Shown: in pieces, positions 1-58,980 of the stretch
How the letters are laid out: the number at the start of each line of letters is the position of its first letter
Numbering within the stretch: position 1 is the first letter of the stretch
Virus record (IMG/VR): IMGVR_UViG_3300020347_000005
Span: 1 to 58,980 of that record
Strand: one strand, 5' to 3'
From: a virus
Lineage: Duplodnaviria; Caudoviricetes
DNA: 58,980 nt
Program-made: the position numbers and the translations under genes
The notes under the pieces: model-generated
Told to the model about the DNA's origin: nothing
The model's database searches: none
What the model saw: the letters and a program-made list of their open reading frames with translations, nothing else

Positions 1-1
1 G

Positions 2-2116
2 GGAGGTATTACAGAAAATTTAGTTTATTCTGCCGAAGCATATACTGCCGGAGAAAAAACTTTCCAGGCAAATATAGCATCTAACAATTCAGCTACTGCT
101 ACTGCAATAATACAAACAACAGGAACATCTCCGTATGCAACTCCTGCTGGAAAAGAAGATACAATAGTACTTTTTAATTTTGGGGCAACATCAACCGATG
201 CGCCAGATACGGAAGCATTTACTTCTACTGCAGAGTTCACATCTTATGCGACATCTATTAAACCAAATGTTTCGTTTATGAGTTGTTCAAAAACAGCCGG
301 AAATACTACACTTGCACTTGTAAAAGCAGTTAATGTATTATTTGATAGAGTAGAAATTCTAATTCATCCAAAAGACGAAGCCGGAAATGAAATATTTTTC
401 GATTCCTCAGGTCTAAGTGGTTCCACTAATGAAGCAGTAATAGGTAATCCAAATATTGGAATTCTTGCATTAGATACTTCAACAACTATTGATAGTTATA
501 TCATTACAAAAACTAATGAAGCCGGAGAAGATTATCTTGCCGGTACAATTTCAAGTGGTGATGATGTAATAACTTCTACTGGTCCTACGGTTTTTGATAC
601 ATTTAGTATAGTATCTGATGTTGCCAATGGAAGTACTGGTGATGCATTAGATACTGCATTAAGTTCAGATGTTCTTTCACATCAAATATCTTTTTATAGA
701 TTAACACCAACAACTATTAATGCATCCGAAGCTAGTTTGACAATTAAATCAAAAACGGGCGCAATTAATAAGTCATTTAGTGGTGTAACTAAAATTAACG
801 ACTATGAATTTTCATATGCCGTTGGTGGAGCTAGTACTTACGGTGTAGGTGATATTACTCCGGACGATTTCTTAGTAAGAGGATTTACTGTTGGTTCAAC
901 TAAAACTAAAGTTGACCCTAGAACAGGAAACACTAGATTTACTAGAATATTGTCTGTAAAAGAAAATACAACTACTAATGTTGTAACGGTTAAAACACTT
1001 GACCCTATATATTTCGGTACAACTAATGATACTGTTGAAAGATATAAGTCAGTTGCAAACTTTGTAACAAATTATAATGTACAAGGATTAGACGGATTTA
1101 CAATGAGAGCAGAACAAATTCCTGATGGAACTCCGGGTAGACAAAATGACATCTTAAAAGTTTTAACTGATACAGGATTATATGGTGCCCTTTCTGATAA
1201 AGAAGCAATTACATTTAGATATATTGTTGATACATTTGATGGTTTAGTTGAACCTAATTCTAAAAATGTTTTATCAGCATTGTGTAAAAATAGACAATTT
1301 GCATTTGCAATTTTGAATGCTCCTTCTGTTAAAGAACTTGATGATTCTACGAATCCTTTGTTCAAACTTAACAGTAGAGCTGATTATGACCCAAGATATG
1401 TTGGTACCGGTGGTAACCAAGCATTGAACCCAAGTAACACATTCTCGTTACCAAGTTTAAATCAAGGTTCTAACTACTGTGGTTTCTATCATCCGTACTT
1501 AGTATTGAGAGAAGGACCAAGTACTAAATTAGTTCCACCAGCTGCATATATATCTAATAACTTTATGGCAAAATATAGAAGTGATAAACCTTACTCTATA
1601 ATTGCAGGACCAAGAAGAGGTGTAGTATCTGGAAACAATGTTGTAGGTGTTGAATACATTTATGATAGAGCTGGTTTAGATTCTCTTGAACCATTCGGAT
1701 TAAATGTTATTGTGCCAAACAGAGGTTTCGGAAACGTAATCAATGCTAACCAAACAGCACAACAAAACATAAAATCTGCATTGTCAAGTATTCACGTAAG
1801 AGAATTATTGATATACATTGAAGAAACTGTTGAGCAAATTCTTAAAAGTTATAGATGGGAATTCAATACTGTTCAAAATAGATTAGAAATTAAAACTTTA
1901 GTTGATGGTTTCCTAAGTCAAATATTGAACGATGGTGGTCTTTTCGATTATCAAACTATTATGAATACCGTAAATAATACACCAGAGGTTATTGATAATG
2001 ATATGGGTATTATTGATATTGCATTGGAACCGGTTAGAGGTTTAGGTAAACTTGTACAAAGAGTTACTATACTTAAAACAGGAGCAATTGCATTGGGAGA
2101 ATTTTCAGTAGCATAA
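2..2116 (+). CDS. gp18: Tail sheath protein (5'-truncated by window edge)
   Basis: Frame is open from position 2, upstream of the ORF-track Met at 278. The C-terminal half has sheath motifs (VPPAAYISN, IAGPRRGVV, SIHVRELLIYIEE, WEFNTVQNR, NNTPEVIDN). Followed by the tube gene. Confidence 0.93.
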   Translation, partial: GGITENLVYSAEAYTAGEKTFQANIASNNSATATAIIQTTGTSPYATPAGKEDTIVLFNFGATSTDAPDTEAFTSTAEFTSYATSIKPNVSFMSCSKTAGNTTLALVKAVNVLFDRVEILIHPKDEAGNEIFFDSSGLSGSTNEAVIGNPNIGILALDTSTTIDSYIITKTNEAGEDYLAGTISSGDDVITSTGPTVFDTFSIVSDVANGSTGDALDTALSSDVLSHQISFYRLTPTTINASEASLTIKSKTGAINKSFSGVTKINDYEFSYAVGGASTYGVGDITPDDFLVRGFTVGSTKTKVDPRTGNTRFTRILSVKENTTTNVVTVKTLDPIYFGTTNDTVERYKSVANFVTNYNVQGLDGFTMRAEQIPDGTPGRQNDILKVLTDTGLYGALSDKEAITFRYIVDTFDGLVEPNSKNVLSALCKNRQFAFAILNAPSVKELDDSTNPLFKLNSRADYDPRYVGTGGNQALNPSNTFSLPSLNQGSNYCGFYHPYLVLREGPSTKLVPPAAYISNNFMAKYRSDKPYSIIAGPRRGVVSGNNVVGVEYIYDRAGLDSLEPFGLNVIVPNRGFGNVINANQTAQQNIKSALSSIHVRELLIYIEETVEQILKSYRWEFNTVQNRLEIKTLVDGFLSQILNDGGLFDYQTIMNTVNNTPEVIDNDMGIIDIALEPVRGLGKLVQRVTILKTGAIALGEFSVA

Positions 2117-2122
2117 AAAATG

Positions 2123-2130
2123 ATTAAATA
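2123..2130 (+). promoter_or_regulatory. Putative late promoter ATTAAATA upstream of tail tube gene
   Basis: The same octamer recurs upstream of many structural genes and resembles the T4 late -10 TATAAATA. Confidence 0.6.
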
Positions 2131-2194
2131 AGATATAGAGAACTTAAAAGTGTTCTCTGTATCTTTAATTAAAAGATAAAAAAAATTATAGAAT

Positions 2195-2752
2195 ATGGCA
2201 AGTTTACCACACTACAAAAATTCAAAGGCATCCGTAAACAAATGGGAATTTGTTGCCGGTAACTTATTTGAAGTTACGATATTACCACCACCAGGTGTAG
2301 GTGGAGGTGAATTGTTATTAGAACATGTTAGAACTATCGGTGGTCTTACAACAGAAATGGGACAAGAAGTAGTTGAACAAGAATTTAAAACATCAAAACG
2401 TTCTTTTTTAAGTACAGTTCCTACAAATACGGTTGTTGATTTAGCAATTGCATTTTCATTGAACTTAAACGATGACAATGAAATGTATGTTTATAAAACT
2501 CTTAGAGATTGGAAAAGATTAGGTTATAATCCTTTGACTGGGGAAATGGGTCTTAAAAAAGACTATACTGACCAAGCAAAAATTATAGTTACTATGTACA
2601 ATAGAGTAGGTGATATTCATTGGCAAAGAACTTTCCATGACTGTTTCATAAATGGTGATTTACCTGAATTGGCATTAGATTATGCATCTGGTGACCCATT
2701 AGAAATGGAAGTTACTTTTAGAAGTGATTATTTCACAGAACAACAAGTATAG
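2195..2752 (+). CDS. gp19: Tail tube protein
   Basis: 185 aa directly after sheath; NLFEVTI, YKTLRDW...GLKKDY, LALDYASGD..EVTFRSDY pattern typical of T4-like tube proteins. Confidence 0.88.
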   Translation: MASLPHYKNSKASVNKWEFVAGNLFEVTILPPPGVGGGELLLEHVRTIGGLTTEMGQEVVEQEFKTSKRSFLSTVPTNTVVDLAIAFSLNLNDDNEMYVYKTLRDWKRLGYNPLTGEMGLKKDYTDQAKIIVTMYNRVGDIHWQRTFHDCFINGDLPELALDYASGDPLEMEVTFRSDYFTEQQV

Positions 2753-2767
2753 TAAAATAAATTAAAA

Positions 2768-2802
2768 AGAAAAGGGAACTAAATTAATAGTTCCCTTTTT
2801 TT
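2768..2802. terminator. Bidirectional intrinsic terminator
   Basis: AAAAGGGAACTA-loop-TAGTTCCCTTTTTT between convergent gp19 and phoH. Confidence 0.85.
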
Positions 2803-2824
2803 GTTTAAGGTATATAAAATATTT

Positions 2825-3625
2825 CTATGCAACTCTTTTACCGTTGGATTCTAACTCATCGTAACGGTCTTCTATCTTATTTATGATGTCTGCTCTACTT
2901 TGGTCTTCTTTAGTCATTTTAACTACGTGAAACCCCTCTATGTCTTGAAAATTTTCAATTAAAAATTCTAATCCTGAAGTTTGTCCTGATGAACTATCTT
3001 TTTGTTGGGTATCTCCTAAGATAATCAATTTACAATTTTGTCCTATTCTAGACAATACGGTTCTTAAAATAGCATTATTTATATTTTGTGCTTCATCTAA
3101 GATTATAACACAATTATTCAATCCTATACCTCGTATATAAGCAAGTGGTAAAAATTCAATGACTTGTGTTTGTCTTGCCATTTCATAAGTACCTGGATTA
3201 ATTATTTGTTTAAAGTTGAAATCAAACGAAAATAAAAAGGGTGCAATTTTATCTTCCATTGTACCTTTTAGAAATCCAATATCTTCCGATTTATTATCTA
3301 AGGTCTTTACGGATTTACATAAATATATTTTATCGTATGAACCGTTTTTAAATGCTTTTAGTGCTCCTTGAATTGCTGAATAAGTTTTTCCTGTTCCTGG
3401 TTTACCATGTACAATAGTAATAGTAGTATTTTTGTTACTAATAGATTTTACTATTTCACTTTGATTTTTTGTTTTGCATTTAAACTTAGATACTGCAATA
3501 TTGTTTTTAAAGGTTTTGATACCACTATCTTTATTTTCTTTTTCCATAGGTTTTGATTTAGTCTTCGCATTAGAATATTCTAAGAGAATTTCTGTATCTT
3601 CTTCGCTGAAATTCTTTGTTTTCAT
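2825..3625 (-). CDS. phoH: PhoH-family ATPase
   Basis: GKPGTGKT Walker A, IGFLKG, PLAYIRG, ILDEAQN, LSRIG, GDTQQKD. Confidence 0.95.
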   Translation of the reverse strand: MKTKNFSEEDTEILLEYSNAKTKSKPMEKENKDSGIKTFKNNIAVSKFKCKTKNQSEIVKSISNKNTTITIVHGKPGTGKTYSAIQGALKAFKNGSYDKIYLCKSVKTLDNKSEDIGFLKGTMEDKIAPFLFSFDFNFKQIINPGTYEMARQTQVIEFLPLAYIRGIGLNNCVIILDEAQNINNAILRTVLSRIGQNCKLIILGDTQQKDSSSGQTSGLEFLIENFQDIEGFHVVKMTKEDQSRADIINKIEDRYDELESNGKRVA

Positions 3626-3657
3626 AACATAAAAAATTATCTTCTATGATATTTAAC

Positions 3658-6324
3658 TTACTTGAAAAGACTATCATTTGTAGCAGTAACATCAATACCT
3701 CCACGAAGAACTGTTGTAATTTCTTCAAGTTCTTCCAATAGTGGTGTTAAGTCCACAGGTGTTCCACCTTCTGATGCGACAGTAGGTGCAACATTTGAAT
3801 CGACACTACTTTGCCCTCCTTCTCCAATTGCAATTACTAATTTTTCTATGGCTTGAAGAAATCTTCCTCCTCCTCGGTCTATAGCCTCTGCAAAATTGGC
3901 CATATTATGTGTTAGTGAAACCAACTTATTCAATCTTCCAAATTCTAATCCATTAACAGACTCTTTTATGTCAATAAACAATTTACTAAAATCTTTAGGG
4001 TTTTTTATAGTATTAAGTTTTGAAACACTTGTGGCATAAGTGGTAAACAACTCAATAACATCTTCAGCCCTATCTATACTGTTACTAGATACATCGTCCA
4101 TTTGTTTATCACCAATATGACTAATCAATGTACCAATTGTTGCTGAAAGATTTGCGTCTATTTTTTCCTTCGAAAAATTAGCTTTACCAAAAGTTTCTGC
4201 TGCTTTTGCTAACGATTCTAGTGGCCCTCCTAATCCCCCTAACATCTTGATTCCGTCTTCATAATCAGAACTTCTCCACCAATCTCCACCTTGTTTTCCT
4301 AAATTAGTTATTGGCACTGTTAGTGCTTCAATCATTATTTTTAAGTTATCACCAATGTCTTGTGCAAAGGTAGGATTTAATTTTTCGTATCTTACAACTT
4401 TAGTAGCGTTTTTAGTCCCGGCCTCTCCAAATATAGGAATCTTAAAATCTGCCCAAGCTTGAACTCCAGAAGCAAAATCTGCCAATGCGTTTCCTAATTC
4501 TCCTAATAAATCAACACCTTTTCCGATGTTACTTTGACGCCAATAGCTGGCACCTTTTCCTAATTCTGCTAACACAGAATCCTCACCTACTAATGGGGTA
4601 ACTAAAGCTTTGATAGAAAGACCTATTTGTTGTGGATTAATTTTTTCTCCGGTATCTTTAGTAGTTATTTCACCAGTAACAGGGTCTTGTTCCATTTTTA
4701 CTATTTTCAATTTAGCAAATGCACCTATACCGGCTGCAAAACTACCTAAACTATTTCCAAGTTGTCCAAGTAATTCGATACCCTTAGCAACTGGGTCACC
4801 CCTCCACCATCTATCTGCACCTGCTCCTAATCTTGCTAATATAGCATCTTTATCTATTAATGGCATTACCAACGATTTGATTGTTAAACTTACTTGTTCA
4901 CCTAAATTTGAATCAAACATTTTGTATCCAACTATTTCTGTACCTTCATATATTGGTGCTTTACCGGCTGCAAAATCTCCAAGACCTTCTGCTAGATTAG
5001 TTAACGAATTTCCGATTTTACCTAACAATCTAGCACCTCTTTGTATTTTTCGCATTTCCTTAAAACTTAGGTCTTTGAATACTTTCTTGAAAGATGTAAT
5101 TAGATTTTCAATCGTATCACCGAATAAATCATTTTTATCGGAACTCCATTCAGCATCACTGAAATCTTTTAATGCTGATGCTATTAACGATACTGAAATA
5201 GAAACCGGCAACATTACTGCCGCACCGGCACCAATAAATAATGCACCAAGCCCTGCTGCTGCATATTCAACTCCAATCATTAAAATTGTAGCACCTAATA
5301 CACCAACATCTTCTAGTTTAACGTCTGCCTTAGACCAAACAGCCATTGCAGCTGCAATAATAAGTACAGACACTCCCGCTACAATCATTGCAGCACCACC
5401 CAATGCTATAAAACCTGGGATTGGTCCCGCACCGGCAATTGCCATAGCAATCGCCAATCCTACAATTGTTAATCCTAATAAACCTACGTCTTCAATATCA
5501 ATGTCTGACATTGCAAATATAGAAACCGCAAAAGACAATACCAACACTGCAATTGAGGCAACTAACATTGCCAATGCCCCCATAACTATATCACCTTTTA
5601 TTTTTCCTACAAGGAATAATCCAAAAGCAAGTACTACTATCGAAAGGGTAACAATTCCAAATGCTTTTAACATTTCCATTCCACCTCCCATATAAGCAAG
5701 AGTGAATGCTATTACTAAAGCAAGAATACCGATTGATATTGCCATAAACATCAAAGTTTTAATACCACTTCTGATTCCTTTATCGTTTCTACTTACTAAG
5801 TCAAAAAATAAAAATATTAAGAAAAGTAAAGGTATGGTTATAATTAGACCTATTGCCAACAATGGGCCGGCAAGAGCAATAAATACGGCAAATAATAATA
5901 TTTTCTTACCAATATCAAATATTTTTATGAATGCATCGAATTTTTCAGTATCCATACTATTGATAGTTTCTATTAATAATTTCATTGATTCTGCCAATCC
6001 TCTAATAGCTCCTGATAATATTGATATGTGTTTTGGTGCTCTTTTTTTAAGCAGTTTTGCCATTCCGGCAAATGCGGCAAGTGCTCCACCACCAAATTTT
6101 TTAGGTGACTCTTCTTTCTTTGGTTTTCCTTTCAATCCTTTAAGTAAAATAGAAACCATAGATTCTAACAACTTAGTTTGCTTTGATAATTCTTTACCTA
6201 TTTGGTCAGATAAAAGAGTATTAGTTTTCTTAATACCGGTAAGAATTGCTACGTTTTGATTTGCATTGACATTGGCCAATGTTTCTATATTCTTTAATAT
6301 TCCAGCAACTAAGTTTTCACCCAT
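3658..6324 (-). CDS. Tape-measure-like / baseplate hub (gp29-like) protein with hydrophobic helices
   Basis: 888 aa, Ala/Gly/Leu-rich helical protein with a long hydrophobic block (about aa 140-385) and three W-R-containing quasi-repeats; next to gp51- and gp26-like genes. Confidence 0.65.
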   Translation of the reverse strand: MGENLVAGILKNIETLANVNANQNVAILTGIKKTNTLLSDQIGKELSKQTKLLESMVSILLKGLKGKPKKEESPKKFGGGALAAFAGMAKLLKKRAPKHISILSGAIRGLAESMKLLIETINSMDTEKFDAFIKIFDIGKKILLFAVFIALAGPLLAIGLIITIPLLFLIFLFFDLVSRNDKGIRSGIKTLMFMAISIGILALVIAFTLAYMGGGMEMLKAFGIVTLSIVVLAFGLFLVGKIKGDIVMGALAMLVASIAVLVLSFAVSIFAMSDIDIEDVGLLGLTIVGLAIAMAIAGAGPIPGFIALGGAAMIVAGVSVLIIAAAMAVWSKADVKLEDVGVLGATILMIGVEYAAAGLGALFIGAGAAVMLPVSISVSLIASALKDFSDAEWSSDKNDLFGDTIENLITSFKKVFKDLSFKEMRKIQRGARLLGKIGNSLTNLAEGLGDFAAGKAPIYEGTEIVGYKMFDSNLGEQVSLTIKSLVMPLIDKDAILARLGAGADRWWRGDPVAKGIELLGQLGNSLGSFAAGIGAFAKLKIVKMEQDPVTGEITTKDTGEKINPQQIGLSIKALVTPLVGEDSVLAELGKGASYWRQSNIGKGVDLLGELGNALADFASGVQAWADFKIPIFGEAGTKNATKVVRYEKLNPTFAQDIGDNLKIMIEALTVPITNLGKQGGDWWRSSDYEDGIKMLGGLGGPLESLAKAAETFGKANFSKEKIDANLSATIGTLISHIGDKQMDDVSSNSIDRAEDVIELFTTYATSVSKLNTIKNPKDFSKLFIDIKESVNGLEFGRLNKLVSLTHNMANFAEAIDRGGGRFLQAIEKLVIAIGEGGQSSVDSNVAPTVASEGGTPVDLTPLLEELEEITTVLRGGIDVTATNDSLFK

Positions 6325-6341
6325 TTCTAAATTAATATATT

Positions 6342-6671
6342 TTATAACTTGGGCATTTTGAAATTACCCATTTTGGGCATCTTATTCCCACCAAATCCTT
6401 TAGTATATTTACTTGCATCGGATTTCATTTTGTCCATTTGTTCATTTGCTTCATTTCGTGAACTGGATTTGTCACCATTTTGTTCTTTTAACATATCAAC
6501 AAGGTCTTTTAACATCCATTGATATTCGTAATAACAAAGAACATCTATTTCAGATGGTTGTATATGCAAGTGATGTTGAACATATACCCTATTTTTATAA
6601 AATGACCGTAAATCAACTTTCATTGACTTAAAGATATCTTTCATCTTTAACCTAACAGTTGGTGTTCTCAT
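6342..6671 (-). CDS. Baseplate hub assembly chaperone, gp51-like
   Basis: LRSFYKNRVYVQHHLHIQPSEIDVLCYYEYQWMLKDL resembles the gp51 pattern (YY..F.L..HH..S..E.E.M.PWE); position between gp26-like and TMP-like genes. Confidence 0.55.
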   Translation of the reverse strand: MRTPTVRLKMKDIFKSMKVDLRSFYKNRVYVQHHLHIQPSEIDVLCYYEYQWMLKDLVDMLKEQNGDKSSSRNEANEQMDKMKSDASKYTKGFGGNKMPKMGNFKMPKL

Positions 6672-6689
6672 ATACTAAGTTTAGTAATA

Positions 6690-6729
6690 TATTTAATCAT
6701 AAAAAAGACTACCAAAAATGATAGTCTTT
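6690..6729 (-). terminator. Terminator hairpin (6701-6729) immediately followed by late promoter ATTAAATA (6690-6697)
   Basis: Minus strand AAAGACTATCA-TTTT-TGGTAGTCTTTTTT then ATGATTAAATA. Confidence 0.7.
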
Positions 6730-6756
6730 ATTAATTTATTTTAATACTTTCATATC

Positions 6757-7272
6757 CTAATCTGGATTTTTCCAATCTTTATAGAAGTTTGCAAATGCTT
6801 GTCCTTCGGCACTTGCTTGTGCTTCAATCATACCTAATAGTTGATTTAATTGTTTTGTTGTAATTTGTATTCCTTTATTTTCTGTTCCAAAGTAATCAGC
6901 ACTACCAGAAAGCCCACCTGGTGTTTCGTTTCTTAGTCTACCATTAAATGCTTCATCATTAATTTTATTACCTCTTATTGCTCTGAATCCATATAGATAA
7001 AGTTTACCGTCTTTTGCAAATAGTTCTACTAATTTTTGACTACCATCTCTATCATCAGGTGATGAACCATAAGTAAAGATAGAAACTCTAGATGGATATA
7101 CTTTACCGAACATAGTTTTTTCTTCTTCATAATCATCTACAATACCTTTTTTGGTTTTACTTTGTAGTGCATCTCTAAGTGTTTCAGTAGATTCCAAATC
7201 TTTTTTACTAAGATTACCAACTTTAGTACCATAGTTCTTTGCTTCGTTTAAAAATTCGTTTAAGTGTTTCAT
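6757..7272 (-). CDS. Hypothetical protein with capsid-targeting-like leader (putative internal head protein)
   Basis: Starts MKHLNEFLNEAK. Confidence 0.7.
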   Translation of the reverse strand: MKHLNEFLNEAKNYGTKVGNLSKKDLESTETLRDALQSKTKKGIVDDYEEEKTMFGKVYPSRVSIFTYGSSPDDRDGSQKLVELFAKDGKLYLYGFRAIRGNKINDEAFNGRLRNETPGGLSGSADYFGTENKGIQITTKQLNQLLGMIEAQASAEGQAFANFYKDWKNPD

Positions 7273-7286
7273 AATTTTATCTAATT

Positions 7287-8243
7287 TTATCTAAGCCAAC
7301 GAACATAATCTTCAAGTGCATATTCTTTTGCAATAACATCTCCTTTCATTTTATTCCAAAGGTCAGTTGCAAATTTAATATAAACTTCAGCATCATTTTC
7401 ATATCTATCAATCGGTTCAACATATCCTTTGTCTCCTTTAATAACATCTAATACTCGTTCGTTATAAACTTGTCTAATTTCGTTTGTTATATCTCTCTTT
7501 TCATCAGCCCATGTAGGAAACAATTTAATTGCTTTCTTGAATTTAGTATCCCAATACTTTTCTGATTTTTCAGCTTCTCCTGTGTATTGATTTATTTCAT
7601 TCAAACTACCTAGTATATGTTTTATTACTTTGTCATCACTTGACCAATTGTACCATTGAGCTCTACCGAGTGATGTTTTTATCTTGTAAGTAGAATCTTG
7701 TATATTTATTCCTGAAACTACTTTATTTTTACTGTTTACAATGTTCTTATGATACCACAGTCCTTTTGAAGGAACTAAGTCTAATTTAACTTTGTTCAAT
7801 GCTTTTTTGAATTTATCTGTATCTATTTCAGAATTACTAGAACCACCAAATGAAGTTGCATAACTTTGCATTTCATCTAATACAGAAGTAACTGGTTTTT
7901 TGGCTTCATTCATTCCGGACATACTTAGTACCGCCTTTTTCTTTTTAGTCATCACCTTTATTAATTCATCAAGAACTTTACCACCTTTGTCATCGGTTGC
8001 TCTATGTGGTCTACCTACAAAGTCTTGACCGATTCCTTCTAATTTACCAGAGCGATTAAAAGTTATATTACCTTTAGGTGTTTTCAATTGAAAATCTCCC
8101 ATACCTAAATGTACTAATTCAGAATCCGGAAGGCATCCTTTACTGTAATTTACAAAATTACTATCAACAATAGTTTGATTTCCTACTCTTTCGTAGTGTC
8201 CTACATCCTTTGCTTCGTTTAAAAATTCGTTTAATGCTTTCAT
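7287..8243 (-). CDS. Hypothetical protein with capsid-targeting-like leader and internal xNE sites
   Basis: Starts MKALNEFLNEAK; internal GMNE-AKK and SLNE-IN. Confidence 0.7.
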   Translation of the reverse strand: MKALNEFLNEAKDVGHYERVGNQTIVDSNFVNYSKGCLPDSELVHLGMGDFQLKTPKGNITFNRSGKLEGIGQDFVGRPHRATDDKGGKVLDELIKVMTKKKKAVLSMSGMNEAKKPVTSVLDEMQSYATSFGGSSNSEIDTDKFKKALNKVKLDLVPSKGLWYHKNIVNSKNKVVSGINIQDSTYKIKTSLGRAQWYNWSSDDKVIKHILGSLNEINQYTGEAEKSEKYWDTKFKKAIKLFPTWADEKRDITNEIRQVYNERVLDVIKGDKGYVEPIDRYENDAEVYIKFATDLWNKMKGDVIAKEYALEDYVRWLR

Positions 8244-8253
8244 ACTGTATCTA

Positions 8254-8670
8254 TTATTTTAATATTGTATATATTTTCTTTGCTGTATCGTTACCTTCAT
8301 TGTAAAAAGTAAATCCATATACGAAATTAGAACGCTGTGCTGCCTTGTTTGACCAATCTTGTGATTTAGAACTATCGGCATTTGATTGTATCCCTTCCGG
8401 ATAGAAAGTTGATGCAATAAATCCATGTTTCTTAGCAAAACTTTTAGCAACCTTTTGTAATTTTTTGATATCAATATCATCATCCATCAACCAAAAAGTA
8501 ATTCCTATACTTCCATTTGGATGTCCAATTGGCCAACCTGATGCAGAAACTGCCAATTGATTATCGTATAGATGTTCTTCTATTCCAGTCTTTCTGAATG
8601 CATTTTTTAATTCACCTACATAATTTTTGTAAGTTTCTTCTTCGTTTAAGAATTCGTTTAATGATTTCAT
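8254..8670 (-). CDS. Hypothetical protein with capsid-targeting-like leader
   Basis: Start reassigned to 8670 (MKSLNEFLNEEE); the ORF-track start at 8712 lies inside a terminator/promoter. Confidence 0.7.
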   Translation of the reverse strand: MKSLNEFLNEEETYKNYVGELKNAFRKTGIEEHLYDNQLAVSASGWPIGHPNGSIGITFWLMDDDIDIKKLQKVAKSFAKKHGFIASTFYPEGIQSNADSSKSQDWSNKAAQRSNFVYGFTFYNEGNDTAKKIYTILK

Positions 8671-8690
8671 ATTGTATCTATTTCTTTTCT

Positions 8691-8729
8691 TATTTAACCA
8701 AAAAAAAGGCAACCAAAACGGTTGCCTTG
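8691..8729 (-). terminator. Terminator (8700-8729) followed by late promoter GTTAAATA (8691-8698)
   Basis: Minus strand AAGGCAACC-loop-GGTTGCCTTTTTTTT then GGTTAAATA. Confidence 0.7.
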
Positions 8730-8745
8730 TGGTATTCTTTTTACT

Positions 8746-9771
8746 CTACATTAATTCATCATCTAAGATACCTTCTTCTATGAATAAACCTTTGATTCCA
8801 GTAGGTAATTCTATATTGGCTTCTATTGGGTCACCGCATTTAGTACAAGGTTTCAGCATTTTTTCTTTTACTGAAACTGCAGCTAATTCAACTAACTTGG
8901 TAAAAGTTAAAAATTTCTTTTCATTCCATCGTATGAATTCCATTCTGTAATTGCTCATATCATCAAGTGAAAATCCTCTCCATTCTTCTACCATATAAGG
9001 TACAGTCTTTAAGAAAGGTAAGTACTCTTTAATATTTTCATTTTTTTCTTGTAAAGATTTGATGTATTTGTTTATTACTCTCATAATACCGATGGTAGGA
9101 GGTTTCATATTAATGATACCATAAGTCTTAGTTTCAACATCAAAACGTCTGGTTTCTTCTGAATAGTATTTGGCAATCTTTTCATTGAGCGCTCTCTTTT
9201 GAAAGTTTTCGTTGATAATTTCCATATCATTTTCTGTATTGCAAGATTCACATTTAACTTTAAAAGAAATTTTATTTTCTCCTTCTGCAAATGTAAGCTG
9301 TCTGATACTTAAAATAAGATTTAAACGGTCTTCTTCTAAAATATCTTTCCAAGAACCAACTTTAGTAGGAAATGAAACACGTACACAATTACTAAGTAAA
9401 TCTACTAATGCTTCATCAACTTCATATGGATTTTCTTCATCAAGTGCTGAAAAAGTTCTAATATCTTTTACCGTTGCTGACTTGATTCTTACTTTAGTTC
9501 CTCTAGGATAAAATCTACCTTTAGATGGAAACTCTGTAACATCTACTGAAAAGAATCCATGTTTTAATTCTGTTTGTTCAACAGAATCTTTAGTATAATC
9601 TGTTCTTTCTACTTTACCTAATGATTTTATTTTAGGTTCTTCTTTAGGTGCTTCGTTTATAGCATTTTCTAAATCATCTAAACCTTGTTTTTCCGCTGAA
9701 CTTTTTTTAGGTTCATTATCTAGTCCACGCAAAGCTCTTTCTTCTGGTGTTAAATCGTTGTTATCGCTCAT
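8746..9771 (-). CDS. Baseplate hub subunit, gp26-like
   Basis: FPSKGRFYP..VRIKSATVKD, EEDRLNLILSIRQLTF, CESC, MKPPTIG, C-terminal CTKC..PTGIKGLF. Confidence 0.7.
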   Translation of the reverse strand: MSDNNDLTPEERALRGLDNEPKKSSAEKQGLDDLENAINEAPKEEPKIKSLGKVERTDYTKDSVEQTELKHGFFSVDVTEFPSKGRFYPRGTKVRIKSATVKDIRTFSALDEENPYEVDEALVDLLSNCVRVSFPTKVGSWKDILEEDRLNLILSIRQLTFAEGENKISFKVKCESCNTENDMEIINENFQKRALNEKIAKYYSEETRRFDVETKTYGIINMKPPTIGIMRVINKYIKSLQEKNENIKEYLPFLKTVPYMVEEWRGFSLDDMSNYRMEFIRWNEKKFLTFTKLVELAAVSVKEKMLKPCTKCGDPIEANIELPTGIKGLFIEEGILDDELM

Positions 9772-9800
9772 ATTATAAAATTTAATGTATTTTATTTAAT

Positions 9801-10151
9801 CTATATATTAAAGTCTGTTTTAGTTACATTTAACATTTCTCCTGTACCTAAAACCTTTAAAGAATATATATTTCTTTCAGTATCTATATTGACAATTTTA
9901 CCAAATCGTTTACGACCTCTTATGTAACATATCATACCCTTTATTATTTTTGTATCATCAGAAACTAATTCCATATTTTCATCAAGTTCTACTAAATACT
10001 CTAAAAAAGAATTTTGTGTTTGAAGTATACTGATTAATGTTTTTAAAGATTCTTTTACAAAATCATTATCAATATCTTTATCCGTGCAATTTTCTAAGTT
10101 CTTTAGTAACTTTTTAGTAGTATCGAAATATGTTATCTTTTTCTTTTCCAT
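9801..10151 (-). CDS. Hypothetical protein
   Basis: 116-aa ORF coupled to the upstream gene (shared base 10151); possible SH3/KOW-like C-terminus. Confidence 0.6.
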   Translation of the reverse strand: MEKKKITYFDTTKKLLKNLENCTDKDIDNDFVKESLKTLISILQTQNSFLEYLVELDENMELVSDDTKIIKGMICYIRGRKRFGKIVNIDTERNIYSLKVLGTGEMLNVTKTDFNI

Positions 10152-10438
10152 TAGTAAAATGTCATGGTAAGACAGTCGTCTTCTATTGTTAATGTATTTA
10201 ATGATTTTTCAAAACCGTTTATCTTTACATCCAGGTCTTTGACACCACTATTTCTACCATAAATAGGAAATTCACTCTTAATTAATTCTATTTTATTATC
10301 ACCAAAAGTAAAAATTAAAATGTCATCAGATTTTGATACTTCCTTTTCCATTTCTACTATTTCGTTGTTGAAGTTCCCTCTCAGTGGATTCAACATTATT
10401 TGACATTCTTTTAAGGTCAATATTTCCTGTGTTTCCAT
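10151..10438 (-). CDS. Hypothetical protein (start uncertain)
   Basis: ORF in the operon; overlaps the upstream glycosyltransferase, so the true start may be an internal Met. Confidence 0.5.
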   Translation of the reverse strand: METQEILTLKECQIMLNPLRGNFNNEIVEMEKEVSKSDDILIFTFGDNKIELIKSEFPIYGRNSGVKDLDVKINGFEKSLNTLTIEDDCLTMTFY

Positions 10439-11552
10439 TTTTTGCTTTTTTTAATGCGTGTTTAAAATATTTTAATGCTTTTTCTTTATCTCCTGTATAG
10501 TACAAAGAAACTCCGTACATATCATAAATTCCCCAATCATATGCAAAAGGTTCTACAAATAATTCTCCTTTTAAACCTTCTTTCAAATACTTTAATGCCA
10601 TTTTTAAGTATATCAATGCATTTTTATGTAAATTGTTTGATTGCAAGAAAGATACCATATTGAATATGTGCTCTACCCGATTTGAAACATTAAACTCTTC
10701 ACATTTAAGTAAATGTTGAAATATAAATTCTTGTGTGTTTATATGATAACTTAAACGAGCAATCATTAATTGTGAATAATATATTTCTTCTATAAAGTGC
10801 GTGTTTATTTTAGTTCTTTCAGTATAATATTGAATTGCCTTTCTACACAATTTCAATCCACGTTCATCTTTTTCATTTTTTGCAAGAACAATATTTGCAG
10901 CATCTCTATAAGATTGTGCCAAGTAAAAAGTCCATCTCGGGTCTTTCCAGTCGTTATCTTCCTGATATTTTAAAAGAATTTTTGCATGGTCTTCATACTT
11001 TACAGCAATATCTTCTGTTTGCCAAGAATTTCCATCTGGCGTAATAAACATATGACCAAAATCAAATTTGAAATTTTTAGAAGGATTGTTTGTTTGTAGA
11101 ACTTCATGTACAGGACCATACCAAAAATAGTCATTGTCAAATCTATAAAATTGAGCACGTTGATATTTCATACCACCATATTCGCATTGTATAAGCATCT
11201 GGTCAGGTTTGTTGGTCTTTACAAATTCATTTAAGATTTGTTTATTGAACGTTTTATCTAATTTAAGTTCTTCATCAGCATCCATCCAAAATCCATAATT
11301 ACCTAAATCTTTTGCGTGTTCTATACTTTGATTTCTACATTCTTCAAAGTTAGTAAACTCAAAGTCAACTATCTTTCCATCAATTCCTTTAGAATCAAAA
11401 AATGTCTTTATGATTTCTTTTGTTTTGTCGGTTGAACCAGTATCTACTATGCAATAAGAATCAATCATTTTATAGCAAGAATTCAGAGCACGTTCAATTA
11501 CGTGCTCCTCATCTTTTACTATCATAGTTAATACTATTTTAGTTTCAGTCAT
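10326..11552 (-). CDS. Glycosyltransferase family 2 with C-terminal TPR-like repeats
   Basis: LTMIVKDEEHVIERAL, IVDTGSTDKT, WMDADE (DxD), WYGPVHE, PRWTFYLAQSYRD. Confidence 0.9.
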   Translation of the reverse strand: MTETKIVLTMIVKDEEHVIERALNSCYKMIDSYCIVDTGSTDKTKEIIKTFFDSKGIDGKIVDFEFTNFEECRNQSIEHAKDLGNYGFWMDADEELKLDKTFNKQILNEFVKTNKPDQMLIQCEYGGMKYQRAQFYRFDNDYFWYGPVHEVLQTNNPSKNFKFDFGHMFITPDGNSWQTEDIAVKYEDHAKILLKYQEDNDWKDPRWTFYLAQSYRDAANIVLAKNEKDERGLKLCRKAIQYYTERTKINTHFIEEIYYSQLMIARLSYHINTQEFIFQHLLKCEEFNVSNRVEHIFNMVSFLQSNNLHKNALIYLKMALKYLKEGLKGELFVEPFAYDWGIYDMYGVSLYYTGDKEKALKYFKHALKKAKNGNTGNIDLKRMSNNVESTERELQQRNSRNGKGSIKI

Positions 11553-11555
11553 CTA

Positions 11556-11792
11556 CTAGTCTTTAGTAGGTTCTAAAACGACATCGTTTGATTCTGTTGC
11601 TGGTTCGGAACCTTGAGATGTTCCTTCTTGCTCTTTTGCATAAGCATTTAAGAGTTTAAGAGATTGAGAAATGTAATCTAAATCTTCCCATTCGAAAATT
11701 CCAGCTCTTCTACCTTGTTCTGCAGCTTGCATAAGTACAGAAATTGCTTGGTTTAAATTTGAAACTTGCGCTTCTTGTTTTGCTTCACTCAT
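11556..11792 (-). CDS. Hypothetical protein
   Basis: 78-aa ORF tightly packed in the operon. Confidence 0.65.
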   Translation of the reverse strand: MSEAKQEAQVSNLNQAISVLMQAAEQGRRAGIFEWEDLDYISQSLKLLNAYAKEQEGTSQGSEPATESNDVVLEPTKD

Positions 11793-11817
11793 TTGTATAT
11801 GTATTAAAAATTAAAAA

Positions 11818-12882
11818 TTAAATTGCTAACATTATGTTGACATCTAGGTTATTTACTTTTGATATAATCTTACCTTTAAAGTTATCAGATTCCATTATAA
11901 ATAAACTATTCATCTTAAAAGTTACGGGCATATTACTATCTAATTCAGATATTGTTCCTGTAAAAGAATTTATATTAGTGCTCGTATATCCTATTTTAGA
12001 GGGCATTGAAATATTACTATTATTATATATGTAATTACTTTCAGACCACTCTATTAGTTCAATGATATTATACGCAGTTTTATTTTGCACAATGTCATTT
12101 ATTTTTTGGTCTAATTTAACAATAACCCATTTTCCGAGCGTGTTATTAAAAATAAACAATATGTATTCATTATCTACTTTTGTATATGCGTAATAATCTA
12201 ACTTACATTTATATTCATTTTCCGCAGCACTTGATTTAATTATCAAATTGTTGTTTTCAAGATATCCAGTAAACGAATATTCATAAACCCCTTTTGCTAC
12301 TGCTGTTGCACCACCAACAACACAAGTTCCCGTTGCCCCTGTTATTCCTATTGCAGCTGATGTTGCTCCTGTTCCGCCACAACTAGCAACATCTATACAA
12401 GTACAACCAGACCATCCCGTAACACCAGCCGCAGTTGGACCATGTGAACAATCGAATAATAGTGCATTATCAGAATAAATTGTTTTAGTATCAAGTGCAT
12501 AAGATGTAAATTGATTCATTTCAAAATCTAATAGTACTTCTGATGTAGATGTAGAACCAGCATTGCATCCACAATTATTTGCAAGTGAATTATTTGCCGG
12601 TAAACAAGCACTTGTTAAGTCAATAGAACCATCGGTTGCTTTAATTGTACTACCAGTAGATGTATTATTATTTCTTGCCCTAAGAGCAATAAATTTATAA
12701 GGTGTAGTTATTGAAATTTCATCACCTTTATTCAATATACCATTCCAAGTTGTCCAATTAGTAACACTAGGTAAATAATCTTTTAGTGTTAATCTTAAAT
12801 CACTTGCCACAACATTACCGTTTGATACTATACTAGGACCATCTTCATCTATTTTAATTATGCATTTTTTAGTACTTGACAT
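11818..12882 (-). CDS. Hypothetical protein with Cys-rich and GxTG-rich segment, possibly structural
   Basis: 354 aa; GVTG/GGTGAT/GITGATG motifs interspersed with Cys. Confidence 0.6.
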   Translation of the reverse strand: MSSTKKCIIKIDEDGPSIVSNGNVVASDLRLTLKDYLPSVTNWTTWNGILNKGDEISITTPYKFIALRARNNNTSTGSTIKATDGSIDLTSACLPANNSLANNCGCNAGSTSTSEVLLDFEMNQFTSYALDTKTIYSDNALLFDCSHGPTAAGVTGWSGCTCIDVASCGGTGATSAAIGITGATGTCVVGGATAVAKGVYEYSFTGYLENNNLIIKSSAAENEYKCKLDYYAYTKVDNEYILFIFNNTLGKWVIVKLDQKINDIVQNKTAYNIIELIEWSESNYIYNNSNISMPSKIGYTSTNINSFTGTISELDSNMPVTFKMNSLFIMESDNFKGKIISKVNNLDVNIMLAI

Positions 12883-12892
12883 TTAACTTATA

Positions 12893-13513
12893 TTATTTTT
12901 CTCCGATTGAATTAACAACTTTTTCTGCATCATTTACGACATCTCCCAATTTGGATGACTTTGCATCTACGTTCTTTTTATTTAATTCAGTTGCATTTGG
13001 TCTTTCTGTTACAATATTCGTAGGAATTTCTGTATCCTTTGTTACATTATTCGTATGAATTTTTGTATCCTCCGTTACAGGAACTTCTTCTTTAGGTGCA
13101 AGATAGTCCATTAACGATTTAATGAAACCTAACGAAACTAAAGGCAATATTCCACCACTAATAAATGCAAAAACTCTTCTCGTAAAATTCGGGTCTTCAT
13201 CAACCATATCGAAAAGTTTTGTCCATTCAGAAATATCATTACTATGTGACCATGCCCAATACATATTTCCATGTATTTGAAATGTTGTTAGTAATATAAA
13301 CAATGCCCATATAAGAGTTTTGTTTCCTTTGGAAATTATGATACCTCCTAATGATGCCATAGCACCTATTTCGAATCCGATTGCTAAACACCAAGATAAG
13401 AATAAGTTATTCGACAACTCAAAAAATTCTATACTATGAATTGTACTTACTGTACTAACAAGAACCCATAAACTAATAAAAGTTCCTATCCAAAATTTTT
13501 CTTTAATATTCAT
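12893..13513 (-). CDS. Membrane protein (about 4 TM helices) with hydrophilic tail
   Basis: Four hydrophobic segments in the N-terminal 140 aa. Confidence 0.7.
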   Translation of the reverse strand: MNIKEKFWIGTFISLWVLVSTVSTIHSIEFFELSNNLFLSWCLAIGFEIGAMASLGGIIISKGNKTLIWALFILLTTFQIHGNMYWAWSHSNDISEWTKLFDMVDEDPNFTRRVFAFISGGILPLVSLGFIKSLMDYLAPKEEVPVTEDTKIHTNNVTKDTEIPTNIVTERPNATELNKKNVDAKSSKLGDVVNDAEKVVNSIGEK

Positions 13514-13515
13514 AT

Positions 13516-13959
13516 CTATACTTTCGTAGTTTTCAACATTTTAGAAAACTTCTTTAGATATTTAATCAAATCTTTTTCATAGTAATGAAGCAAAATATCG
13601 AATTCCTTTGTACCCATTTTACTTATTTGCATAAAACTTTTAGCAATATCTTTATCAACTTTACTTTTTGCTTTTTTCTTTGCACCGGCCATTGAAACTC
13701 TTAGAACTCTTCTGATATAACCTAACATTCTCATACCTTGTCCGGTTTTATTCATATCAATAAATGCTTGATTCCAAAAATCAACAGTACTTTCAGGACA
13801 TACTTTCATATGTGTCATATTGAAAGATACTTCTGGTAATGCCCTGGATAACATTCTATTGACAATAAAAGCATGTCTTTTTTTATCCATATTAGAAATG
13901 TCATCGAACTTTTCTTTTCCTAATTGTCCTATTATATCAAACGGTGTTTTTACTATCAT
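13516..13959 (-). CDS. Clamp loader small subunit, gp62-like
   Basis: TPFDII..., AFIVNRMLS...M...VDFW pattern resembles gp62 of T4-like phages; same operon as gp44. Confidence 0.55.
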   Translation of the reverse strand: MIVKTPFDIIGQLGKEKFDDISNMDKKRHAFIVNRMLSRALPEVSFNMTHMKVCPESTVDFWNQAFIDMNKTGQGMRMLGYIRRVLRVSMAGAKKKAKSKVDKDIAKSFMQISKMGTKEFDILLHYYEKDLIKYLKKFSKMLKTTKV

Positions 13960-15149
13960 AATCCTAATTCTTTAAAGATACTTGCACTACTTGAATTATC
14001 GTGTGCTTTCTTGTCATATAGTTTCATAGACATTAAAAGATTTTTATAGTTAAATTGTTTTTGCACTTCGCATTTTTTCTTTTTATAAGTTTCTTCTGAC
14101 CAGTTAAAAATATCATTGTACAAATAAGATGGAATAGTATCTTTGTGTAAAAGTACAAGATTTATATTAACATCTACGTTATTTTGAACATCTTCGATAG
14201 AATACTTGTTTTGAGATTTAAAATTTCTAATAGCAGAACTTGCTAGTTTTCTTTTGAAATCAGTACGAAACAAATCCTCTACATTGAATTTAGAAAAATC
14301 AATTTCTTTCTTTATGTTTTTTATAGTTGCGTCAGCAATCCCTGTGTTGAACCATTGGCCAGCTTTTTTAGCCTTGGGTCCATACTGTCTGGATTCAGTT
14401 ATGATAGGAACTATATTATCAGATATATCACCACCTAAAATCTTTTCAATAACTATTTCAAATGGATTAACTACGGATAACTTAGAACTTGTATTATTAA
14501 CAACAGAACGTAAGCAATCAACAGCATATGTCTTTTGATTTTCTTTTAAGTACAATGCAGTCTCTTTATCAATCCAAAGTTTTCTATTTTGTTTTTGATA
14601 TTGAATAGTAAAAGTATTTTTACTTTTGTCGAATCCTACACATTGTTTTAAATCACCATCACCTGAATAGATTATAGTACTTTTACCTTGACTATTCAAG
14701 TAACTAGAATGCACAAAAATTAAATCATCAGCTTCACATCCTGGAATTGCTTTAAAGTTTAGATTACAACTAATTGCTAATCCTTTAACAAAAGAATCAA
14801 AGACATTAAAAATATTAGAAAAATCAATACTTTTATCTTTTTTTCTGTTACCTTTGTATGACAAATCTTTTTGAATTCCTTTGTAATCTTTAGTAAGATA
14901 CAAATCTTTTCTCCAAGAATTAGAATCATCTATTGTAATTATAACATCATCTATAATCGGACCTAGACTTCTAATGTCCTTTGCATATATTTGAGATAAT
15001 TTTTCTAATAAAAAGTTAGTATCTTTTCTAAGAGTTTCTTCGTTGTTACCTTTCAAGAACATTTCATTATTCTTGGAAAACAATTTCATAACACTTAGTG
15101 TAGAATATAACAGGTAATTTCCATCAATTATTAAAGTAAACTTATTCAT
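13956..15149 (-). CDS. rnh: RNase H / 5'-3' flap exonuclease
   Basis: Start reassigned to MNKFTLIIDGNYLL; SWRK, YKGNR, CEADDLI, SGDGDLKQ, GDISDNI. Confidence 0.9.
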   Translation of the reverse strand: MNKFTLIIDGNYLLYSTLSVMKLFSKNNEMFLKGNNEETLRKDTNFLLEKLSQIYAKDIRSLGPIIDDVIITIDDSNSWRKDLYLTKDYKGIQKDLSYKGNRKKDKSIDFSNIFNVFDSFVKGLAISCNLNFKAIPGCEADDLIFVHSSYLNSQGKSTIIYSGDGDLKQCVGFDKSKNTFTIQYQKQNRKLWIDKETALYLKENQKTYAVDCLRSVVNNTSSKLSVVNPFEIVIEKILGGDISDNIVPIITESRQYGPKAKKAGQWFNTGIADATIKNIKKEIDFSKFNVEDLFRTDFKRKLASSAIRNFKSQNKYSIEDVQNNVDVNINLVLLHKDTIPSYLYNDIFNWSEETYKKKKCEVQKQFNYKNLLMSMKLYDKKAHDNSSSASIFKELGL

Positions 15150-16095
15150 TAACAATCTTTTTAATTTTTTGTAAACAAGCCGATAAAGTAACAAATTTGT
15201 CAATTACAAAATTTGATTTATAAGTGTAGTCGGCAACCTCTACAATTATATTACCTATTTTATTTGATTCTGCACCTTTACCAATCAGAAAATCAATAAA
15301 TTCTTTTCCTAATGATGCAAATACGTTGTCTTCATTGTTAACGTAGTTCTTATACGCAAATGTATAAAGGTCTATAAAAGATTCACCTGAATTGATTAGG
15401 TGCTCGAATAATTCTTTATTTTCGCCAGTAAAAGTTTTTAAATCTTCTAAGGTAATAGTTTTCTTACCTTCTTCATACATTCCTTGTAAAAAGGTAATTG
15501 TACTTCTTAAATCTGGAAAATGTTTCTTAACAATTGCGCCCATAACTTTAGGTTCAACAGACATCTCTTCCTGTTTGCATATATGATTGAAACGAATTAG
15601 ATATTTTTTCATCAAATCGCGTTCTTCTTCTTTAGGAAAATCAAAGTCAATAACATCGAATCTAGATTGTACATTGTCCGGAATCTTTTGAATGTAGTTA
15701 CAAGTTGCAATAAATCTAGTTGTACTTGCAAATTTTTCAATAACACCTCTCATTGCTTTAAGGTATTGTTCAGAAACACCATCGAACTCATCTAACAATA
15801 CAACTTTCTGTGCTTTCTTTCCGTTCAAGATAGAAATATTAGAACAAAATTCTGTTATTCTAGTTCTTACATTGTCTACACTTGTATCAAGTGAACAGTT
15901 AATTTCTAAACTAACCATATCTTTAGCAATGATTTTTCCTAAACTAGTTTTACCTAATCCTGGACTACCGTGTAATAGAACGTGGTTATTTAATTTACCC
16001 CCTTTGAACTTATTATAAACTCTTTCAGGAATAATTAAATCCTCTAATGTAGATGGTCTATACTTTTCTACCCAAATGTTGTTTTTTATACTCAT
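15142..16095 (-). CDS. gp44: Clamp loader large subunit (RFC-like AAA+)
   Basis: WVEKYRPSTL, GSPGLGKT, LLDEFD, ATCNY, QSRF, FPDLR. Confidence 0.95.
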   Translation of the reverse strand: MSIKNNIWVEKYRPSTLEDLIIPERVYNKFKGGKLNNHVLLHGSPGLGKTSLGKIIAKDMVSLEINCSLDTSVDNVRTRITEFCSNISILNGKKAQKVVLLDEFDGVSEQYLKAMRGVIEKFASTTRFIATCNYIQKIPDNVQSRFDVIDFDFPKEEERDLMKKYLIRFNHICKQEEMSVEPKVMGAIVKKHFPDLRSTITFLQGMYEEGKKTITLEDLKTFTGENKELFEHLINSGESFIDLYTFAYKNYVNNEDNVFASLGKEFIDFLIGKGAESNKIGNIIVEVADYTYKSNFVIDKFVTLSACLQKIKKIVNE

Positions 16096-16141
16096 ATTAA
16101 ATATTTTATATCATAAAGATTATACACTAATTAAAAACAAA

Positions 16142-16804
16142 ATGGCATCAGAATATTTTATAGATACTGAAAAAATTACGATAAAAGATAAAAACTACGA
16201 ACCTAATATATTTCCTAATACTTGGTTTGTACAAGAACCTATTGACATAGAACATAAACATTGGAAATTACTTGCATATCTAAAAAGAATTGATACTAAC
16301 GTAAAAAAAGGGTTTTTGTTTCAAGAATATGAAACCTTAGAAAAAAGATACAAAGATTTAGAATCTTTTATATCTACCTACGAAATCGTAAACAAAGATA
16401 AAGAAAGTGAAAAACTTTTTGATTACATCTATGAACTACACGGAACTATCCTAAAATTAAAAGATTTAGATATTATCGTAGAAAGAAGTGCAAAAAGACT
16501 TAGAGAAAAGTATGTAGAGTTAAAAACCGCAATAACCTTTCTTAAAGACAACATAAAAATTGTCCGCAAAGAAATCAGAGATAAAAGAAAGAATTTACAT
16601 ATATACATAGAAATGTGTAATTGTTCTATCATTGAACACTACGTTGTATCAAAAAAAGGAAAAGTACACTATGAGGGTTCGTTTCATTCCGAACTAAAAT
16701 ATGTAGATGATGAAATAAATAATGTTATTGAAGTTAAAACAGATATGGCTTTAAATTCTAAAGGTATTACGATACCTTATGTACTTAAAGTTATGTTACA
16801 ATAG
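16142..16804 (+). CDS. Hypothetical protein
   Basis: Likely start MASEYF at 16142, preceded by ATTAAATA at 16096-16103. Confidence 0.7.
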   Translation: MASEYFIDTEKITIKDKNYEPNIFPNTWFVQEPIDIEHKHWKLLAYLKRIDTNVKKGFLFQEYETLEKRYKDLESFISTYEIVNKDKESEKLFDYIYELHGTILKLKDLDIIVERSAKRLREKYVELKTAITFLKDNIKIVRKEIRDKRKNLHIYIEMCNCSIIEHYVVSKKGKVHYEGSFHSELKYVDDEINNVIEVKTDMALNSKGITIPYVLKVMLQ

Positions 16805-17432
16805 AGTTATATACCTTTTCGATATTTTTTAATTTAGCAGTATAACTAACTTTTAATCGTTTATCAACAGATTTGTCTGTATCATAAAGAGATTTTTCTC
16901 TTTTGATTAGTTTAGAAAATAACTTTTTTTGATGTTCTTTGTTTATAGTGTAAAAATCTTGTTTAAATTTAGAATATTCGTGGTCATGTAATCTTTTGTC
17001 GAATATTCCTTTTTTATTGATATAGTGGTCTTCAATGCATTTTCCACAAAGAACATTTTTTAATTTAAAATCACCTAAAAAAGAAATAGTAGGTTCACCA
17101 CATCTTATACAATTATATTCAATAGTATTTGCGGTCCAATAGTATTCATCTTTTGATAGTACTATATTTGCATCTATTAATGGAATATAACTAGGATAAA
17201 AAGGAAATAACCTTTTTGGTTGATTTCCTGTAATCTTGTTTATGAAAAATTTATCTTTTTGAATTAACATATTACAAAATAAATCATCATCAAAGTATTT
17301 TCTTGCAAATTTATTTTTTACAAATACTTTTTTTTCTTGAAAACTTGCTTTATCTAATAATAATCTTTGATATATTCTATCAGAACTAAATCCTTTTCTT
17401 ATAGTCTTTCTCCTATTGAGTTTTCTAAGCAT
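16791..17432 (-). CDS. Hypothetical basic protein with putative zinc ribbon
   Basis: CIRC...CGKC pairs. Confidence 0.6.
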   Translation of the reverse strand: MLRKLNRRKTIRKGFSSDRIYQRLLLDKASFQEKKVFVKNKFARKYFDDDLFCNMLIQKDKFFINKITGNQPKRLFPFYPSYIPLIDANIVLSKDEYYWTANTIEYNCIRCGEPTISFLGDFKLKNVLCGKCIEDHYINKKGIFDKRLHDHEYSKFKQDFYTINKEHQKKLFSKLIKREKSLYDTDKSVDKRLKVSYTAKLKNIEKVYNSIVT

Positions 17433-18526
17433 TTGATTTCTTCGTTAAGTGATTCTAAATCGTAGAAAAACGATAAAGACAAAGTTTTGTTTTCTTCCAA
17501 TTGTTTTTCTAGATTTTCAATCTTATCATCCAAAGATTTAATACCTTTTTCATTGGATTCTTTTTTTTCTGGATTATTGACAATTTCTTTTTTTAATTTC
17601 AACTTAGTGTTATTAAATTGAACTATTTTTTTCTTTATCTTTTCTTTACCAGCATTTTTAGCATCTTCTTCAGCTTTTTCTTTGGCAGCTTCGGCTTCAA
17701 TCTTTGCAGTATCAGCTTTTGTTTTTTCAGTTTCGGCCTTTACGGTTTCTGTATCGGTTTCAATCTTTTCGGCTTTTGTTTCTTTTGGTGTTTTTTTCTT
17801 TTCGGTTTTTTCCGGGGTATCAGTAGTTTCGGGTTCTCCTTTTGAATTTTTGTCTTTTTCGGCATTTGCCTTTTCTTCTTCTTCCTTTTTCTTTTTAAGT
17901 TCTTCAGCTTCGGCATTTGCTTTTTTAATATCGTCTTCTAAAGTAGTTTGGTCAGCTTTTATTTTTTCGATGTCTTCTTCATATCCTTTCATTTTAGAAA
18001 GACTGACATTTGCTTTTCTACCGGTTAAAAACATTTTTAATTTATACTTATTATTAGCATATGAATCCATTTTTTGCAAAATTTTAGAATCTTTTTTTAA
18101 TTCATCTATTTTACTTTTGATGTCATCTAATGATTTTACACTTTTTTCATATTTATCTAATTCGGATTTTCTAAATTGTGCTCTTTTGTCTTTATCCATT
18201 TTATCAATTTTCTTGGCACTAGAAACATAATTCTTTGCAGCGCCATCAAGACCTTTGTAGTATTTTGTTATTGCCGATTTACCTTTTAAAAAGTTCATAA
18301 CATTACCAATAAGTCCTTCATCTAAATTATACATTGACAATTCTTCTGCTTCTAACAAAGATTCAAAGTTTTGTGATTCAAATTGTGCATCACCCATTCC
18401 TACATTTAAAATATACATATAAGTAGCAACAAATGCCTTTCTTTGTTCTTCCGATAAATGATTTAGATACGCTTGTAAAAAATTAGTATCTTGATTTGTT
18501 AAATTCGTATTTTGCATTATTTCCAT
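17399..18526 (-). CDS. Lys/Glu-rich coiled-coil protein, possible internal head/core protein
   Basis: Directly downstream of gp23 with its own late promoter; LLE/LDE/LNE sites; low-complexity KE region. Confidence 0.6.
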   Translation of the reverse strand: MEIMQNTNLTNQDTNFLQAYLNHLSEEQRKAFVATYMYILNVGMGDAQFESQNFESLLEAEELSMYNLDEGLIGNVMNFLKGKSAITKYYKGLDGAAKNYVSSAKKIDKMDKDKRAQFRKSELDKYEKSVKSLDDIKSKIDELKKDSKILQKMDSYANNKYKLKMFLTGRKANVSLSKMKGYEEDIEKIKADQTTLEDDIKKANAEAEELKKKKEEEEKANAEKDKNSKGEPETTDTPEKTEKKKTPKETKAEKIETDTETVKAETEKTKADTAKIEAEAAKEKAEEDAKNAGKEKIKKKIVQFNNTKLKLKKEIVNNPEKKESNEKGIKSLDDKIENLEKQLEENKTLSLSFFYDLESLNEEIKCLENSIGERL

Positions 18527-18545
18527 TTGACAATATTTCTTTTAA

Positions 18546-18587
18546 TATTTAATCATAAAAAAAGGGAACCAAAAATGATTCCCTTTT
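18546..18587 (-). terminator. gp23 terminator (18557-18587) followed by late promoter ATTAAATA (18546-18553)
   Basis: Minus strand AAAAGGGAATCA-TTTT-TGGTTCCCTTTTTTT then ATGATTAAATA. Confidence 0.8.
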
Positions 18588-18608
18588 AATATTAATATAG
18601 TCAGACTA

Positions 18609-20336
18609 TTAAGCCCATCCACCATCAACTTTATCTTCTGCACCAAAAGTAAGGTACATAGTTTCTGGGTGATGACCAGCTTCAACAATTTGATATCTAG
18701 ACTTCATTTGCATTTTCGGAGCCATAGTTCCTTCTGCAATTGTTTCAACAGTATCAGCCATAACGTAAGGCATGAATACAAGACCTGGTGTGTTACCGTC
18801 TCCTTTTCTACCTAATGCAATTCTAACATCTTCCCAAGCCATAACTGGGTCAACATAAATTGCAATACCAGCTAATGTTCCTAATGGATACAATGCTCCA
18901 GGAACTTGGTTGATAGTATTAGCGATTGGGTAAGGAACGAATCCAGCACAATCTTGGAATCCACTTGCAGCACCTCCAGAACAAACTGCGAATGTAGCAG
19001 GTCCTCTTCTACCTCTTACAGAGATAATGTTTGAAGCAGCAAGCATTCTTGACATTAAACGTCTTTGTCTTGTTCCTAAGTTTTCAGCACCAGTATTAGA
19101 TGCATCAACTCCAGTTACAGAAAGTGTACTTGCGAAATATTGCCAAGAACCTGTTAAAGCAAATGCACCAGCACCACCTGTGTTTAAATAAGGACCACCA
19201 GCAGCACCATTATCTAAGATTAAGTGGTAATTTCTACCAGAAACAGCTTCAATGTTTTCATGGTTCAATTTTCCTAATCTGAAAATGTTACTAAGTATAT
19301 CTCTATTGATAACTTGTGTCATTTCGTTTGCTAAGAATTGGTTTGCTTGTGCAACCGCATCAATACCGAATTGTTTTAAATCCATTAATTGCTCTCTTGT
19401 TACTGCAGCAGCGGCTTGAACCGTTTTTGCTTCAATAGCTTTAGAGAATAATTGAAGGTTTCCAGTATTAGATTGAATAGCTTCACCTTGTTGTCTAGTC
19501 ATTTTAGTAACTTCACCGAATTCAGAAACACCTTGGTTAGTTGAGAAATCAACGATGTGGTCTTCTAAACCTTTAACTAATTCTGCTTTAGATTCAATGT
19601 TAAAAGTTCCGGCAGCTCCTACTGTTCCAGGGTTTGTAGCAACAATTACTGTTCCAGCTCCCGGTGCAGTAACTGCAGGAATTATAGCTGAAATTGTATT
19701 AGTTCCAGTTAATTTTTCTGGCACTTTAGCAATTACATATCCATCAATTCTTGACTTTCCAAGAACCGTAAATAACAATCCTTCAGCAACACCATTACCA
19801 TTTGCATTTGCAAAAGTAAACGTAGCACCATCAACAATAGCACCCGCAGTAACATCTACAGCTTTAAATTTAACGTAAAGTGGAGAATTAGGTGATTTAC
19901 CATCAGTTCCAGTAGCATATGGGTCAGACAATGCAGCATATCCATTTTTACCTCCACCGTAAACGAAATCCATATAAGATAACATTCCTACTGGTGAATT
20001 CATTGGAATAGTTGGAACTAATTCCAATCCAATTGTTTGTGCAGCAACTTGAATTGCTAATGGTAAAAGAGAATAAGGTACATCTCCAGAACCTTTAGTT
20101 CCTCCTGTCCAACCTTGACCAGTTGAAGATGGTAATTCTACAGCTCCCATACCATTTACAGAACCAGGGGTTGCGTAAAAGTTATTTTCATTTAGTCCAC
20201 CACCAAGTCTTGCTTCGTAGTTTTCTTGTAATTGACAGATTGTAGCAACTAATTCTTTTTTAGATTTGTCTACACCCGTTCCAATTGTTTGGTCGATAAC
20301 TGGTGACCAGTTTTCTAATAATTGATGTTTGTTCAT
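18609..20336 (-). CDS. gp23: Major capsid protein
   Basis: LLENWSPVI, LVPTIPMNSPVG, EQLMDLKQFGIDA, LANEMTQVINRDI, RGRRGPATF, FMPYV, PKMQMKSRY. Confidence 0.93.
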   Translation of the reverse strand: MNKHQLLENWSPVIDQTIGTGVDKSKKELVATICQLQENYEARLGGGLNENNFYATPGSVNGMGAVELPSSTGQGWTGGTKGSGDVPYSLLPLAIQVAAQTIGLELVPTIPMNSPVGMLSYMDFVYGGGKNGYAALSDPYATGTDGKSPNSPLYVKFKAVDVTAGAIVDGATFTFANANGNGVAEGLLFTVLGKSRIDGYVIAKVPEKLTGTNTISAIIPAVTAPGAGTVIVATNPGTVGAAGTFNIESKAELVKGLEDHIVDFSTNQGVSEFGEVTKMTRQQGEAIQSNTGNLQLFSKAIEAKTVQAAAAVTREQLMDLKQFGIDAVAQANQFLANEMTQVINRDILSNIFRLGKLNHENIEAVSGRNYHLILDNGAAGGPYLNTGGAGAFALTGSWQYFASTLSVTGVDASNTGAENLGTRQRRLMSRMLAASNIISVRGRRGPATFAVCSGGAASGFQDCAGFVPYPIANTINQVPGALYPLGTLAGIAIYVDPVMAWEDVRIALGRKGDGNTPGLVFMPYVMADTVETIAEGTMAPKMQMKSRYQIVEAGHHPETMYLTFGAEDKVDGGWA

Positions 20337-20372
20337 TTTAACAACATTTTTTTTGTTTTAAATTCAAATATT

Positions 20373-21998
20373 TTAAATCATTCTAAATCCTCTTAACTTA
20401 GCAAGTCTTGCTTCCGTAAGTTGACTTTGAGATGGTTTTTCAACATTTTCCTTTTTTTCCTCTTTAATCAAATTTTCTTTTGTGAACTCATTGTTCCAAA
20501 ATGACTTGATTGAAGATTCATTAATGAAATTGAAAAGTGATGCTCTTTTTTTAATTCTCGACTTTTCGCCTTCTTGTAAATCATTCCAAGTTTCTTTATA
20601 CTTAGTAGGCATTAATTGCATCCATAATGGTGCTTCTTGCTTACTTTCGTTTAAATCTACTTTTTGTGATTCGTTTAGAGAGTTGTTGTCAGTTGCTCTT
20701 TGCTCCTTAGCTTCTAAGATATTCTCTAGTTTATTATATATACTTTCTTTAAAATCTTCGATTTTTGATTCGTTGATTTTTTCATTTCTTACTCCTTTTG
20801 TATCAGAATTTTCTAAACTCGATACAGATTCAGTTACGTGGTCTGTCCAATTTTCAATTGCACTAACAGATTCAGTTACATGATTAGACCATTTTTCTAC
20901 ACCAGAAACAGTATCCGTTGCGTGGTCAGACCAATCTTCTAATGCACTAACAGTTTCAGTAACGTGTTGTGACCAAGATTCTACACCATTAACAGTATCA
21001 GTTGCATGTTGTGACCAATCTTCTATTGCACTAACAGTTTCTGTTACGTGATTAGACCAATTAACCATTGATTCAAACTTTGCTTCTAATTCATCATACT
21101 TTTCTTGTAAAGATGAATCCGAACCTTCTTTAACAGAATCAAATTCTTCTTTTACATGGTCAGCCCATTTTTCAATTGCTGATAATTTTTGATTTACAGA
21201 TTCAAATTTTTGTTTGAATTCAGCATTACTGTATTCTTCTACGATACCATCGTTTTGTTCAATAATACTTTCTTGAATTTCTTTCATGTCAGCAATTTCG
21301 GATTTAACACCTTCTATTGCCTCTTTTGTGAAATCTGTGTATTTGTTGAATTCGCTTTCTTTTAGATAATCCATTGTTTCTACGTGCTTATTTTTATTAT
21401 TTAACTCTTTAATATCTTGTTTGATTTGTTTACCTATTTCATAGATTGCAAAATCACTAAATACATCTAATTCTGTATTTTCGTTTAGCATTCCGAATGA
21501 TTCATTTACACTACTTAATCTTGCATTTGCAAAACCTGGCGTGTCAACTAAATCGTAGGTAAATAATTTATGAATCTTTACTGATTTATCTTCTGTAACA
21601 GTACCGGCAGCTCTTGATGATATATGTAAAGGAATTCCAGCATCAACAATTGCTTTTGCTTGTTTACCAGCATCAGTATCCAACAATTTGATTTTTCCCA
21701 TCACCCTGTTGTTTTTTTCGTCCATCCAAATTTCTTCAATTTTATGAGATACATTTTTCAATGTAGTTTCAAATTGTTTTGGGTGGTCTAATTCACCAAC
21801 AGCTGTTCCACTTTCTACAACTTTTTTTAGTGCTTCGAAATGCGGTTGAAATTCTTTTCTAGTATAAACTCTACCGTTTCTATTTTCAGAATCAAATTCT
21901 GTAAATACACCTTCTAAGACATATTTATCATTATCAGATGCATTAGCGATAGGCTTTACTGAAAATTTCGATTTTTCTATTAATAAGTAATCTTTCAT
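20373..21998 (-). CDS. gp21: Prohead protease fused to a coiled-coil scaffold-like domain
   Basis: LEGVFTE...NRNGRVY, GELDHP, VSHKI, ISSRAAG, TYDLVDTPGF, followed by about 370 aa of acidic helical sequence. Confidence 0.92.
   Translation of the reverse strand: MKDYLLIEKSKFSVKPIANASDNDKYVLEGVFTEFDSENRNGRVYTRKEFQPHFEALKKVVESGTAVGELDHPKQFETTLKNVSHKIEEIWMDEKNNRVMGKIKLLDTDAGKQAKAIVDAGIPLHISSRAAGTVTEDKSVKIHKLFTYDLVDTPGFANARLSSVNESFGMLNENTELDVFSDFAIYEIGKQIKQDIKELNNKNKHVETMDYLKESEFNKYTDFTKEAIEGVKSEIADMKEIQESIIEQNDGIVEEYSNAEFKQKFESVNQKLSAIEKWADHVKEEFDSVKEGSDSSLQEKYDELEAKFESMVNWSNHVTETVSAIEDWSQHATDTVNGVESWSQHVTETVSALEDWSDHATDTVSGVEKWSNHVTESVSAIENWTDHVTESVSSLENSDTKGVRNEKINESKIEDFKESIYNKLENILEAKEQRATDNNSLNESQKVDLNESKQEAPLWMQLMPTKYKETWNDLQEGEKSRIKKRASLFNFINESSIKSFWNNEFTKENLIKEEKKENVEKPSQSQLTEARLAKLRGFRMI
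20815..21062 (-). repeat. 42-bp / 14-aa tandem repeat (6 copies) W[ST]xH[VA]T[ED][TS]V[SN]xxE
   Basis: WSNHVTETVSAIED, WSQHATDTVNGVES, WSQHVTETVSALED, WSDHATDTVSGVEK, WSNHVTESVSAIEN, WTDHVTESVSSLEN. Confidence 0.9.
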
Positions 21999-22029
21999 TT
22001 TCTTTAATTAATTTTGTTATAATTTATAT

Positions 22030-22037
22030 TATTTAAT
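22030..22037 (-). promoter_or_regulatory. Putative late promoter ATTAAATA for gp21-gp23
   Basis: Intergenic between gp20 and gp21; recurring octamer. Confidence 0.6.
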
Positions 22038-22056
22038 CAAATTTATTTTTAACTTT

Positions 22057-23673
22057 TTAAAAGTCTGCATCTTCGTCATCTTCCATTCCTTCTTCCATTT
22101 GTTTATCTTCTTTGGCTTTTAACTTTCTATTAAGTTTTAAGTCAGATTCGGATAAAGTTGTAAGGAATTTTCTAACTAAAAATTCAGAACTAAAAAATCT
22201 TACTTCATTTCCTTCAGCATCAAAATCAATCAATGAATCTTTTGCAGAACTAATTAAGTCTAGTTCACTTTGTAGTAATTCAGTTTCTTTTAATTTTTCA
22301 AATATATCATATCTTGCCCAAGATAAATTTACTTTTGATTCGAATAATGGGTCATCGGCTAATTCTTTGATATCTCTTTTAGTTTGTAAAACTACAGGTC
22401 TGATAAGTATTTCTTGTATTTTACCTCTTAATCTATCAACAAATCTACTGAAATATATTTCTTCTCTAGTATATCCTTCGGCTGAAGATTCGAATGTAGG
22501 GGATTCATCTTTTATAAATCGGTTTCTAGGAACTTTCGAAACTTGAATTAATTTATCAACGAAATAATTCAAAGATTCAGTATCGGATAAATCGGGACCA
22601 TCATTTCCTATATTTTCAATTTGAGGGGTTCCTTGGTCACCTTCAGGAATCCAATATTCTTTTGAAAACGGCATCATTGATTTACCGTTTATTTTCAATT
22701 CTCCAGATTCGTTATCAAAATCTACATTTTCTCTATATGATTGCATTAAAGAACCAAGAGTCTGTTTTGCCATTTGTTTAGATTTCCCACCAACCGGTAT
22801 AACGAACTTAGTTTTATATGATGAATTTACAACAGCCCAAATAATTCTAGATTGTTCCATAATTCTCAATAAGTTAAAAGAACGTATTAATCTTTCAGTA
22901 TAAGAAACTCTATTTTCGTTATTGATTGCAGAATAAGATAAGAATATAACTTGTGCATCGGACAATTCTCTTTTCTTTACAGCATCTAGTGGATATTGTA
23001 CCCAACCTCTGGTACCATCTTCATAAATTTTAGGTGTCAATGAAATTGGGTCTAGTTCTTTAAATCCTATAATATTAGTATTTGAATTATCCCAAATAAT
23101 TTCGTATGCTAGGTATCCATCAATTAAAAATTTCTTTACAAAATACCAAGCTGTATTTTCATTTTTGAATCCAAAAAGATTATATATTTTCTTGAAATTA
23201 TCGTTTAAATTTTCGTTTATAATTTCTGAAAATTCTTCTTTCATATTCGGGTCTGATTCAAAATCAATTTGTGCAAAATATCTATCTGTATTATAAACAA
23301 CAATTTCATCCGTTAAAGTATCCAAAACCATTTCGATTTCATCTTGCATTGCATACTTTCTAAGTTGTTCTATTCTTCCTGGATAACTTTCGTCAAAAAA
23401 TGGAATATTCTTTTTAGAATAAATGTCAGAATAAGAAAAATCATATAGTTGGTCCATGTTGTTGTTATCATAACCATAACGTAACATATTGTTATTATCT
23501 TGCCAACCTATTTCGTTTTCAATAGAACCTATTGCTTCTGAATTAGATATAACACTATCCTTAAAATCGTATCCTCTTCCTGATAATTTTCTAAGTGTAG
23601 TATTTCTAAATGTTTTATTGTTAACATTTGGATTAGTACTATTCACTCCATTTCTATTAAATATAGATGCCAT
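22057..23673 (-). CDS. gp20: Portal protein
   Basis: FLIDGYLAYE, ELDPISL, NLLRIMEQSRIIW, EYWIP, EEIYFSRFVDRLR. Confidence 0.93.
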   Translation of the reverse strand: MASIFNRNGVNSTNPNVNNKTFRNTTLRKLSGRGYDFKDSVISNSEAIGSIENEIGWQDNNNMLRYGYDNNNMDQLYDFSYSDIYSKKNIPFFDESYPGRIEQLRKYAMQDEIEMVLDTLTDEIVVYNTDRYFAQIDFESDPNMKEEFSEIINENLNDNFKKIYNLFGFKNENTAWYFVKKFLIDGYLAYEIIWDNSNTNIIGFKELDPISLTPKIYEDGTRGWVQYPLDAVKKRELSDAQVIFLSYSAINNENRVSYTERLIRSFNLLRIMEQSRIIWAVVNSSYKTKFVIPVGGKSKQMAKQTLGSLMQSYRENVDFDNESGELKINGKSMMPFSKEYWIPEGDQGTPQIENIGNDGPDLSDTESLNYFVDKLIQVSKVPRNRFIKDESPTFESSAEGYTREEIYFSRFVDRLRGKIQEILIRPVVLQTKRDIKELADDPLFESKVNLSWARYDIFEKLKETELLQSELDLISSAKDSLIDFDAEGNEVRFFSSEFLVRKFLTTLSESDLKLNRKLKAKEDKQMEEGMEDDEDADF

Positions 23674-23700
23674 ATCGTTTTCTTTTGTTGTATTATTTAA

Positions 23701-24309
23701 TTACTTAGAATTCTTTGCTTTTGTAAATTCTTGAATCATTTCGTTGTATGATATACCTTCAAACTTTTCAATTGATAGAAATGCACAATCTACCCAACTA
23801 TTATAGTTTATGCAATATACTTTAGATTTTCTACTGGGTATGTAAGTTCTTATTGCAAATTCAAAACCATACTTAGAAAGTAAAGCCTTTACTACTGCAT
23901 ATCTATACATTATTTGTGGTTGTTTTAGTGCATTATTTGATGCTTTACCGTCTTTTTGTCTTTGAAAAAATCCACTATATGTTCTTTGAATAGTTTCTAA
24001 AATATACCATTTATATGGTGCTGGGATAAAGTTTAAATTTAAACCTAGTTCATATCTCATTTTTTTTCTTTGTATAATTCCTAAACTAAGAACTAAAGGT
24101 TTTTTATCGTAATAATCTAAAGTATCTTTACCTTTAGGATTATATTTGAATTGATTTATTTTACCAACTTGCATCATTTGATTTTCACAAAAAACAACAG
24201 TCGGGTCATAAGGATTACTTTTAGCTTTTTTAAACCAAGCATATGATTCATCTTCGGCAACCTTTAAACCTTTTTTTGCTTTTATATCCTTTATATCTTC
24301 TATTATCAT
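23701..24309 (-). CDS. gp2: DNA end protector protein
   Basis: YNPKGKDTLDYYDKKPLV, GLNLNFIP, IRTYIPSR; adjacent to gp4. Confidence 0.85.
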   Translation of the reverse strand: MIIEDIKDIKAKKGLKVAEDESYAWFKKAKSNPYDPTVVFCENQMMQVGKINQFKYNPKGKDTLDYYDKKPLVLSLGIIQRKKMRYELGLNLNFIPAPYKWYILETIQRTYSGFFQRQKDGKASNNALKQPQIMYRYAVVKALLSKYGFEFAIRTYIPSRKSKVYCINYNSWVDCAFLSIEKFEGISYNEMIQEFTKAKNSK

Positions 24310-24782
24310 TTATTCTTGAACCAATTTTCATCAGCAACAAAAAATACCCAATCTTTTGTTTTACAAAAAGCAATTGCCGATTTAAACTTTGATTTATTTA
24401 CTAAGTAGTTTTTCATCAAATATTCATAACTAGTCAATGCTTTCTTTGTTTTTCTCTTAGGTTTTGTCGGTGGTTGTTTATATTCTTGTGCAGGTTTTAC
24501 TTCTACTAACCAAGTTTTTCCAGTTGATAATTTTACTAAAAAATCTGGATAGTAATTTTTTATTCTATTTTCAATAGGACAATGATATTTTATTGCAACA
24601 GATTCAGATGCCCATTTTTCAACTTGTGGACTACGTTCACACCAAATGCAAAATCTTTGTTCCCAAGATGAACGATAAATAACTTTTTTAACAGCACCAA
24701 TATACTTAACGGATTCAGATACAGGAAAATATCCTTGTTTTGTTCGTGCATTTTTAGTAGGTTTTAAGTTCTTGATGCTCAT
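24306..24782 (-). CDS. gp4: Head completion nuclease (TnsA-like PD-(D/E)xK)
   Basis: IYRSSWE, WASE, YYPDF, LVEVKP, NKSKFKSA. Confidence 0.9.
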   Translation of the reverse strand: MSIKNLKPTKNARTKQGYFPVSESVKYIGAVKKVIYRSSWEQRFCIWCERSPQVEKWASESVAIKYHCPIENRIKNYYPDFLVKLSTGKTWLVEVKPAQEYKQPPTKPKRKTKKALTSYEYLMKNYLVNKSKFKSAIAFCKTKDWVFFVADENWFKNK

Positions 24783-24787
24783 ATAGT

Positions 24788-24834
24788 TATTTAATAGTCA
24801 TAAAAAACCACTATTAAATTAATAATAGTGGATT
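24788..24834 (-). terminator. Terminator (24802-24834) and late promoter ATTAAATA (24788-24795)
   Basis: CCACTATTA inverted repeat with U-tract; octamer 5 nt from the gp4 ATG. Confidence 0.7.
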
Positions 24835-24852
24835 AATTATATGGTTCAAGAC

Positions 24853-25602
24853 TTATAGTGAATGCATTCCATCACCATCAGTATTATATCCAGAATCTAT
24901 ACTTAACAATAATCCTTTTGATTTTTTAGGATATAATCTTTTCCATCCTTTTGCATATCCGTTTATACAAGACGAAGTGAAAAATGAGAATGGATTTGGG
25001 TCTTTAATTATTATTTGTTCTTTATCGAAAATTGCAACATCTCTTTGATTTTTCTTTACAATATATTCAAGTTTAATTCTATTGTAATCCGATGCATCAT
25101 ATACATTTCTTTCTCTTTCACCTTCACCAGTTTTTCTATTATAATTTTCAGGTAAACAATAAGATATAGAAAGTTCTTTAGATTTTTCATCATAACTAAA
25201 TCCAAATGTTGTCATAACGGCACCTATGTTTTTAATTTCTTCTCTTTTTTCTTCTATAAGTTTGTCAATCGGATAATTTTCTACTACAATTGCGGCTGCA
25301 GTTCTAGGAGAACCTTTTTCTGGATGAACTCTTATTTCATCTCCCGGTTTTAAATCGGCATAACCATGAAAACGAGCAAAATCTGGGTCAAATTTTCTCC
25401 AGTTTTTAGCAAGGTCAAAATATGCTTCGGATAGTGCATGTTGCTTATCATCTTCACATTTGTAATAAAGTTTTCTGATTGTTTTTTGGGCAAGTAACAT
25501 TAACATTTTAGTACATCTACTAGTCAATTCATCCTGTTCTCTAGATTTGTAAATTTCTTCTAATAAGTCTTTCTTATTTAGGTAATTTTTACTTTTTGCC
25601 AT
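24853..25602 (-). CDS. gp55: Late transcription sigma factor with large insertion
   Basis: NYLNKKDLLEEI N-terminus, KFDP and NPFSFFT motifs separated by about 129 aa. Confidence 0.75.
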   Translation of the reverse strand: MAKSKNYLNKKDLLEEIYKSREQDELTSRCTKMLMLLAQKTIRKLYYKCEDDKQHALSEAYFDLAKNWRKFDPDFARFHGYADLKPGDEIRVHPEKGSPRTAAAIVVENYPIDKLIEEKREEIKNIGAVMTTFGFSYDEKSKELSISYCLPENYNRKTGEGERERNVYDASDYNRIKLEYIVKKNQRDVAIFDKEQIIIKDPNPFSFFTSSCINGYAKGWKRLYPKKSKGLLLSIDSGYNTDGDGMHSL

Positions 25603-25613
25603 ATCTATAATTT

Positions 25614-25640
25614 TAAAAAAGGGAAACTGAATGTTTCCCT
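25614..25640 (-). terminator. Intrinsic terminator
   Basis: AGGGAAAC-loop-GTTTCCCTTTTTT. Confidence 0.75.
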
Positions 25641-25675
25641 ATTAGTTAAATGTATTTTATATACAATTTATTTTA

Positions 25676-27268
25676 TTATTTGAATAATGCATGAATTTCA
25701 GGTCCTGGAATATAGTCAGGTAACATAGCATCCAATTCTTCAGCAGAAATCGTTTTCAACTTTTCTACTTTTTTGATAATGTCAGGACTAAACATTCCAT
25801 GTCCCTTCTTTTGAGCAGCATTAGCGTCTTTCATTCTTGATGCAATATGATTTCCTATTTTAGATACTCTTGTACCGGGACCATATCCCATGTTACTTTC
25901 TCCTACTAAATTAGAAAGTTCTTCGTTCAGCATTTCAAATGATTTATCTAACTCTTCACCTTCATCAAGTTTTTCAACTAATGCTTTTTTAGTTTCAACT
26001 AAGAATGTAACCTCTTCACTTTTCAAGATGTTTTCCATTTCTTGTAACTTAATAAATTCTCTTTCAACATTTGCTCTGTTTTCAACATTTAATTCGTTAT
26101 ACTTAGCAACTGCTTCATCTATTTTAGAATAAATTTCATCAGTTTTAGTCATATCAACTACTCTTGAAATATCAAGGTTTTCAACTAAACTTTTAAATTC
26201 TAAAGAATCAACATTGATATGTAAACCTTCAAGAATGTTATTGAAATCTAAGTCATATTTCTTATTCAAAGATTCAGACAATTCTTGAACATCTTCGATA
26301 TCTAAAGATTCTAAAACAAATCCTCTTGTTTTCTTATCAAATTTAGAAATAGAAACTTCGTTGTTTGACATTTTAAATATTTCAAAGTTTTCGTTTACAG
26401 TTTCTACACTTTTAACAAAATCTAATTCTACAAATGTATTTGCATTTTCGAACATAAATTCTACGATAGACCTTGTTTTAGTATCTGTGTAGTTGATGAA
26501 TCCTGAATTCTTCAATACTCTAGTCAACTGTTGTTTGTTTTCTATTTTACTTTCGTTGATAGTAATTTCGTTTCCTTCTTCACTTGCAACTATTTGAATG
26601 TTTGCATTTTTTATGTTTGCTTCAAAAACATTATTACCTTTGTAATTAAAGATACTTAATGCTCTTTGAGCAGCCGCAAATTCACTTGATACTTTACCAT
26701 TGAATCTTTCAACTTTAGTAATATCACTTGTTACAATATGATTTCCACTATTAGATGAAAAAACAAATCCTTCTGCAACTTGCATAATAGGGGAGATTAT
26801 AGAACTTCCGATAGATGCTTTTTCATTTTTTTGTACACCAAATTCTGCACTTTCAAAAGATTCAACCATTCTTCTAACGTTTGGTTCATATTTGAACTTT
26901 GCCAATGAAGAAATACTATCTTTTATTTCAGATTCTTCTAATACAACAATTTCTTTTATAGATTCTACGATAGGACCATAAGTTGAAACACCGTCTAATT
27001 TGTTCATTATTCTTTCTAGTTCTAAACCGTATGTATTTTCATTTAAAAATGTTTCTACATCTTCTAAGAAATTTTCAACAACAGAAACCCAGTCATATTG
27101 TTTTAATTGTTCTAAGTACAATTCAAATTTGTTAGTAGTAAAACCACTCTTTAAATCGTGAATTGCTTTGTTGCATATACTTTGAGATTCTTCGTGCTCA
27201 TTAAGACCATTTGATAAGTCAGCAAGTCTTTTGTATAATCCGAATTTTTCAATAACGTTAATTCTCAT
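25676..27268 (-). CDS. Acidic protein with many [LIV]xE sites, probable prohead core/virion protein
   Basis: 530 aa in the head module; GLNE, FLNE, INE, VNE, MLNE sites. Confidence 0.55.
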   Translation of the reverse strand: MRINVIEKFGLYKRLADLSNGLNEHEESQSICNKAIHDLKSGFTTNKFELYLEQLKQYDWVSVVENFLEDVETFLNENTYGLELERIMNKLDGVSTYGPIVESIKEIVVLEESEIKDSISSLAKFKYEPNVRRMVESFESAEFGVQKNEKASIGSSIISPIMQVAEGFVFSSNSGNHIVTSDITKVERFNGKVSSEFAAAQRALSIFNYKGNNVFEANIKNANIQIVASEEGNEITINESKIENKQQLTRVLKNSGFINYTDTKTRSIVEFMFENANTFVELDFVKSVETVNENFEIFKMSNNEVSISKFDKKTRGFVLESLDIEDVQELSESLNKKYDLDFNNILEGLHINVDSLEFKSLVENLDISRVVDMTKTDEIYSKIDEAVAKYNELNVENRANVEREFIKLQEMENILKSEEVTFLVETKKALVEKLDEGEELDKSFEMLNEELSNLVGESNMGYGPGTRVSKIGNHIASRMKDANAAQKKGHGMFSPDIIKKVEKLKTISAEELDAMLPDYIPGPEIHALFK

Positions 27269-27303
27269 TTTGTTGTTTTTATTTTTATTATTTACTTATT
27301 TAC

Positions 27304-28116
27304 TTATTTAATCACATCTTTTCCGTAAAAACTTTCTTTATTATTTCCAGTCGGCCATACATCCTTTTCTACTTGAATTTTGCGCCCTGATGAATCCGTA
27401 TTATCTTTTTTATCGGATACGATGTATATATTATTTATAATGTTTTCCATTCTATCTCCGGCAAATAGTTCAGTTTCACTTTTGAACATAGGATAACTTG
27501 CTTGAACTTCTATTGGAAATGTTATTTGAATTTCTTTTTTGTCTGACAATCCAAATTGTACCATTCTTTCTTTATTTATATCCGGAGGAATCGAAAAGTA
27601 ACAAGGTACTTTTACACTAAAAACATCTACAAAATAATAAACGTTTTTATACATATTTGAAAATATTCCATTTATGCATTTGAATATATCTACTACCGAA
27701 TCTACAAAAATTGTAATTTCGAAATCCATTTTAAAAGGAGCTTCCATAAATTCAGAATTGAATTGTTTAACTTCACCATCTTCTGTTTGTTTAATGAAAT
27801 TTGCTCTTTTAAATTTATTAGTCAAATATTCTTCTTGTAAAGATATTCCTGTTAAATTCATTACAGCTCTAGGAAATTTTTCATATAATCCTGTTGCTTT
27901 ACCATTCTTTTTTAATTCATCCGAATTTAAAAATATATCACTTAAAAATCTTTCTGAACCAGCAATCGTAAAGTATGCCGGGACATCTACTTTTGTTTTT
28001 TTATTGTCTATAACATTGTTCCAAAATATCCTATCATCTAAAGCATGTAATGTACCTATAATAATATTCCTAAATAATACATCATCTTTGTTTTGATAGT
28101 TATTGTAAGTTTCCAT
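27304..28116 (-). CDS. gp15: Tail sheath stabilizer / completion protein, gp15-like
   Basis: FRNIIIG, VDVPAYF..SERFL, FPRAVM, PFKMDFEITI. Confidence 0.7.
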   Translation of the reverse strand: METYNNYQNKDDVLFRNIIIGTLHALDDRIFWNNVIDNKKTKVDVPAYFTIAGSERFLSDIFLNSDELKKNGKATGLYEKFPRAVMNLTGISLQEEYLTNKFKRANFIKQTEDGEVKQFNSEFMEAPFKMDFEITIFVDSVVDIFKCINGIFSNMYKNVYYFVDVFSVKVPCYFSIPPDINKERMVQFGLSDKKEIQITFPIEVQASYPMFKSETELFAGDRMENIINNIYIVSDKKDNTDSSGRKIQVEKDVWPTGNNKESFYGKDVIK

Positions 28117-28127
28117 ATTCTATTTAA

Positions 28128-29786
28128 TTAGCAAGGATTTACTTCTAATTCACTAAATCCAGCCACTTTGTTTACTGAATATACGAAATCAAACATTTCT
28201 TTTGGCAACTCACTATGATTGATTACAAATACTGTTAGGTCTAATTCATCTACTACATTTCTAATTAAGTTCAACATTTCATAAACTCCATAACTATCTA
28301 TACTTGCAAGTATTTCATCTAAAAATAATAAATTGATATTAGGATAATTTCTTTTCATAATATGTATCAAAGAAATTAATACAGCAAAATCAGCTTTTTT
28401 CCTTTCTCCTGTACTAAGAGTTTTGGGATTAATTTCTTCACCAATAGATATCAACTTACTATTAAACCTTTCGTCAATTTCAACCTTATATGGAAAATGT
28501 AATTTTTTACTAATTTCATTTATAGACTTATTAAAACTAGGTAGAAAGTTTTTCATTATTTGTAACTTAACACCATCTTCACCAAATATCTTACTTAATT
28601 CAGTATATAGATATTCATTTTTCTTCTTTTCTTGCACTGCAATTAATATCAAATCAATCTTTTCAATAGTATTTTCTAATACAGAATCGAATTCGTTTGT
28701 TTCTACTTTAGGTTTCGATAAGTTTTCTTTTTTACCTTTCAATTTATCTAAAGATAATCTTGTTTCATAAATAGTATTACCTAAAAGTTGTTTTTTCTTA
28801 TCTATTTTAGATTGAATATCTTTTAATTTATTGATATCTGTTTTTACTTCCTTTAATTCATTTTCATATTGAATTTTTTCTTCTTCAATCTTTTCTTTAT
28901 TTTTTATGTGAATATCATCTGTCAAATCAGACCCACAAGATGGACAAGTATCTGTATCATAAACTTTTAATTTGTGACTGCAATCTTTAATTTGAAAGTT
29001 ATATTCGTTTTTTGTTCTAGTCAATTTTTTCATTTTTTCAAATGCAAGATTAGACTTACTATCAATATCCTTTGATGTTTCGGTCATTTCTAACATACTT
29101 TCAGTCAAAGAATTTATGTTTGTAATAATCTCTTCTAATTTGTCCGTTATGTCTTTCGACTTTTCTGCATCTAAAGATTTAATTTTTTCTTCAATAGTTT
29201 TTTTGTTTTCCATCAAGACCCGAACTTGACCTTCTAAGTTTCCTATTTCATTGTTATATTCTTTTACAAAATCTTTCAATGAATCGTGTATTTTATTAAA
29301 AAACAATATACCAAATATTTGGTCTAATATCTTTCTTTTATCGGACGGTTTCATTGTTAAAAATGATTTGAATTTATCAACCGATATAGAAATAACATTG
29401 TCAAAAGTTGATTGAGGTATTTTCATATAATCATTTTCAATTATACCTTGAATGTTACTGTTTCCGGCAACTTCTTGCGGAACACCATCAATCCAAACAT
29501 TGAAAACTTTAGGTGTTATACCTCTTTCAATTATAATAGTAGAACCTTTTGCAATCAAAGTAACTTTACCCCAAAGCGATTTATTGATTCTATTAGGTAA
29601 ATCACCAAGTTTCTTTTCCTGTACCTTTCCATAAATCAAATATGATATAACTTCTCTTATAGTTGACTTACCATGTCCAGATTGACCTATAAGCATTATC
29701 ATATTACCTTTTTCATCGAATTCTATTTTGGTAATCTTATTTCCGTATGAGTTAAAGTTTTTGTATTCTAATTTAACTAATTTCAT
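28128..29786 (-). CDS. gp46: Recombination endonuclease ATPase subunit (Rad50/SbcC-like)
   Basis: KNFNSYGN, GQSGHGKST, CPSC zinc hook, LSTGE, LFLDE, INH. Confidence 0.95.
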   Translation of the reverse strand: MKLVKLEYKNFNSYGNKITKIEFDEKGNMIMLIGQSGHGKSTIREVISYLIYGKVQEKKLGDLPNRINKSLWGKVTLIAKGSTIIIERGITPKVFNVWIDGVPQEVAGNSNIQGIIENDYMKIPQSTFDNVISISVDKFKSFLTMKPSDKRKILDQIFGILFFNKIHDSLKDFVKEYNNEIGNLEGQVRVLMENKKTIEEKIKSLDAEKSKDITDKLEEIITNINSLTESMLEMTETSKDIDSKSNLAFEKMKKLTRTKNEYNFQIKDCSHKLKVYDTDTCPSCGSDLTDDIHIKNKEKIEEEKIQYENELKEVKTDINKLKDIQSKIDKKKQLLGNTIYETRLSLDKLKGKKENLSKPKVETNEFDSVLENTIEKIDLILIAVQEKKKNEYLYTELSKIFGEDGVKLQIMKNFLPSFNKSINEISKKLHFPYKVEIDERFNSKLISIGEEINPKTLSTGERKKADFAVLISLIHIMKRNYPNINLLFLDEILASIDSYGVYEMLNLIRNVVDELDLTVFVINHSELPKEMFDFVYSVNKVAGFSELEVNPC

Positions 29787-30835
29787 ATTCCTTTAAATAA
29801 ATTTTCAAAAATCTTTCTTGCTTTCTTATTATCTTCTCCTTTAAATCTGTTATCAATTTCTTTATTAATAAGTTCTTTTGCATCTAAAGAAGATGATTCT
29901 TCATCAATTTCACCATAATCAGATTCGATAGGAAAAATATTCAACATCCTTGCGTTTTCTCCTATCTTATGAAATATTTTTGTTAATTTTGATGAATGTG
30001 TAGATAACAGTTTTTCTTTAATGTTTATATCTACAAAATTATTTTTACTTTGTTCATTGATATTCATCATTTGTTCTTTACTAATTTCATCAATAGTAAA
30101 TTGAATAAATTTAGGGGAAATGTTATTTTCATAAAATGTTTCTTTTCCTGTTTCTAAGTCTAATACAAACATACCTTTTGAATTGCCAGAATCTCCTCTT
30201 GTAATTTGATAAGGTGTACCTACTACATTAATATTTCCTTTTTGCTGTGACCAATGAATGTGTCCGGTATAAACTTTTTTATAACCATCAGCACTTTTAG
30301 GATTTGCACCATCGTTTTTATCAATTTTAACGTACTTGTTATATTTGATTAGTGAAAATGTTCCATGCATAAATGCATATTGACAGGAATGTTCTTTTTG
30401 ATATTTTTGTAAAGTTTCGGCCTCTTCCTTTACATCTTTTTGCCATGGCATCATTAAAAACTTAATGCTATCATGTTCTAAAACATTAACATCTTTATGT
30501 ACAGTAACATTTGGAATATATTTTAGTATATCTAAACTTGATATTTCAGTACTTGTTTTATAATAGATATCGTGATTTCCAGCAATGATATGAACAGGAC
30601 CAATTTCACTTAGTTCTTCAAAAATCTTGATACCTAAATCCATAGATTTAACATTGATGGATGTTCTGTTATCGAAAACATCACCACAATTTATTATGAT
30701 ATCACCTGGTTTGAAATGTTTTTTAATAGTTGGAATAATGAATTTAAAATGTGCCTCTTCCATTATATCCATCCATTCTGTTGAATTTGACCTAGCACCT
30801 AAATGTGGGTCGGTAAAAATGAATACTTTTGACAT
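29783..30835 (-). CDS. gp47: Recombination endonuclease nuclease subunit (Mre11/SbcD-like)
   Basis: DPHLG, GDVFDNR, GNHD, GHIH, GTPYQITRGD. Confidence 0.95.
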   Translation of the reverse strand: MSKVFIFTDPHLGARSNSTEWMDIMEEAHFKFIIPTIKKHFKPGDIIINCGDVFDNRTSINVKSMDLGIKIFEELSEIGPVHIIAGNHDIYYKTSTEISSLDILKYIPNVTVHKDVNVLEHDSIKFLMMPWQKDVKEEAETLQKYQKEHSCQYAFMHGTFSLIKYNKYVKIDKNDGANPKSADGYKKVYTGHIHWSQQKGNINVVGTPYQITRGDSGNSKGMFVLDLETGKETFYENNISPKFIQFTIDEISKEQMMNINEQSKNNFVDINIKEKLLSTHSSKLTKIFHKIGENARMLNIFPIESDYGEIDEESSSLDAKELINKEIDNRFKGEDNKKARKIFENLFKGI

Positions 30836-30837
30836 AT

Positions 30838-31314
30838 TTAAAATAATTTATTATCTTTGTATAGGTTAGCGTTTTTTAATTCATCTAACAATTCTCCCTT
30901 AAATTTAATAGAAAGGTTTTTGTAGAAATACTTAGTTTCCTTTTCGTTTAGATTAATGTATTCTGTAATTAAAGCAAACATTTCTATCTTTGTTAATCTG
31001 GATAAATGTACGTTTGTTTTTAAAAGAATCATACAATAAGCATAAATCTTATTAACCTTTTCGATAGGTAAATTTATAGTTCTTTCTAATGGAATATCAT
31101 CAATTATTTGTTTTATTGTTTCGTTGTCTTGTATTGATAATTCCATTTCTTCTAAATCTAACCTCTTACTTACAGATTCTTGTGAATTGTTCGAATACAT
31201 TTTACTGCCGGTATCCGGTTCGAATGATATTGCAGTAGTATTCATTTCCCCACTTAAATACCTTTCTTGTAGATAGTAGTTTGTTTGTTTATTTGATTTC
31301 TTTTCGTCTGACAT
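30838..31314 (-). CDS. Hypothetical protein; weak resemblance to late co-activator gp33 in C-terminal half
   Basis: ITEYINLN...NLSIKFKGELLDELKNANLYKDNKLF loosely fits the gp33 pattern. Confidence refers to the functional call. Confidence 0.35.
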   Translation of the reverse strand: MSDEKKSNKQTNYYLQERYLSGEMNTTAISFEPDTGSKMYSNNSQESVSKRLDLEEMELSIQDNETIKQIIDDIPLERTINLPIEKVNKIYAYCMILLKTNVHLSRLTKIEMFALITEYINLNEKETKYFYKNLSIKFKGELLDELKNANLYKDNKLF

Positions 31315-31362
31315 ATAGGTTTTTAATTATACTTATTAAATGCTTTTTTTAGATGAAATATT

Positions 31363-32667
31363 TTAAATCTCTTCATCGAAGATTACAGTATTAGTTTCTT
31401 GAAGTCTCATATAGTCATAGTCTATGTTTATTTTACACTTCATTCCTTTACCTTGACCATCTCTTACTTTCAAAAGTTTCAACCAATAATATCCATCAAG
31501 ATTCATTTCAGGTGTTTGGATGATTGCTAAGATAGTATCACAAGTTGCGGCTAATCCAGCTGATTCTGCAATCATTCCCATATTAATGTTTGATGATTCA
31601 AATCCTGCTCTATTTGTTTGGGTCGCACTTAGTAGTACTACGTTTCTTCTTTGAGCAACAGCTCTTAAATCTTCACAAATGTTTTTTATTTTAAGATACG
31701 TAGATTCCGAATTAGGATTTCTTTTATCTTTCATAATATTAATATAATCAACTAAAATTACATCATATTCTATTCCGGTAACATCTTGAACTTTGCCAAT
31801 AAAATTATCAATGTCATCAGCAGTCGCATTACTTGTTTCGTAATTTTTAACAGTCAATGCTCCAGGTGTAACTATATTACTATTCTTGAAATCTTGAATC
31901 TTTTGTTTCATAAAAGTTTCATCTAATGATTTCTTATCGTATGCGTTTACATTCATATTGAATATATCAGCACCTATTCTTTTATGCACTTTTTGACCTC
32001 CCATTTCAAGTGATATAAACAATACGTTTTTACCAGCTTTACAATAATTTGAAGCATCTTGTGCTAAGAATAAAGACTTTCCTGTATTCGGTGGTGCAAC
32101 ATAAACATTCAATGTACCTTTAGAGTGACCACCTACGTTCTTATCAATGAAATCATAATTAGAACTTAATAAATCTTGTGCATTCATAATATGCGATTTA
32201 GTATCAAAAAAGTCTGTACCTAAATCATCATCAAATGTAATGTTGTTTCTACCGTTTATTAAGTTCTTAACCGAATCGACAATATCACCTACGTTTTCTG
32301 GTGTTACCTTTGCAGTATTAATATATTCGACTGTATCAACAATAGAAGAATCTAAATGTTTCCACTTAATCCACGACTGTGCAGTTTCTTCTACCCAATC
32401 AATATCATATTCTTTTATATCTTTTTTAAAGATTTCATCAAAGAATATTTTAGGACATCTTTCTTCCAGTTCTCCGGTTGAAATAAGCATCCATAAGTTT
32501 TCTTTGGATGGAGATATCTTATATTTTTTGTAATATCTTTTTGATAAAGTTGATAGTAAATCTATTTCGGGTACAGAAAAGAAACCTCTTTCAGTTGGTT
32601 CTAAGTAGACCGGATTTTCTAATGCGAATAGTAAAAATATCTTTTCGAATTCGTTTGTGTTTATCAT
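31363..32667 (-). CDS. gp41: Replicative DnaB-like helicase
   Basis: APPNTGKS, ISLEM, ILVDYINIM, SATQTNR, AESAGL, KVRDG. Confidence 0.95.
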   Translation of the reverse strand: MINTNEFEKIFLLFALENPVYLEPTERGFFSVPEIDLLSTLSKRYYKKYKISPSKENLWMLISTGELEERCPKIFFDEIFKKDIKEYDIDWVEETAQSWIKWKHLDSSIVDTVEYINTAKVTPENVGDIVDSVKNLINGRNNITFDDDLGTDFFDTKSHIMNAQDLLSSNYDFIDKNVGGHSKGTLNVYVAPPNTGKSLFLAQDASNYCKAGKNVLFISLEMGGQKVHKRIGADIFNMNVNAYDKKSLDETFMKQKIQDFKNSNIVTPGALTVKNYETSNATADDIDNFIGKVQDVTGIEYDVILVDYINIMKDKRNPNSESTYLKIKNICEDLRAVAQRRNVVLLSATQTNRAGFESSNINMGMIAESAGLAATCDTILAIIQTPEMNLDGYYWLKLLKVRDGQGKGMKCKINIDYDYMRLQETNTVIFDEEI

Positions 32668-32691
32668 ACAATTTTATTTGTATATTACAAC

Positions 32692-32720
32692 AAAAAAAAG
32701 ACTAAAAAATTTTAGTCTTC
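32692..32720 (-). terminator. Intrinsic terminator closing the leader-gene cassette
   Basis: AAGACTAAA-loop-TTTAGTCTTTTTTTT. Confidence 0.7.
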
Positions 32721-32743
32721 TAATTATAAATATTTATATGATT

Positions 32744-33133
32744 CTATTCCATTATTCCTTTTATGTCAAACCCTGGAAGATACTTTTTTGCAAATTCATC
32801 AAATACGAATAATATATCATATCCATCCCATTTCAACATTTTTGCATATCCTATACCTCTTTCTCTAAGACTTTTATCCCAATATTCTTTATTACTAGCC
32901 ATCCTATCATCCAATTTGGCCTTTGGAAATATAGAATCTAATATTCCAGCTTCTGAATGAAAGTTTGCATCTATTAATGCAGCTTTCAATATTGCTTTAA
33001 ATGAATATTGTAAATCCGTAGAACCTTTTTCTTCAGTTCCTAAATAAGATTCTAAGTCAGACAAAACTTTTTTACTATTTCTAGCTTCGTTTAAAGATTC
33101 GTTTTCTGTTAAGTAATGTTTTAAGTTATTCAT
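32744..33133 (-). CDS. Hypothetical protein with variant leader
   Basis: MNNLKHYLTENESLNEAR. Confidence 0.65.
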   Translation of the reverse strand: MNNLKHYLTENESLNEARNSKKVLSDLESYLGTEEKGSTDLQYSFKAILKAALIDANFHSEAGILDSIFPKAKLDDRMASNKEYWDKSLRERGIGYAKMLKWDGYDILFVFDEFAKKYLPGFDIKGIME

Positions 33134-33146
33134 AGTTGTAATTTTT

Positions 33147-33728
33147 TTAATCTAATGAACCGAATTTTCCTTTGCCCATATCACTTGCAAAATCTCTTGA
33201 ACCTTGCGAACTTAATTTAATATAGTAAGAATCTGTTGCTTTTCCACCTCTACCAAAATAAGACTTCAATTGAAAAGTATCAATTGCTTTTGCATCTTTA
33301 CCTTTAAGAGTTTCTTTTAATGTTTTTTCAACCTCTTTTCTCCAATTTTTATCCGTAGGTTCAATTTTAATACTTTGACTTGCAAATGTCTTTAAATCAA
33401 CAGGAACACTTATTGATGAAATTGTATCCGGTAATTTCTTAATTGCTTTCAATAAATCTTTTAAAGATTTACCTTCGGATTCAAATCCTTCGTTAATACT
33501 TTCTTTAAGTTCAACCATATTCATACCAACAACTTGTTCTGGTTTAATAATACCACCATCAAATTCAATCGGTTCAATGATTATTCTTTTAGTACCGTTG
33601 TTAACATTAACAACTTTATATTCCATATCTTTTTCTGATGGGTCATCTAAGTATTCATCTTTGATAGTAACAATACTACCTTCCTTAAATTTCTTTCCTT
33701 CGTTTAAAAATTCGTTTAATGCTTTCAT
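33147..33728 (-). CDS. Hypothetical two-domain protein with leader
   Basis: MKALNEFLNEGK; internal LKESINE-G separates an SH3-like N-part from a second domain. Confidence 0.7.
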   Translation of the reverse strand: MKALNEFLNEGKKFKEGSIVTIKDEYLDDPSEKDMEYKVVNVNNGTKRIIIEPIEFDGGIIKPEQVVGMNMVELKESINEGFESEGKSLKDLLKAIKKLPDTISSISVPVDLKTFASQSIKIEPTDKNWRKEVEKTLKETLKGKDAKAIDTFQLKSYFGRGGKATDSYYIKLSSQGSRDFASDMGKGKFGSLD

Positions 33729-33731
33729 ATC

Positions 33732-34034
33732 TTATAACTTATTTACTATTTGTTCTTCGAATTCACTTCTACTTATAGAAAAAATCAATCCACCTCTTAC
33801 ATTAACATCATCATATTTAAAAGTAAATCCTGTTTGATTTTTGATATGATATTCTATTTCATCTATTTGATTTTCTTTGTCTGCGTTGACCCTATCAAAA
33901 TCTTTAGATGTTTTAGGTAAATATTGAAATACAATATCATTTCTACCACTAGTATCCATAGTAATTAGATAAGTAACACCACCATATACAAATGTTTTCA
34001 TCTTTTCGTTTAAAAAATTATTTAATTGTTTCAT
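33732..34034 (-). CDS. Hypothetical protein with leader
   Basis: MKQLNNFLNEK. Confidence 0.7.
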   Translation of the reverse strand: MKQLNNFLNEKMKTFVYGGVTYLITMDTSGRNDIVFQYLPKTSKDFDRVNADKENQIDEIEYHIKNQTGFTFKYDDVNVRGGLIFSISRSEFEEQIVNKL

Positions 34035-34035
34035 A

Positions 34036-34332
34036 TTAATATCCTAATTTTGATTTATCGAATTTGGGGTCAATTTTGTAGTTAGAAAAGTTTGATATAT
34101 CTTTTTTTCTACCGAACAATACATAATCTACAAAATCTTTTGCTGTTACTAGTTGTTGTAAAGCATCATCAATATCCGATGGTATAACATCACCAAATAA
34201 ATCTTTTCTTAGTTCTTTATATTGTTTGAAAGTCTTAAAAGATTCTCCTTTTGATAATTTGTGTAGTTTAATCAAATCTTCTTTAGTAAATTTTTCTTTT
34301 CTTTCGTTTAAAAATTCGTTTAATGCTTTCAT
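34036..34332 (-). CDS. Hypothetical protein with leader
   Basis: MKALNEFLNER. Confidence 0.7.
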   Translation of the reverse strand: MKALNEFLNERKEKFTKEDLIKLHKLSKGESFKTFKQYKELRKDLFGDVIPSDIDDALQQLVTAKDFVDYVLFGRKKDISNFSNYKIDPKFDKSKLGY

Positions 34333-34634
34333 ATACTATTTACGATTTGATTAGCGATTGTTTTCATATCATCTCCAGAAATATAATTTCCAGTAGCATA
34401 ACCACCAGTATTAACATAACTTTGCAATAGATTTACAATCCATTGAACATCGGTAGATGATAAATATTCACCAATTTCATTAGCAATTTTTTGAATGTCG
34501 GTTTCTGGAATATAAAGTCCTTTTTCTGTTTTAAGAGTTGAATATGCATTAGTAGAGAAAGAATCTAATATCATTCTAACCCTTTTTTTATCTTTATTTT
34601 TACCTTCGTTTAAAAAATTATTTAATTGTTTCAT
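34329..34634 (-). CDS. Hypothetical protein with leader
   Basis: MKQLNNFLNEGK; late promoter 4 nt upstream. Confidence 0.7.
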   Translation of the reverse strand: MKQLNNFLNEGKNKDKKRVRMILDSFSTNAYSTLKTEKGLYIPETDIQKIANEIGEYLSSTDVQWIVNLLQSYVNTGGYATGNYISGDDMKTIANQIVNSI

Positions 34635-34638
34635 AGAC

Positions 34639-34696
34639 TATTTAATACGATTATAAGATACAAAAAAAATTCCACAAATCAAAGAAATGTGGAACT
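34639..34696 (-). terminator. uvsX terminator (34662-34696) followed by late promoter ATTAAATA (34639-34646)
   Basis: TTCCACA...TGTGGAA stem with U8 tract, then the octamer. Confidence 0.7.
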
Positions 34697-34717
34697 TATT
34701 ATTAAAATTATTTTATT

Positions 34718-35932
34718 TTATTCGTCTAATTCAGAAGTATCAATTAAATCTTCAATTTCATCATCTGTTTCTTGTGAACTAAATTCAAAGTCCTTTTTGA
34801 TGAGTTCATCGAAACGGTCCTCTAAGGGTTGCATTACTCTTTCACTAAACAAATCTCTAGTATCAATTGCTTCACCTAAATGTTCAACAATATATTTTCT
34901 CGCTGTTTCTTTAGGTGCAAAATACATAACCTCTTCACTATCAGTAGGTGTAAATATTTTTACCTTTTCCTTTGCAGCTCCTGTAAGTTTATTGTATTCT
35001 TTTTCTGTTAGTAAGTTTCCTTTTGCAATACCTACATTATCCCATCCTAAATAATCTTGAACGCCCATATAACGATTAAATGGTCTATCAAAGAAAATAG
35101 GGAACTTGATTGTTTTTGGTTGAGCAAATCTATTCTTTCCAGTTTTAGCTGTTACAATAACACCCGTTTGTCTTTTCTCATCTTTCTTATCATCTTTAAG
35201 TTTTGCTTTAGATAGATACAAGGTGATACTTGGTGAATAAACAACTCCTCCTCCACCACCTTGAACAACCGGGTCTCCATAACCACCAATGTTTACCATT
35301 GTATGATTTGTAAATATCATTGGAATACCTAATGAATTCAAATCAGAAGTAATGATTCTAAAGAAAGAACGAATTTGTTTTGCTCTAGTCATATCTGCAG
35401 CACTGTTTCCTGTTCTTGCATCTTCGATTTCTTTTGATGATGCAACCATTCCTATTGAATCAAGAACTAATAAAAACTTAGGAATTTTTTGACCTTTCAA
35501 TTTTAATGCTGTCAAGTTCTTAATGAAAATAGCATACATCGTTTTTAACTTTTCGATTTCTGAAACAGGTTCATGTCTAAAGTTTTTCAAATCAATTCCA
35601 AAATTTATACAACTTTGAGGGTCAACTGCCCCTTCGGTATCGTAGTAAATTGGTGTGTATCCGGCTAATTGTGCATTCCTTACAGCATTAAGTGTTAAGA
35701 ATGTTTTACCAGACCCAGATTCTCCAACTAAAGAGGATTGTTTAGTACTTGGAAATCCTTTTTTAATAGAACCACTTAGGGCCGCATTTAAAATCCAATT
35801 ACCAGAATCAATCCAAACATTGTTTTTATAAATTTCAGATTGACCAAAATTACTACTACCAAAAGGATTAATTTCCCCAAGTTCTTTGAAAATATCATCA
35901 ACTGAACTATGTTTTTTACTTGTTTTTGCCAT
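34718..35932 (-). CDS. uvsX: RecA-like recombinase
   Basis: GESGSGKT, YYDTEGA, LDSIG, DMTRAKQIRS, FTNHT, GGGG. Confidence 0.95.
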   Translation of the reverse strand: MAKTSKKHSSVDDIFKELGEINPFGSSNFGQSEIYKNNVWIDSGNWILNAALSGSIKKGFPSTKQSSLVGESGSGKTFLTLNAVRNAQLAGYTPIYYDTEGAVDPQSCINFGIDLKNFRHEPVSEIEKLKTMYAIFIKNLTALKLKGQKIPKFLLVLDSIGMVASSKEIEDARTGNSAADMTRAKQIRSFFRIITSDLNSLGIPMIFTNHTMVNIGGYGDPVVQGGGGGVVYSPSITLYLSKAKLKDDKKDEKRQTGVIVTAKTGKNRFAQPKTIKFPIFFDRPFNRYMGVQDYLGWDNVGIAKGNLLTEKEYNKLTGAAKEKVKIFTPTDSEEVMYFAPKETARKYIVEHLGEAIDTRDLFSERVMQPLEDRFDELIKKDFEFSSQETDDEIEDLIDTSELDE

Positions 35933-35945
35933 ATTATAAATTATT

Positions 35946-37166
35946 TTAAAATAAACGTTTTTTAATTTTCAACGAACCTGACAATGCATTTATACCAGGC
36001 ATCGACTGAATAATATTGTTCAATGGATTAATAACTGTTTTTTCGAACATTAAATCAATATCAATTTCGGGTGCAAATTCTTTAGGATGCGCTCCTCTAT
36101 TGAAAGAAAATACGTTATATGCTTCTTTGTGTGCTTTTGCATAATACCATTTAACCTTATCTCCAGTTCTAAGTCTTTCGTACTTATTTTCAAAAGATGG
36201 ATTGTTGTTAATAAACATATTGTGAATTGCAGCACCTCTAACATGCGTACTACAACCACTTGCATAATTTAAACTTTCTTTATCGTCTAAAATATATTTT
36301 TCGTAATCACCTATTCCGGTTGTAATACAAATATCTTCTAAGTCAGCAATTGCAAATCTTTTTTTCAATTTCAATAATTCAATAGTAATATCTCTTTGTG
36401 TGAAATTTTTACCATTGTCAAATATCCATTGAACTAATTTAGACAATTCCGGTCTACAAAAAGGCGGTGTTGTTAAACGAATAATTTCAAGTCCTGTCGT
36501 TTTTGTATAAGTACCTGGTTCGTAGAACTTACCATCTTGCCAGACAATATCTTGTGTGTATTTTTTCTTTTTAACCCAAATACCAGATTTACTTATAGTT
36601 TCTAATTCAAAATCTAAATAATTTTCAGTGTTGTAAGATTGTGCATATTTATCAAATACCTTTTTTAGATAATTTTTTAACCTAAATTCGTTTATTGTTA
36701 ATATAAAATCAGCAGCAGAACCCGTCCAATTTATTTTTTCTGCAGCCTCTTCAAAGGTAACATAAGCCGAATCGGTATCCATATAAACAACAGTAGGTTT
36801 TACACAAGGAACTGGTTCTAAGTTTACATCAGGACATATATCTTTTAGTTTTTTCAAAAGAGCAATATCTTTGTGAAACATTTTATGAAAGTAAGTATCT
36901 AATGCTTTTTCAGAATATCTAATTGCATCTTGACCTTGCATAGTAATTGTTTCAGCAAGTGTTTTATTATAGAAATAAAAATACTTACTGGCCATCGCAC
37001 CGTATATAGAATTCAATACTAATTTATTGGATTGTTCTAGTGTTGAATATATATTTGCTTCATCTTGTAATTGAGATAGAACCGAATCGGTTTCAGATGG
37101 AGATAGAGAACTCCAATCGAAATTCTCTATCTCTTCTGTTGACATATTTTGAATAGTTGCTGTCAT
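35946..37166 (-). CDS. gp43B: Family B DNA polymerase, C-terminal subunit (fingers/palm/thumb)
   Basis: KLVLNSIYG (motif B), YMDTDS (motif C), KKKY, TGLEIIRLTTP. Confidence 0.93.
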   Translation of the reverse strand: MTATIQNMSTEEIENFDWSSLSPSETDSVLSQLQDEANIYSTLEQSNKLVLNSIYGAMASKYFYFYNKTLAETITMQGQDAIRYSEKALDTYFHKMFHKDIALLKKLKDICPDVNLEPVPCVKPTVVYMDTDSAYVTFEEAAEKINWTGSAADFILTINEFRLKNYLKKVFDKYAQSYNTENYLDFELETISKSGIWVKKKKYTQDIVWQDGKFYEPGTYTKTTGLEIIRLTTPPFCRPELSKLVQWIFDNGKNFTQRDITIELLKLKKRFAIADLEDICITTGIGDYEKYILDDKESLNYASGCSTHVRGAAIHNMFINNNPSFENKYERLRTGDKVKWYYAKAHKEAYNVFSFNRGAHPKEFAPEIDIDLMFEKTVINPLNNIIQSMPGINALSGSLKIKKRLF

Positions 37167-37948
37167 TAAAGTTCAACTTCTTCATGTAACGTAATAACTA
37201 CTTCCATAGTTTTGTCAATTGTTTCAAAGATAATCTTATCTTCATCTAAGATTGGATAAACATTATATGAATTTGCATCAACAGCTCTGAATAATTTCTT
37301 ATCTAACTTATAAGATTTTTCTCCACCTTGATTAAGTCCTTCGAATTCTTCATCTATATCAATAGAATATGAACCTTCTGAACAAACCTTTACTTGACCG
37401 TTGACTTTAAATTCTAATTCATCACTTGAATCAAAATCCATAAATTTCTTAACTTGCAAGATTTCGTTTGCAGTCATTTTAAATTTACAGTCAGAAGATG
37501 ATGTATCTTTTACTTCTGCAATCTTTTCTTCTGGAACATTTGCAAATTCAAAAAGAGTTGGGTCTGCAGCATCTAATGTTAATGAAATTTTAGGACTGGA
37601 AACTTTCATAGTTTCACCAAAATATTCTCCATCTAATTCAGAATACACAATTTCAACTTTAATTTCACCACCACTTAGAAAACTAAATGCTTTCTTTACT
37701 TTGTTACCATCATAGAAACAAAGTTTAATTGGTGATGATAATCCATCTAAATTTGATTCACCACATAATTCTCCTATTTGCATTCTCATACTTTTGATAA
37801 GTGTTCCAGATGAATTATGTGCATCTGTTCTGATTCCTTCTTGGTCTATTTTGAAATAGATAGTTGAGGCTTCATCTAAAGGAATTAACGAATCTATAAA
37901 GTTATTGAACTTTACTAAATCTACGGTTTTTAATATTACTTTCTTCAT
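37166..37948 (-). CDS. gp45: Sliding clamp (gp45/PCNA-like)
   Basis: 260-aa acidic protein with two-domain clamp size and central AADPTL linker; located within the polymerase locus. Confidence 0.65.
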   Translation of the reverse strand: MKKVILKTVDLVKFNNFIDSLIPLDEASTIYFKIDQEGIRTDAHNSSGTLIKSMRMQIGELCGESNLDGLSSPIKLCFYDGNKVKKAFSFLSGGEIKVEIVYSELDGEYFGETMKVSSPKISLTLDAADPTLFEFANVPEEKIAEVKDTSSSDCKFKMTANEILQVKKFMDFDSSDELEFKVNGQVKVCSEGSYSIDIDEEFEGLNQGGEKSYKLDKKLFRAVDANSYNVYPILDEDKIIFETIDKTMEVVITLHEEVEL

Positions 37949-37979
37949 GCTAAATGTATTTGTTTATAGTTAAATGTAA

Positions 37980-39488
37980 TTATTTACGGTTTTGTTTTAT
38001 TTCATGTGCTATTTTTGCACATAATTTTGAACGATATTGATTTTTCTTTCTATCGGTATACAATTCATCATATACTCCTTTCAATGTTGATTCTCCTTTT
38101 TTGAATACACAGCCAGATACTGAAATGATTTCATCGTTCTTAGGTCTTTCTATTTTAGAAGTTATTGGTTTGTATTTACTGTAATATTTTAGGTTATTTG
38201 TTTCCTTTCTATCAAAGTTTTCAAAACCTAATTCTAAGAAACGAGAAATTGATGGATACAGTGAACTAAAATCATAACAAGCTGTTAATTCATGCAGTCC
38301 AGCAATAGGTGATTTTACATAAGCTCCTTCGTACCATTCTTTTTCTCTTTGTGATATATCAATATTTGGTAAAACTTTTCCATTTTCTATATATGCCTTA
38401 GACATATATCCTTCGGTAACATTTACAGCAGAATCGGCCTTGTCTATTGGATTACAAGAACCATTTCCTTGTGCCAAGATTGCAGAAAACGGTTGTCTTC
38501 TTTCGTGAATCAATAGAACAAGAATAGTATCGACTGCGTTATAAAGACAATATGTATCATAATCTTTGTCGTACATCTCTTTTAATACAGCACCATTCAT
38601 TGCTGGATAATTTCCATACTTCAACTTTTTTACCTTTAATACTTGCGAAGAAATAAAATCTAAACTTTTAGATTCCTTTATTTTTATACTTCTATCGAAC
38701 GCATCAAAGTAATACATATAATCAATAACTGAAAAGTGGTGGGGAACTTTACCTACATCTTTTTTGTTGTTTAATTTGTTGGTAGGAGAAATAGATTTAT
38801 AATCAACTTTAAGGTTATCCATTCTTTTAGTCAAGAAAGGCCAATCAAATCCGTTGTTATTCATCCAATTTTGTCTGAATGTATTTATAAAGTTCCATCC
38901 TGTTATAACGTGAAATTTTGAACATATCTTTACAAAAGATTCTAAAAGTTTTACTTCATCCGGAATATGAATATATTTTAGTATTATTTTCAAATCAGTT
39001 ACTTTAGAAAAGTAATCGGATAAGAATTCGTTCATTTTCTTTTGCTTATCGTAATCAAAATTTTCTTTTTCTCCTAATATAACAACTTGAATTTTATTAT
39101 TGTCATCTTTCCAACAAACAGTTATTGCAGTTATTTTTTCTTTTGCTACGGTTACATCCGGGAATCCATCGTGAATATCTGTTTCAATATCGCAAAATAA
39201 AATCTTAGGCATATTGAATTCATACAATATCTTTTTATATTCGGGATGTGTATTAATCCATTCCCAAATACTTTTTTTATCAATTGTATCGTTATCTTTG
39301 TAAGAAATTCTTACTACTCTTTTATCATCCCAAGATTTATATTTGATGTCGGCATTAGGACCTTCATAATATCTCCATTTCCAGAAGTCTCTTTTTTTAA
39401 CAGACAAAATTTGTCTATTTCTATCAGAATCAATATAAGAAATTTTGACAGTATCCGAATATCTGTTTTGTTCTATGTCTAATATCAT
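37980..39488 (-). CDS. gp43A: Family B DNA polymerase, N-terminal subunit (exonuclease plus motif A)
   Basis: DIET (ExoI), TGWN...FDWPFL (ExoII), YNAVD (ExoIII), YEGAYVK, YDFSSLYPS. Confidence 0.93.
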   Translation of the reverse strand: MILDIEQNRYSDTVKISYIDSDRNRQILSVKKRDFWKWRYYEGPNADIKYKSWDDKRVVRISYKDNDTIDKKSIWEWINTHPEYKKILYEFNMPKILFCDIETDIHDGFPDVTVAKEKITAITVCWKDDNNKIQVVILGEKENFDYDKQKKMNEFLSDYFSKVTDLKIILKYIHIPDEVKLLESFVKICSKFHVITGWNFINTFRQNWMNNNGFDWPFLTKRMDNLKVDYKSISPTNKLNNKKDVGKVPHHFSVIDYMYYFDAFDRSIKIKESKSLDFISSQVLKVKKLKYGNYPAMNGAVLKEMYDKDYDTYCLYNAVDTILVLLIHERRQPFSAILAQGNGSCNPIDKADSAVNVTEGYMSKAYIENGKVLPNIDISQREKEWYEGAYVKSPIAGLHELTACYDFSSLYPSISRFLELGFENFDRKETNNLKYYSKYKPITSKIERPKNDEIISVSGCVFKKGESTLKGVYDELYTDRKKNQYRSKLCAKIAHEIKQNRK

Positions 39489-39736
39489 TTAGCATTTTCT
39501 TTTTCTTGTTCTTTAGTTTCGGTTTCGCTCAAAATACCGGCAGAATCACATAATGCAATTATAAATTCTACTGTTTCTTCGTGCAATTCGATAGTAACTT
39601 TTCCATTCTTTTTAAATCCTACTTTATTTTTTTGTGCATGTATCTCATTTTTAAGTGTTCCGAAAACATCAATAAACGAATTCACATCGTCATTGGTTAA
39701 TTGTAAATCTAAAATATTACTAATTCTTAGTTCCAT
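39485..39736 (-). CDS. Hypothetical protein
   Basis: 83 aa; overlaps the polymerase start by 4 nt. Confidence 0.65.
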   Translation of the reverse strand: MELRISNILDLQLTNDDVNSFIDVFGTLKNEIHAQKNKVGFKKNGKVTIELHEETVEFIIALCDSAGILSETETKEQEKENAK

Positions 39737-39805
39737 AAAAAATATTTGCTTTTATATACTTATTAAATAAGAAAGAGAGAAGATTTATTTTAAAGAATTT
39801 AAACA

Positions 39806-40633
39806 ATGTCAGAAAAACCTGCAAACCCAATTGATGTTGATGTCATCATAATATCTTGGGCAAAAAACAAAGAACTACTTCAGGAAACAAAAAAATGTTT
39901 ACAAACATTATTTGATAGTGAAGATTGCTCTTTAATACGTTTTAATGCAATTGTAGTTGAAAGTGATGCAGAAACATCTTTTGATGAATTTGAAACCAAA
40001 GGACACACTGTAAAAACAATACATTCAGATTTAGAATTCGGATATCACACTTACTTAAATTTAGGATTAGAACAAGGAACAGCTGAATGGACTTGTTTAT
40101 GTAATAATGATTTAGACTTTAAGAAAAATTGGGCATTGAAAATATTACAAGTTATTTTTAGTCAAAGAAAATTAGATAGTGAACAATGGAAATATGTTTC
40201 GGCATCTCCGGCCAACCCAAAAGAGCAATGGCATAAACAAAATTTAGATAAAATACAAGTTGGATATAGTGTTCGTAACCATGTTGCTGGTTGGTGTTTA
40301 TTTCAATCAAGAAATGTTTTTGAAAAGTTCGGTAAATTAGAAGAGCGAATAAAATTTTGGTTTTGTGATAATTGGTATTCTGTTGCTTGTCAATGGTACA
40401 AGATACCCCACATTTTTGTAGGAACTTCGATTGTAGAACATCATAGTAATACAGAGGGAACAACCACAAATCAAAGTGAAATGTCAAAAGAAGAAAAACA
40501 TAAATTAACATTTGGTGCTGGTGATGAATTCAGACAAATTGTTAGAGAACTAATGAATGATGAAACATGGGGTGTTATGGATGAAAAGCAACAAAAAGAA
40601 TTTGAACAAAAGACCGGTAAGAAATACTACTAA
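39806..40633 (+). CDS. Glycosyltransferase family 2
   Basis: VDVIIISW, LNLGL, CLCNNDL, AGWC, FWFCDN, VEH; ATTAAATA at 39762-39769. Confidence 0.85.
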   Translation: MSEKPANPIDVDVIIISWAKNKELLQETKKCLQTLFDSEDCSLIRFNAIVVESDAETSFDEFETKGHTVKTIHSDLEFGYHTYLNLGLEQGTAEWTCLCNNDLDFKKNWALKILQVIFSQRKLDSEQWKYVSASPANPKEQWHKQNLDKIQVGYSVRNHVAGWCLFQSRNVFEKFGKLEERIKFWFCDNWYSVACQWYKIPHIFVGTSIVEHHSNTEGTTTNQSEMSKEEKHKLTFGAGDEFRQIVRELMNDETWGVMDEKQQKEFEQKTGKKYY

Positions 40634-40635
40634 CT

Positions 40636-40667
40636 AAAAAGGGAATCATTTCGATTCCCTTTTTTTA
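40636..40667. terminator. Bidirectional terminator
   Basis: AAAAAGGGAATC-ATTTC-GATTCCCTTTTTTT. Confidence 0.85.
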
Positions 40668-40757
40668 TTTGATTATTATCACATCACCATTTTCTGTGAT
40701 TATATAAGTTCCGTTTGAAGAACTTATTAGATTTCCTTTCCAATGATTATATTGCAT
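40665..40757 (-). CDS. Small 30-aa ORF MQYNHWKGNLISSSNGTYIITENGDVIIIK (not in ORF track)
   Basis: Fills the gap between the upstream stop (40769) and the terminator exactly; A-rich leader. Confidence 0.45.
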   Translation of the reverse strand: MQYNHWKGNLISSSNGTYIITENGDVIIIK

Positions 40758-40768
40758 ATCTAATTTTT

Positions 40769-41185
40769 TTATTTATAAACATATGTTTTTATTTTTCTAC
40801 CATAGTTAATTTCTAAACTTTTAATAGTTTCTTTAGACATATCAACAGTTTCTAAAAATTTCCAATTACCTATTCTTTTCGTAGTGTTATAATTAACAAA
40901 CATTTCTCTAGTTCCTTCTGGTTTTTTACTAAATTTGTTATTTGCCGAACCATAACCAAAAACTATTTTATATCCAAGAGGTTCTCCATCAATTTTTTTC
41001 ATTTCGTCATCGTCTTGCCAAACTTCTGCGTGCATATCTTCCCAATCAGTCCACACTTCTTGGATAGTTTCTTTTTTAAAAATACCAGATGCAAATTTTG
41101 AATTTTTTACATCTACTGTTCCAGAAAATAGTACATAGTTTCCTTCATATCTTATTTCGTTCAAAAATTCGTTTAATGATTTCAT
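40769..41185 (-). CDS. Hypothetical protein with leader
   Basis: MKSLNEFLNEI; ATTAAATA at 41190-41197, 4 nt upstream. Confidence 0.7.
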   Translation of the reverse strand: MKSLNEFLNEIRYEGNYVLFSGTVDVKNSKFASGIFKKETIQEVWTDWEDMHAEVWQDDDEMKKIDGEPLGYKIVFGYGSANNKFSKKPEGTREMFVNYNTTKRIGNWKFLETVDMSKETIKSLEINYGRKIKTYVYK

Positions 41186-41202
41186 AACTTATTTAATTTT
41201 TA

Positions 41203-44200
41203 TTAGATATATAAATCTAATTCTTTTTCTAATTCTTCTTTTTTAACTTTAGGAAATTTTTCAATTGCCATTGCTAAGAATTCTTCGTACTTGTCCTGAC
41301 CATCTTCTTCAGAATCCATTTTTTGTAGTATAAATGTTGCAGCTGGTGATTTTTTCCCTTCATTTACATTTCCTTTAAAATAGTTACAATATTCTACATG
41401 ATTAACTTTCAAGAAACCTTCGACTAACTTTTCTATTGCGTAGTCATTCAATCCTTCCATCATTAAGAAAGGTTTTAAATGTCTTTTGATAAAATTACTT
41501 TCAAGTACATTGTCTTTGAATTCTTCAAAATCAAGTGGTGAATCCGTTTCGAAAATTTTTGCTACTGATTCAGTAATTTTAGATTCGTATTCAAATTCTT
41601 TGAATTTTTGTAGTTTACTTTCAGAGATTTTTGATAAGAAAGGAATAAATTCTTTTTCATCATTTTCCAATTCTAAAGTTCCGTTTCTAAACATCAAAAT
41701 CTTTTCGAAAATTTTATCATTAGATTTGTTTAAAGACTGGTTGTGATTTCTATATAAGTTTTCAAATACTTCAACGCCATTTTCACCATAGAACTTTTTA
41801 ATCAAATCATATAAATCTTCTTTCTTAGTATTGTTTTTTATGAAAACTTTTAATGGTTTTATTAATTTCAAGAAATTTTTTCTACTTATTTTTTTCTCTT
41901 CTCCTATGAATTCAGATTCTCCCATAAATTGGTCGTGATACGTAGTCAGTTCATATGTATTTCCATCAACCCCTCTATTATAAATAGAAATGTGTAAGTT
42001 TCCTATTGGTTTTACCGATTCTTTATCTTGATAAATAGTAATAGTTTTTCTTTGCGTTTTACCTTTTTTCGGTTTAAAGAATGCATCACCAAATGAAGCA
42101 AAAAATTCTTCTTGATTAAAAAAATATCCATTTTCTTCTATATAGTCAGTAATAGCGTTTAATGTTTGACCATATCCAGCCATATAAGTAGGATGGTCTT
42201 TTTTAAATTTTAATTTAGGTTTTCTTCCTTCGTTCATAGATTCTTGTAAATTTTTAGGTAAAGGAATTGATTGTTTGATTCGTTGTTTTCGATTGGTATT
42301 GTGATATACATCATCAGGTATTTCATATTCTATGTATATAACATCTTGAATATAATCCACCGCAATTCCTTTTATAGATTTTACTATTTCATCTATCTCT
42401 TTTTTATAATTCCAATATTTTTTTCTAAGATATTCTTCAACATAATCATAAATTTGAGGTGTTGCTTGTTGAATATCTTCTTTATCTAAGTACTTTTTAA
42501 TAGACTTAACTGCTTTTTTAAAGTTAAACTTTTCATTCAATTCAGATTCATTAACATTTTCTTGTAAATTTTTAGGTAAAGGGATTGATTCCTTCATTCT
42601 TTCTACAGCACCTTTATGATATACACTCATATCTGGACCATCATATTCTATATGTATAACATCTTGAATATAATCCACAGCAATTCCTTTTATTTCTACA
42701 TCATCATACAAAGTTGGCAACTTACCAGTAAAGTCATCATCATTATAATCTCTAGAATCAAATTTATCTTTAAGGTATTCTTCAACATAATCATAAATTT
42801 GAGGTGTTGCTTGTTCAATATTTTTTATTTTTAAATTCTTTTTAATGAACTTAAATGCTTTTTTAAAGTCAATCTTTTCATTCAATTCAGATTCGTTCAT
42901 ATTTATGGCATTTTGCATATTAATTGATAATCTGATAATATCAGCATAATCTTTATAAGTCAATCCGTAATATTCGTTATTTTCTTTAGTACCAATATCG
43001 AACATTTCTTTTGCTTGTTTTTCTATATTACCACTTTTGATTCTATATGTTGCCTTTCTTTTACCAGAATCCATAAATCTCATTTCTTCAGTATAATTTG
43101 GGTCTGTTTGCCAACCTGCTCCCGGGGTTACATCAATAGAAAAATGAACTTCATCGTCATTTTTGTAAACAGTCCAACCATGACCGGATTGATAAGTTTT
43201 ACCTTTTTTATATTTGATTGCTTCTTCTAAAGATAGTATATCTATATTGTGCATTTCGGCTTGTTCCTTGATAAAAGTTAATTGATTTTTATCTCTACCG
43301 TATTCTTTTTGTAATGATGAAATGTAATTTCTAAATATAGAACTCAAAGAATGCAACGCTGATTGTCTATTTTCTAATTTATCATCTGAACCGTTTTGTC
43401 CTTTAATTGCATTTATACCATCTACAAATCTATCATCCAAATCTTTAAGATATTCACTAAAGGTTTGTCTTTTTGACTTTTTTTCGTTTAATTCATAATC
43501 TAAAATAGATTCAACTATTAAAGCATCAGAAAATAAATCTTCACCGTAAGATTCCAATATGTCAGAAATTATATCTACATCTAAATTACAATCCATAACA
43601 ACAGATTCAATATCAACAGATTCAGCAAGCACTGCTGTATCTTCTAATTCATCTTTAAGTTGTTTGTAGTAAGGATGAATTTGTTTAGGTGTAAATTTTT
43701 TGAATTTCTTTTCATCACCATCTATGATTGCTTGTCTAACTTCTGTTCCTGAGGTTAGTCTTCCTTTTAATTCTTGAATTGCAAAATCAGGATGCGTAGT
43801 AATGTTTTTCATTCTTTTTGCCATCCCGGTATAAGTTTTTGCTCTATCTTCTCCGGCACCAATTAGAACTGGATTGTATCCTCTTCGTTGAGTTTCCATT
43901 ACAACAACAGGAATAAATGAACCGGTCATACTCCAAGCGTCTCTAACTAAATCTTGACCTTTTGCAATATCATCCATATAGTTGATAGTCAAATTATCAC
44001 TAAATTTAGAGTTTTTTCCACTTTTACTTCTTATGTAAATATAGACTGATGGCAATCCGTTAATTTTTTCCAATTCTTTGGCCATACCTAAATGTCCTAT
44101 TGTAAACGGTTGATATCTTCCGATAACAACATTAACCGGTTCTAAATGCGATTGGTCATTTTCAGATTCCATATCTTTTAGTTCAGTAATTATATCTTTC

Positions 44201-44223
44201 TTTATAATATCTTCTTTTGCCAT
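41203..44223 (-). CDS. Multidomain protein with N-terminal HIGH-motif (cytidylyltransferase-like) domain
   Basis: VIGRYQPFTIGH, GAGEDR, TSGTEVRQAI; the remainder is segmented by xNE/xxE sites. Confidence 0.8.
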   Translation of the reverse strand: MAKEDIIKKDIITELKDMESENDQSHLEPVNVVIGRYQPFTIGHLGMAKELEKINGLPSVYIYIRSKSGKNSKFSDNLTINYMDDIAKGQDLVRDAWSMTGSFIPVVVMETQRRGYNPVLIGAGEDRAKTYTGMAKRMKNITTHPDFAIQELKGRLTSGTEVRQAIIDGDEKKFKKFTPKQIHPYYKQLKDELEDTAVLAESVDIESVVMDCNLDVDIISDILESYGEDLFSDALIVESILDYELNEKKSKRQTFSEYLKDLDDRFVDGINAIKGQNGSDDKLENRQSALHSLSSIFRNYISSLQKEYGRDKNQLTFIKEQAEMHNIDILSLEEAIKYKKGKTYQSGHGWTVYKNDDEVHFSIDVTPGAGWQTDPNYTEEMRFMDSGKRKATYRIKSGNIEKQAKEMFDIGTKENNEYYGLTYKDYADIIRLSINMQNAINMNESELNEKIDFKKAFKFIKKNLKIKNIEQATPQIYDYVEEYLKDKFDSRDYNDDDFTGKLPTLYDDVEIKGIAVDYIQDVIHIEYDGPDMSVYHKGAVERMKESIPLPKNLQENVNESELNEKFNFKKAVKSIKKYLDKEDIQQATPQIYDYVEEYLRKKYWNYKKEIDEIVKSIKGIAVDYIQDVIYIEYEIPDDVYHNTNRKQRIKQSIPLPKNLQESMNEGRKPKLKFKKDHPTYMAGYGQTLNAITDYIEENGYFFNQEEFFASFGDAFFKPKKGKTQRKTITIYQDKESVKPIGNLHISIYNRGVDGNTYELTTYHDQFMGESEFIGEEKKISRKNFLKLIKPLKVFIKNNTKKEDLYDLIKKFYGENGVEVFENLYRNHNQSLNKSNDKIFEKILMFRNGTLELENDEKEFIPFLSKISESKLQKFKEFEYESKITESVAKIFETDSPLDFEEFKDNVLESNFIKRHLKPFLMMEGLNDYAIEKLVEGFLKVNHVEYCNYFKGNVNEGKKSPAATFILQKMDSEEDGQDKYEEFLAMAIEKFPKVKKEELEKELDLYI
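42229..42900 (-). repeat. Tandem duplication of a ~110-aa domain
   Basis: Two copies of NESELNEK.xFKKA...QATPQIYDYVEEYL...IKGIAVDYIQDVI.IEY...SIPLPKNLQE with long DNA identities. Confidence 0.9.
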
Positions 44224-44224
44224 A

Positions 44225-44713
44225 CTAAGTATTTGTTTTCTTATTTAATGTATTTCGTTTTTCTAACTTATTTTTATATAAAAGAACTTGTAAATGAAAA
44301 CAACAAAGAACAAATATACTAATCAATTCACCTAAAAGAATACTGTACGGATATGCTACGATTGATAAAATGTATAAGTACCTATAAATTAAGAATCTTT
44401 TATTTATGAATAGGCAATACATACAAGAAAAGTAAAAACAAAGGGCAAAAATATTATGTGCTATTTGAAATTCATACCAATTAAAACTTGTTAGTAACAG
44501 TAAGAAAAAACTTGGAATTTTCCAATTCTTTAACGAAAAGAAAAAATATGAACATATTATATTTGAAACAATAAAGAGGGGTTGAAAAGGTGTTCCCCAA
44601 TATTGAGATAGCGAATCGAGTATTCCGTTGTTTATAATCATAACAGCCGGAGAAATTAAACATAAGAAAATTGTTATTAGTTTTACGTTAAATTCCTTTA
44701 ATACTTTATTCAC
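44225..44713 (-). CDS. Multi-pass membrane protein
   Basis: GTG start, 5-6 hydrophobic segments, DSLSQYW; late promoter at 44732-44739. Confidence 0.7.
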   Translation of the reverse strand: MNKVLKEFNVKLITIFLCLISPAVMIINNGILDSLSQYWGTPFQPLFIVSNIICSYFFFSLKNWKIPSFFLLLLTSFNWYEFQIAHNIFALCFYFSCMYCLFINKRFLIYRYLYILSIVAYPYSILLGELISIFVLCCFHLQVLLYKNKLEKRNTLNKKTNT

Positions 44714-44731
44714 TTTATGTTGTCTTTATGT

Positions 44732-44772
44732 TATTTAATACTAAAAAAAGACCACGTTTGTAGTCTTTTTTA
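44732..44772 (-). terminator. Terminator (44743-44772) followed by late promoter (44732-44739)
   Basis: AAAAAAAGAC..GTCTTTTTT hairpin, then ATTAAATA. Confidence 0.7.
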
Positions 44773-44803
44773 TTACTTATTTCATTAGATATTAGTGCTT
44801 TTA

Positions 44804-45031
44804 CTATCTTAATCTTTTGAGTTCTGAATGTTGTTTTTTACTTGTTATTTCAACAATAGTTCCATCTTCAAAAGTTGCATATTTTAGATTTAATTTAACG
44901 ACCTTTCCTTTTCCTTCAGTCTTAACAACTTTTTCTTCAACTACTTCTTCAACTTTAACTTCGTCAACAACTTTAACTTCGTCAACAACTTTAACTTCTT
45001 TTTCAACTTTTTCTTTCTTTTCTTTAGCCAT
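44804..45031 (-). CDS. Small Lys/Glu/Val-rich protein with 18-bp tandem repeat
   Basis: EVKVVD repeats (DNA about 44951-44998); own late promoter at 45055-45062. Confidence 0.65.
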   Translation of the reverse strand: MAKEKKEKVEKEVKVVDEVKVVDEVKVEEVVEEKVVKTEGKGKVVKLNLKYATFEDGTIVEITSKKQHSELKRLR

Positions 45032-45070
45032 AATAATGTATTATTTTTATATTGTATTTAATCTAAAAGG

Positions 45071-46273
45071 TTACAATGTTTTTTTCCATTCTCTAAATGT
45101 CAAAAAGGTTTCGTTCACTTTTGATGTTATATCTTTAATTTTACCAACAACTAAATTTATTTGATTCTTTAAATTGTCATCAATTCTTTTTGTTTTTCTT
45201 TTTTTAAGTTTTCTAAAACTAGATAATAAAATTTTAAATATTTCTTCCGAATCTTTATTTTTCTTTATGAAATCTACAACTTCTTTACTTTTAATCATTT
45301 TTGTATTCAATGCAAATTCTGGTGCCTTTGCAAAATCTGGTTTTTTAATGTTAAGTCCTTTTAAGAAAGTTGAATTTTCATCAATAAATCTTTTTACTAC
45401 TCTAGTCATTAAATCTAAATATTTATCGTCTTCATTAGAACCATCAGCAATAAAATCTTTTAGAACATCATTTTCTTCAAACCACCCTATAAATGAATAT
45501 AGAACTAATCCGAATTCATCATTAGTTTCTGTTTGATTGGCTCTATTAAAAGCTTTATCTCTTGCCATTTGTGTAAACATTGGGTCAACTACCTTTGCCA
45601 AATATTCACCATCATTGAATTTAAAAACTAAACCTTCAATCGGTTTGTCTAAGGTATTGTTTAATGCCGTTTTCTTTAGTTTAGGGTCCAAGATAGAAAC
45701 AATGTATTTAGTAAAAGATGATGTTTTAAATTCTTTTACTAAATCTTCAAAAGGTGTTTTCAAAAAGTCTTCTAATTGTTCTTTTTGTAATTTACTTAAT
45801 GTACCATCAAAAATTATAAAAGGCTCTTCTACATCAAAATATTTTGACCACTTTTTTAAAGTTTTTGGGTCGTCAATAAATTTAGTAACTTTACCTTTGT
45901 CATTCATTTCTTTCATATGCGTTAAGACTAATCCATTTTTAGGTAGTCTATCATATGCAATAGAAACTGGTTTTGTATTTTGAAAATACTCGAATCCAAA
46001 TCTTAAATTGTCAGGTAATTTTTTTGAACCTACTGTTTTTTGTATATATTCAATTGGTGGTTCGTACAGGGACATTATAGTTCTGTCCAATTTAGTTATT
46101 GGTTGTCTATCATCTCTTTTAAAGAAATCCATAGTACCATTTGAATTTTGTTGTGCTGAGAAAACAGAACCATCAGGTTTTTCAGAAACTACTAATTTCT
46201 TATTGAAAAGGTTATTTATAAATTCTGAACCTTGTTTACTGTATATGTCGAATAGGTGTTGTAATCCTGCCAT
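45071..46273 (-). CDS. ATP-dependent ligase-superfamily nucleotidyltransferase (RNA ligase-like)
   Basis: Start likely MAGLQHL; motif I SEKPDGS, III FGFEYF, IV IEGLVFK, V YLAKVV. Confidence 0.7.
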   Translation of the reverse strand: MAGLQHLFDIYSKQGSEFINNLFNKKLVVSEKPDGSVFSAQQNSNGTMDFFKRDDRQPITKLDRTIMSLYEPPIEYIQKTVGSKKLPDNLRFGFEYFQNTKPVSIAYDRLPKNGLVLTHMKEMNDKGKVTKFIDDPKTLKKWSKYFDVEEPFIIFDGTLSKLQKEQLEDFLKTPFEDLVKEFKTSSFTKYIVSILDPKLKKTALNNTLDKPIEGLVFKFNDGEYLAKVVDPMFTQMARDKAFNRANQTETNDEFGLVLYSFIGWFEENDVLKDFIADGSNEDDKYLDLMTRVVKRFIDENSTFLKGLNIKKPDFAKAPEFALNTKMIKSKEVVDFIKKNKDSEEIFKILLSSFRKLKKRKTKRIDDNLKNQINLVVGKIKDITSKVNETFLTFREWKKTL

Positions 46274-46292
46274 GGTATATCTTTTTTTAAAT

Positions 46293-47231
46293 TTACGAAT
46301 TTTTTCGGTAAAATGCAAATTTTTTCATCCTAAAATCAAAATTTTCTTTTATACCTAATTCTTCAGGTAATGGTAAACCTTTTCTTTTAAGAACATCTAC
46401 AAAATATTCAACAATTTTAGAGAGGTCTTTCTTCCAGGGAAAATCTTTCTTTTGCATTGCTTTCCAAACAGATTCAAATGAATTTGTGTCTTTAATTGTT
46501 GCATCAACACCTAGTAATGATTTTGTAATTAGTTCCGGGTCTTTACTTATGAACTCTTCCCATTCACTCTTACCCGTTTTTACAAGTTTACCCGTTTTTC
46601 CTACGTAAGATTTTATTTGTTTTTTATATCCTTTGTTGGGGTCTAACATAATTCTACCCAATTTCTTAATTTGCCCTTTATATTTTCCTTCGAATTCATC
46701 TTCCCAATATGTTGTAAGTCCTTCATCAGTAACAGCATACCCAATAGCTTTTAATAATTCGGTTCTATATAAACCTTTCCAAGCCGATTCTTGTTTTGTA
46801 AAATCTGGAGAATGAAACATCCATCTAGCAAAATCAATGTTATCTTGTAACATTAAATCAACTTGAACATTTCCGCTACCACCTTTGATTGGATATGCTA
46901 ATGAAATTATTCCTAATCCATGCATATAGTTTTTATCCATTTTAGGATATGCAACATCTAGTAAATCTAAAATCTTTTGACCAACTTCTTCTTTTGAAAT
47001 TTTTAGATTTTTTGCTATTGCACTAATATCAATTGCAATATCAATATCTCCACTTGTTTGTCCGGGTAGTTTTTTTCCTGTTGAACCTAATGCGGCCCAT
47101 TCTTTACCTTTAAGTTTTAAAAATCTAATCAAGATTTTCTTATCTATATCTTTTAAAGTTGGCATTGTTTCCTCTGCTTTAATTGGCATTACGTTGGGAA
47201 CTGCTTTTCCACCTTCGAATAATTTAATCAT
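46293..47231 (-). CDS. Pol-beta-superfamily nucleotidyltransferase
   Basis: LGSTGKK...SGDIDIAID and VQVDLM (third Asp); N-terminal LFE-GG. Confidence 0.75.
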   Translation of the reverse strand: MIKLFEGGKAVPNVMPIKAEETMPTLKDIDKKILIRFLKLKGKEWAALGSTGKKLPGQTSGDIDIAIDISAIAKNLKISKEEVGQKILDLLDVAYPKMDKNYMHGLGIISLAYPIKGGSGNVQVDLMLQDNIDFARWMFHSPDFTKQESAWKGLYRTELLKAIGYAVTDEGLTTYWEDEFEGKYKGQIKKLGRIMLDPNKGYKKQIKSYVGKTGKLVKTGKSEWEEFISKDPELITKSLLGVDATIKDTNSFESVWKAMQKKDFPWKKDLSKIVEYFVDVLKRKGLPLPEELGIKENFDFRMKKFAFYRKNS

Positions 47232-47250
47232 AGTGTAGATATGTTTTTAT

Positions 47251-47290
47251 TATTTAATCAAACAAAAAAAGGAACTTAAAAAGTTCCTTT
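47251..47290 (-). terminator. Terminator (47264-47290) followed by late promoter (47251-47258)
   Basis: AAAGGAACTT..AAGTTCCTTTTTTT, then ATTAAATA. Confidence 0.75.
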
Positions 47291-47315
47291 ATAATAGTAT
47301 TTCTATTTTTTATTT

Positions 47316-48332
47316 TTAGTACAAATCTTTTAATGCGCTTCTTAGTAATTTCATTATTTGCTTGTCTCTTTTATTAGTACTACCTGCTAATAATTCCAAT
47401 GCTTCTTTAATAGAACCTTCTGCATATCCATCTTCATTCAATTTAGCTTCGAGCAAAGAAGACAATTCTCTAATGGTAAACTGGTCTTCTATTTTATCTA
47501 TAAAGTCACCAATCATTTTGTGTCTTTTGTCCTTCTTGTCATATAAGGTTGCTGCCAAGTCATTTAATGTATTTAAAATATCTTTCTTTGATTCATTCAA
47601 TTTAGCTTCGTGCATTGATTCATTATGTTTAAAAACAAGACTAAAAATTACACCTTTTTTGTCGATATCAACTTTACCGTCTTTGTGTAACTTTTCCATA
47701 TCATCTTTAGAAATGTGTATTTCTGCAGTTTCACCTTTGTCATGTTCAAGAATGTTTCCATCCATGTCATACTCAGCTTCCGGTAATCCAGCAGCTTGTC
47801 TTAATTCGATATCATCAGCTTCGATAAAATCAGAAAGTGCTTCAAGTTCTGCAATTTCACCATAACTTAGGTCTTCTCTTCTTAAAGATTTTCTAATTTG
47901 TTCTAGTCTTTTTTTAGCGTCTTTTTCTTTGATTTTCTTTGCCTCATTTACTTTTTTTTTACTAGATTCGTTATAACTATCTTCTTCCATTTCATCGTCT
48001 TCAGATTCTTCCATTTCTTCGTCTTCAGATGAATATAATTCTTCTTTGTCTTTTCCTTTGTCCTTAGATTCGTAAGATTCTTTTTTAGATTTCATTTCTT
48101 TAGAATCTTCATCTTCTTCTGAATCATAATCTTCTTCAACTTGCTTTTCGTTTGTTGGTTCTTGTGTCCACTCTTTATCTATTTCATTAAAGAATTTCTT
48201 TTTGTCAGCATCAGATAATTCAGCCGGTGATTTAACATCAAATTTCTTTAATTTTTTATCAAAAAATTCTTGATATTCTTTTTGTTTTTTAGACTTCTCA
48301 GCTTCGTTTATAAAATTAGTTAACTTTTTCAT
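47316..48332 (-). CDS. Acidic leader-bearing protein, probable prohead core/internal protein
   Basis: MKKLTNFINEAE; YQEFFDKKLKKF..KSPAEL domain; D/E-rich linker; repeated VNE/LNE sites. Confidence 0.65.
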   Translation of the reverse strand: MKKLTNFINEAEKSKKQKEYQEFFDKKLKKFDVKSPAELSDADKKKFFNEIDKEWTQEPTNEKQVEEDYDSEEDEDSKEMKSKKESYESKDKGKDKEELYSSEDEEMEESEDDEMEEDSYNESSKKKVNEAKKIKEKDAKKRLEQIRKSLRREDLSYGEIAELEALSDFIEADDIELRQAAGLPEAEYDMDGNILEHDKGETAEIHISKDDMEKLHKDGKVDIDKKGVIFSLVFKHNESMHEAKLNESKKDILNTLNDLAATLYDKKDKRHKMIGDFIDKIEDQFTIRELSSLLEAKLNEDGYAEGSIKEALELLAGSTNKRDKQIMKLLRSALKDLY

Positions 48333-48365
48333 GTAAAATGTTTTATTTTTCTTTGTTTATTTAAT

Positions 48366-48869
48366 CTATTCGTTTATTGTAGTTTTGTTTATAACTCTTT
48401 GACCTAATTTAGAAAGTTTACAACATATTACACCATCTTTTGTAAATTCTTTAATGTAAGATGAATTTTTATTAAACCAACTCATACTAGTTCTAGAACC
48501 AGAATCTTCATTTTTTGATTGTATAAATTCTTTTAATTCTTGTTTGGTGCAATGTCCTTTTTCTGCAATGAAACCTAATATGTTATTTCTAACAGGAGCA
48601 TTTGCACCAACTTTTATAGAATCATATTGACCGTATTTTCTTTTTACTTGTAAAGTTTTTCTTTCGTCAATCTTATCAGGTAAATTAGTTTCTTTAGTTT
48701 CAGCATAATCTTTTAGTTTATCTTCTGGTAACTTTGAAAGTTCTATTATTTCATCAGATACTTCATCTTTTTCTATTTCACCTCTTTTATATGCTAATGC
48801 CATACCGAATAATCTTCTTTGAGATTTTGACTTAGATGCTTCATTTAAAAATTCATTAAGTGATTTCAT
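48366..48869 (-). CDS. Leader-bearing protein with DUF3008-like domain
   Basis: MKSLNEFLNE-ASKSKSQRRLFGMALAYKRGE...LKDYAETK..LP. Confidence 0.65.
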   Translation of the reverse strand: MKSLNEFLNEASKSKSQRRLFGMALAYKRGEIEKDEVSDEIIELSKLPEDKLKDYAETKETNLPDKIDERKTLQVKRKYGQYDSIKVGANAPVRNNILGFIAEKGHCTKQELKEFIQSKNEDSGSRTSMSWFNKNSSYIKEFTKDGVICCKLSKLGQRVINKTTINE

Positions 48870-48871
48870 AA

Positions 48872-49108
48872 CTATTTTATTTTTTTATAAATAGAAACCC
48901 AACTTGAACCTATTTCTTGTAAGGAATCTGGATTTGTATTTTTAGGTTTATTTCTAGTAGTTACACTTAATTGTATCATACCGTCTAATAACGCAATAAC
49001 ATTTGCTTTTTCTAAAGATTCATACTCTGAATCTCCGTATTTAGAATCTAAATATTCTTTTACTTGTAATGAAAAATTTTCATTCAGAAAATAACAAAGG
49101 CCCTTCAT
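48872..49108 (-). CDS. Hypothetical protein with variant leader
   Basis: MKGLCYFLNEN; GTTAAATA at 49113-49120, 4 nt upstream. Confidence 0.6.
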   Translation of the reverse strand: MKGLCYFLNENFSLQVKEYLDSKYGDSEYESLEKANVIALLDGMIQLSVTTRNKPKNTNPDSLQEIGSSWVSIYKKIK

Positions 49109-49115
49109 TATATAT

Positions 49116-50654
49116 TTAACCCAAAGAAACTTTTTTGATTACATAGTCGAATCCTTGTTCTTTATAAATAGTTTTTCTAACTCTAGAATGATTTACTAAC
49201 ATTGACCGCTTATTCGAATCTAAACAATCTACATAATCATAAAGTCTTAACTTATCTTTATCTTTGTGTGTTCTTAATCCTCTTCCTATTGATTGTCTAA
49301 CTATTACATCGGATTTAAAAGATTCAGTAAAATGAATATTGTGAATATTTTTAATATTAACTCCTGTACTAAGAGTACCATAACTTGCTACTAGAACTTT
49401 ATTAGTACCAGATTCCATTAGTTTTTTTATTTCTACTCTATCATCTTTTTTAATTTCACCATATATAAAATAAATTTCTTTATCAGTATTATCTTCTAAG
49501 TACTTTTTTAATTCTTTACCATATGCTTGTCTATGAAACAAAACTAATTGATTTTTTTGTACCTTTGAAATAATTTTGGATATAGTTTCGATTCTTGGTT
49601 TATATTGAATAACAAAATCTTGTTCTATTTTTAGTAGTTTACCTTTGTCTTCACCTTTTAAATCTTTTCTAATTAAATCAAATCTTTTTTGAACTTCTTC
49701 AGGATAATTGAATTCTACTATTGCAATTTCTACTTCTGAAATAGTACCCATTTCTTGTAGTTCTTCTGCAGTAATTTTAATAACAGTCGGTCCTAAATAA
49801 GCTTGAAGTGTTAAACTATCAAGTGTGCCTTGTTTAGGTGTTGTTCCTGTTAATCCGAATCGCCTTTCAACATTAACACATTTACTTATACATTCTCTAA
49901 TAGTATTAGATTTTGTTCTATGACACTCATCGACAATAACTGTATCAAATGCTTTAAAATAAGAATTTTGAAATTTTCCTAATGATTGAAATGTACTAAC
50001 ATGAATATTTTGCGATGCTTTAAAATCTTTCTTTTCTCCTCCGTGAATTTGTTTAATGTGCAAAGGAATTTTATTTTCTTCTGTTAAAAAAGAATTATAT
50101 TCGTGAAAATTTTCGTATGCTTGAATAACAAGGTCAATTGATGGAACAATCATTAAGAATTTTTTACTTAATTCCTTTTCTTGAAAATAAGCGATACATA
50201 TAAATATAATCAAAGATTTACCTGCAGCCGTTGTAAGTTCACTTATGCATATTTTATTAGTTAATATTTTATATGCTGTATTTATTTGATAATCATACGG
50301 AAAAAAAGGTTTACCTTTAGAATCAATTGAACCTTCGAATTTATTTTCAATCCATTCTTGAAACTCTTTTCTAGAAATATCTTTGTAAAAAAGTGCATCA
50401 CCTAATCCTGTTATTTCTAAAGGAAATTTATAAGTTTCAGCTACGTACTTAATTTCTTTCCATAATCCAATAGGAACGAATTTATCTTTGTGAAAATAAG
50501 ATATAATCCCATTCCATTTTCTTTTTACCGCTGGAGGTAAAAAATTATAAGTTTCAAGTTTTTTTGTTAAGGATAAACTTAGTTGTTTTCTTTCTAATTC
50601 GGTAGCATCTATTAGTGTTAAAATCTTACCTTCGTGAGTTGTCTCAAATACCAT
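49116..50654 (-). CDS. uvsW: SF2 DNA helicase
   Basis: PYDYQ, TTAAGKS, VDECH, GLTGT, STGVNI, QSIGRGLR. Confidence 0.93.
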   Translation of the reverse strand: MVFETTHEGKILTLIDATELERKQLSLSLTKKLETYNFLPPAVKRKWNGIISYFHKDKFVPIGLWKEIKYVAETYKFPLEITGLGDALFYKDISRKEFQEWIENKFEGSIDSKGKPFFPYDYQINTAYKILTNKICISELTTAAGKSLIIFICIAYFQEKELSKKFLMIVPSIDLVIQAYENFHEYNSFLTEENKIPLHIKQIHGGEKKDFKASQNIHVSTFQSLGKFQNSYFKAFDTVIVDECHRTKSNTIRECISKCVNVERRFGLTGTTPKQGTLDSLTLQAYLGPTVIKITAEELQEMGTISEVEIAIVEFNYPEEVQKRFDLIRKDLKGEDKGKLLKIEQDFVIQYKPRIETISKIISKVQKNQLVLFHRQAYGKELKKYLEDNTDKEIYFIYGEIKKDDRVEIKKLMESGTNKVLVASYGTLSTGVNIKNIHNIHFTESFKSDVIVRQSIGRGLRTHKDKDKLRLYDYVDCLDSNKRSMLVNHSRVRKTIYKEQGFDYVIKKVSLG

Positions 50655-50688
50655 AATTACTTTCTTTAGTACATATTATTTAACTATG

Positions 50689-51144
50689 CTAAAAACTACC
50701 TGATTTGAATTTTTCAGTATCTATTAGGTATTTTATCATCCAAATACTCTTATCTAAAGTTTCGATTGTTTCTTTATAAAAAGTTATTTGATTTTCAATC
50801 ATTTTAATTACATTGTAACTATCTTCCAGGTCTGCTTCGATATGATTTTTTATTTCGTAATCATTTAATTTGATATCATATTCTAATTTATAGAATCTGT
50901 ACTTTTGTTTTCTTGTACTACCTAAAGATTTGTTTCTTTTTACAATCGAAACTCTCATTTCATTTGACTTATCTACCAGTAGTTGTCTTTGTGATAATAT
51001 ATGAACTTGAATATCTGCAACATTATTAATACTTCCCATAGGGGTAGTAATATTTTCTTTTAAATATGTAGATATTTCAAGACGTTGTTTTGCAAATGCA
51101 ATATCTAATTTTTCAGACTTGGATATTTCTTTTTCTTCAGACAT
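50689..51144 (-). CDS. uvsY: Recombination mediator, UvsY-like
   Basis: Helical 151 aa next to uvsW; KYRFYK..Y, IEADL, WMIKYLIDTEKF. Confidence 0.6.
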   Translation of the reverse strand: MSEEKEISKSEKLDIAFAKQRLEISTYLKENITTPMGSINNVADIQVHILSQRQLLVDKSNEMRVSIVKRNKSLGSTRKQKYRFYKLEYDIKLNDYEIKNHIEADLEDSYNVIKMIENQITFYKETIETLDKSIWMIKYLIDTEKFKSGSF

Positions 51145-51338
51145 TAAAATAGTTTTTTCCCTTTTTTGGGTTCTTTAATTTTTATAGTAGGTTTTTTAAT
51201 TGTTGGTTTTAGTTTTTCTTGTTCAATAACTATATCATTACCTTTCGGTTCTGGAATAATTTCTTTGTCAAAATCTACAATAAATAACTTACCATTTCTC
51301 TTTACAATTTTCTTTTTATTTTTGTATAAATTAAACAT
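51144..51338 (-). CDS. Small basic hypothetical protein
   Basis: 64 aa, coupled to both neighbours; ends KKLF. Confidence 0.55.
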   Translation of the reverse strand: MFNLYKNKKKIVKRNGKLFIVDFDKEIIPEPKGNDIVIEQEKLKPTIKKPTIKIKEPKKGKKLF

Positions 51339-52416
51339 GATATATATCGTATTTGTTTTTACTAAAGCAATCTTTAACGTAACTAAGTGAGTTTTTATAT
51401 TCTCTATTTTCGTATATATAAACTACTAGCTCATTCAAATCTTTAATCTTCTTATTATTAAATGCAGAATTTTTGAAAAATCTTTTCCATAAAAAACAGT
51501 TATTTTTACTCTTTATTTTATCTATTGCACTATTTTTACCGGTAGTATCGTTATCGAACCAATACCTTATATTATCTAATCCATCAAAAAAGTTCTTTAG
51601 TTTACTTGCACCAGCAGTTGCTACAGAATTAGGAACAAAGAAAGAATCAAATGGTCCTTCAAAAACAGTTACCTTATCTTCAATATCAACATTGAATAAA
51701 TTGAAAATTATTGATAAAGTTGCAAGTTTTTCTACAAAAGGTGCATCATCCGGATATTCTACTTCTCTTTTCATTTCTTCTAATAGAACAGGAAAAGTTT
51801 TAGTACTATATTTCATACCAAAATCTAAATTCTTTATTTGCAATCCTACTACCTTTTCATTTTCATCAATTTTATTCAGGACCCAAACTTCTCTATTACC
51901 GAATTTGTTTTTTCTAAATCGAATTCTATCTTGAAATCTATGTAACAATCTGCCTTTTAAAAACTGTGTTCCCCATTTACAACGGTCTGCAGTAAACAAC
52001 CCATAGTGTTTTTCTAAATCTATAATAGGAATAGAATTGTTATATAAGAATTCAAAGTATTCACTTGAATCAATTAATTTTGTAGGTTTTCTTAATCTTT
52101 TTGATTTTTCAATTACTTTTGTAATTTCAGATATTTGGTCTAAGTTTTTTAATTTTTTACCGAAATAATCAAAGAACTTGAATATAGACCAATATTTGGC
52201 ATTACAATTACCATTCCAACAATAGAACTTAAAAGAATCTAAATATAAAATACCTCGTTTCTTTGATGGATTAGTTTTAGAATCCCCACAACAAGGACAA
52301 GCCATTTCTAATTGATTTTCTTTAGAATCTACCAATCTTCTTTTTTCAGAATCTGTATGTGCATGATACAGTATATCTTTACAGATTTCTTCTATATCTT
52401 TTCTTAAATTTGACAT
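51331..52416 (-). CDS. gp61: DNA primase
   Basis: CPCCGDS...KKRG, CWNGNC zinc domain; TOPRIM FEGPFDS, FDND, KDLNE. Confidence 0.92.
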   Translation of the reverse strand: MSNLRKDIEEICKDILYHAHTDSEKRRLVDSKENQLEMACPCCGDSKTNPSKKRGILYLDSFKFYCWNGNCNAKYWSIFKFFDYFGKKLKNLDQISEITKVIEKSKRLRKPTKLIDSSEYFEFLYNNSIPIIDLEKHYGLFTADRCKWGTQFLKGRLLHRFQDRIRFRKNKFGNREVWVLNKIDENEKVVGLQIKNLDFGMKYSTKTFPVLLEEMKREVEYPDDAPFVEKLATLSIIFNLFNVDIEDKVTVFEGPFDSFFVPNSVATAGASKLKNFFDGLDNIRYWFDNDTTGKNSAIDKIKSKNNCFLWKRFFKNSAFNNKKIKDLNELVVYIYENREYKNSLSYVKDCFSKNKYDIYHV

Positions 52417-52433
52417 TGTGATTTTTTGGAAAT

Positions 52434-52465
52434 AAAAAAGGGGAATAAAAAACTTATTCCCCTTT
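52434..52465 (-). terminator. gp32 terminator
   Basis: AAAGGGGAATAA-loop-TTATTCCCCTTTTT. Confidence 0.8.
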
Positions 52466-52480
52466 AAAAACTATTAATTA

Positions 52481-53473
52481 TTACAAATCTAATCCTTCTA
52501 AGATATCATCGAAAGTAGAATCATCTTCGGGGGTATTATCAGGTCTTGCATTTTTCAAAGCATCCGTTTGTGTTTCTTCTACAACACTTTCTTGAACCTC
52601 TTCTTTTTTTGCTTCAACCTTTACTTCCTTTTTTGGAGCTGGGGTTTCATCTAAACCTTCTATCTTAATATCAGCACTAATTGTTGCCGGTTTAATATTA
52701 CCGAATTGTTTTCCGGTCTTTTCTGAAATTATAGATAATAACAATTTCAATCTTTCATCCGAACTTTTCTTATACTTATAAGGTGCCATCAAAGCATTTC
52801 CTTCTTGCAAGAATTCAACGAATTCAGTTTTCTTATCCGGTGTTAATTCAGAACCTTTAAACATTAGAGGACCTGCTTCTGATAATGTAACAGTTCCATT
52901 GTAGTTCCAATTACTACCAACCGTATTTATTTGTAATCTTATGGACTTACCTTTAAACGGGTCAAAGATATTGCAAGGTTTGATACCTATTGATTTGTCT
53001 TCATCGGATACGTTGATTGCACCTTGTAATATTTTATGCACTTGAATAGGTGCTTTATAAACCATTAGTTTTCCTTCGTTATCTGGATTAACAGCGTCAG
53101 ATTCTACTAATACTAAGTAGAAGAATGAACTTTTAGGTCTAATATCCTTTGCTAATTGGTCTGCTCTAGCATCAGTCTTTGCTTCTCTTTTTAAATCAAA
53201 GAATGTATCCATTGCTAAACATTTTTCATTTACAGAAAATGCTGAATCAAAGAAATTGTTTCCTGTGTCGTTACCATCATTCTTATCAAAATAGAATGTT
53301 GTTTTTGGAATAAAGGATTTTTTGTGATTTTCTAACCAATAAACTGGTCTTACTAGTGCTCTATAAACACCGTCTTTTGCTTCTTTAGGGTTCGGTTTGA
53401 ACTCGTTGTTTGCGTATGATTTTTTTACATCTTTGTCTAAATCATCTACGGATAAATCAAATATATCTACCAT
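52481..53473 (-). CDS. gp32: Single-stranded DNA-binding protein
   Basis: YRALVRP, NPDNEGKLMVYK, NIFDPFKG, WNY, acidic tail DDILEGLDL. Confidence 0.88.
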   Translation of the reverse strand: MVDIFDLSVDDLDKDVKKSYANNEFKPNPKEAKDGVYRALVRPVYWLENHKKSFIPKTTFYFDKNDGNDTGNNFFDSAFSVNEKCLAMDTFFDLKREAKTDARADQLAKDIRPKSSFFYLVLVESDAVNPDNEGKLMVYKAPIQVHKILQGAINVSDEDKSIGIKPCNIFDPFKGKSIRLQINTVGSNWNYNGTVTLSEAGPLMFKGSELTPDKKTEFVEFLQEGNALMAPYKYKKSSDERLKLLLSIISEKTGKQFGNIKPATISADIKIEGLDETPAPKKEVKVEAKKEEVQESVVEETQTDALKNARPDNTPEDDSTFDDILEGLDL

Positions 53474-53836
53474 AATTTTACTTTTTTTTACTTTGTTTTT
53501 ATAAATTTACTTTCATACTCAGTAGCTACCTTTTGTATTACTTATATAGTTAAGCAAATTAATAATCAAAATATTTTATCAATATCAAATTATTTTTACT
53601 ATTTAGAATGATTCTAAATAGAGGGGTAAATCAAAAAAAGTTAGGGTAAAATAAAATAAAACCTGATGGCTACTCATTTAATAATTGTATAATTCTCCAG
53701 GGGAAAATATATAGTGCTAAAAAATCTATTAGTATTAGTTTAATTAAAGATAATATATTAATAATAATGATAATATAAAGAAAGATTTACATAGATATTT
53801 GTCTTTAATATATATAAGAACTTAAAGTAAAAACAA

Positions 53837-54106
53837 ATGGAATTTAATCAATTCAAATATAGTAAAAAACATGATACATATAGAACACTAGTAAATGTAT
53901 ATAATTTTAAAAGAGAAGATTTAGAAGTCTATGTTCGTAGTGATTATAAAATAGTTGTTACAGATTATTTATCGGAAGAAATTATTATTGTTCCTGAAAG
54001 AGTAAAAATAGAAAAAATTATTTGTCATTTCGTAAATAAAGAAGAAACAATATTAATGATTGAATTAAAATTAAAAGATTTAGAAATAGAAGTAGTTTTT
54101 GAATAA
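53837..54106 (+). CDS. Small Hsp20/alpha-crystallin-like protein (degenerate)
   Basis: YRTLVNVYNFKREDLEVYV...VPERVKIEKI...ILMIEL pattern. Confidence 0.45.
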   Translation: MEFNQFKYSKKHDTYRTLVNVYNFKREDLEVYVRSDYKIVVTDYLSEEIIIVPERVKIEKIICHFVNKEETILMIELKLKDLEIEVVFE

Positions 54107-54582
54107 TGAGCAAAAGAATAATAATATGTGGTCATGGTGGTTCCGGAAAAGACTATCTTAAAAATAAATTAGTAGAAAAAGGATTCAATCCAAGTATTTC
54201 ATTTACTACCAGAAAAGCAAGAGTAGGAGAAATTGATGGTGTAGATTATTACTATTGCAGTAATGAACAATTCGATTCAATGATTAAAAATAAAGAATTG
54301 TATGAGTACAAAGAATTCAGAGGATGGTTTTATGGAACATCTTTAAAAGAATTTTATAGTTCTGAAATATTCATAATGACACCACCTTCAATAAAAGAAC
54401 TATCAAAAAAAGATAGAAAAAATTCTTTTATTGTTTATTTAGATATTGATGAAAGGATTCGTAAAATGAGGTTATCAAGTAGAAACGATGTTGATTCTGT
54501 TGATAGAAGATTAAGGACTGATAAAGAAATGTTTGAAAATTTTAACGATTACGATTTAAGAATAGTAGAACCTGATTTTTAG
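54106..54582 (+). CDS. gmk: Guanylate kinase-like nucleotide kinase
   Basis: GHGGSGKD, SFTTRKARVGEIDGVDYYY, WFYGT. Confidence 0.85.
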   Translation: MSKRIIICGHGGSGKDYLKNKLVEKGFNPSISFTTRKARVGEIDGVDYYYCSNEQFDSMIKNKELYEYKEFRGWFYGTSLKEFYSSEIFIMTPPSIKELSKKDRKNSFIVYLDIDERIRKMRLSSRNDVDSVDRRLRTDKEMFENFNDYDLRIVEPDF

Positions 54583-54814
54583 GTTTTTTATTTTTTCTTT
54601 TGAGAACTTTCAATCTTAATCTTTGAAATCTTGTTAATTCCTTAGAAAAAATATATTCATCTACTTTAAAAAATATCAATGAACCTATAAGATTAGCAAT
54701 AAATGCTGTTATCCAAAAGTTGGAAATATTGAACTTAGATAGTACAAAAGGAATAATTGCCAATATAGGTGTGCTCATTTGCCACCTAAACATATATCTA
54801 AATAGTTTTTTCAT
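54542..54814 (-). CDS. Small membrane protein
   Basis: RWQMSTPIL, ANLIGSLIFF.VD.YIF; two TM segments. Confidence 0.65.
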   Translation of the reverse strand: MKKLFRYMFRWQMSTPILAIIPFVLSKFNISNFWITAFIANLIGSLIFFKVDEYIFSKELTRFQRLRLKVLKRKNKKPKNQVLLFLNRNR

Positions 54815-55320
54815 GACTTTTTAAATTGGGGTTCTACGTTATATTTTTCAAATAGTTTTTTTAATGGTGCTGTTAAGTTACCTTTCTTTTGTTTAAATTC
54901 AGGAACTTTTTGTCTACCATTAATTTCTTTTACTAATTTATTGTAACTTGATTTCATTAAAATAGGTTTTCTTGGTGCTTCATTTGGATGTATCAATTTT
55001 TCATCTGTATGAATCTTGTTACTTTCTAAATAATCAGCAAGGTTTCTAAGAAATGTAATCATATCTATATGTTTACTTAATCCTAATCTATTGAATGAAT
55101 TTGTAATTTTTCCTTCTAATGCATTTGCTTGAAATTGAATTGCACCTCTGCATAATCCTTTCCCTGTTTCATCTGCAACTTCTTTTACAAGTTTATGTTG
55201 ATGGTCTATACAAAATTCTGAAATATCATAATAGTTTCCAAGTATAGGACAAATACCATTTTGTTCCTTGTACCATTTTTCTCTTATAATTTTTAAGTCT
55301 GTTTGTTTTAGTTGTTTCAT
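54811..55320 (-). CDS. gp49: Recombination endonuclease VII
   Basis: EQNGICPI, IDHQH, CRG...ANALEGKI, FLRNLADYLE, IHP. Confidence 0.85.
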   Translation of the reverse strand: MKQLKQTDLKIIREKWYKEQNGICPILGNYYDISEFCIDHQHKLVKEVADETGKGLCRGAIQFQANALEGKITNSFNRLGLSKHIDMITFLRNLADYLESNKIHTDEKLIHPNEAPRKPILMKSSYNKLVKEINGRQKVPEFKQKKGNLTAPLKKLFEKYNVEPQFKKS

Positions 55321-55838
55321 ATATTATCAATTATGAAATCTAATGTATCGTCTTTTCCTTTAAGATTCTTAAAATACTTAGAAGAAATATATTCATTTTT
55401 TAGATTGTTTTGATTATCGTATGCCTCCTTTTCCCAAGCCAGGTTTTTATAGTTATCGTAGTTTTTTTGAGCTTTTTTATAATCTTTAACTGAAAGTTCT
55501 GTATCATCTTTCCATAAAACAGATTTCCAATCTTCGGATGCTCTAAGTTCACCTTTTGATATTTGTTTAACATGTGTTAATTCGTGTATCAATGCACCTA
55601 TTATCATTCTATAACCTTGATTTGGATTAAAATGTAATGTGAATTTACCTTTATTTATAGATGCATCACTAAGTACAACATCTCCTATATGTGTATCAGA
55701 AAACTTTTTCTTTACTGTTATTCTATTAGGTTTGAATTTTAATTTATCTTGCATAAATTCAATAACAGAATCAATTAAAAGTCTTTCGTGTTTTTTAATC
55801 TTTTTATCTTCTTTAAAAAATTCAAATAAGTATTGCAT
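55317..55838 (-). CDS. Zinc metallopeptidase-like protein (HExxH)
   Basis: LIHELTHVKQ ... AWEKEAY; leader-like N-terminus MQYLFEFFKE. Confidence 0.75.
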   Translation of the reverse strand: MQYLFEFFKEDKKIKKHERLLIDSVIEFMQDKLKFKPNRITVKKKFSDTHIGDVVLSDASINKGKFTLHFNPNQGYRMIIGALIHELTHVKQISKGELRASEDWKSVLWKDDTELSVKDYKKAQKNYDNYKNLAWEKEAYDNQNNLKNEYISSKYFKNLKGKDDTLDFIIDNI

Positions 55839-55848
55839 TATAATTAAT

Positions 55849-56232
55849 TTATTCTAATAAGTATATAAGTCTGTTTATTACTGAAGATAATCCTTTTTCA
55901 CTATAAGTATCTTTTTGTCTTATATAAGACATATATCCACTTTGTACATCCATCAAAATTATAGACCATTCTTTAGTATGAACCGTTGGTGGAAATATTC
56001 TGAAAACATCTTTTCCTTTGTTAATAACTGCGATACGGTCAGCACCATCTGCCTTGTCGCTAAAAAGAGGACCATCAACTCTAACAACATATCCTTTTTC
56101 TTTAAGTTTTTTACTAAGAAGTTTATTACCATTTATTGTTCTTTCGGCAGCCAAAAGTTCCTTTTTTCTTTCTATGTTTCTTTCTCCAACATAGTCTCTG
56201 TATTCATTTAGGAATTGGTTTAAAGGTTTCAT
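55849..56232 (-). CDS. Hypothetical protein with leader
   Basis: MKPLNQFLNEY. Confidence 0.7.
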   Translation of the reverse strand: MKPLNQFLNEYRDYVGERNIERKKELLAAERTINGNKLLSKKLKEKGYVVRVDGPLFSDKADGADRIAVINKGKDVFRIFPPTVHTKEWSIILMDVQSGYMSYIRQKDTYSEKGLSSVINRLIYLLE

Positions 56233-56234
56233 AA

Positions 56235-57266
56235 TTAAAATAATTTTTTTGTCAATTCTTGAGCTAATGCAGCACTAACTATTCTTGAAGTAAGAACATT
56301 AAAAAGTGGTCCTTTTTCTATTCCAAGAACTTTAGCAATCGCCTTTCCGATTTTTGGTCCAACTGCAAATCCAGCTATACCTCCCAATGCTCTACCTAAT
56401 ATACCTTCATTTAAAGTTTCGGGTTCTGTTAGTATTTTTGTTAGTAATTCTATTTGTAAATTTTCTAAGACTTCAATATTCTTAGAAACTATTTTATCAA
56501 TTTTCTTTTTTAAAGATTTAGTATCTGTATCTAATATTCTTGAAATAGTATCTAAAGATTTTATATCTACTAATCCATTATAACTAATATGTAAATTAGT
56601 CAATTCAGGTACAATAGAAGAAAAGTCTTCAGAATTTCTTTTTGATAATTCAGTTGCTAAAATTTGTATTAAAGTTGCCGGGTCTCCAAAATCCTTAATC
56701 GGAATATATATTTCTTTTTCTGAAAGAACCTTATCTTCTTTAATTTTCTTGAATTTTTTCATCGAAATAGTTTTTGCTGGTTCTTGAACCGAAACTTCAT
56801 CATCGGCTGTTCCACCAAACACATCACCACTACCTAATTTATTTCCACCTACTTCTGGTATTTCAACTGCTCCCATTCCGTTAATAGAACCAGGTGTAGC
56901 TGAAAAATCATTTTCATTAAAAATTCCTAATTTATCTTTATTTTCAATTTCTTTTAAAATCAAAGCAATATTATCGGCAATAATTTCATTTGTTTTTTTA
57001 CCACTACCTAAATTAGCAAGTTCTTTGTTAATCTTGTTTATTTTCTTTCTAAGTTTATTATCGAAATGTTTTGATTTGTTACCTATTTGCATAGCTCTAT
57101 TGTAGTAGTCTTTAAGTGCACCACTAGTAACTAAAGGATTCTTTTCATCTCTTGCAGCACTTTCTAAATCGCTTAGACCTTGTAAATACTTATCTAAAGG
57201 CATTTTTCTTTCTTCATTCAATTTATCGAATGAAACCGAATTATATATATTATTAAATTTCTCCAC
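56235..57266 (-). CDS. Putative processed virion protein carrying a copy of the gp23 N-terminal arm
   Basis: GTG start; late promoter 57283-57290; FNE-NDFSATPGSINGMGAVEIP..GSGDV; C-terminal LNE-GILG glycine-zipper-like helix. Confidence 0.7.
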   Translation of the reverse strand: MEKFNNIYNSVSFDKLNEERKMPLDKYLQGLSDLESAARDEKNPLVTSGALKDYYNRAMQIGNKSKHFDNKLRKKINKINKELANLGSGKKTNEIIADNIALILKEIENKDKLGIFNENDFSATPGSINGMGAVEIPEVGGNKLGSGDVFGGTADDEVSVQEPAKTISMKKFKKIKEDKVLSEKEIYIPIKDFGDPATLIQILATELSKRNSEDFSSIVPELTNLHISYNGLVDIKSLDTISRILDTDTKSLKKKIDKIVSKNIEVLENLQIELLTKILTEPETLNEGILGRALGGIAGFAVGPKIGKAIAKVLGIEKGPLFNVLTSRIVSAALAQELTKKLF

Positions 57267-57285
57267 TGAATATCCTTTTTTTTAT

Positions 57286-57528
57286 TTAATCAATAGAATT
57301 GTTTTCGTTTAAATCTACCTGAGTTATATCAAATTCAATAGGTTCTCCTAAAACATTCTCCAACTCATCGACATAGGTAACATAATAAAAATTATCAGGT
57401 TCTGAAAATTGATAATTAACCCAATAAATAGTTATGTCATTTGGGTTGATTGGTAAACCTTTGTAATCTGCTGCTAATTTTCTAGCATCTATTGCTTCGG
57501 TTTCTGTATTATATTTATAACCTTTCAT
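57286..57528 (-). CDS. Hypothetical protein downstream of the lectin-like structural gene
   Basis: 80 aa, starts 1 nt after the upstream stop. Confidence 0.65.
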   Translation of the reverse strand: MKGYKYNTETEAIDARKLAADYKGLPINPNDITIYWVNYQFSEPDNFYYVTYVDELENVLGEPIEFDITQVDLNENNSID

Positions 57529-57529
57529 G

Positions 57530-58980
57530 TTAGTATATTGTGTAATTTGTATTAATATTATTTTCTATTGTTGTTTTGTTTGTGGTTTGGTCAGAACTAA
57601 ATAATATTATTTCTTGTATTGTACCATCCATATAATAGCTATCACCTTGGTCGTTTCTACCGATAGTAAATTTTTCAGTACCTGAACCTAATAAATCTTT
57701 TGTAGATGTTTCTTGAATAGTTAAAACTGAATCAAGATATACTTTAATACCGTTTGTACCTAAAGTATTAATATTGTTTAATAATTTTTGACTACCTCTT
57801 ATATCAGGTCCAGCTGAAGAGGTTATATATTGAGAATCAATCCATAGATTAATCTGCCCAGTATTTGATTGACCAGGACCATTCGAACTTACACTTATAC
57901 TACCAGGAGCACTATAAGATTTAGTAAACAACATAGGGAAATTAGTAGTTCCCGTGTTAATTTTAAACACGGTGAAGTTACTTATTGCGTCTTCAATATT
58001 ACCAAAAGTGTTATCTATTACTTCTAAATAAGTAGAACTAGTTTTAATAAAGTTTATTGCTGGTTTGCCATTTTCTAATTCAACACCAGTTGTTGAATCA
58101 TAGATTTTTGGCTGATTGTTAGAAGTAGTTTGAATAGCGTTATTATTTGTGTCGCTTTGATTATACCAAATAGTAACAAAACCATCTGTACCACTACAAA
58201 AAGTATTTAAACTTGCTGTATCTAATTGATTATTTACAAAACCAATATCTTGCGTAGTGTCATCACTCGCGCGCCTTACTTGTACAGCGTTGCCAGTATA
58301 AGAAGATTTTAACTTTCTTAAACTAAAGGCACCAGTTGAACCCGTTAAATCATCTAATAATAGAGGGTCTGGTTCTGGTTCGGATTCCTGTTCTTGTGAT
58401 GGTTGTTCGGATGGTATTTTAATATCAGATATTTTACCGGTAAAATTACTAGGATTACTATTAAATGTATTAGGATTTCCTGGATTGGCAAAAGTCGATT
58501 CAACTTTACTATATTGCAAAGTAATACTGAATGTTTCAAATGTTTGTATGTTTTCAGAATAACTAAGTTCGAAATCACTAATTCCTGTTAAGATACAATC
58601 TCGATACACCCTACTAAACATTACATTGTCTTGGTTATCTAACATTCTTAAACTAATATCACCAATAAAGGCATTTGGATTTTTAAAATCGTAATGAAAG
58701 AAAAACGTATCTAAAAGAATCCAATAATTTACGTATCCGTTTATCAATTTAAAAGTTAAAGTAAGATTTTTTTCTGTTAATCCTTGTGCGTTTAAAGTAC
58801 TTCTCCAATTTGTTTTTATTTCGTTCTTATTAAGAGTGTCAACAAAACCTTGCTCAACCCCTTCGTATTGATAACTAGGAATAGTAACCCCTTGTAAAGT
58901 ACTTTCTACTAAAGTTCTAGGACTTTCTAATTGTGTAGGCATATTCTTTACATATGGTTTATAGAATTCTTCAATCGTAT
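57530..58980 (-). CDS. Tail-tube-fold (gp3/gp54-like) protein fused to a LamG/ConA-like beta-sandwich domain; likely 5'-truncated
   Basis: Frame is open to the window end. The N-part (STLQGVTIPS...RVYRDCILTGISDFELSY) parallels gp19. A P/E/S linker follows, then AFSLRKL..Y.G.AVQVRR.SD...DIGF...WYNQS and IGR...YMDGTIQEIILF. Confidence 0.7.
   Translation of the reverse strand, partial: TIEEFYKPYVKNMPTQLESPRTLVESTLQGVTIPSYQYEGVEQGFVDTLNKNEIKTNWRSTLNAQGLTEKNLTLTFKLINGYVNYWILLDTFFFHYDFKNPNAFIGDISLRMLDNQDNVMFSRVYRDCILTGISDFELSYSENIQTFETFSITLQYSKVESTFANPGNPNTFNSNPSNFTGKISDIKIPSEQPSQEQESEPEPDPLLLDDLTGSTGAFSLRKLKSSYTGNAVQVRRASDDTTQDIGFVNNQLDTASLNTFCSGTDGFVTIWYNQSDTNNNAIQTTSNNQPKIYDSTTGVELENGKPAINFIKTSSTYLEVIDNTFGNIEDAISNFTVFKINTGTTNFPMLFTKSYSAPGSISVSSNGPGQSNTGQINLWIDSQYITSSAGPDIRGSQKLLNNINTLGTNGIKVYLDSVLTIQETSTKDLLGSGTEKFTIGRNDQGDSYYMDGTIQEIILFSSDQTTNKTTIENNINTNYTIY

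Follow-up and report, generated by a model that had tools for sequence, protein, structure and literature searches.

A T4-related jumbo phage encodes a predicted internal head protein that carries a copy of the mature N-terminus of its major capsid protein

A 343-amino-acid (aa) protein of a T4-related jumbo phage carries, directly behind a cleavage motif of its own, a selected copy of the mature N-terminus of the phage's major capsid protein (MCP), and small proteins of other huge phages, as well as T4 gp61.1, are built in the same way. To our knowledge, the T4 leader and a few solved cases, such as DarA–Hdf of P1, are the only instances in which the placing and retention of internal proteins in large phage heads are understood. 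Here we analyse a window of 58,980 nt (IMG/VR record IMGVR_UViG_3300020347_000005, positions 1 to 58,980), a fragment of a jumbo phage of roughly 300 kb that is known from this metagenome fragment alone; all window features described below lie on the minus strand. We propose, with confidence that falls a little short of even, that the product of the 343-aa open reading frame (ORF) is an internal head protein bearing a portable mimic of the MCP N-terminus, which engages the partner of the real one.

The genes for the MCP, a protease–scaffold fusion and the portal are adjacent in the window. The MCP (gp23 family, 575 aa, 18609–20336; Pfam PF07068 Gp23, E 2.9e-29; PHROG 28442 and 138) gave an AF2 model with a mean pLDDT of 80. 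Its propeptide (residues 1–50, 20187–20336) comprises two helices (pLDDT about 80) and then disordered residues, and ends in an LNE motif read from the sequence (residues 48–50, 20187–20195), after which the protein would be cut if T4's rule applies. The mature N-terminal segment that follows (residues 51–86, 20079–20186) contains GMG..P and GSGD cores and corresponds by position to the T4 N-fist. The GMG and GSGD cores belong to the best conserved positions in the MCP family: across 80 MCPs only six columns are invariant, two of them G64 and G82, and G62, S83 and D85 are each conserved in at least 90%. Residues 46–89 have pLDDT values below 50. The protease gene (20373–21998) encodes a 541-aa protein in which a prohead protease is joined to a C-terminal part resembling a scaffold (PF03420 Peptidase_S77, E 7.1e-13; PHROG 207 head maturation protease, E 1.8e-42), and provides the gp21-family enzyme expected where T4-type internal head proteins are made. 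Leaders of the kind found on such proteins are abundant: ten window ORFs start with M-K-x-L-N-x-F-L-N-E and three more with close variants, giving 13 ORFs with a related leader besides the 343-aa ORF. One of these 13 is the adjoining 127-aa ORF (55849–56232), whose T4-like targeting leader also ends in LNE.

The MCP and the 343-aa ORF have about 35 residues in common, located directly after LNE in the former (20070–20195) and FNE in the latter (56814–56921), at the positions given in the original prediction. When all six frames of the window were scanned for the 15-residue core with up to five substitutions permitted, these two places alone were returned. Local alignment of the two segments gave 25 identities in 32 aligned residues. 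The similarity had E 5e-11 in BLASTP, and when the family alignments were compared with each other by hhalign, 59 columns (ORF 98–167 with MCP 38–102) matched at a probability of 96.6% and E 6e-10. Of the first 23 codons, 17 encode the same residue in both genes, and 51 of the 69 bases match. The same codon is used at 14 of 24 identical degenerate residues, compared with 12.0 ± 2.3 predicted from codon usage alone in 27 window genes; synonymous sites are thus no more alike than codon usage would make them, which shows that selection acts on the protein, as had been surmised from differing codons and retained residues. Conservation in orthologs, set beforehand as a test of the prediction, was borne out: all 22 aligned orthologs, with identities down to 41%, keep the motif with a hydrophobic-x-E ahead of it, and G130, G132, P137, G145, S146, G147 and D148 are invariant. 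These data establish that the motif copies the mature MCP N-terminus, is under selection and stands behind a cleavage motif of its own. The prediction had called the copied part the capsid N-arm; the copying of the MCP N-terminus holds, but the part copied corresponds by position to the N-fist, which precedes the N-arm.

The 343-aa ORF (GTG start, 56235–57266), a predicted protease-processed internal head polyprotein, belongs to no Pfam or PHROG family. Its N-terminal leader (residues 1–18, 57213–57266) ends in LNE, has K3 and F4 invariant in 22 orthologs and conforms to the leaders of T4-type internal head proteins (about 10–20 residues ending in hydrophobic-x-E). Helical module A (residues 19–115, 56922–57212; AF2 helices with pLDDT about 80) is absent from the short-form orthologs, which have only a leader ahead of the motif (alignment gaps in P0019 and P0021–P0025). 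The FNE motif (residues 116–118, 56913–56921), a hydrophobic-x-E at this column in 22 of 22 aligned orthologs, marks a probable cut after residue 118. Behind it lies the copy of the mature MCP N-terminus (residues 119–149, 56820–56912), which, like the MCP segment, is disordered in the monomer model. The linker that follows (residues 150–185, 56712–56819) bears a basic patch, with K170, K171 and F172 conserved and seven K+R in the 35 residues after GSGD; it closes on a possible further x-E site, where an extra cleavage may occur. A small α/β module (residues 186–284, 56415–56711; pLDDT about 80) precedes a second LNE (residues 285–287), which is followed by a 56-residue Gly-rich helical C-terminal peptide (motif and peptide together 56238–56414).

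This C-terminal segment (residues 285–343), which had also been picked out at the outset, is conserved more strongly than any other part of the family: N286, E287 and seven glycines (G291, G295, G299, G303, G307, G315 and G319) are invariant in the 22 aligned orthologs, and a syntenic 125-aa protein of LR756500 consists of the Gly-rich module alone, behind INE. Its helices were modelled at pLDDT 45–60 only, and the Atlas leads were all sub-threshold; the membrane action once suggested for it, as a glycine-zipper-like helix, is pure conjecture. A Foldseek search found no fold match for the 343-aa product (best hit E 0.35). We considered membership in the gp23/gp24 capsid family (PF07068, HK97 fold) and rejected it, given the absence of a Pfam hit and the restriction of the hhalign match to 59 columns, and the AF2 model, helical with a small α/β domain, does not have a capsid fold. 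Membership by sequence in the gp61.1-like family (PHROG 1823/2086) was likewise rejected, as the ORF matches no PHROG at E ≤ 1e-5.

Small non-capsid proteins of other phages of this clade share the layout: first a leader or propeptide, then a cleavage motif, next a copy of the genome's own MCP N-terminus and finally a basic tail. They occur in PTm1, LR756500, LR756502, LR745206 and LR756501, and weakly in Lak-A1. A search with the motif profile detected ORF-299 of PTm1 (E 4.4e-9) and a 140-aa ORF of LR756500 (E 4.5e-9); finds with this generic profile were confined to the clade of the window, PTm1, LR756500 and an 82-aa ORF of LR756502. Searches with each genome's own MCP segment gave hits in LR756502 (2.5e-7 and 7.8e-4), LR745206 (1.5e-5 and 2.1e-4) and LR756501 (3.7e-8), and a weak match in Lak-A1 (3e-3). 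All 11 second copies compared with 19 MCPs scored best against an MCP of their own lineage (own versus best other lineage including 108 v 66, 95 v 70, 101 v 57, 105 v 78 and 66 v 35), although five of the second copies came from own-MCP queries and are biased towards such resemblance. Moreover, a 172-aa copy in LR756502 has 17 of 21 codons in common with its MCP, so part of the lineage matching may reflect recent duplication or gene conversion and not co-evolution. The motif is followed by 6–11 K+R within 35 residues in nine of nine tails examined. It is immediately preceded by a cleavage motif in 12 of the 14 second copies examined, and the other two start at the initiator Met. Among the complete genomes of the clade, PAU, MA9V-2 and LR756504 yielded no second copy and pT24 only a weak hit unlike its own MCP; the module is therefore dispensable or replaceable, 4 of 10 such genomes having yielded no convincing copy.

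The layout extends to T4 itself. Gene 61.1 (54 aa), for which no function is known, encodes a leader of the IPII/IPIII type followed by a copy of T4's own N-fist: gp61.1 aligns with gp23 residues 57–93, spanning the cleavage site and N-fist, with 17 of 37 residues identical (BLASTP E 6e-9). The T4 leader, which serves targeting (PMC5694885), has a pattern that occurs three times in T4 (ipII, ipIII and 61.1) and not at all in the control. gp61.1 matches PHROG 1823 (3.1e-33), its longer forms constitute PHROG 2086, and homologues turn up in 1432 phage records. Against our proposal, none of the solved T4 head entries has a gp61.1 chain. We found no published description of an MCP N-terminus copy as a module on other head proteins. 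The finding of second copies in further genomes, beyond the two places in the window, and their tracking of each genome's own MCP add weight to the idea of mimicry.

In the mechanism we propose, the N-terminal targeting leader would bring the 343-aa protein into the prohead, where the gp21-like protease would cut it at hydrophobic-x-E sites into several pieces. The cut at FNE (residue 118) would expose an N-terminus that copies the one the MCP itself gains after LNE (residue 50), comprising about 30 disordered, Gly-rich residues with the GMG..P and GSGD cores and then the basic patch. Copy and basic tail together would form a portable module, shared by unrelated small proteins and T4 gp61.1. 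Once freed, the copy may engage whatever the real MCP N-terminus binds, either the shell lattice or the scaffold core, and the basic tail would then contact DNA and tether the cargo to the shell. As the partner we tentatively favour those sites in the shell lattice that accept the N-terminal segment of the MCP, of which some near the vertices or portal may be unfilled; the scaffold core is the main alternative, and a less probable one. The copy was originally viewed as a second targeting route besides the leader: it is indeed a feature separate from the T4-type capsid-targeting leader, but its targeting role stays a proposal. We regard as more doubtful than the lattice assignment the wider picture in which phages from T4 to those of 735 kb share an unrecognised head peptide, delivered by a leader and trimmed by the protease, whose fist copy fills lattice sites beside pentons or the portal while its basic tail holds DNA or cargo, with the 343-aa ORF being a polyprotein version that also releases the conserved Gly-rich peptide.

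The most serious competing explanation, albeit an unlikely one, is that the MCP binds the scaffold/protease core through the shared segment, which cargo would copy for core–shell co-assembly and which would have no role after cleavage. In the unexpanded T4 head, gp23 residues 66–105 are described as disordered and pointing inwards, in probable contact with the scaffold core, and the head-length mutations A66D, A94V and G97S fall within them; the authors suggest that this region touches the gp22 core (PMC9546572). The hhalign match also begins about 15 residues ahead of the cleavage site, and the lineage matching would follow equally well from co-evolution with a scaffold. Against this, the proteins already have a targeting leader, and the copies lie at a cleavage motif or an initiator Met; a free N-terminus thus seems to matter, and a role after cleavage fits better. 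Once the T4 head has expanded, the N-fist is found between capsomers on its outer surface (PMC9546572). Inner-shell docking, as first envisaged, is accordingly one option among several for a segment that faces the core before expansion and the outside after it. An internal protein following the N-fist would have to reach that outer surface, a point against our proposal (PMC9546572).

It is improbable that the segment instead serves the prohead protease, as a preferred substrate, exosite, timer or decoy that tunes MCP cutting. The copy does stand right after hydrophobic-x-E at a similar distance, in a window with a protease gene, but 13 leader sites in the window and the C-terminal LNE of the ORF have no motif behind them, which indicates that the motif is not needed for cutting; the P1′ residues vary, and the two copies that begin at the initiator Met have no site at all. 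[quoted passage not shown] Host defences can sense phage capsid proteins, and T4 61.1 sits beside the primase gene in the primase–helicase cluster, with no TATAAATA late-promoter box within 400 nt upstream, which also counts against our own proposal. However, its leader is common to the packaged internal proteins IPII and IPIII, the window gene follows a structural gene after a gap of 19 nt, and nothing found in this analysis indicates a host target. Phage genomes are mosaic and the 172-aa copy of LR756502 looks recent, but a functionless remnant of partial MCP duplication or recombination, already unlikely, is the least probable reading of all, given retention in every aligned ortholog with synonymous sites saturated, recurrence in at least six lineages besides the T4-like records, and conserved residues that coincide with those kept by the MCP family.

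If our proposal of a portable N-terminus mimic is true, a module that is copied from, and changes with, the capsid N-terminus would be a second, simple addressing principle, would account for one conserved T4 gene without a known function, and would offer a candidate tag for loading cargo into T4-type heads. Annotators would also gain a reason for small ORFs that are labelled 'major capsid protein'.

Among known systems, T4 gp61.1 has the layout of the 343-aa ORF, and its mature size is near that of the piece expected from the ORF (about 45–65 residues). The likeness is one of layout only, with no sequence relation, the T4-type N-fist sequence being quite different, and gp61.1 is the product of a stand-alone small gene whereas the ORF encodes a multi-module protein. 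In encapsulin cargo-loading peptides and the C-terminal tail of the herpesvirus protease–scaffold, a short, disordered, shared peptide likewise directs proteins to one site on an HK97-fold shell; unlike the copy in the ORF, these peptides sit at the C-terminus, do not reproduce shell-protein sequence and act without cleavage. The T4 IPII/IPIII system resembles the window in its short N-terminal leaders ending in hydrophobic-x-E, the capsid targeting sequence (CTS) cut by gp21 (PMC5694885), as well as in a nearby gp21-type protease gene and many leader-bearing genes per genome, but no copy of the MCP N-terminus is reported for the T4 internal proteins, whereas the ORF has a second module after its leader and is expected to yield several pieces. 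The T4 vertex protein gp24, an MCP paralogue, is also a second MCP-related gene product trimmed by gp21 (PMC9546572); it has the whole capsid fold without the N-fist, in contrast to the ORF, which has about 59 MCP profile columns and no capsid fold. In P1, 55 DarA–Hdf pairs are described on the inner shell at penton–hexon junctions, touching DNA (PMC12810830). Although DarA–Hdf bind through helical bundles and use no MCP N-terminus copy to do so, they are ejectable internal proteins that sit on the inner shell with a basic face towards DNA, and it is this role that we propose for the 343-aa ORF (PMC12810830).

We find that the mature N-terminal stretch of the gp23-family major capsid protein (MCP; 575 amino acids; 18609–20336, minus strand; PF07068, E = 2.9e-29) recurs in a non-capsid gene of the same phage, a 343-aa ORF (56235–57266, minus strand). 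Both ORFs and both stretches lie where the original prediction placed them. Read from the sequence, the L-N-E of the MCP occupies residues 48–50 and is followed by the motif at residues 51–86 (20079–20186, minus strand); in the 343-aa ORF, an F-N-E at residues 116–118 precedes the motif at residues 119–149 (56820–56912, minus strand). Local alignment gives 25 of 32 identical residues (BLASTP E = 5e-11), and over the first 23 codons 17 residues and 51 of 69 bases are identical. Aligned as families by hhalign, the two match over 59 columns (probability 96.6%, E = 6e-10), from about 15 residues upstream of the cut to about 50 downstream. A fuzzy scan and a profile search revealed no third copy in the window. 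The same codon is used at 14 of the 24 identical degenerate residues, against 12.0 ± 2.3 predicted from codon usage alone. The similarity is thus maintained at the protein level, as had been proposed from codons that differ where residues are kept, and did not arise by recent DNA transfer.

The window (58,980 bases, 29% G+C) is roughly 17% complete according to CheckV, which places related IMG/VR contigs of 43–81 kb at 15–28%; from these fractions, the full genome is probably near 300 kb. Among 31 named phages with MCP relatives detected by tblastn, 15 are Lak phages, six uncultured huge phages and five Tenacibaculum phages, the remainder being Chryseobacterium (two), Sphingomonas PAU (two) and Flavobacterium (one) phages; the closest is LR756500, at 42.8% identity. 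T4-like replication genes are also present in the window (PHROG/Pfam), as are genes for a portal and a tail sheath. Its prohead protease (20373–21998, minus strand; PF03420, E = 7.1e-13; PHROG 207) is of the gp21 type and carries a fused scaffold-like tail, which contains about seven tandem units of roughly 14 residues with a W-S-x-H core. Directly after the MCP gene lies a Lys/Glu-rich, probably coiled-coil ORF of 375 amino acids (17399–18526, minus strand) with L-L-E and L-N-E sites and no family match in PHROG or Pfam; it is a possible additional scaffold or core component, not a vertex protein of the gp24 type. Two ORFs together encode the DNA polymerase, one matching the N-terminal and the other the C-terminal half of PHROG 262, and a 260-aa ORF separates them (35946–37166, 37166–37948 and 37980–39488, in order, minus strand). 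A structural protein of 470 amino acids (57530–58942, minus strand) has a C-terminal part that matches arabinofuranosidase-B-like and LamG-type domains, and its N terminus matches a 184-aa ORF adjoining the LR756500 homologue.

Ten ORFs in the window open with the leader M-K-x-L-N-x-F-L-N-E (6757–7272, 7287–8243, 8254–8670, 33147–33728, 33732–34034, 34036–34332, 34329–34634, 40769–41185, 48366–48869 and 55849–56232, all minus strand), and three more carry close variants (32744–33133, 47316–48332 and 48872–49108, minus strand). The ORF at 48366–48869 is a DUF3008 protein (PF11450, E = 1.4e-7). For 59 kb, these 13 candidate capsid-targeted proteins form a very large set, interspersed with replication genes.

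Within the MCP family, the segment is well conserved. From 551 retrieved relatives, we counted crude patterns in 110 representatives of at least 500 amino acids within the best 149: 91 have a GSGD-like core, 84 have a GxG..P core and 71 have the two in order. An alignment of 80 MCPs has only six invariant columns, including Gly64 and Gly82, both in the segment, and Gly62, Ser83 and Asp85 are at least 90% conserved. In the MCP model, residues 46–89 are disordered. Because the segment lies ahead of the conserved N-arm helix, it corresponds in position to the T4 N-fist (gp23 residues 66–91). In the mature T4 head the N-fist touches four subunits, according to a review (PMC9958956), and it is described as disordered in the five portal-facing subunits (PMC7136217). 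For the unexpanded head, PMC9546572 describes the N-fist and residues up to 105 as disordered and facing inward, with the N-fist probably touching the scaffold core and externalised upon expansion. When short proteins resembling MCP residues 45–100 were sought by word matching, three came up, all truncated MCP fragments.

The copy is also kept in relatives of the 343-aa ORF, of which 25 were found at E ≤ 1e-3 and 22 aligned (P0007, P0009 and P0020 were left out as partial). Gly130, Gly132, Pro137 and Gly145-Ser-Gly-Asp148 are retained in 22/22 aligned orthologues, and a hydrophobic-x-E motif precedes the segment in all of them. In six short-form orthologues, which lack residues 19–115, the cut site and the motif come immediately after a short leader. 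With a mean pLDDT of 61, the AF2 model predicts a helical module (residues 20–110), a disordered region (residues 111–183) in which the cut site, the motif and a conserved patch of basic residues lie, a small α/β module (residues 186–280) and C-terminal helices; a Foldseek search of the PDB gave no match (best E = 0.35). The family is best conserved at its C terminus, in the 56 residues that follow an invariant N-E; in the same gene neighbourhood of LR756500, a 125-aa protein consists of this C-terminal module only, behind I-N-E. In the ESM Atlas the C-terminal piece met only small viral hypothetical clusters (0.85–0.86, below the level that counts), and a word-based search with the module gave two matches, both likely orthologue fragments.

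Second copies also occur in other huge phages. A segment profile built from 19 sequences and run over 12 records found, beyond each MCP, a second place in two genomes: ORF-299 of PTm1 (E = 4.4e-9), between the portal and protease genes, and a 140-aa ORF of LR756500 (E = 4.5e-9). An N-terminal ParB-like domain suspected in ORF-299 found no confirmation: there is no Pfam match, and the sole match is PHROG 2859 (function unknown). The N terminus of the 140-aa ORF (around 265330–265434) resembles the window's DUF3008 protein by eye and has no Pfam match. When eight complete genomes were each searched with their own MCP segment, further ORFs emerged in LR756502 (two), LR745206 (two), LR756501 (one strong, one partial) and Lak-A1 (one weak, with no upstream extension under code 15); PAU, MA9V-2, pT24 and LR756504 yielded no second copy. 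A 65-aa pT24 ORF (profile E = 1.6e-3) was dropped because pT24's own MCP segment missed it and another MCP resembles it better. Across the ten complete genomes of the clade, a copy is present at E ≤ 1e-3 in five, weak in one and not convincing in four. What comes before the copy varies (a DUF3008-like part, a 170-residue part without known identity, or nothing but a leader), and the carriers share a common order: leader or propeptide, x-E site, copy and basic tail, the last with 6–11 Lys + Arg within 35 residues in 9/9 examined. Two small frames start straight away with the GMG or GVG core of their own MCP, without leader or cleavage site (LR756501, around 230502–230558, E = 5.7e-3; Lak-A1, 247862–247948, E = 3e-3); both are weak and may not be genes.

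To compare lineages, we computed Smith–Waterman scores for each of 11 second copies with each of 19 MCP segments. The top-scoring MCP belongs to the copy's own lineage in 11/11, with large margins over other lineages, although five of the copies came from searches queried with their own MCP and bias the test toward this outcome. The MCP of the same genome ranks first in seven cases, second behind a sister genome in three and fifth in one, where the higher scorers all come from the same clade. Pairs of MCP and ORF contigs linked only by a common sample were left out because their contigs may stem from different phages. One copy, possibly recent, has 17/21 codons in common with its MCP; in the others 36–62% are shared, near the codon-usage expectation of 50% (12.0/24) for the window pair. 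Within T4-like phages, where the comparison left out the Cronuts MCP and the 44RR second copy because the picked ORFs were out of frame, the N-fist is too conserved for this test.

T4 itself carries such a copy. Searched against the T4 genome, gp23 residues 58–112 match gene 61.1 (E = 1.5e-5), a 54-aa 'hypothetical protein' adjoining the primase gene; BLASTP of gp61.1 against gp23 gives 17/37 identical residues over gp23 residues 57–93 (E = 6e-9). The pattern fitted by its first ten codons occurs at three T4 sites (61.1, ipII and ipIII) and none in the control, so that, judged by sequence, gp61.1 carries the leader of the packaged internal proteins. Its order is leader, I-K-E site, N-fist copy and Lys-rich tail. 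By tblastn, gp61.1 has matches in 1432 phage records; among those listed, a few fall on the MCP gene itself. In the longer forms of Ac42, V07, Cronuts and PSTCR6 the module is C-terminal, behind an x-E site. The gp61.1 families PHROG 1823 and PHROG 2086 are annotated as of unknown function; gp61.1 has no Pfam match and no chain in PDB entries, and our literature search found no paper on its function. Small gp61.1-like ORFs are labelled 'major capsid protein' or 'major capsid domain-containing protein' in GenBank (for example, HY01, KP179, Miro and ValerieMcCarty03), labels that are likely automatic and caused by the shared segment.

These data confirm the predicted observation and extend it to other huge phages and T4: a module homologous to the MCP N terminus, under selection and matched to the phage's own lineage, resides in proteins with head-targeting leaders, always at the would-be N terminus of the processed product. 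The original prediction further held that the motif docks the protein on the inner shell, on a vertex or on the arm's partner. Our data support this interpretation in part: the conserved, selected copy stands, and it would engage the same partner as the MCP segment. In the T4 structure two such partners are on offer: until cleavage and expansion the scaffold core, and thereafter the inter-capsomer sites. We favour the inter-capsomer sites because the leader already provides targeting, because the copy is always set to become a free N terminus, as in the MCP, and because P1 internal proteins are described at penton–hexon junctions in contact with DNA (PMC12810830). Against our reading, the module is missing from some relatives, no late-promoter box lies within 400 nt upstream of T4 61.1, and we know of no T4 head density attributed to gp61.1. 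A co-fold of two MCP copies (residues 103–575) with ORF residues 119–170, run without controls, scored 0.00 and weighs neither for nor against it; a genuine site would involve four subunits drawn from two capsomers. That the segment instead serves as a protease substrate is a weak explanation, because 13 leader sites and the C-terminal site of the 343-aa ORF lack the motif. The 343-aa ORF is predicted to belong to a known kind, the leader-targeted, protease-processed internal head proteins, but it carries a module copying the MCP N terminus of which we found no description in the literature searched.
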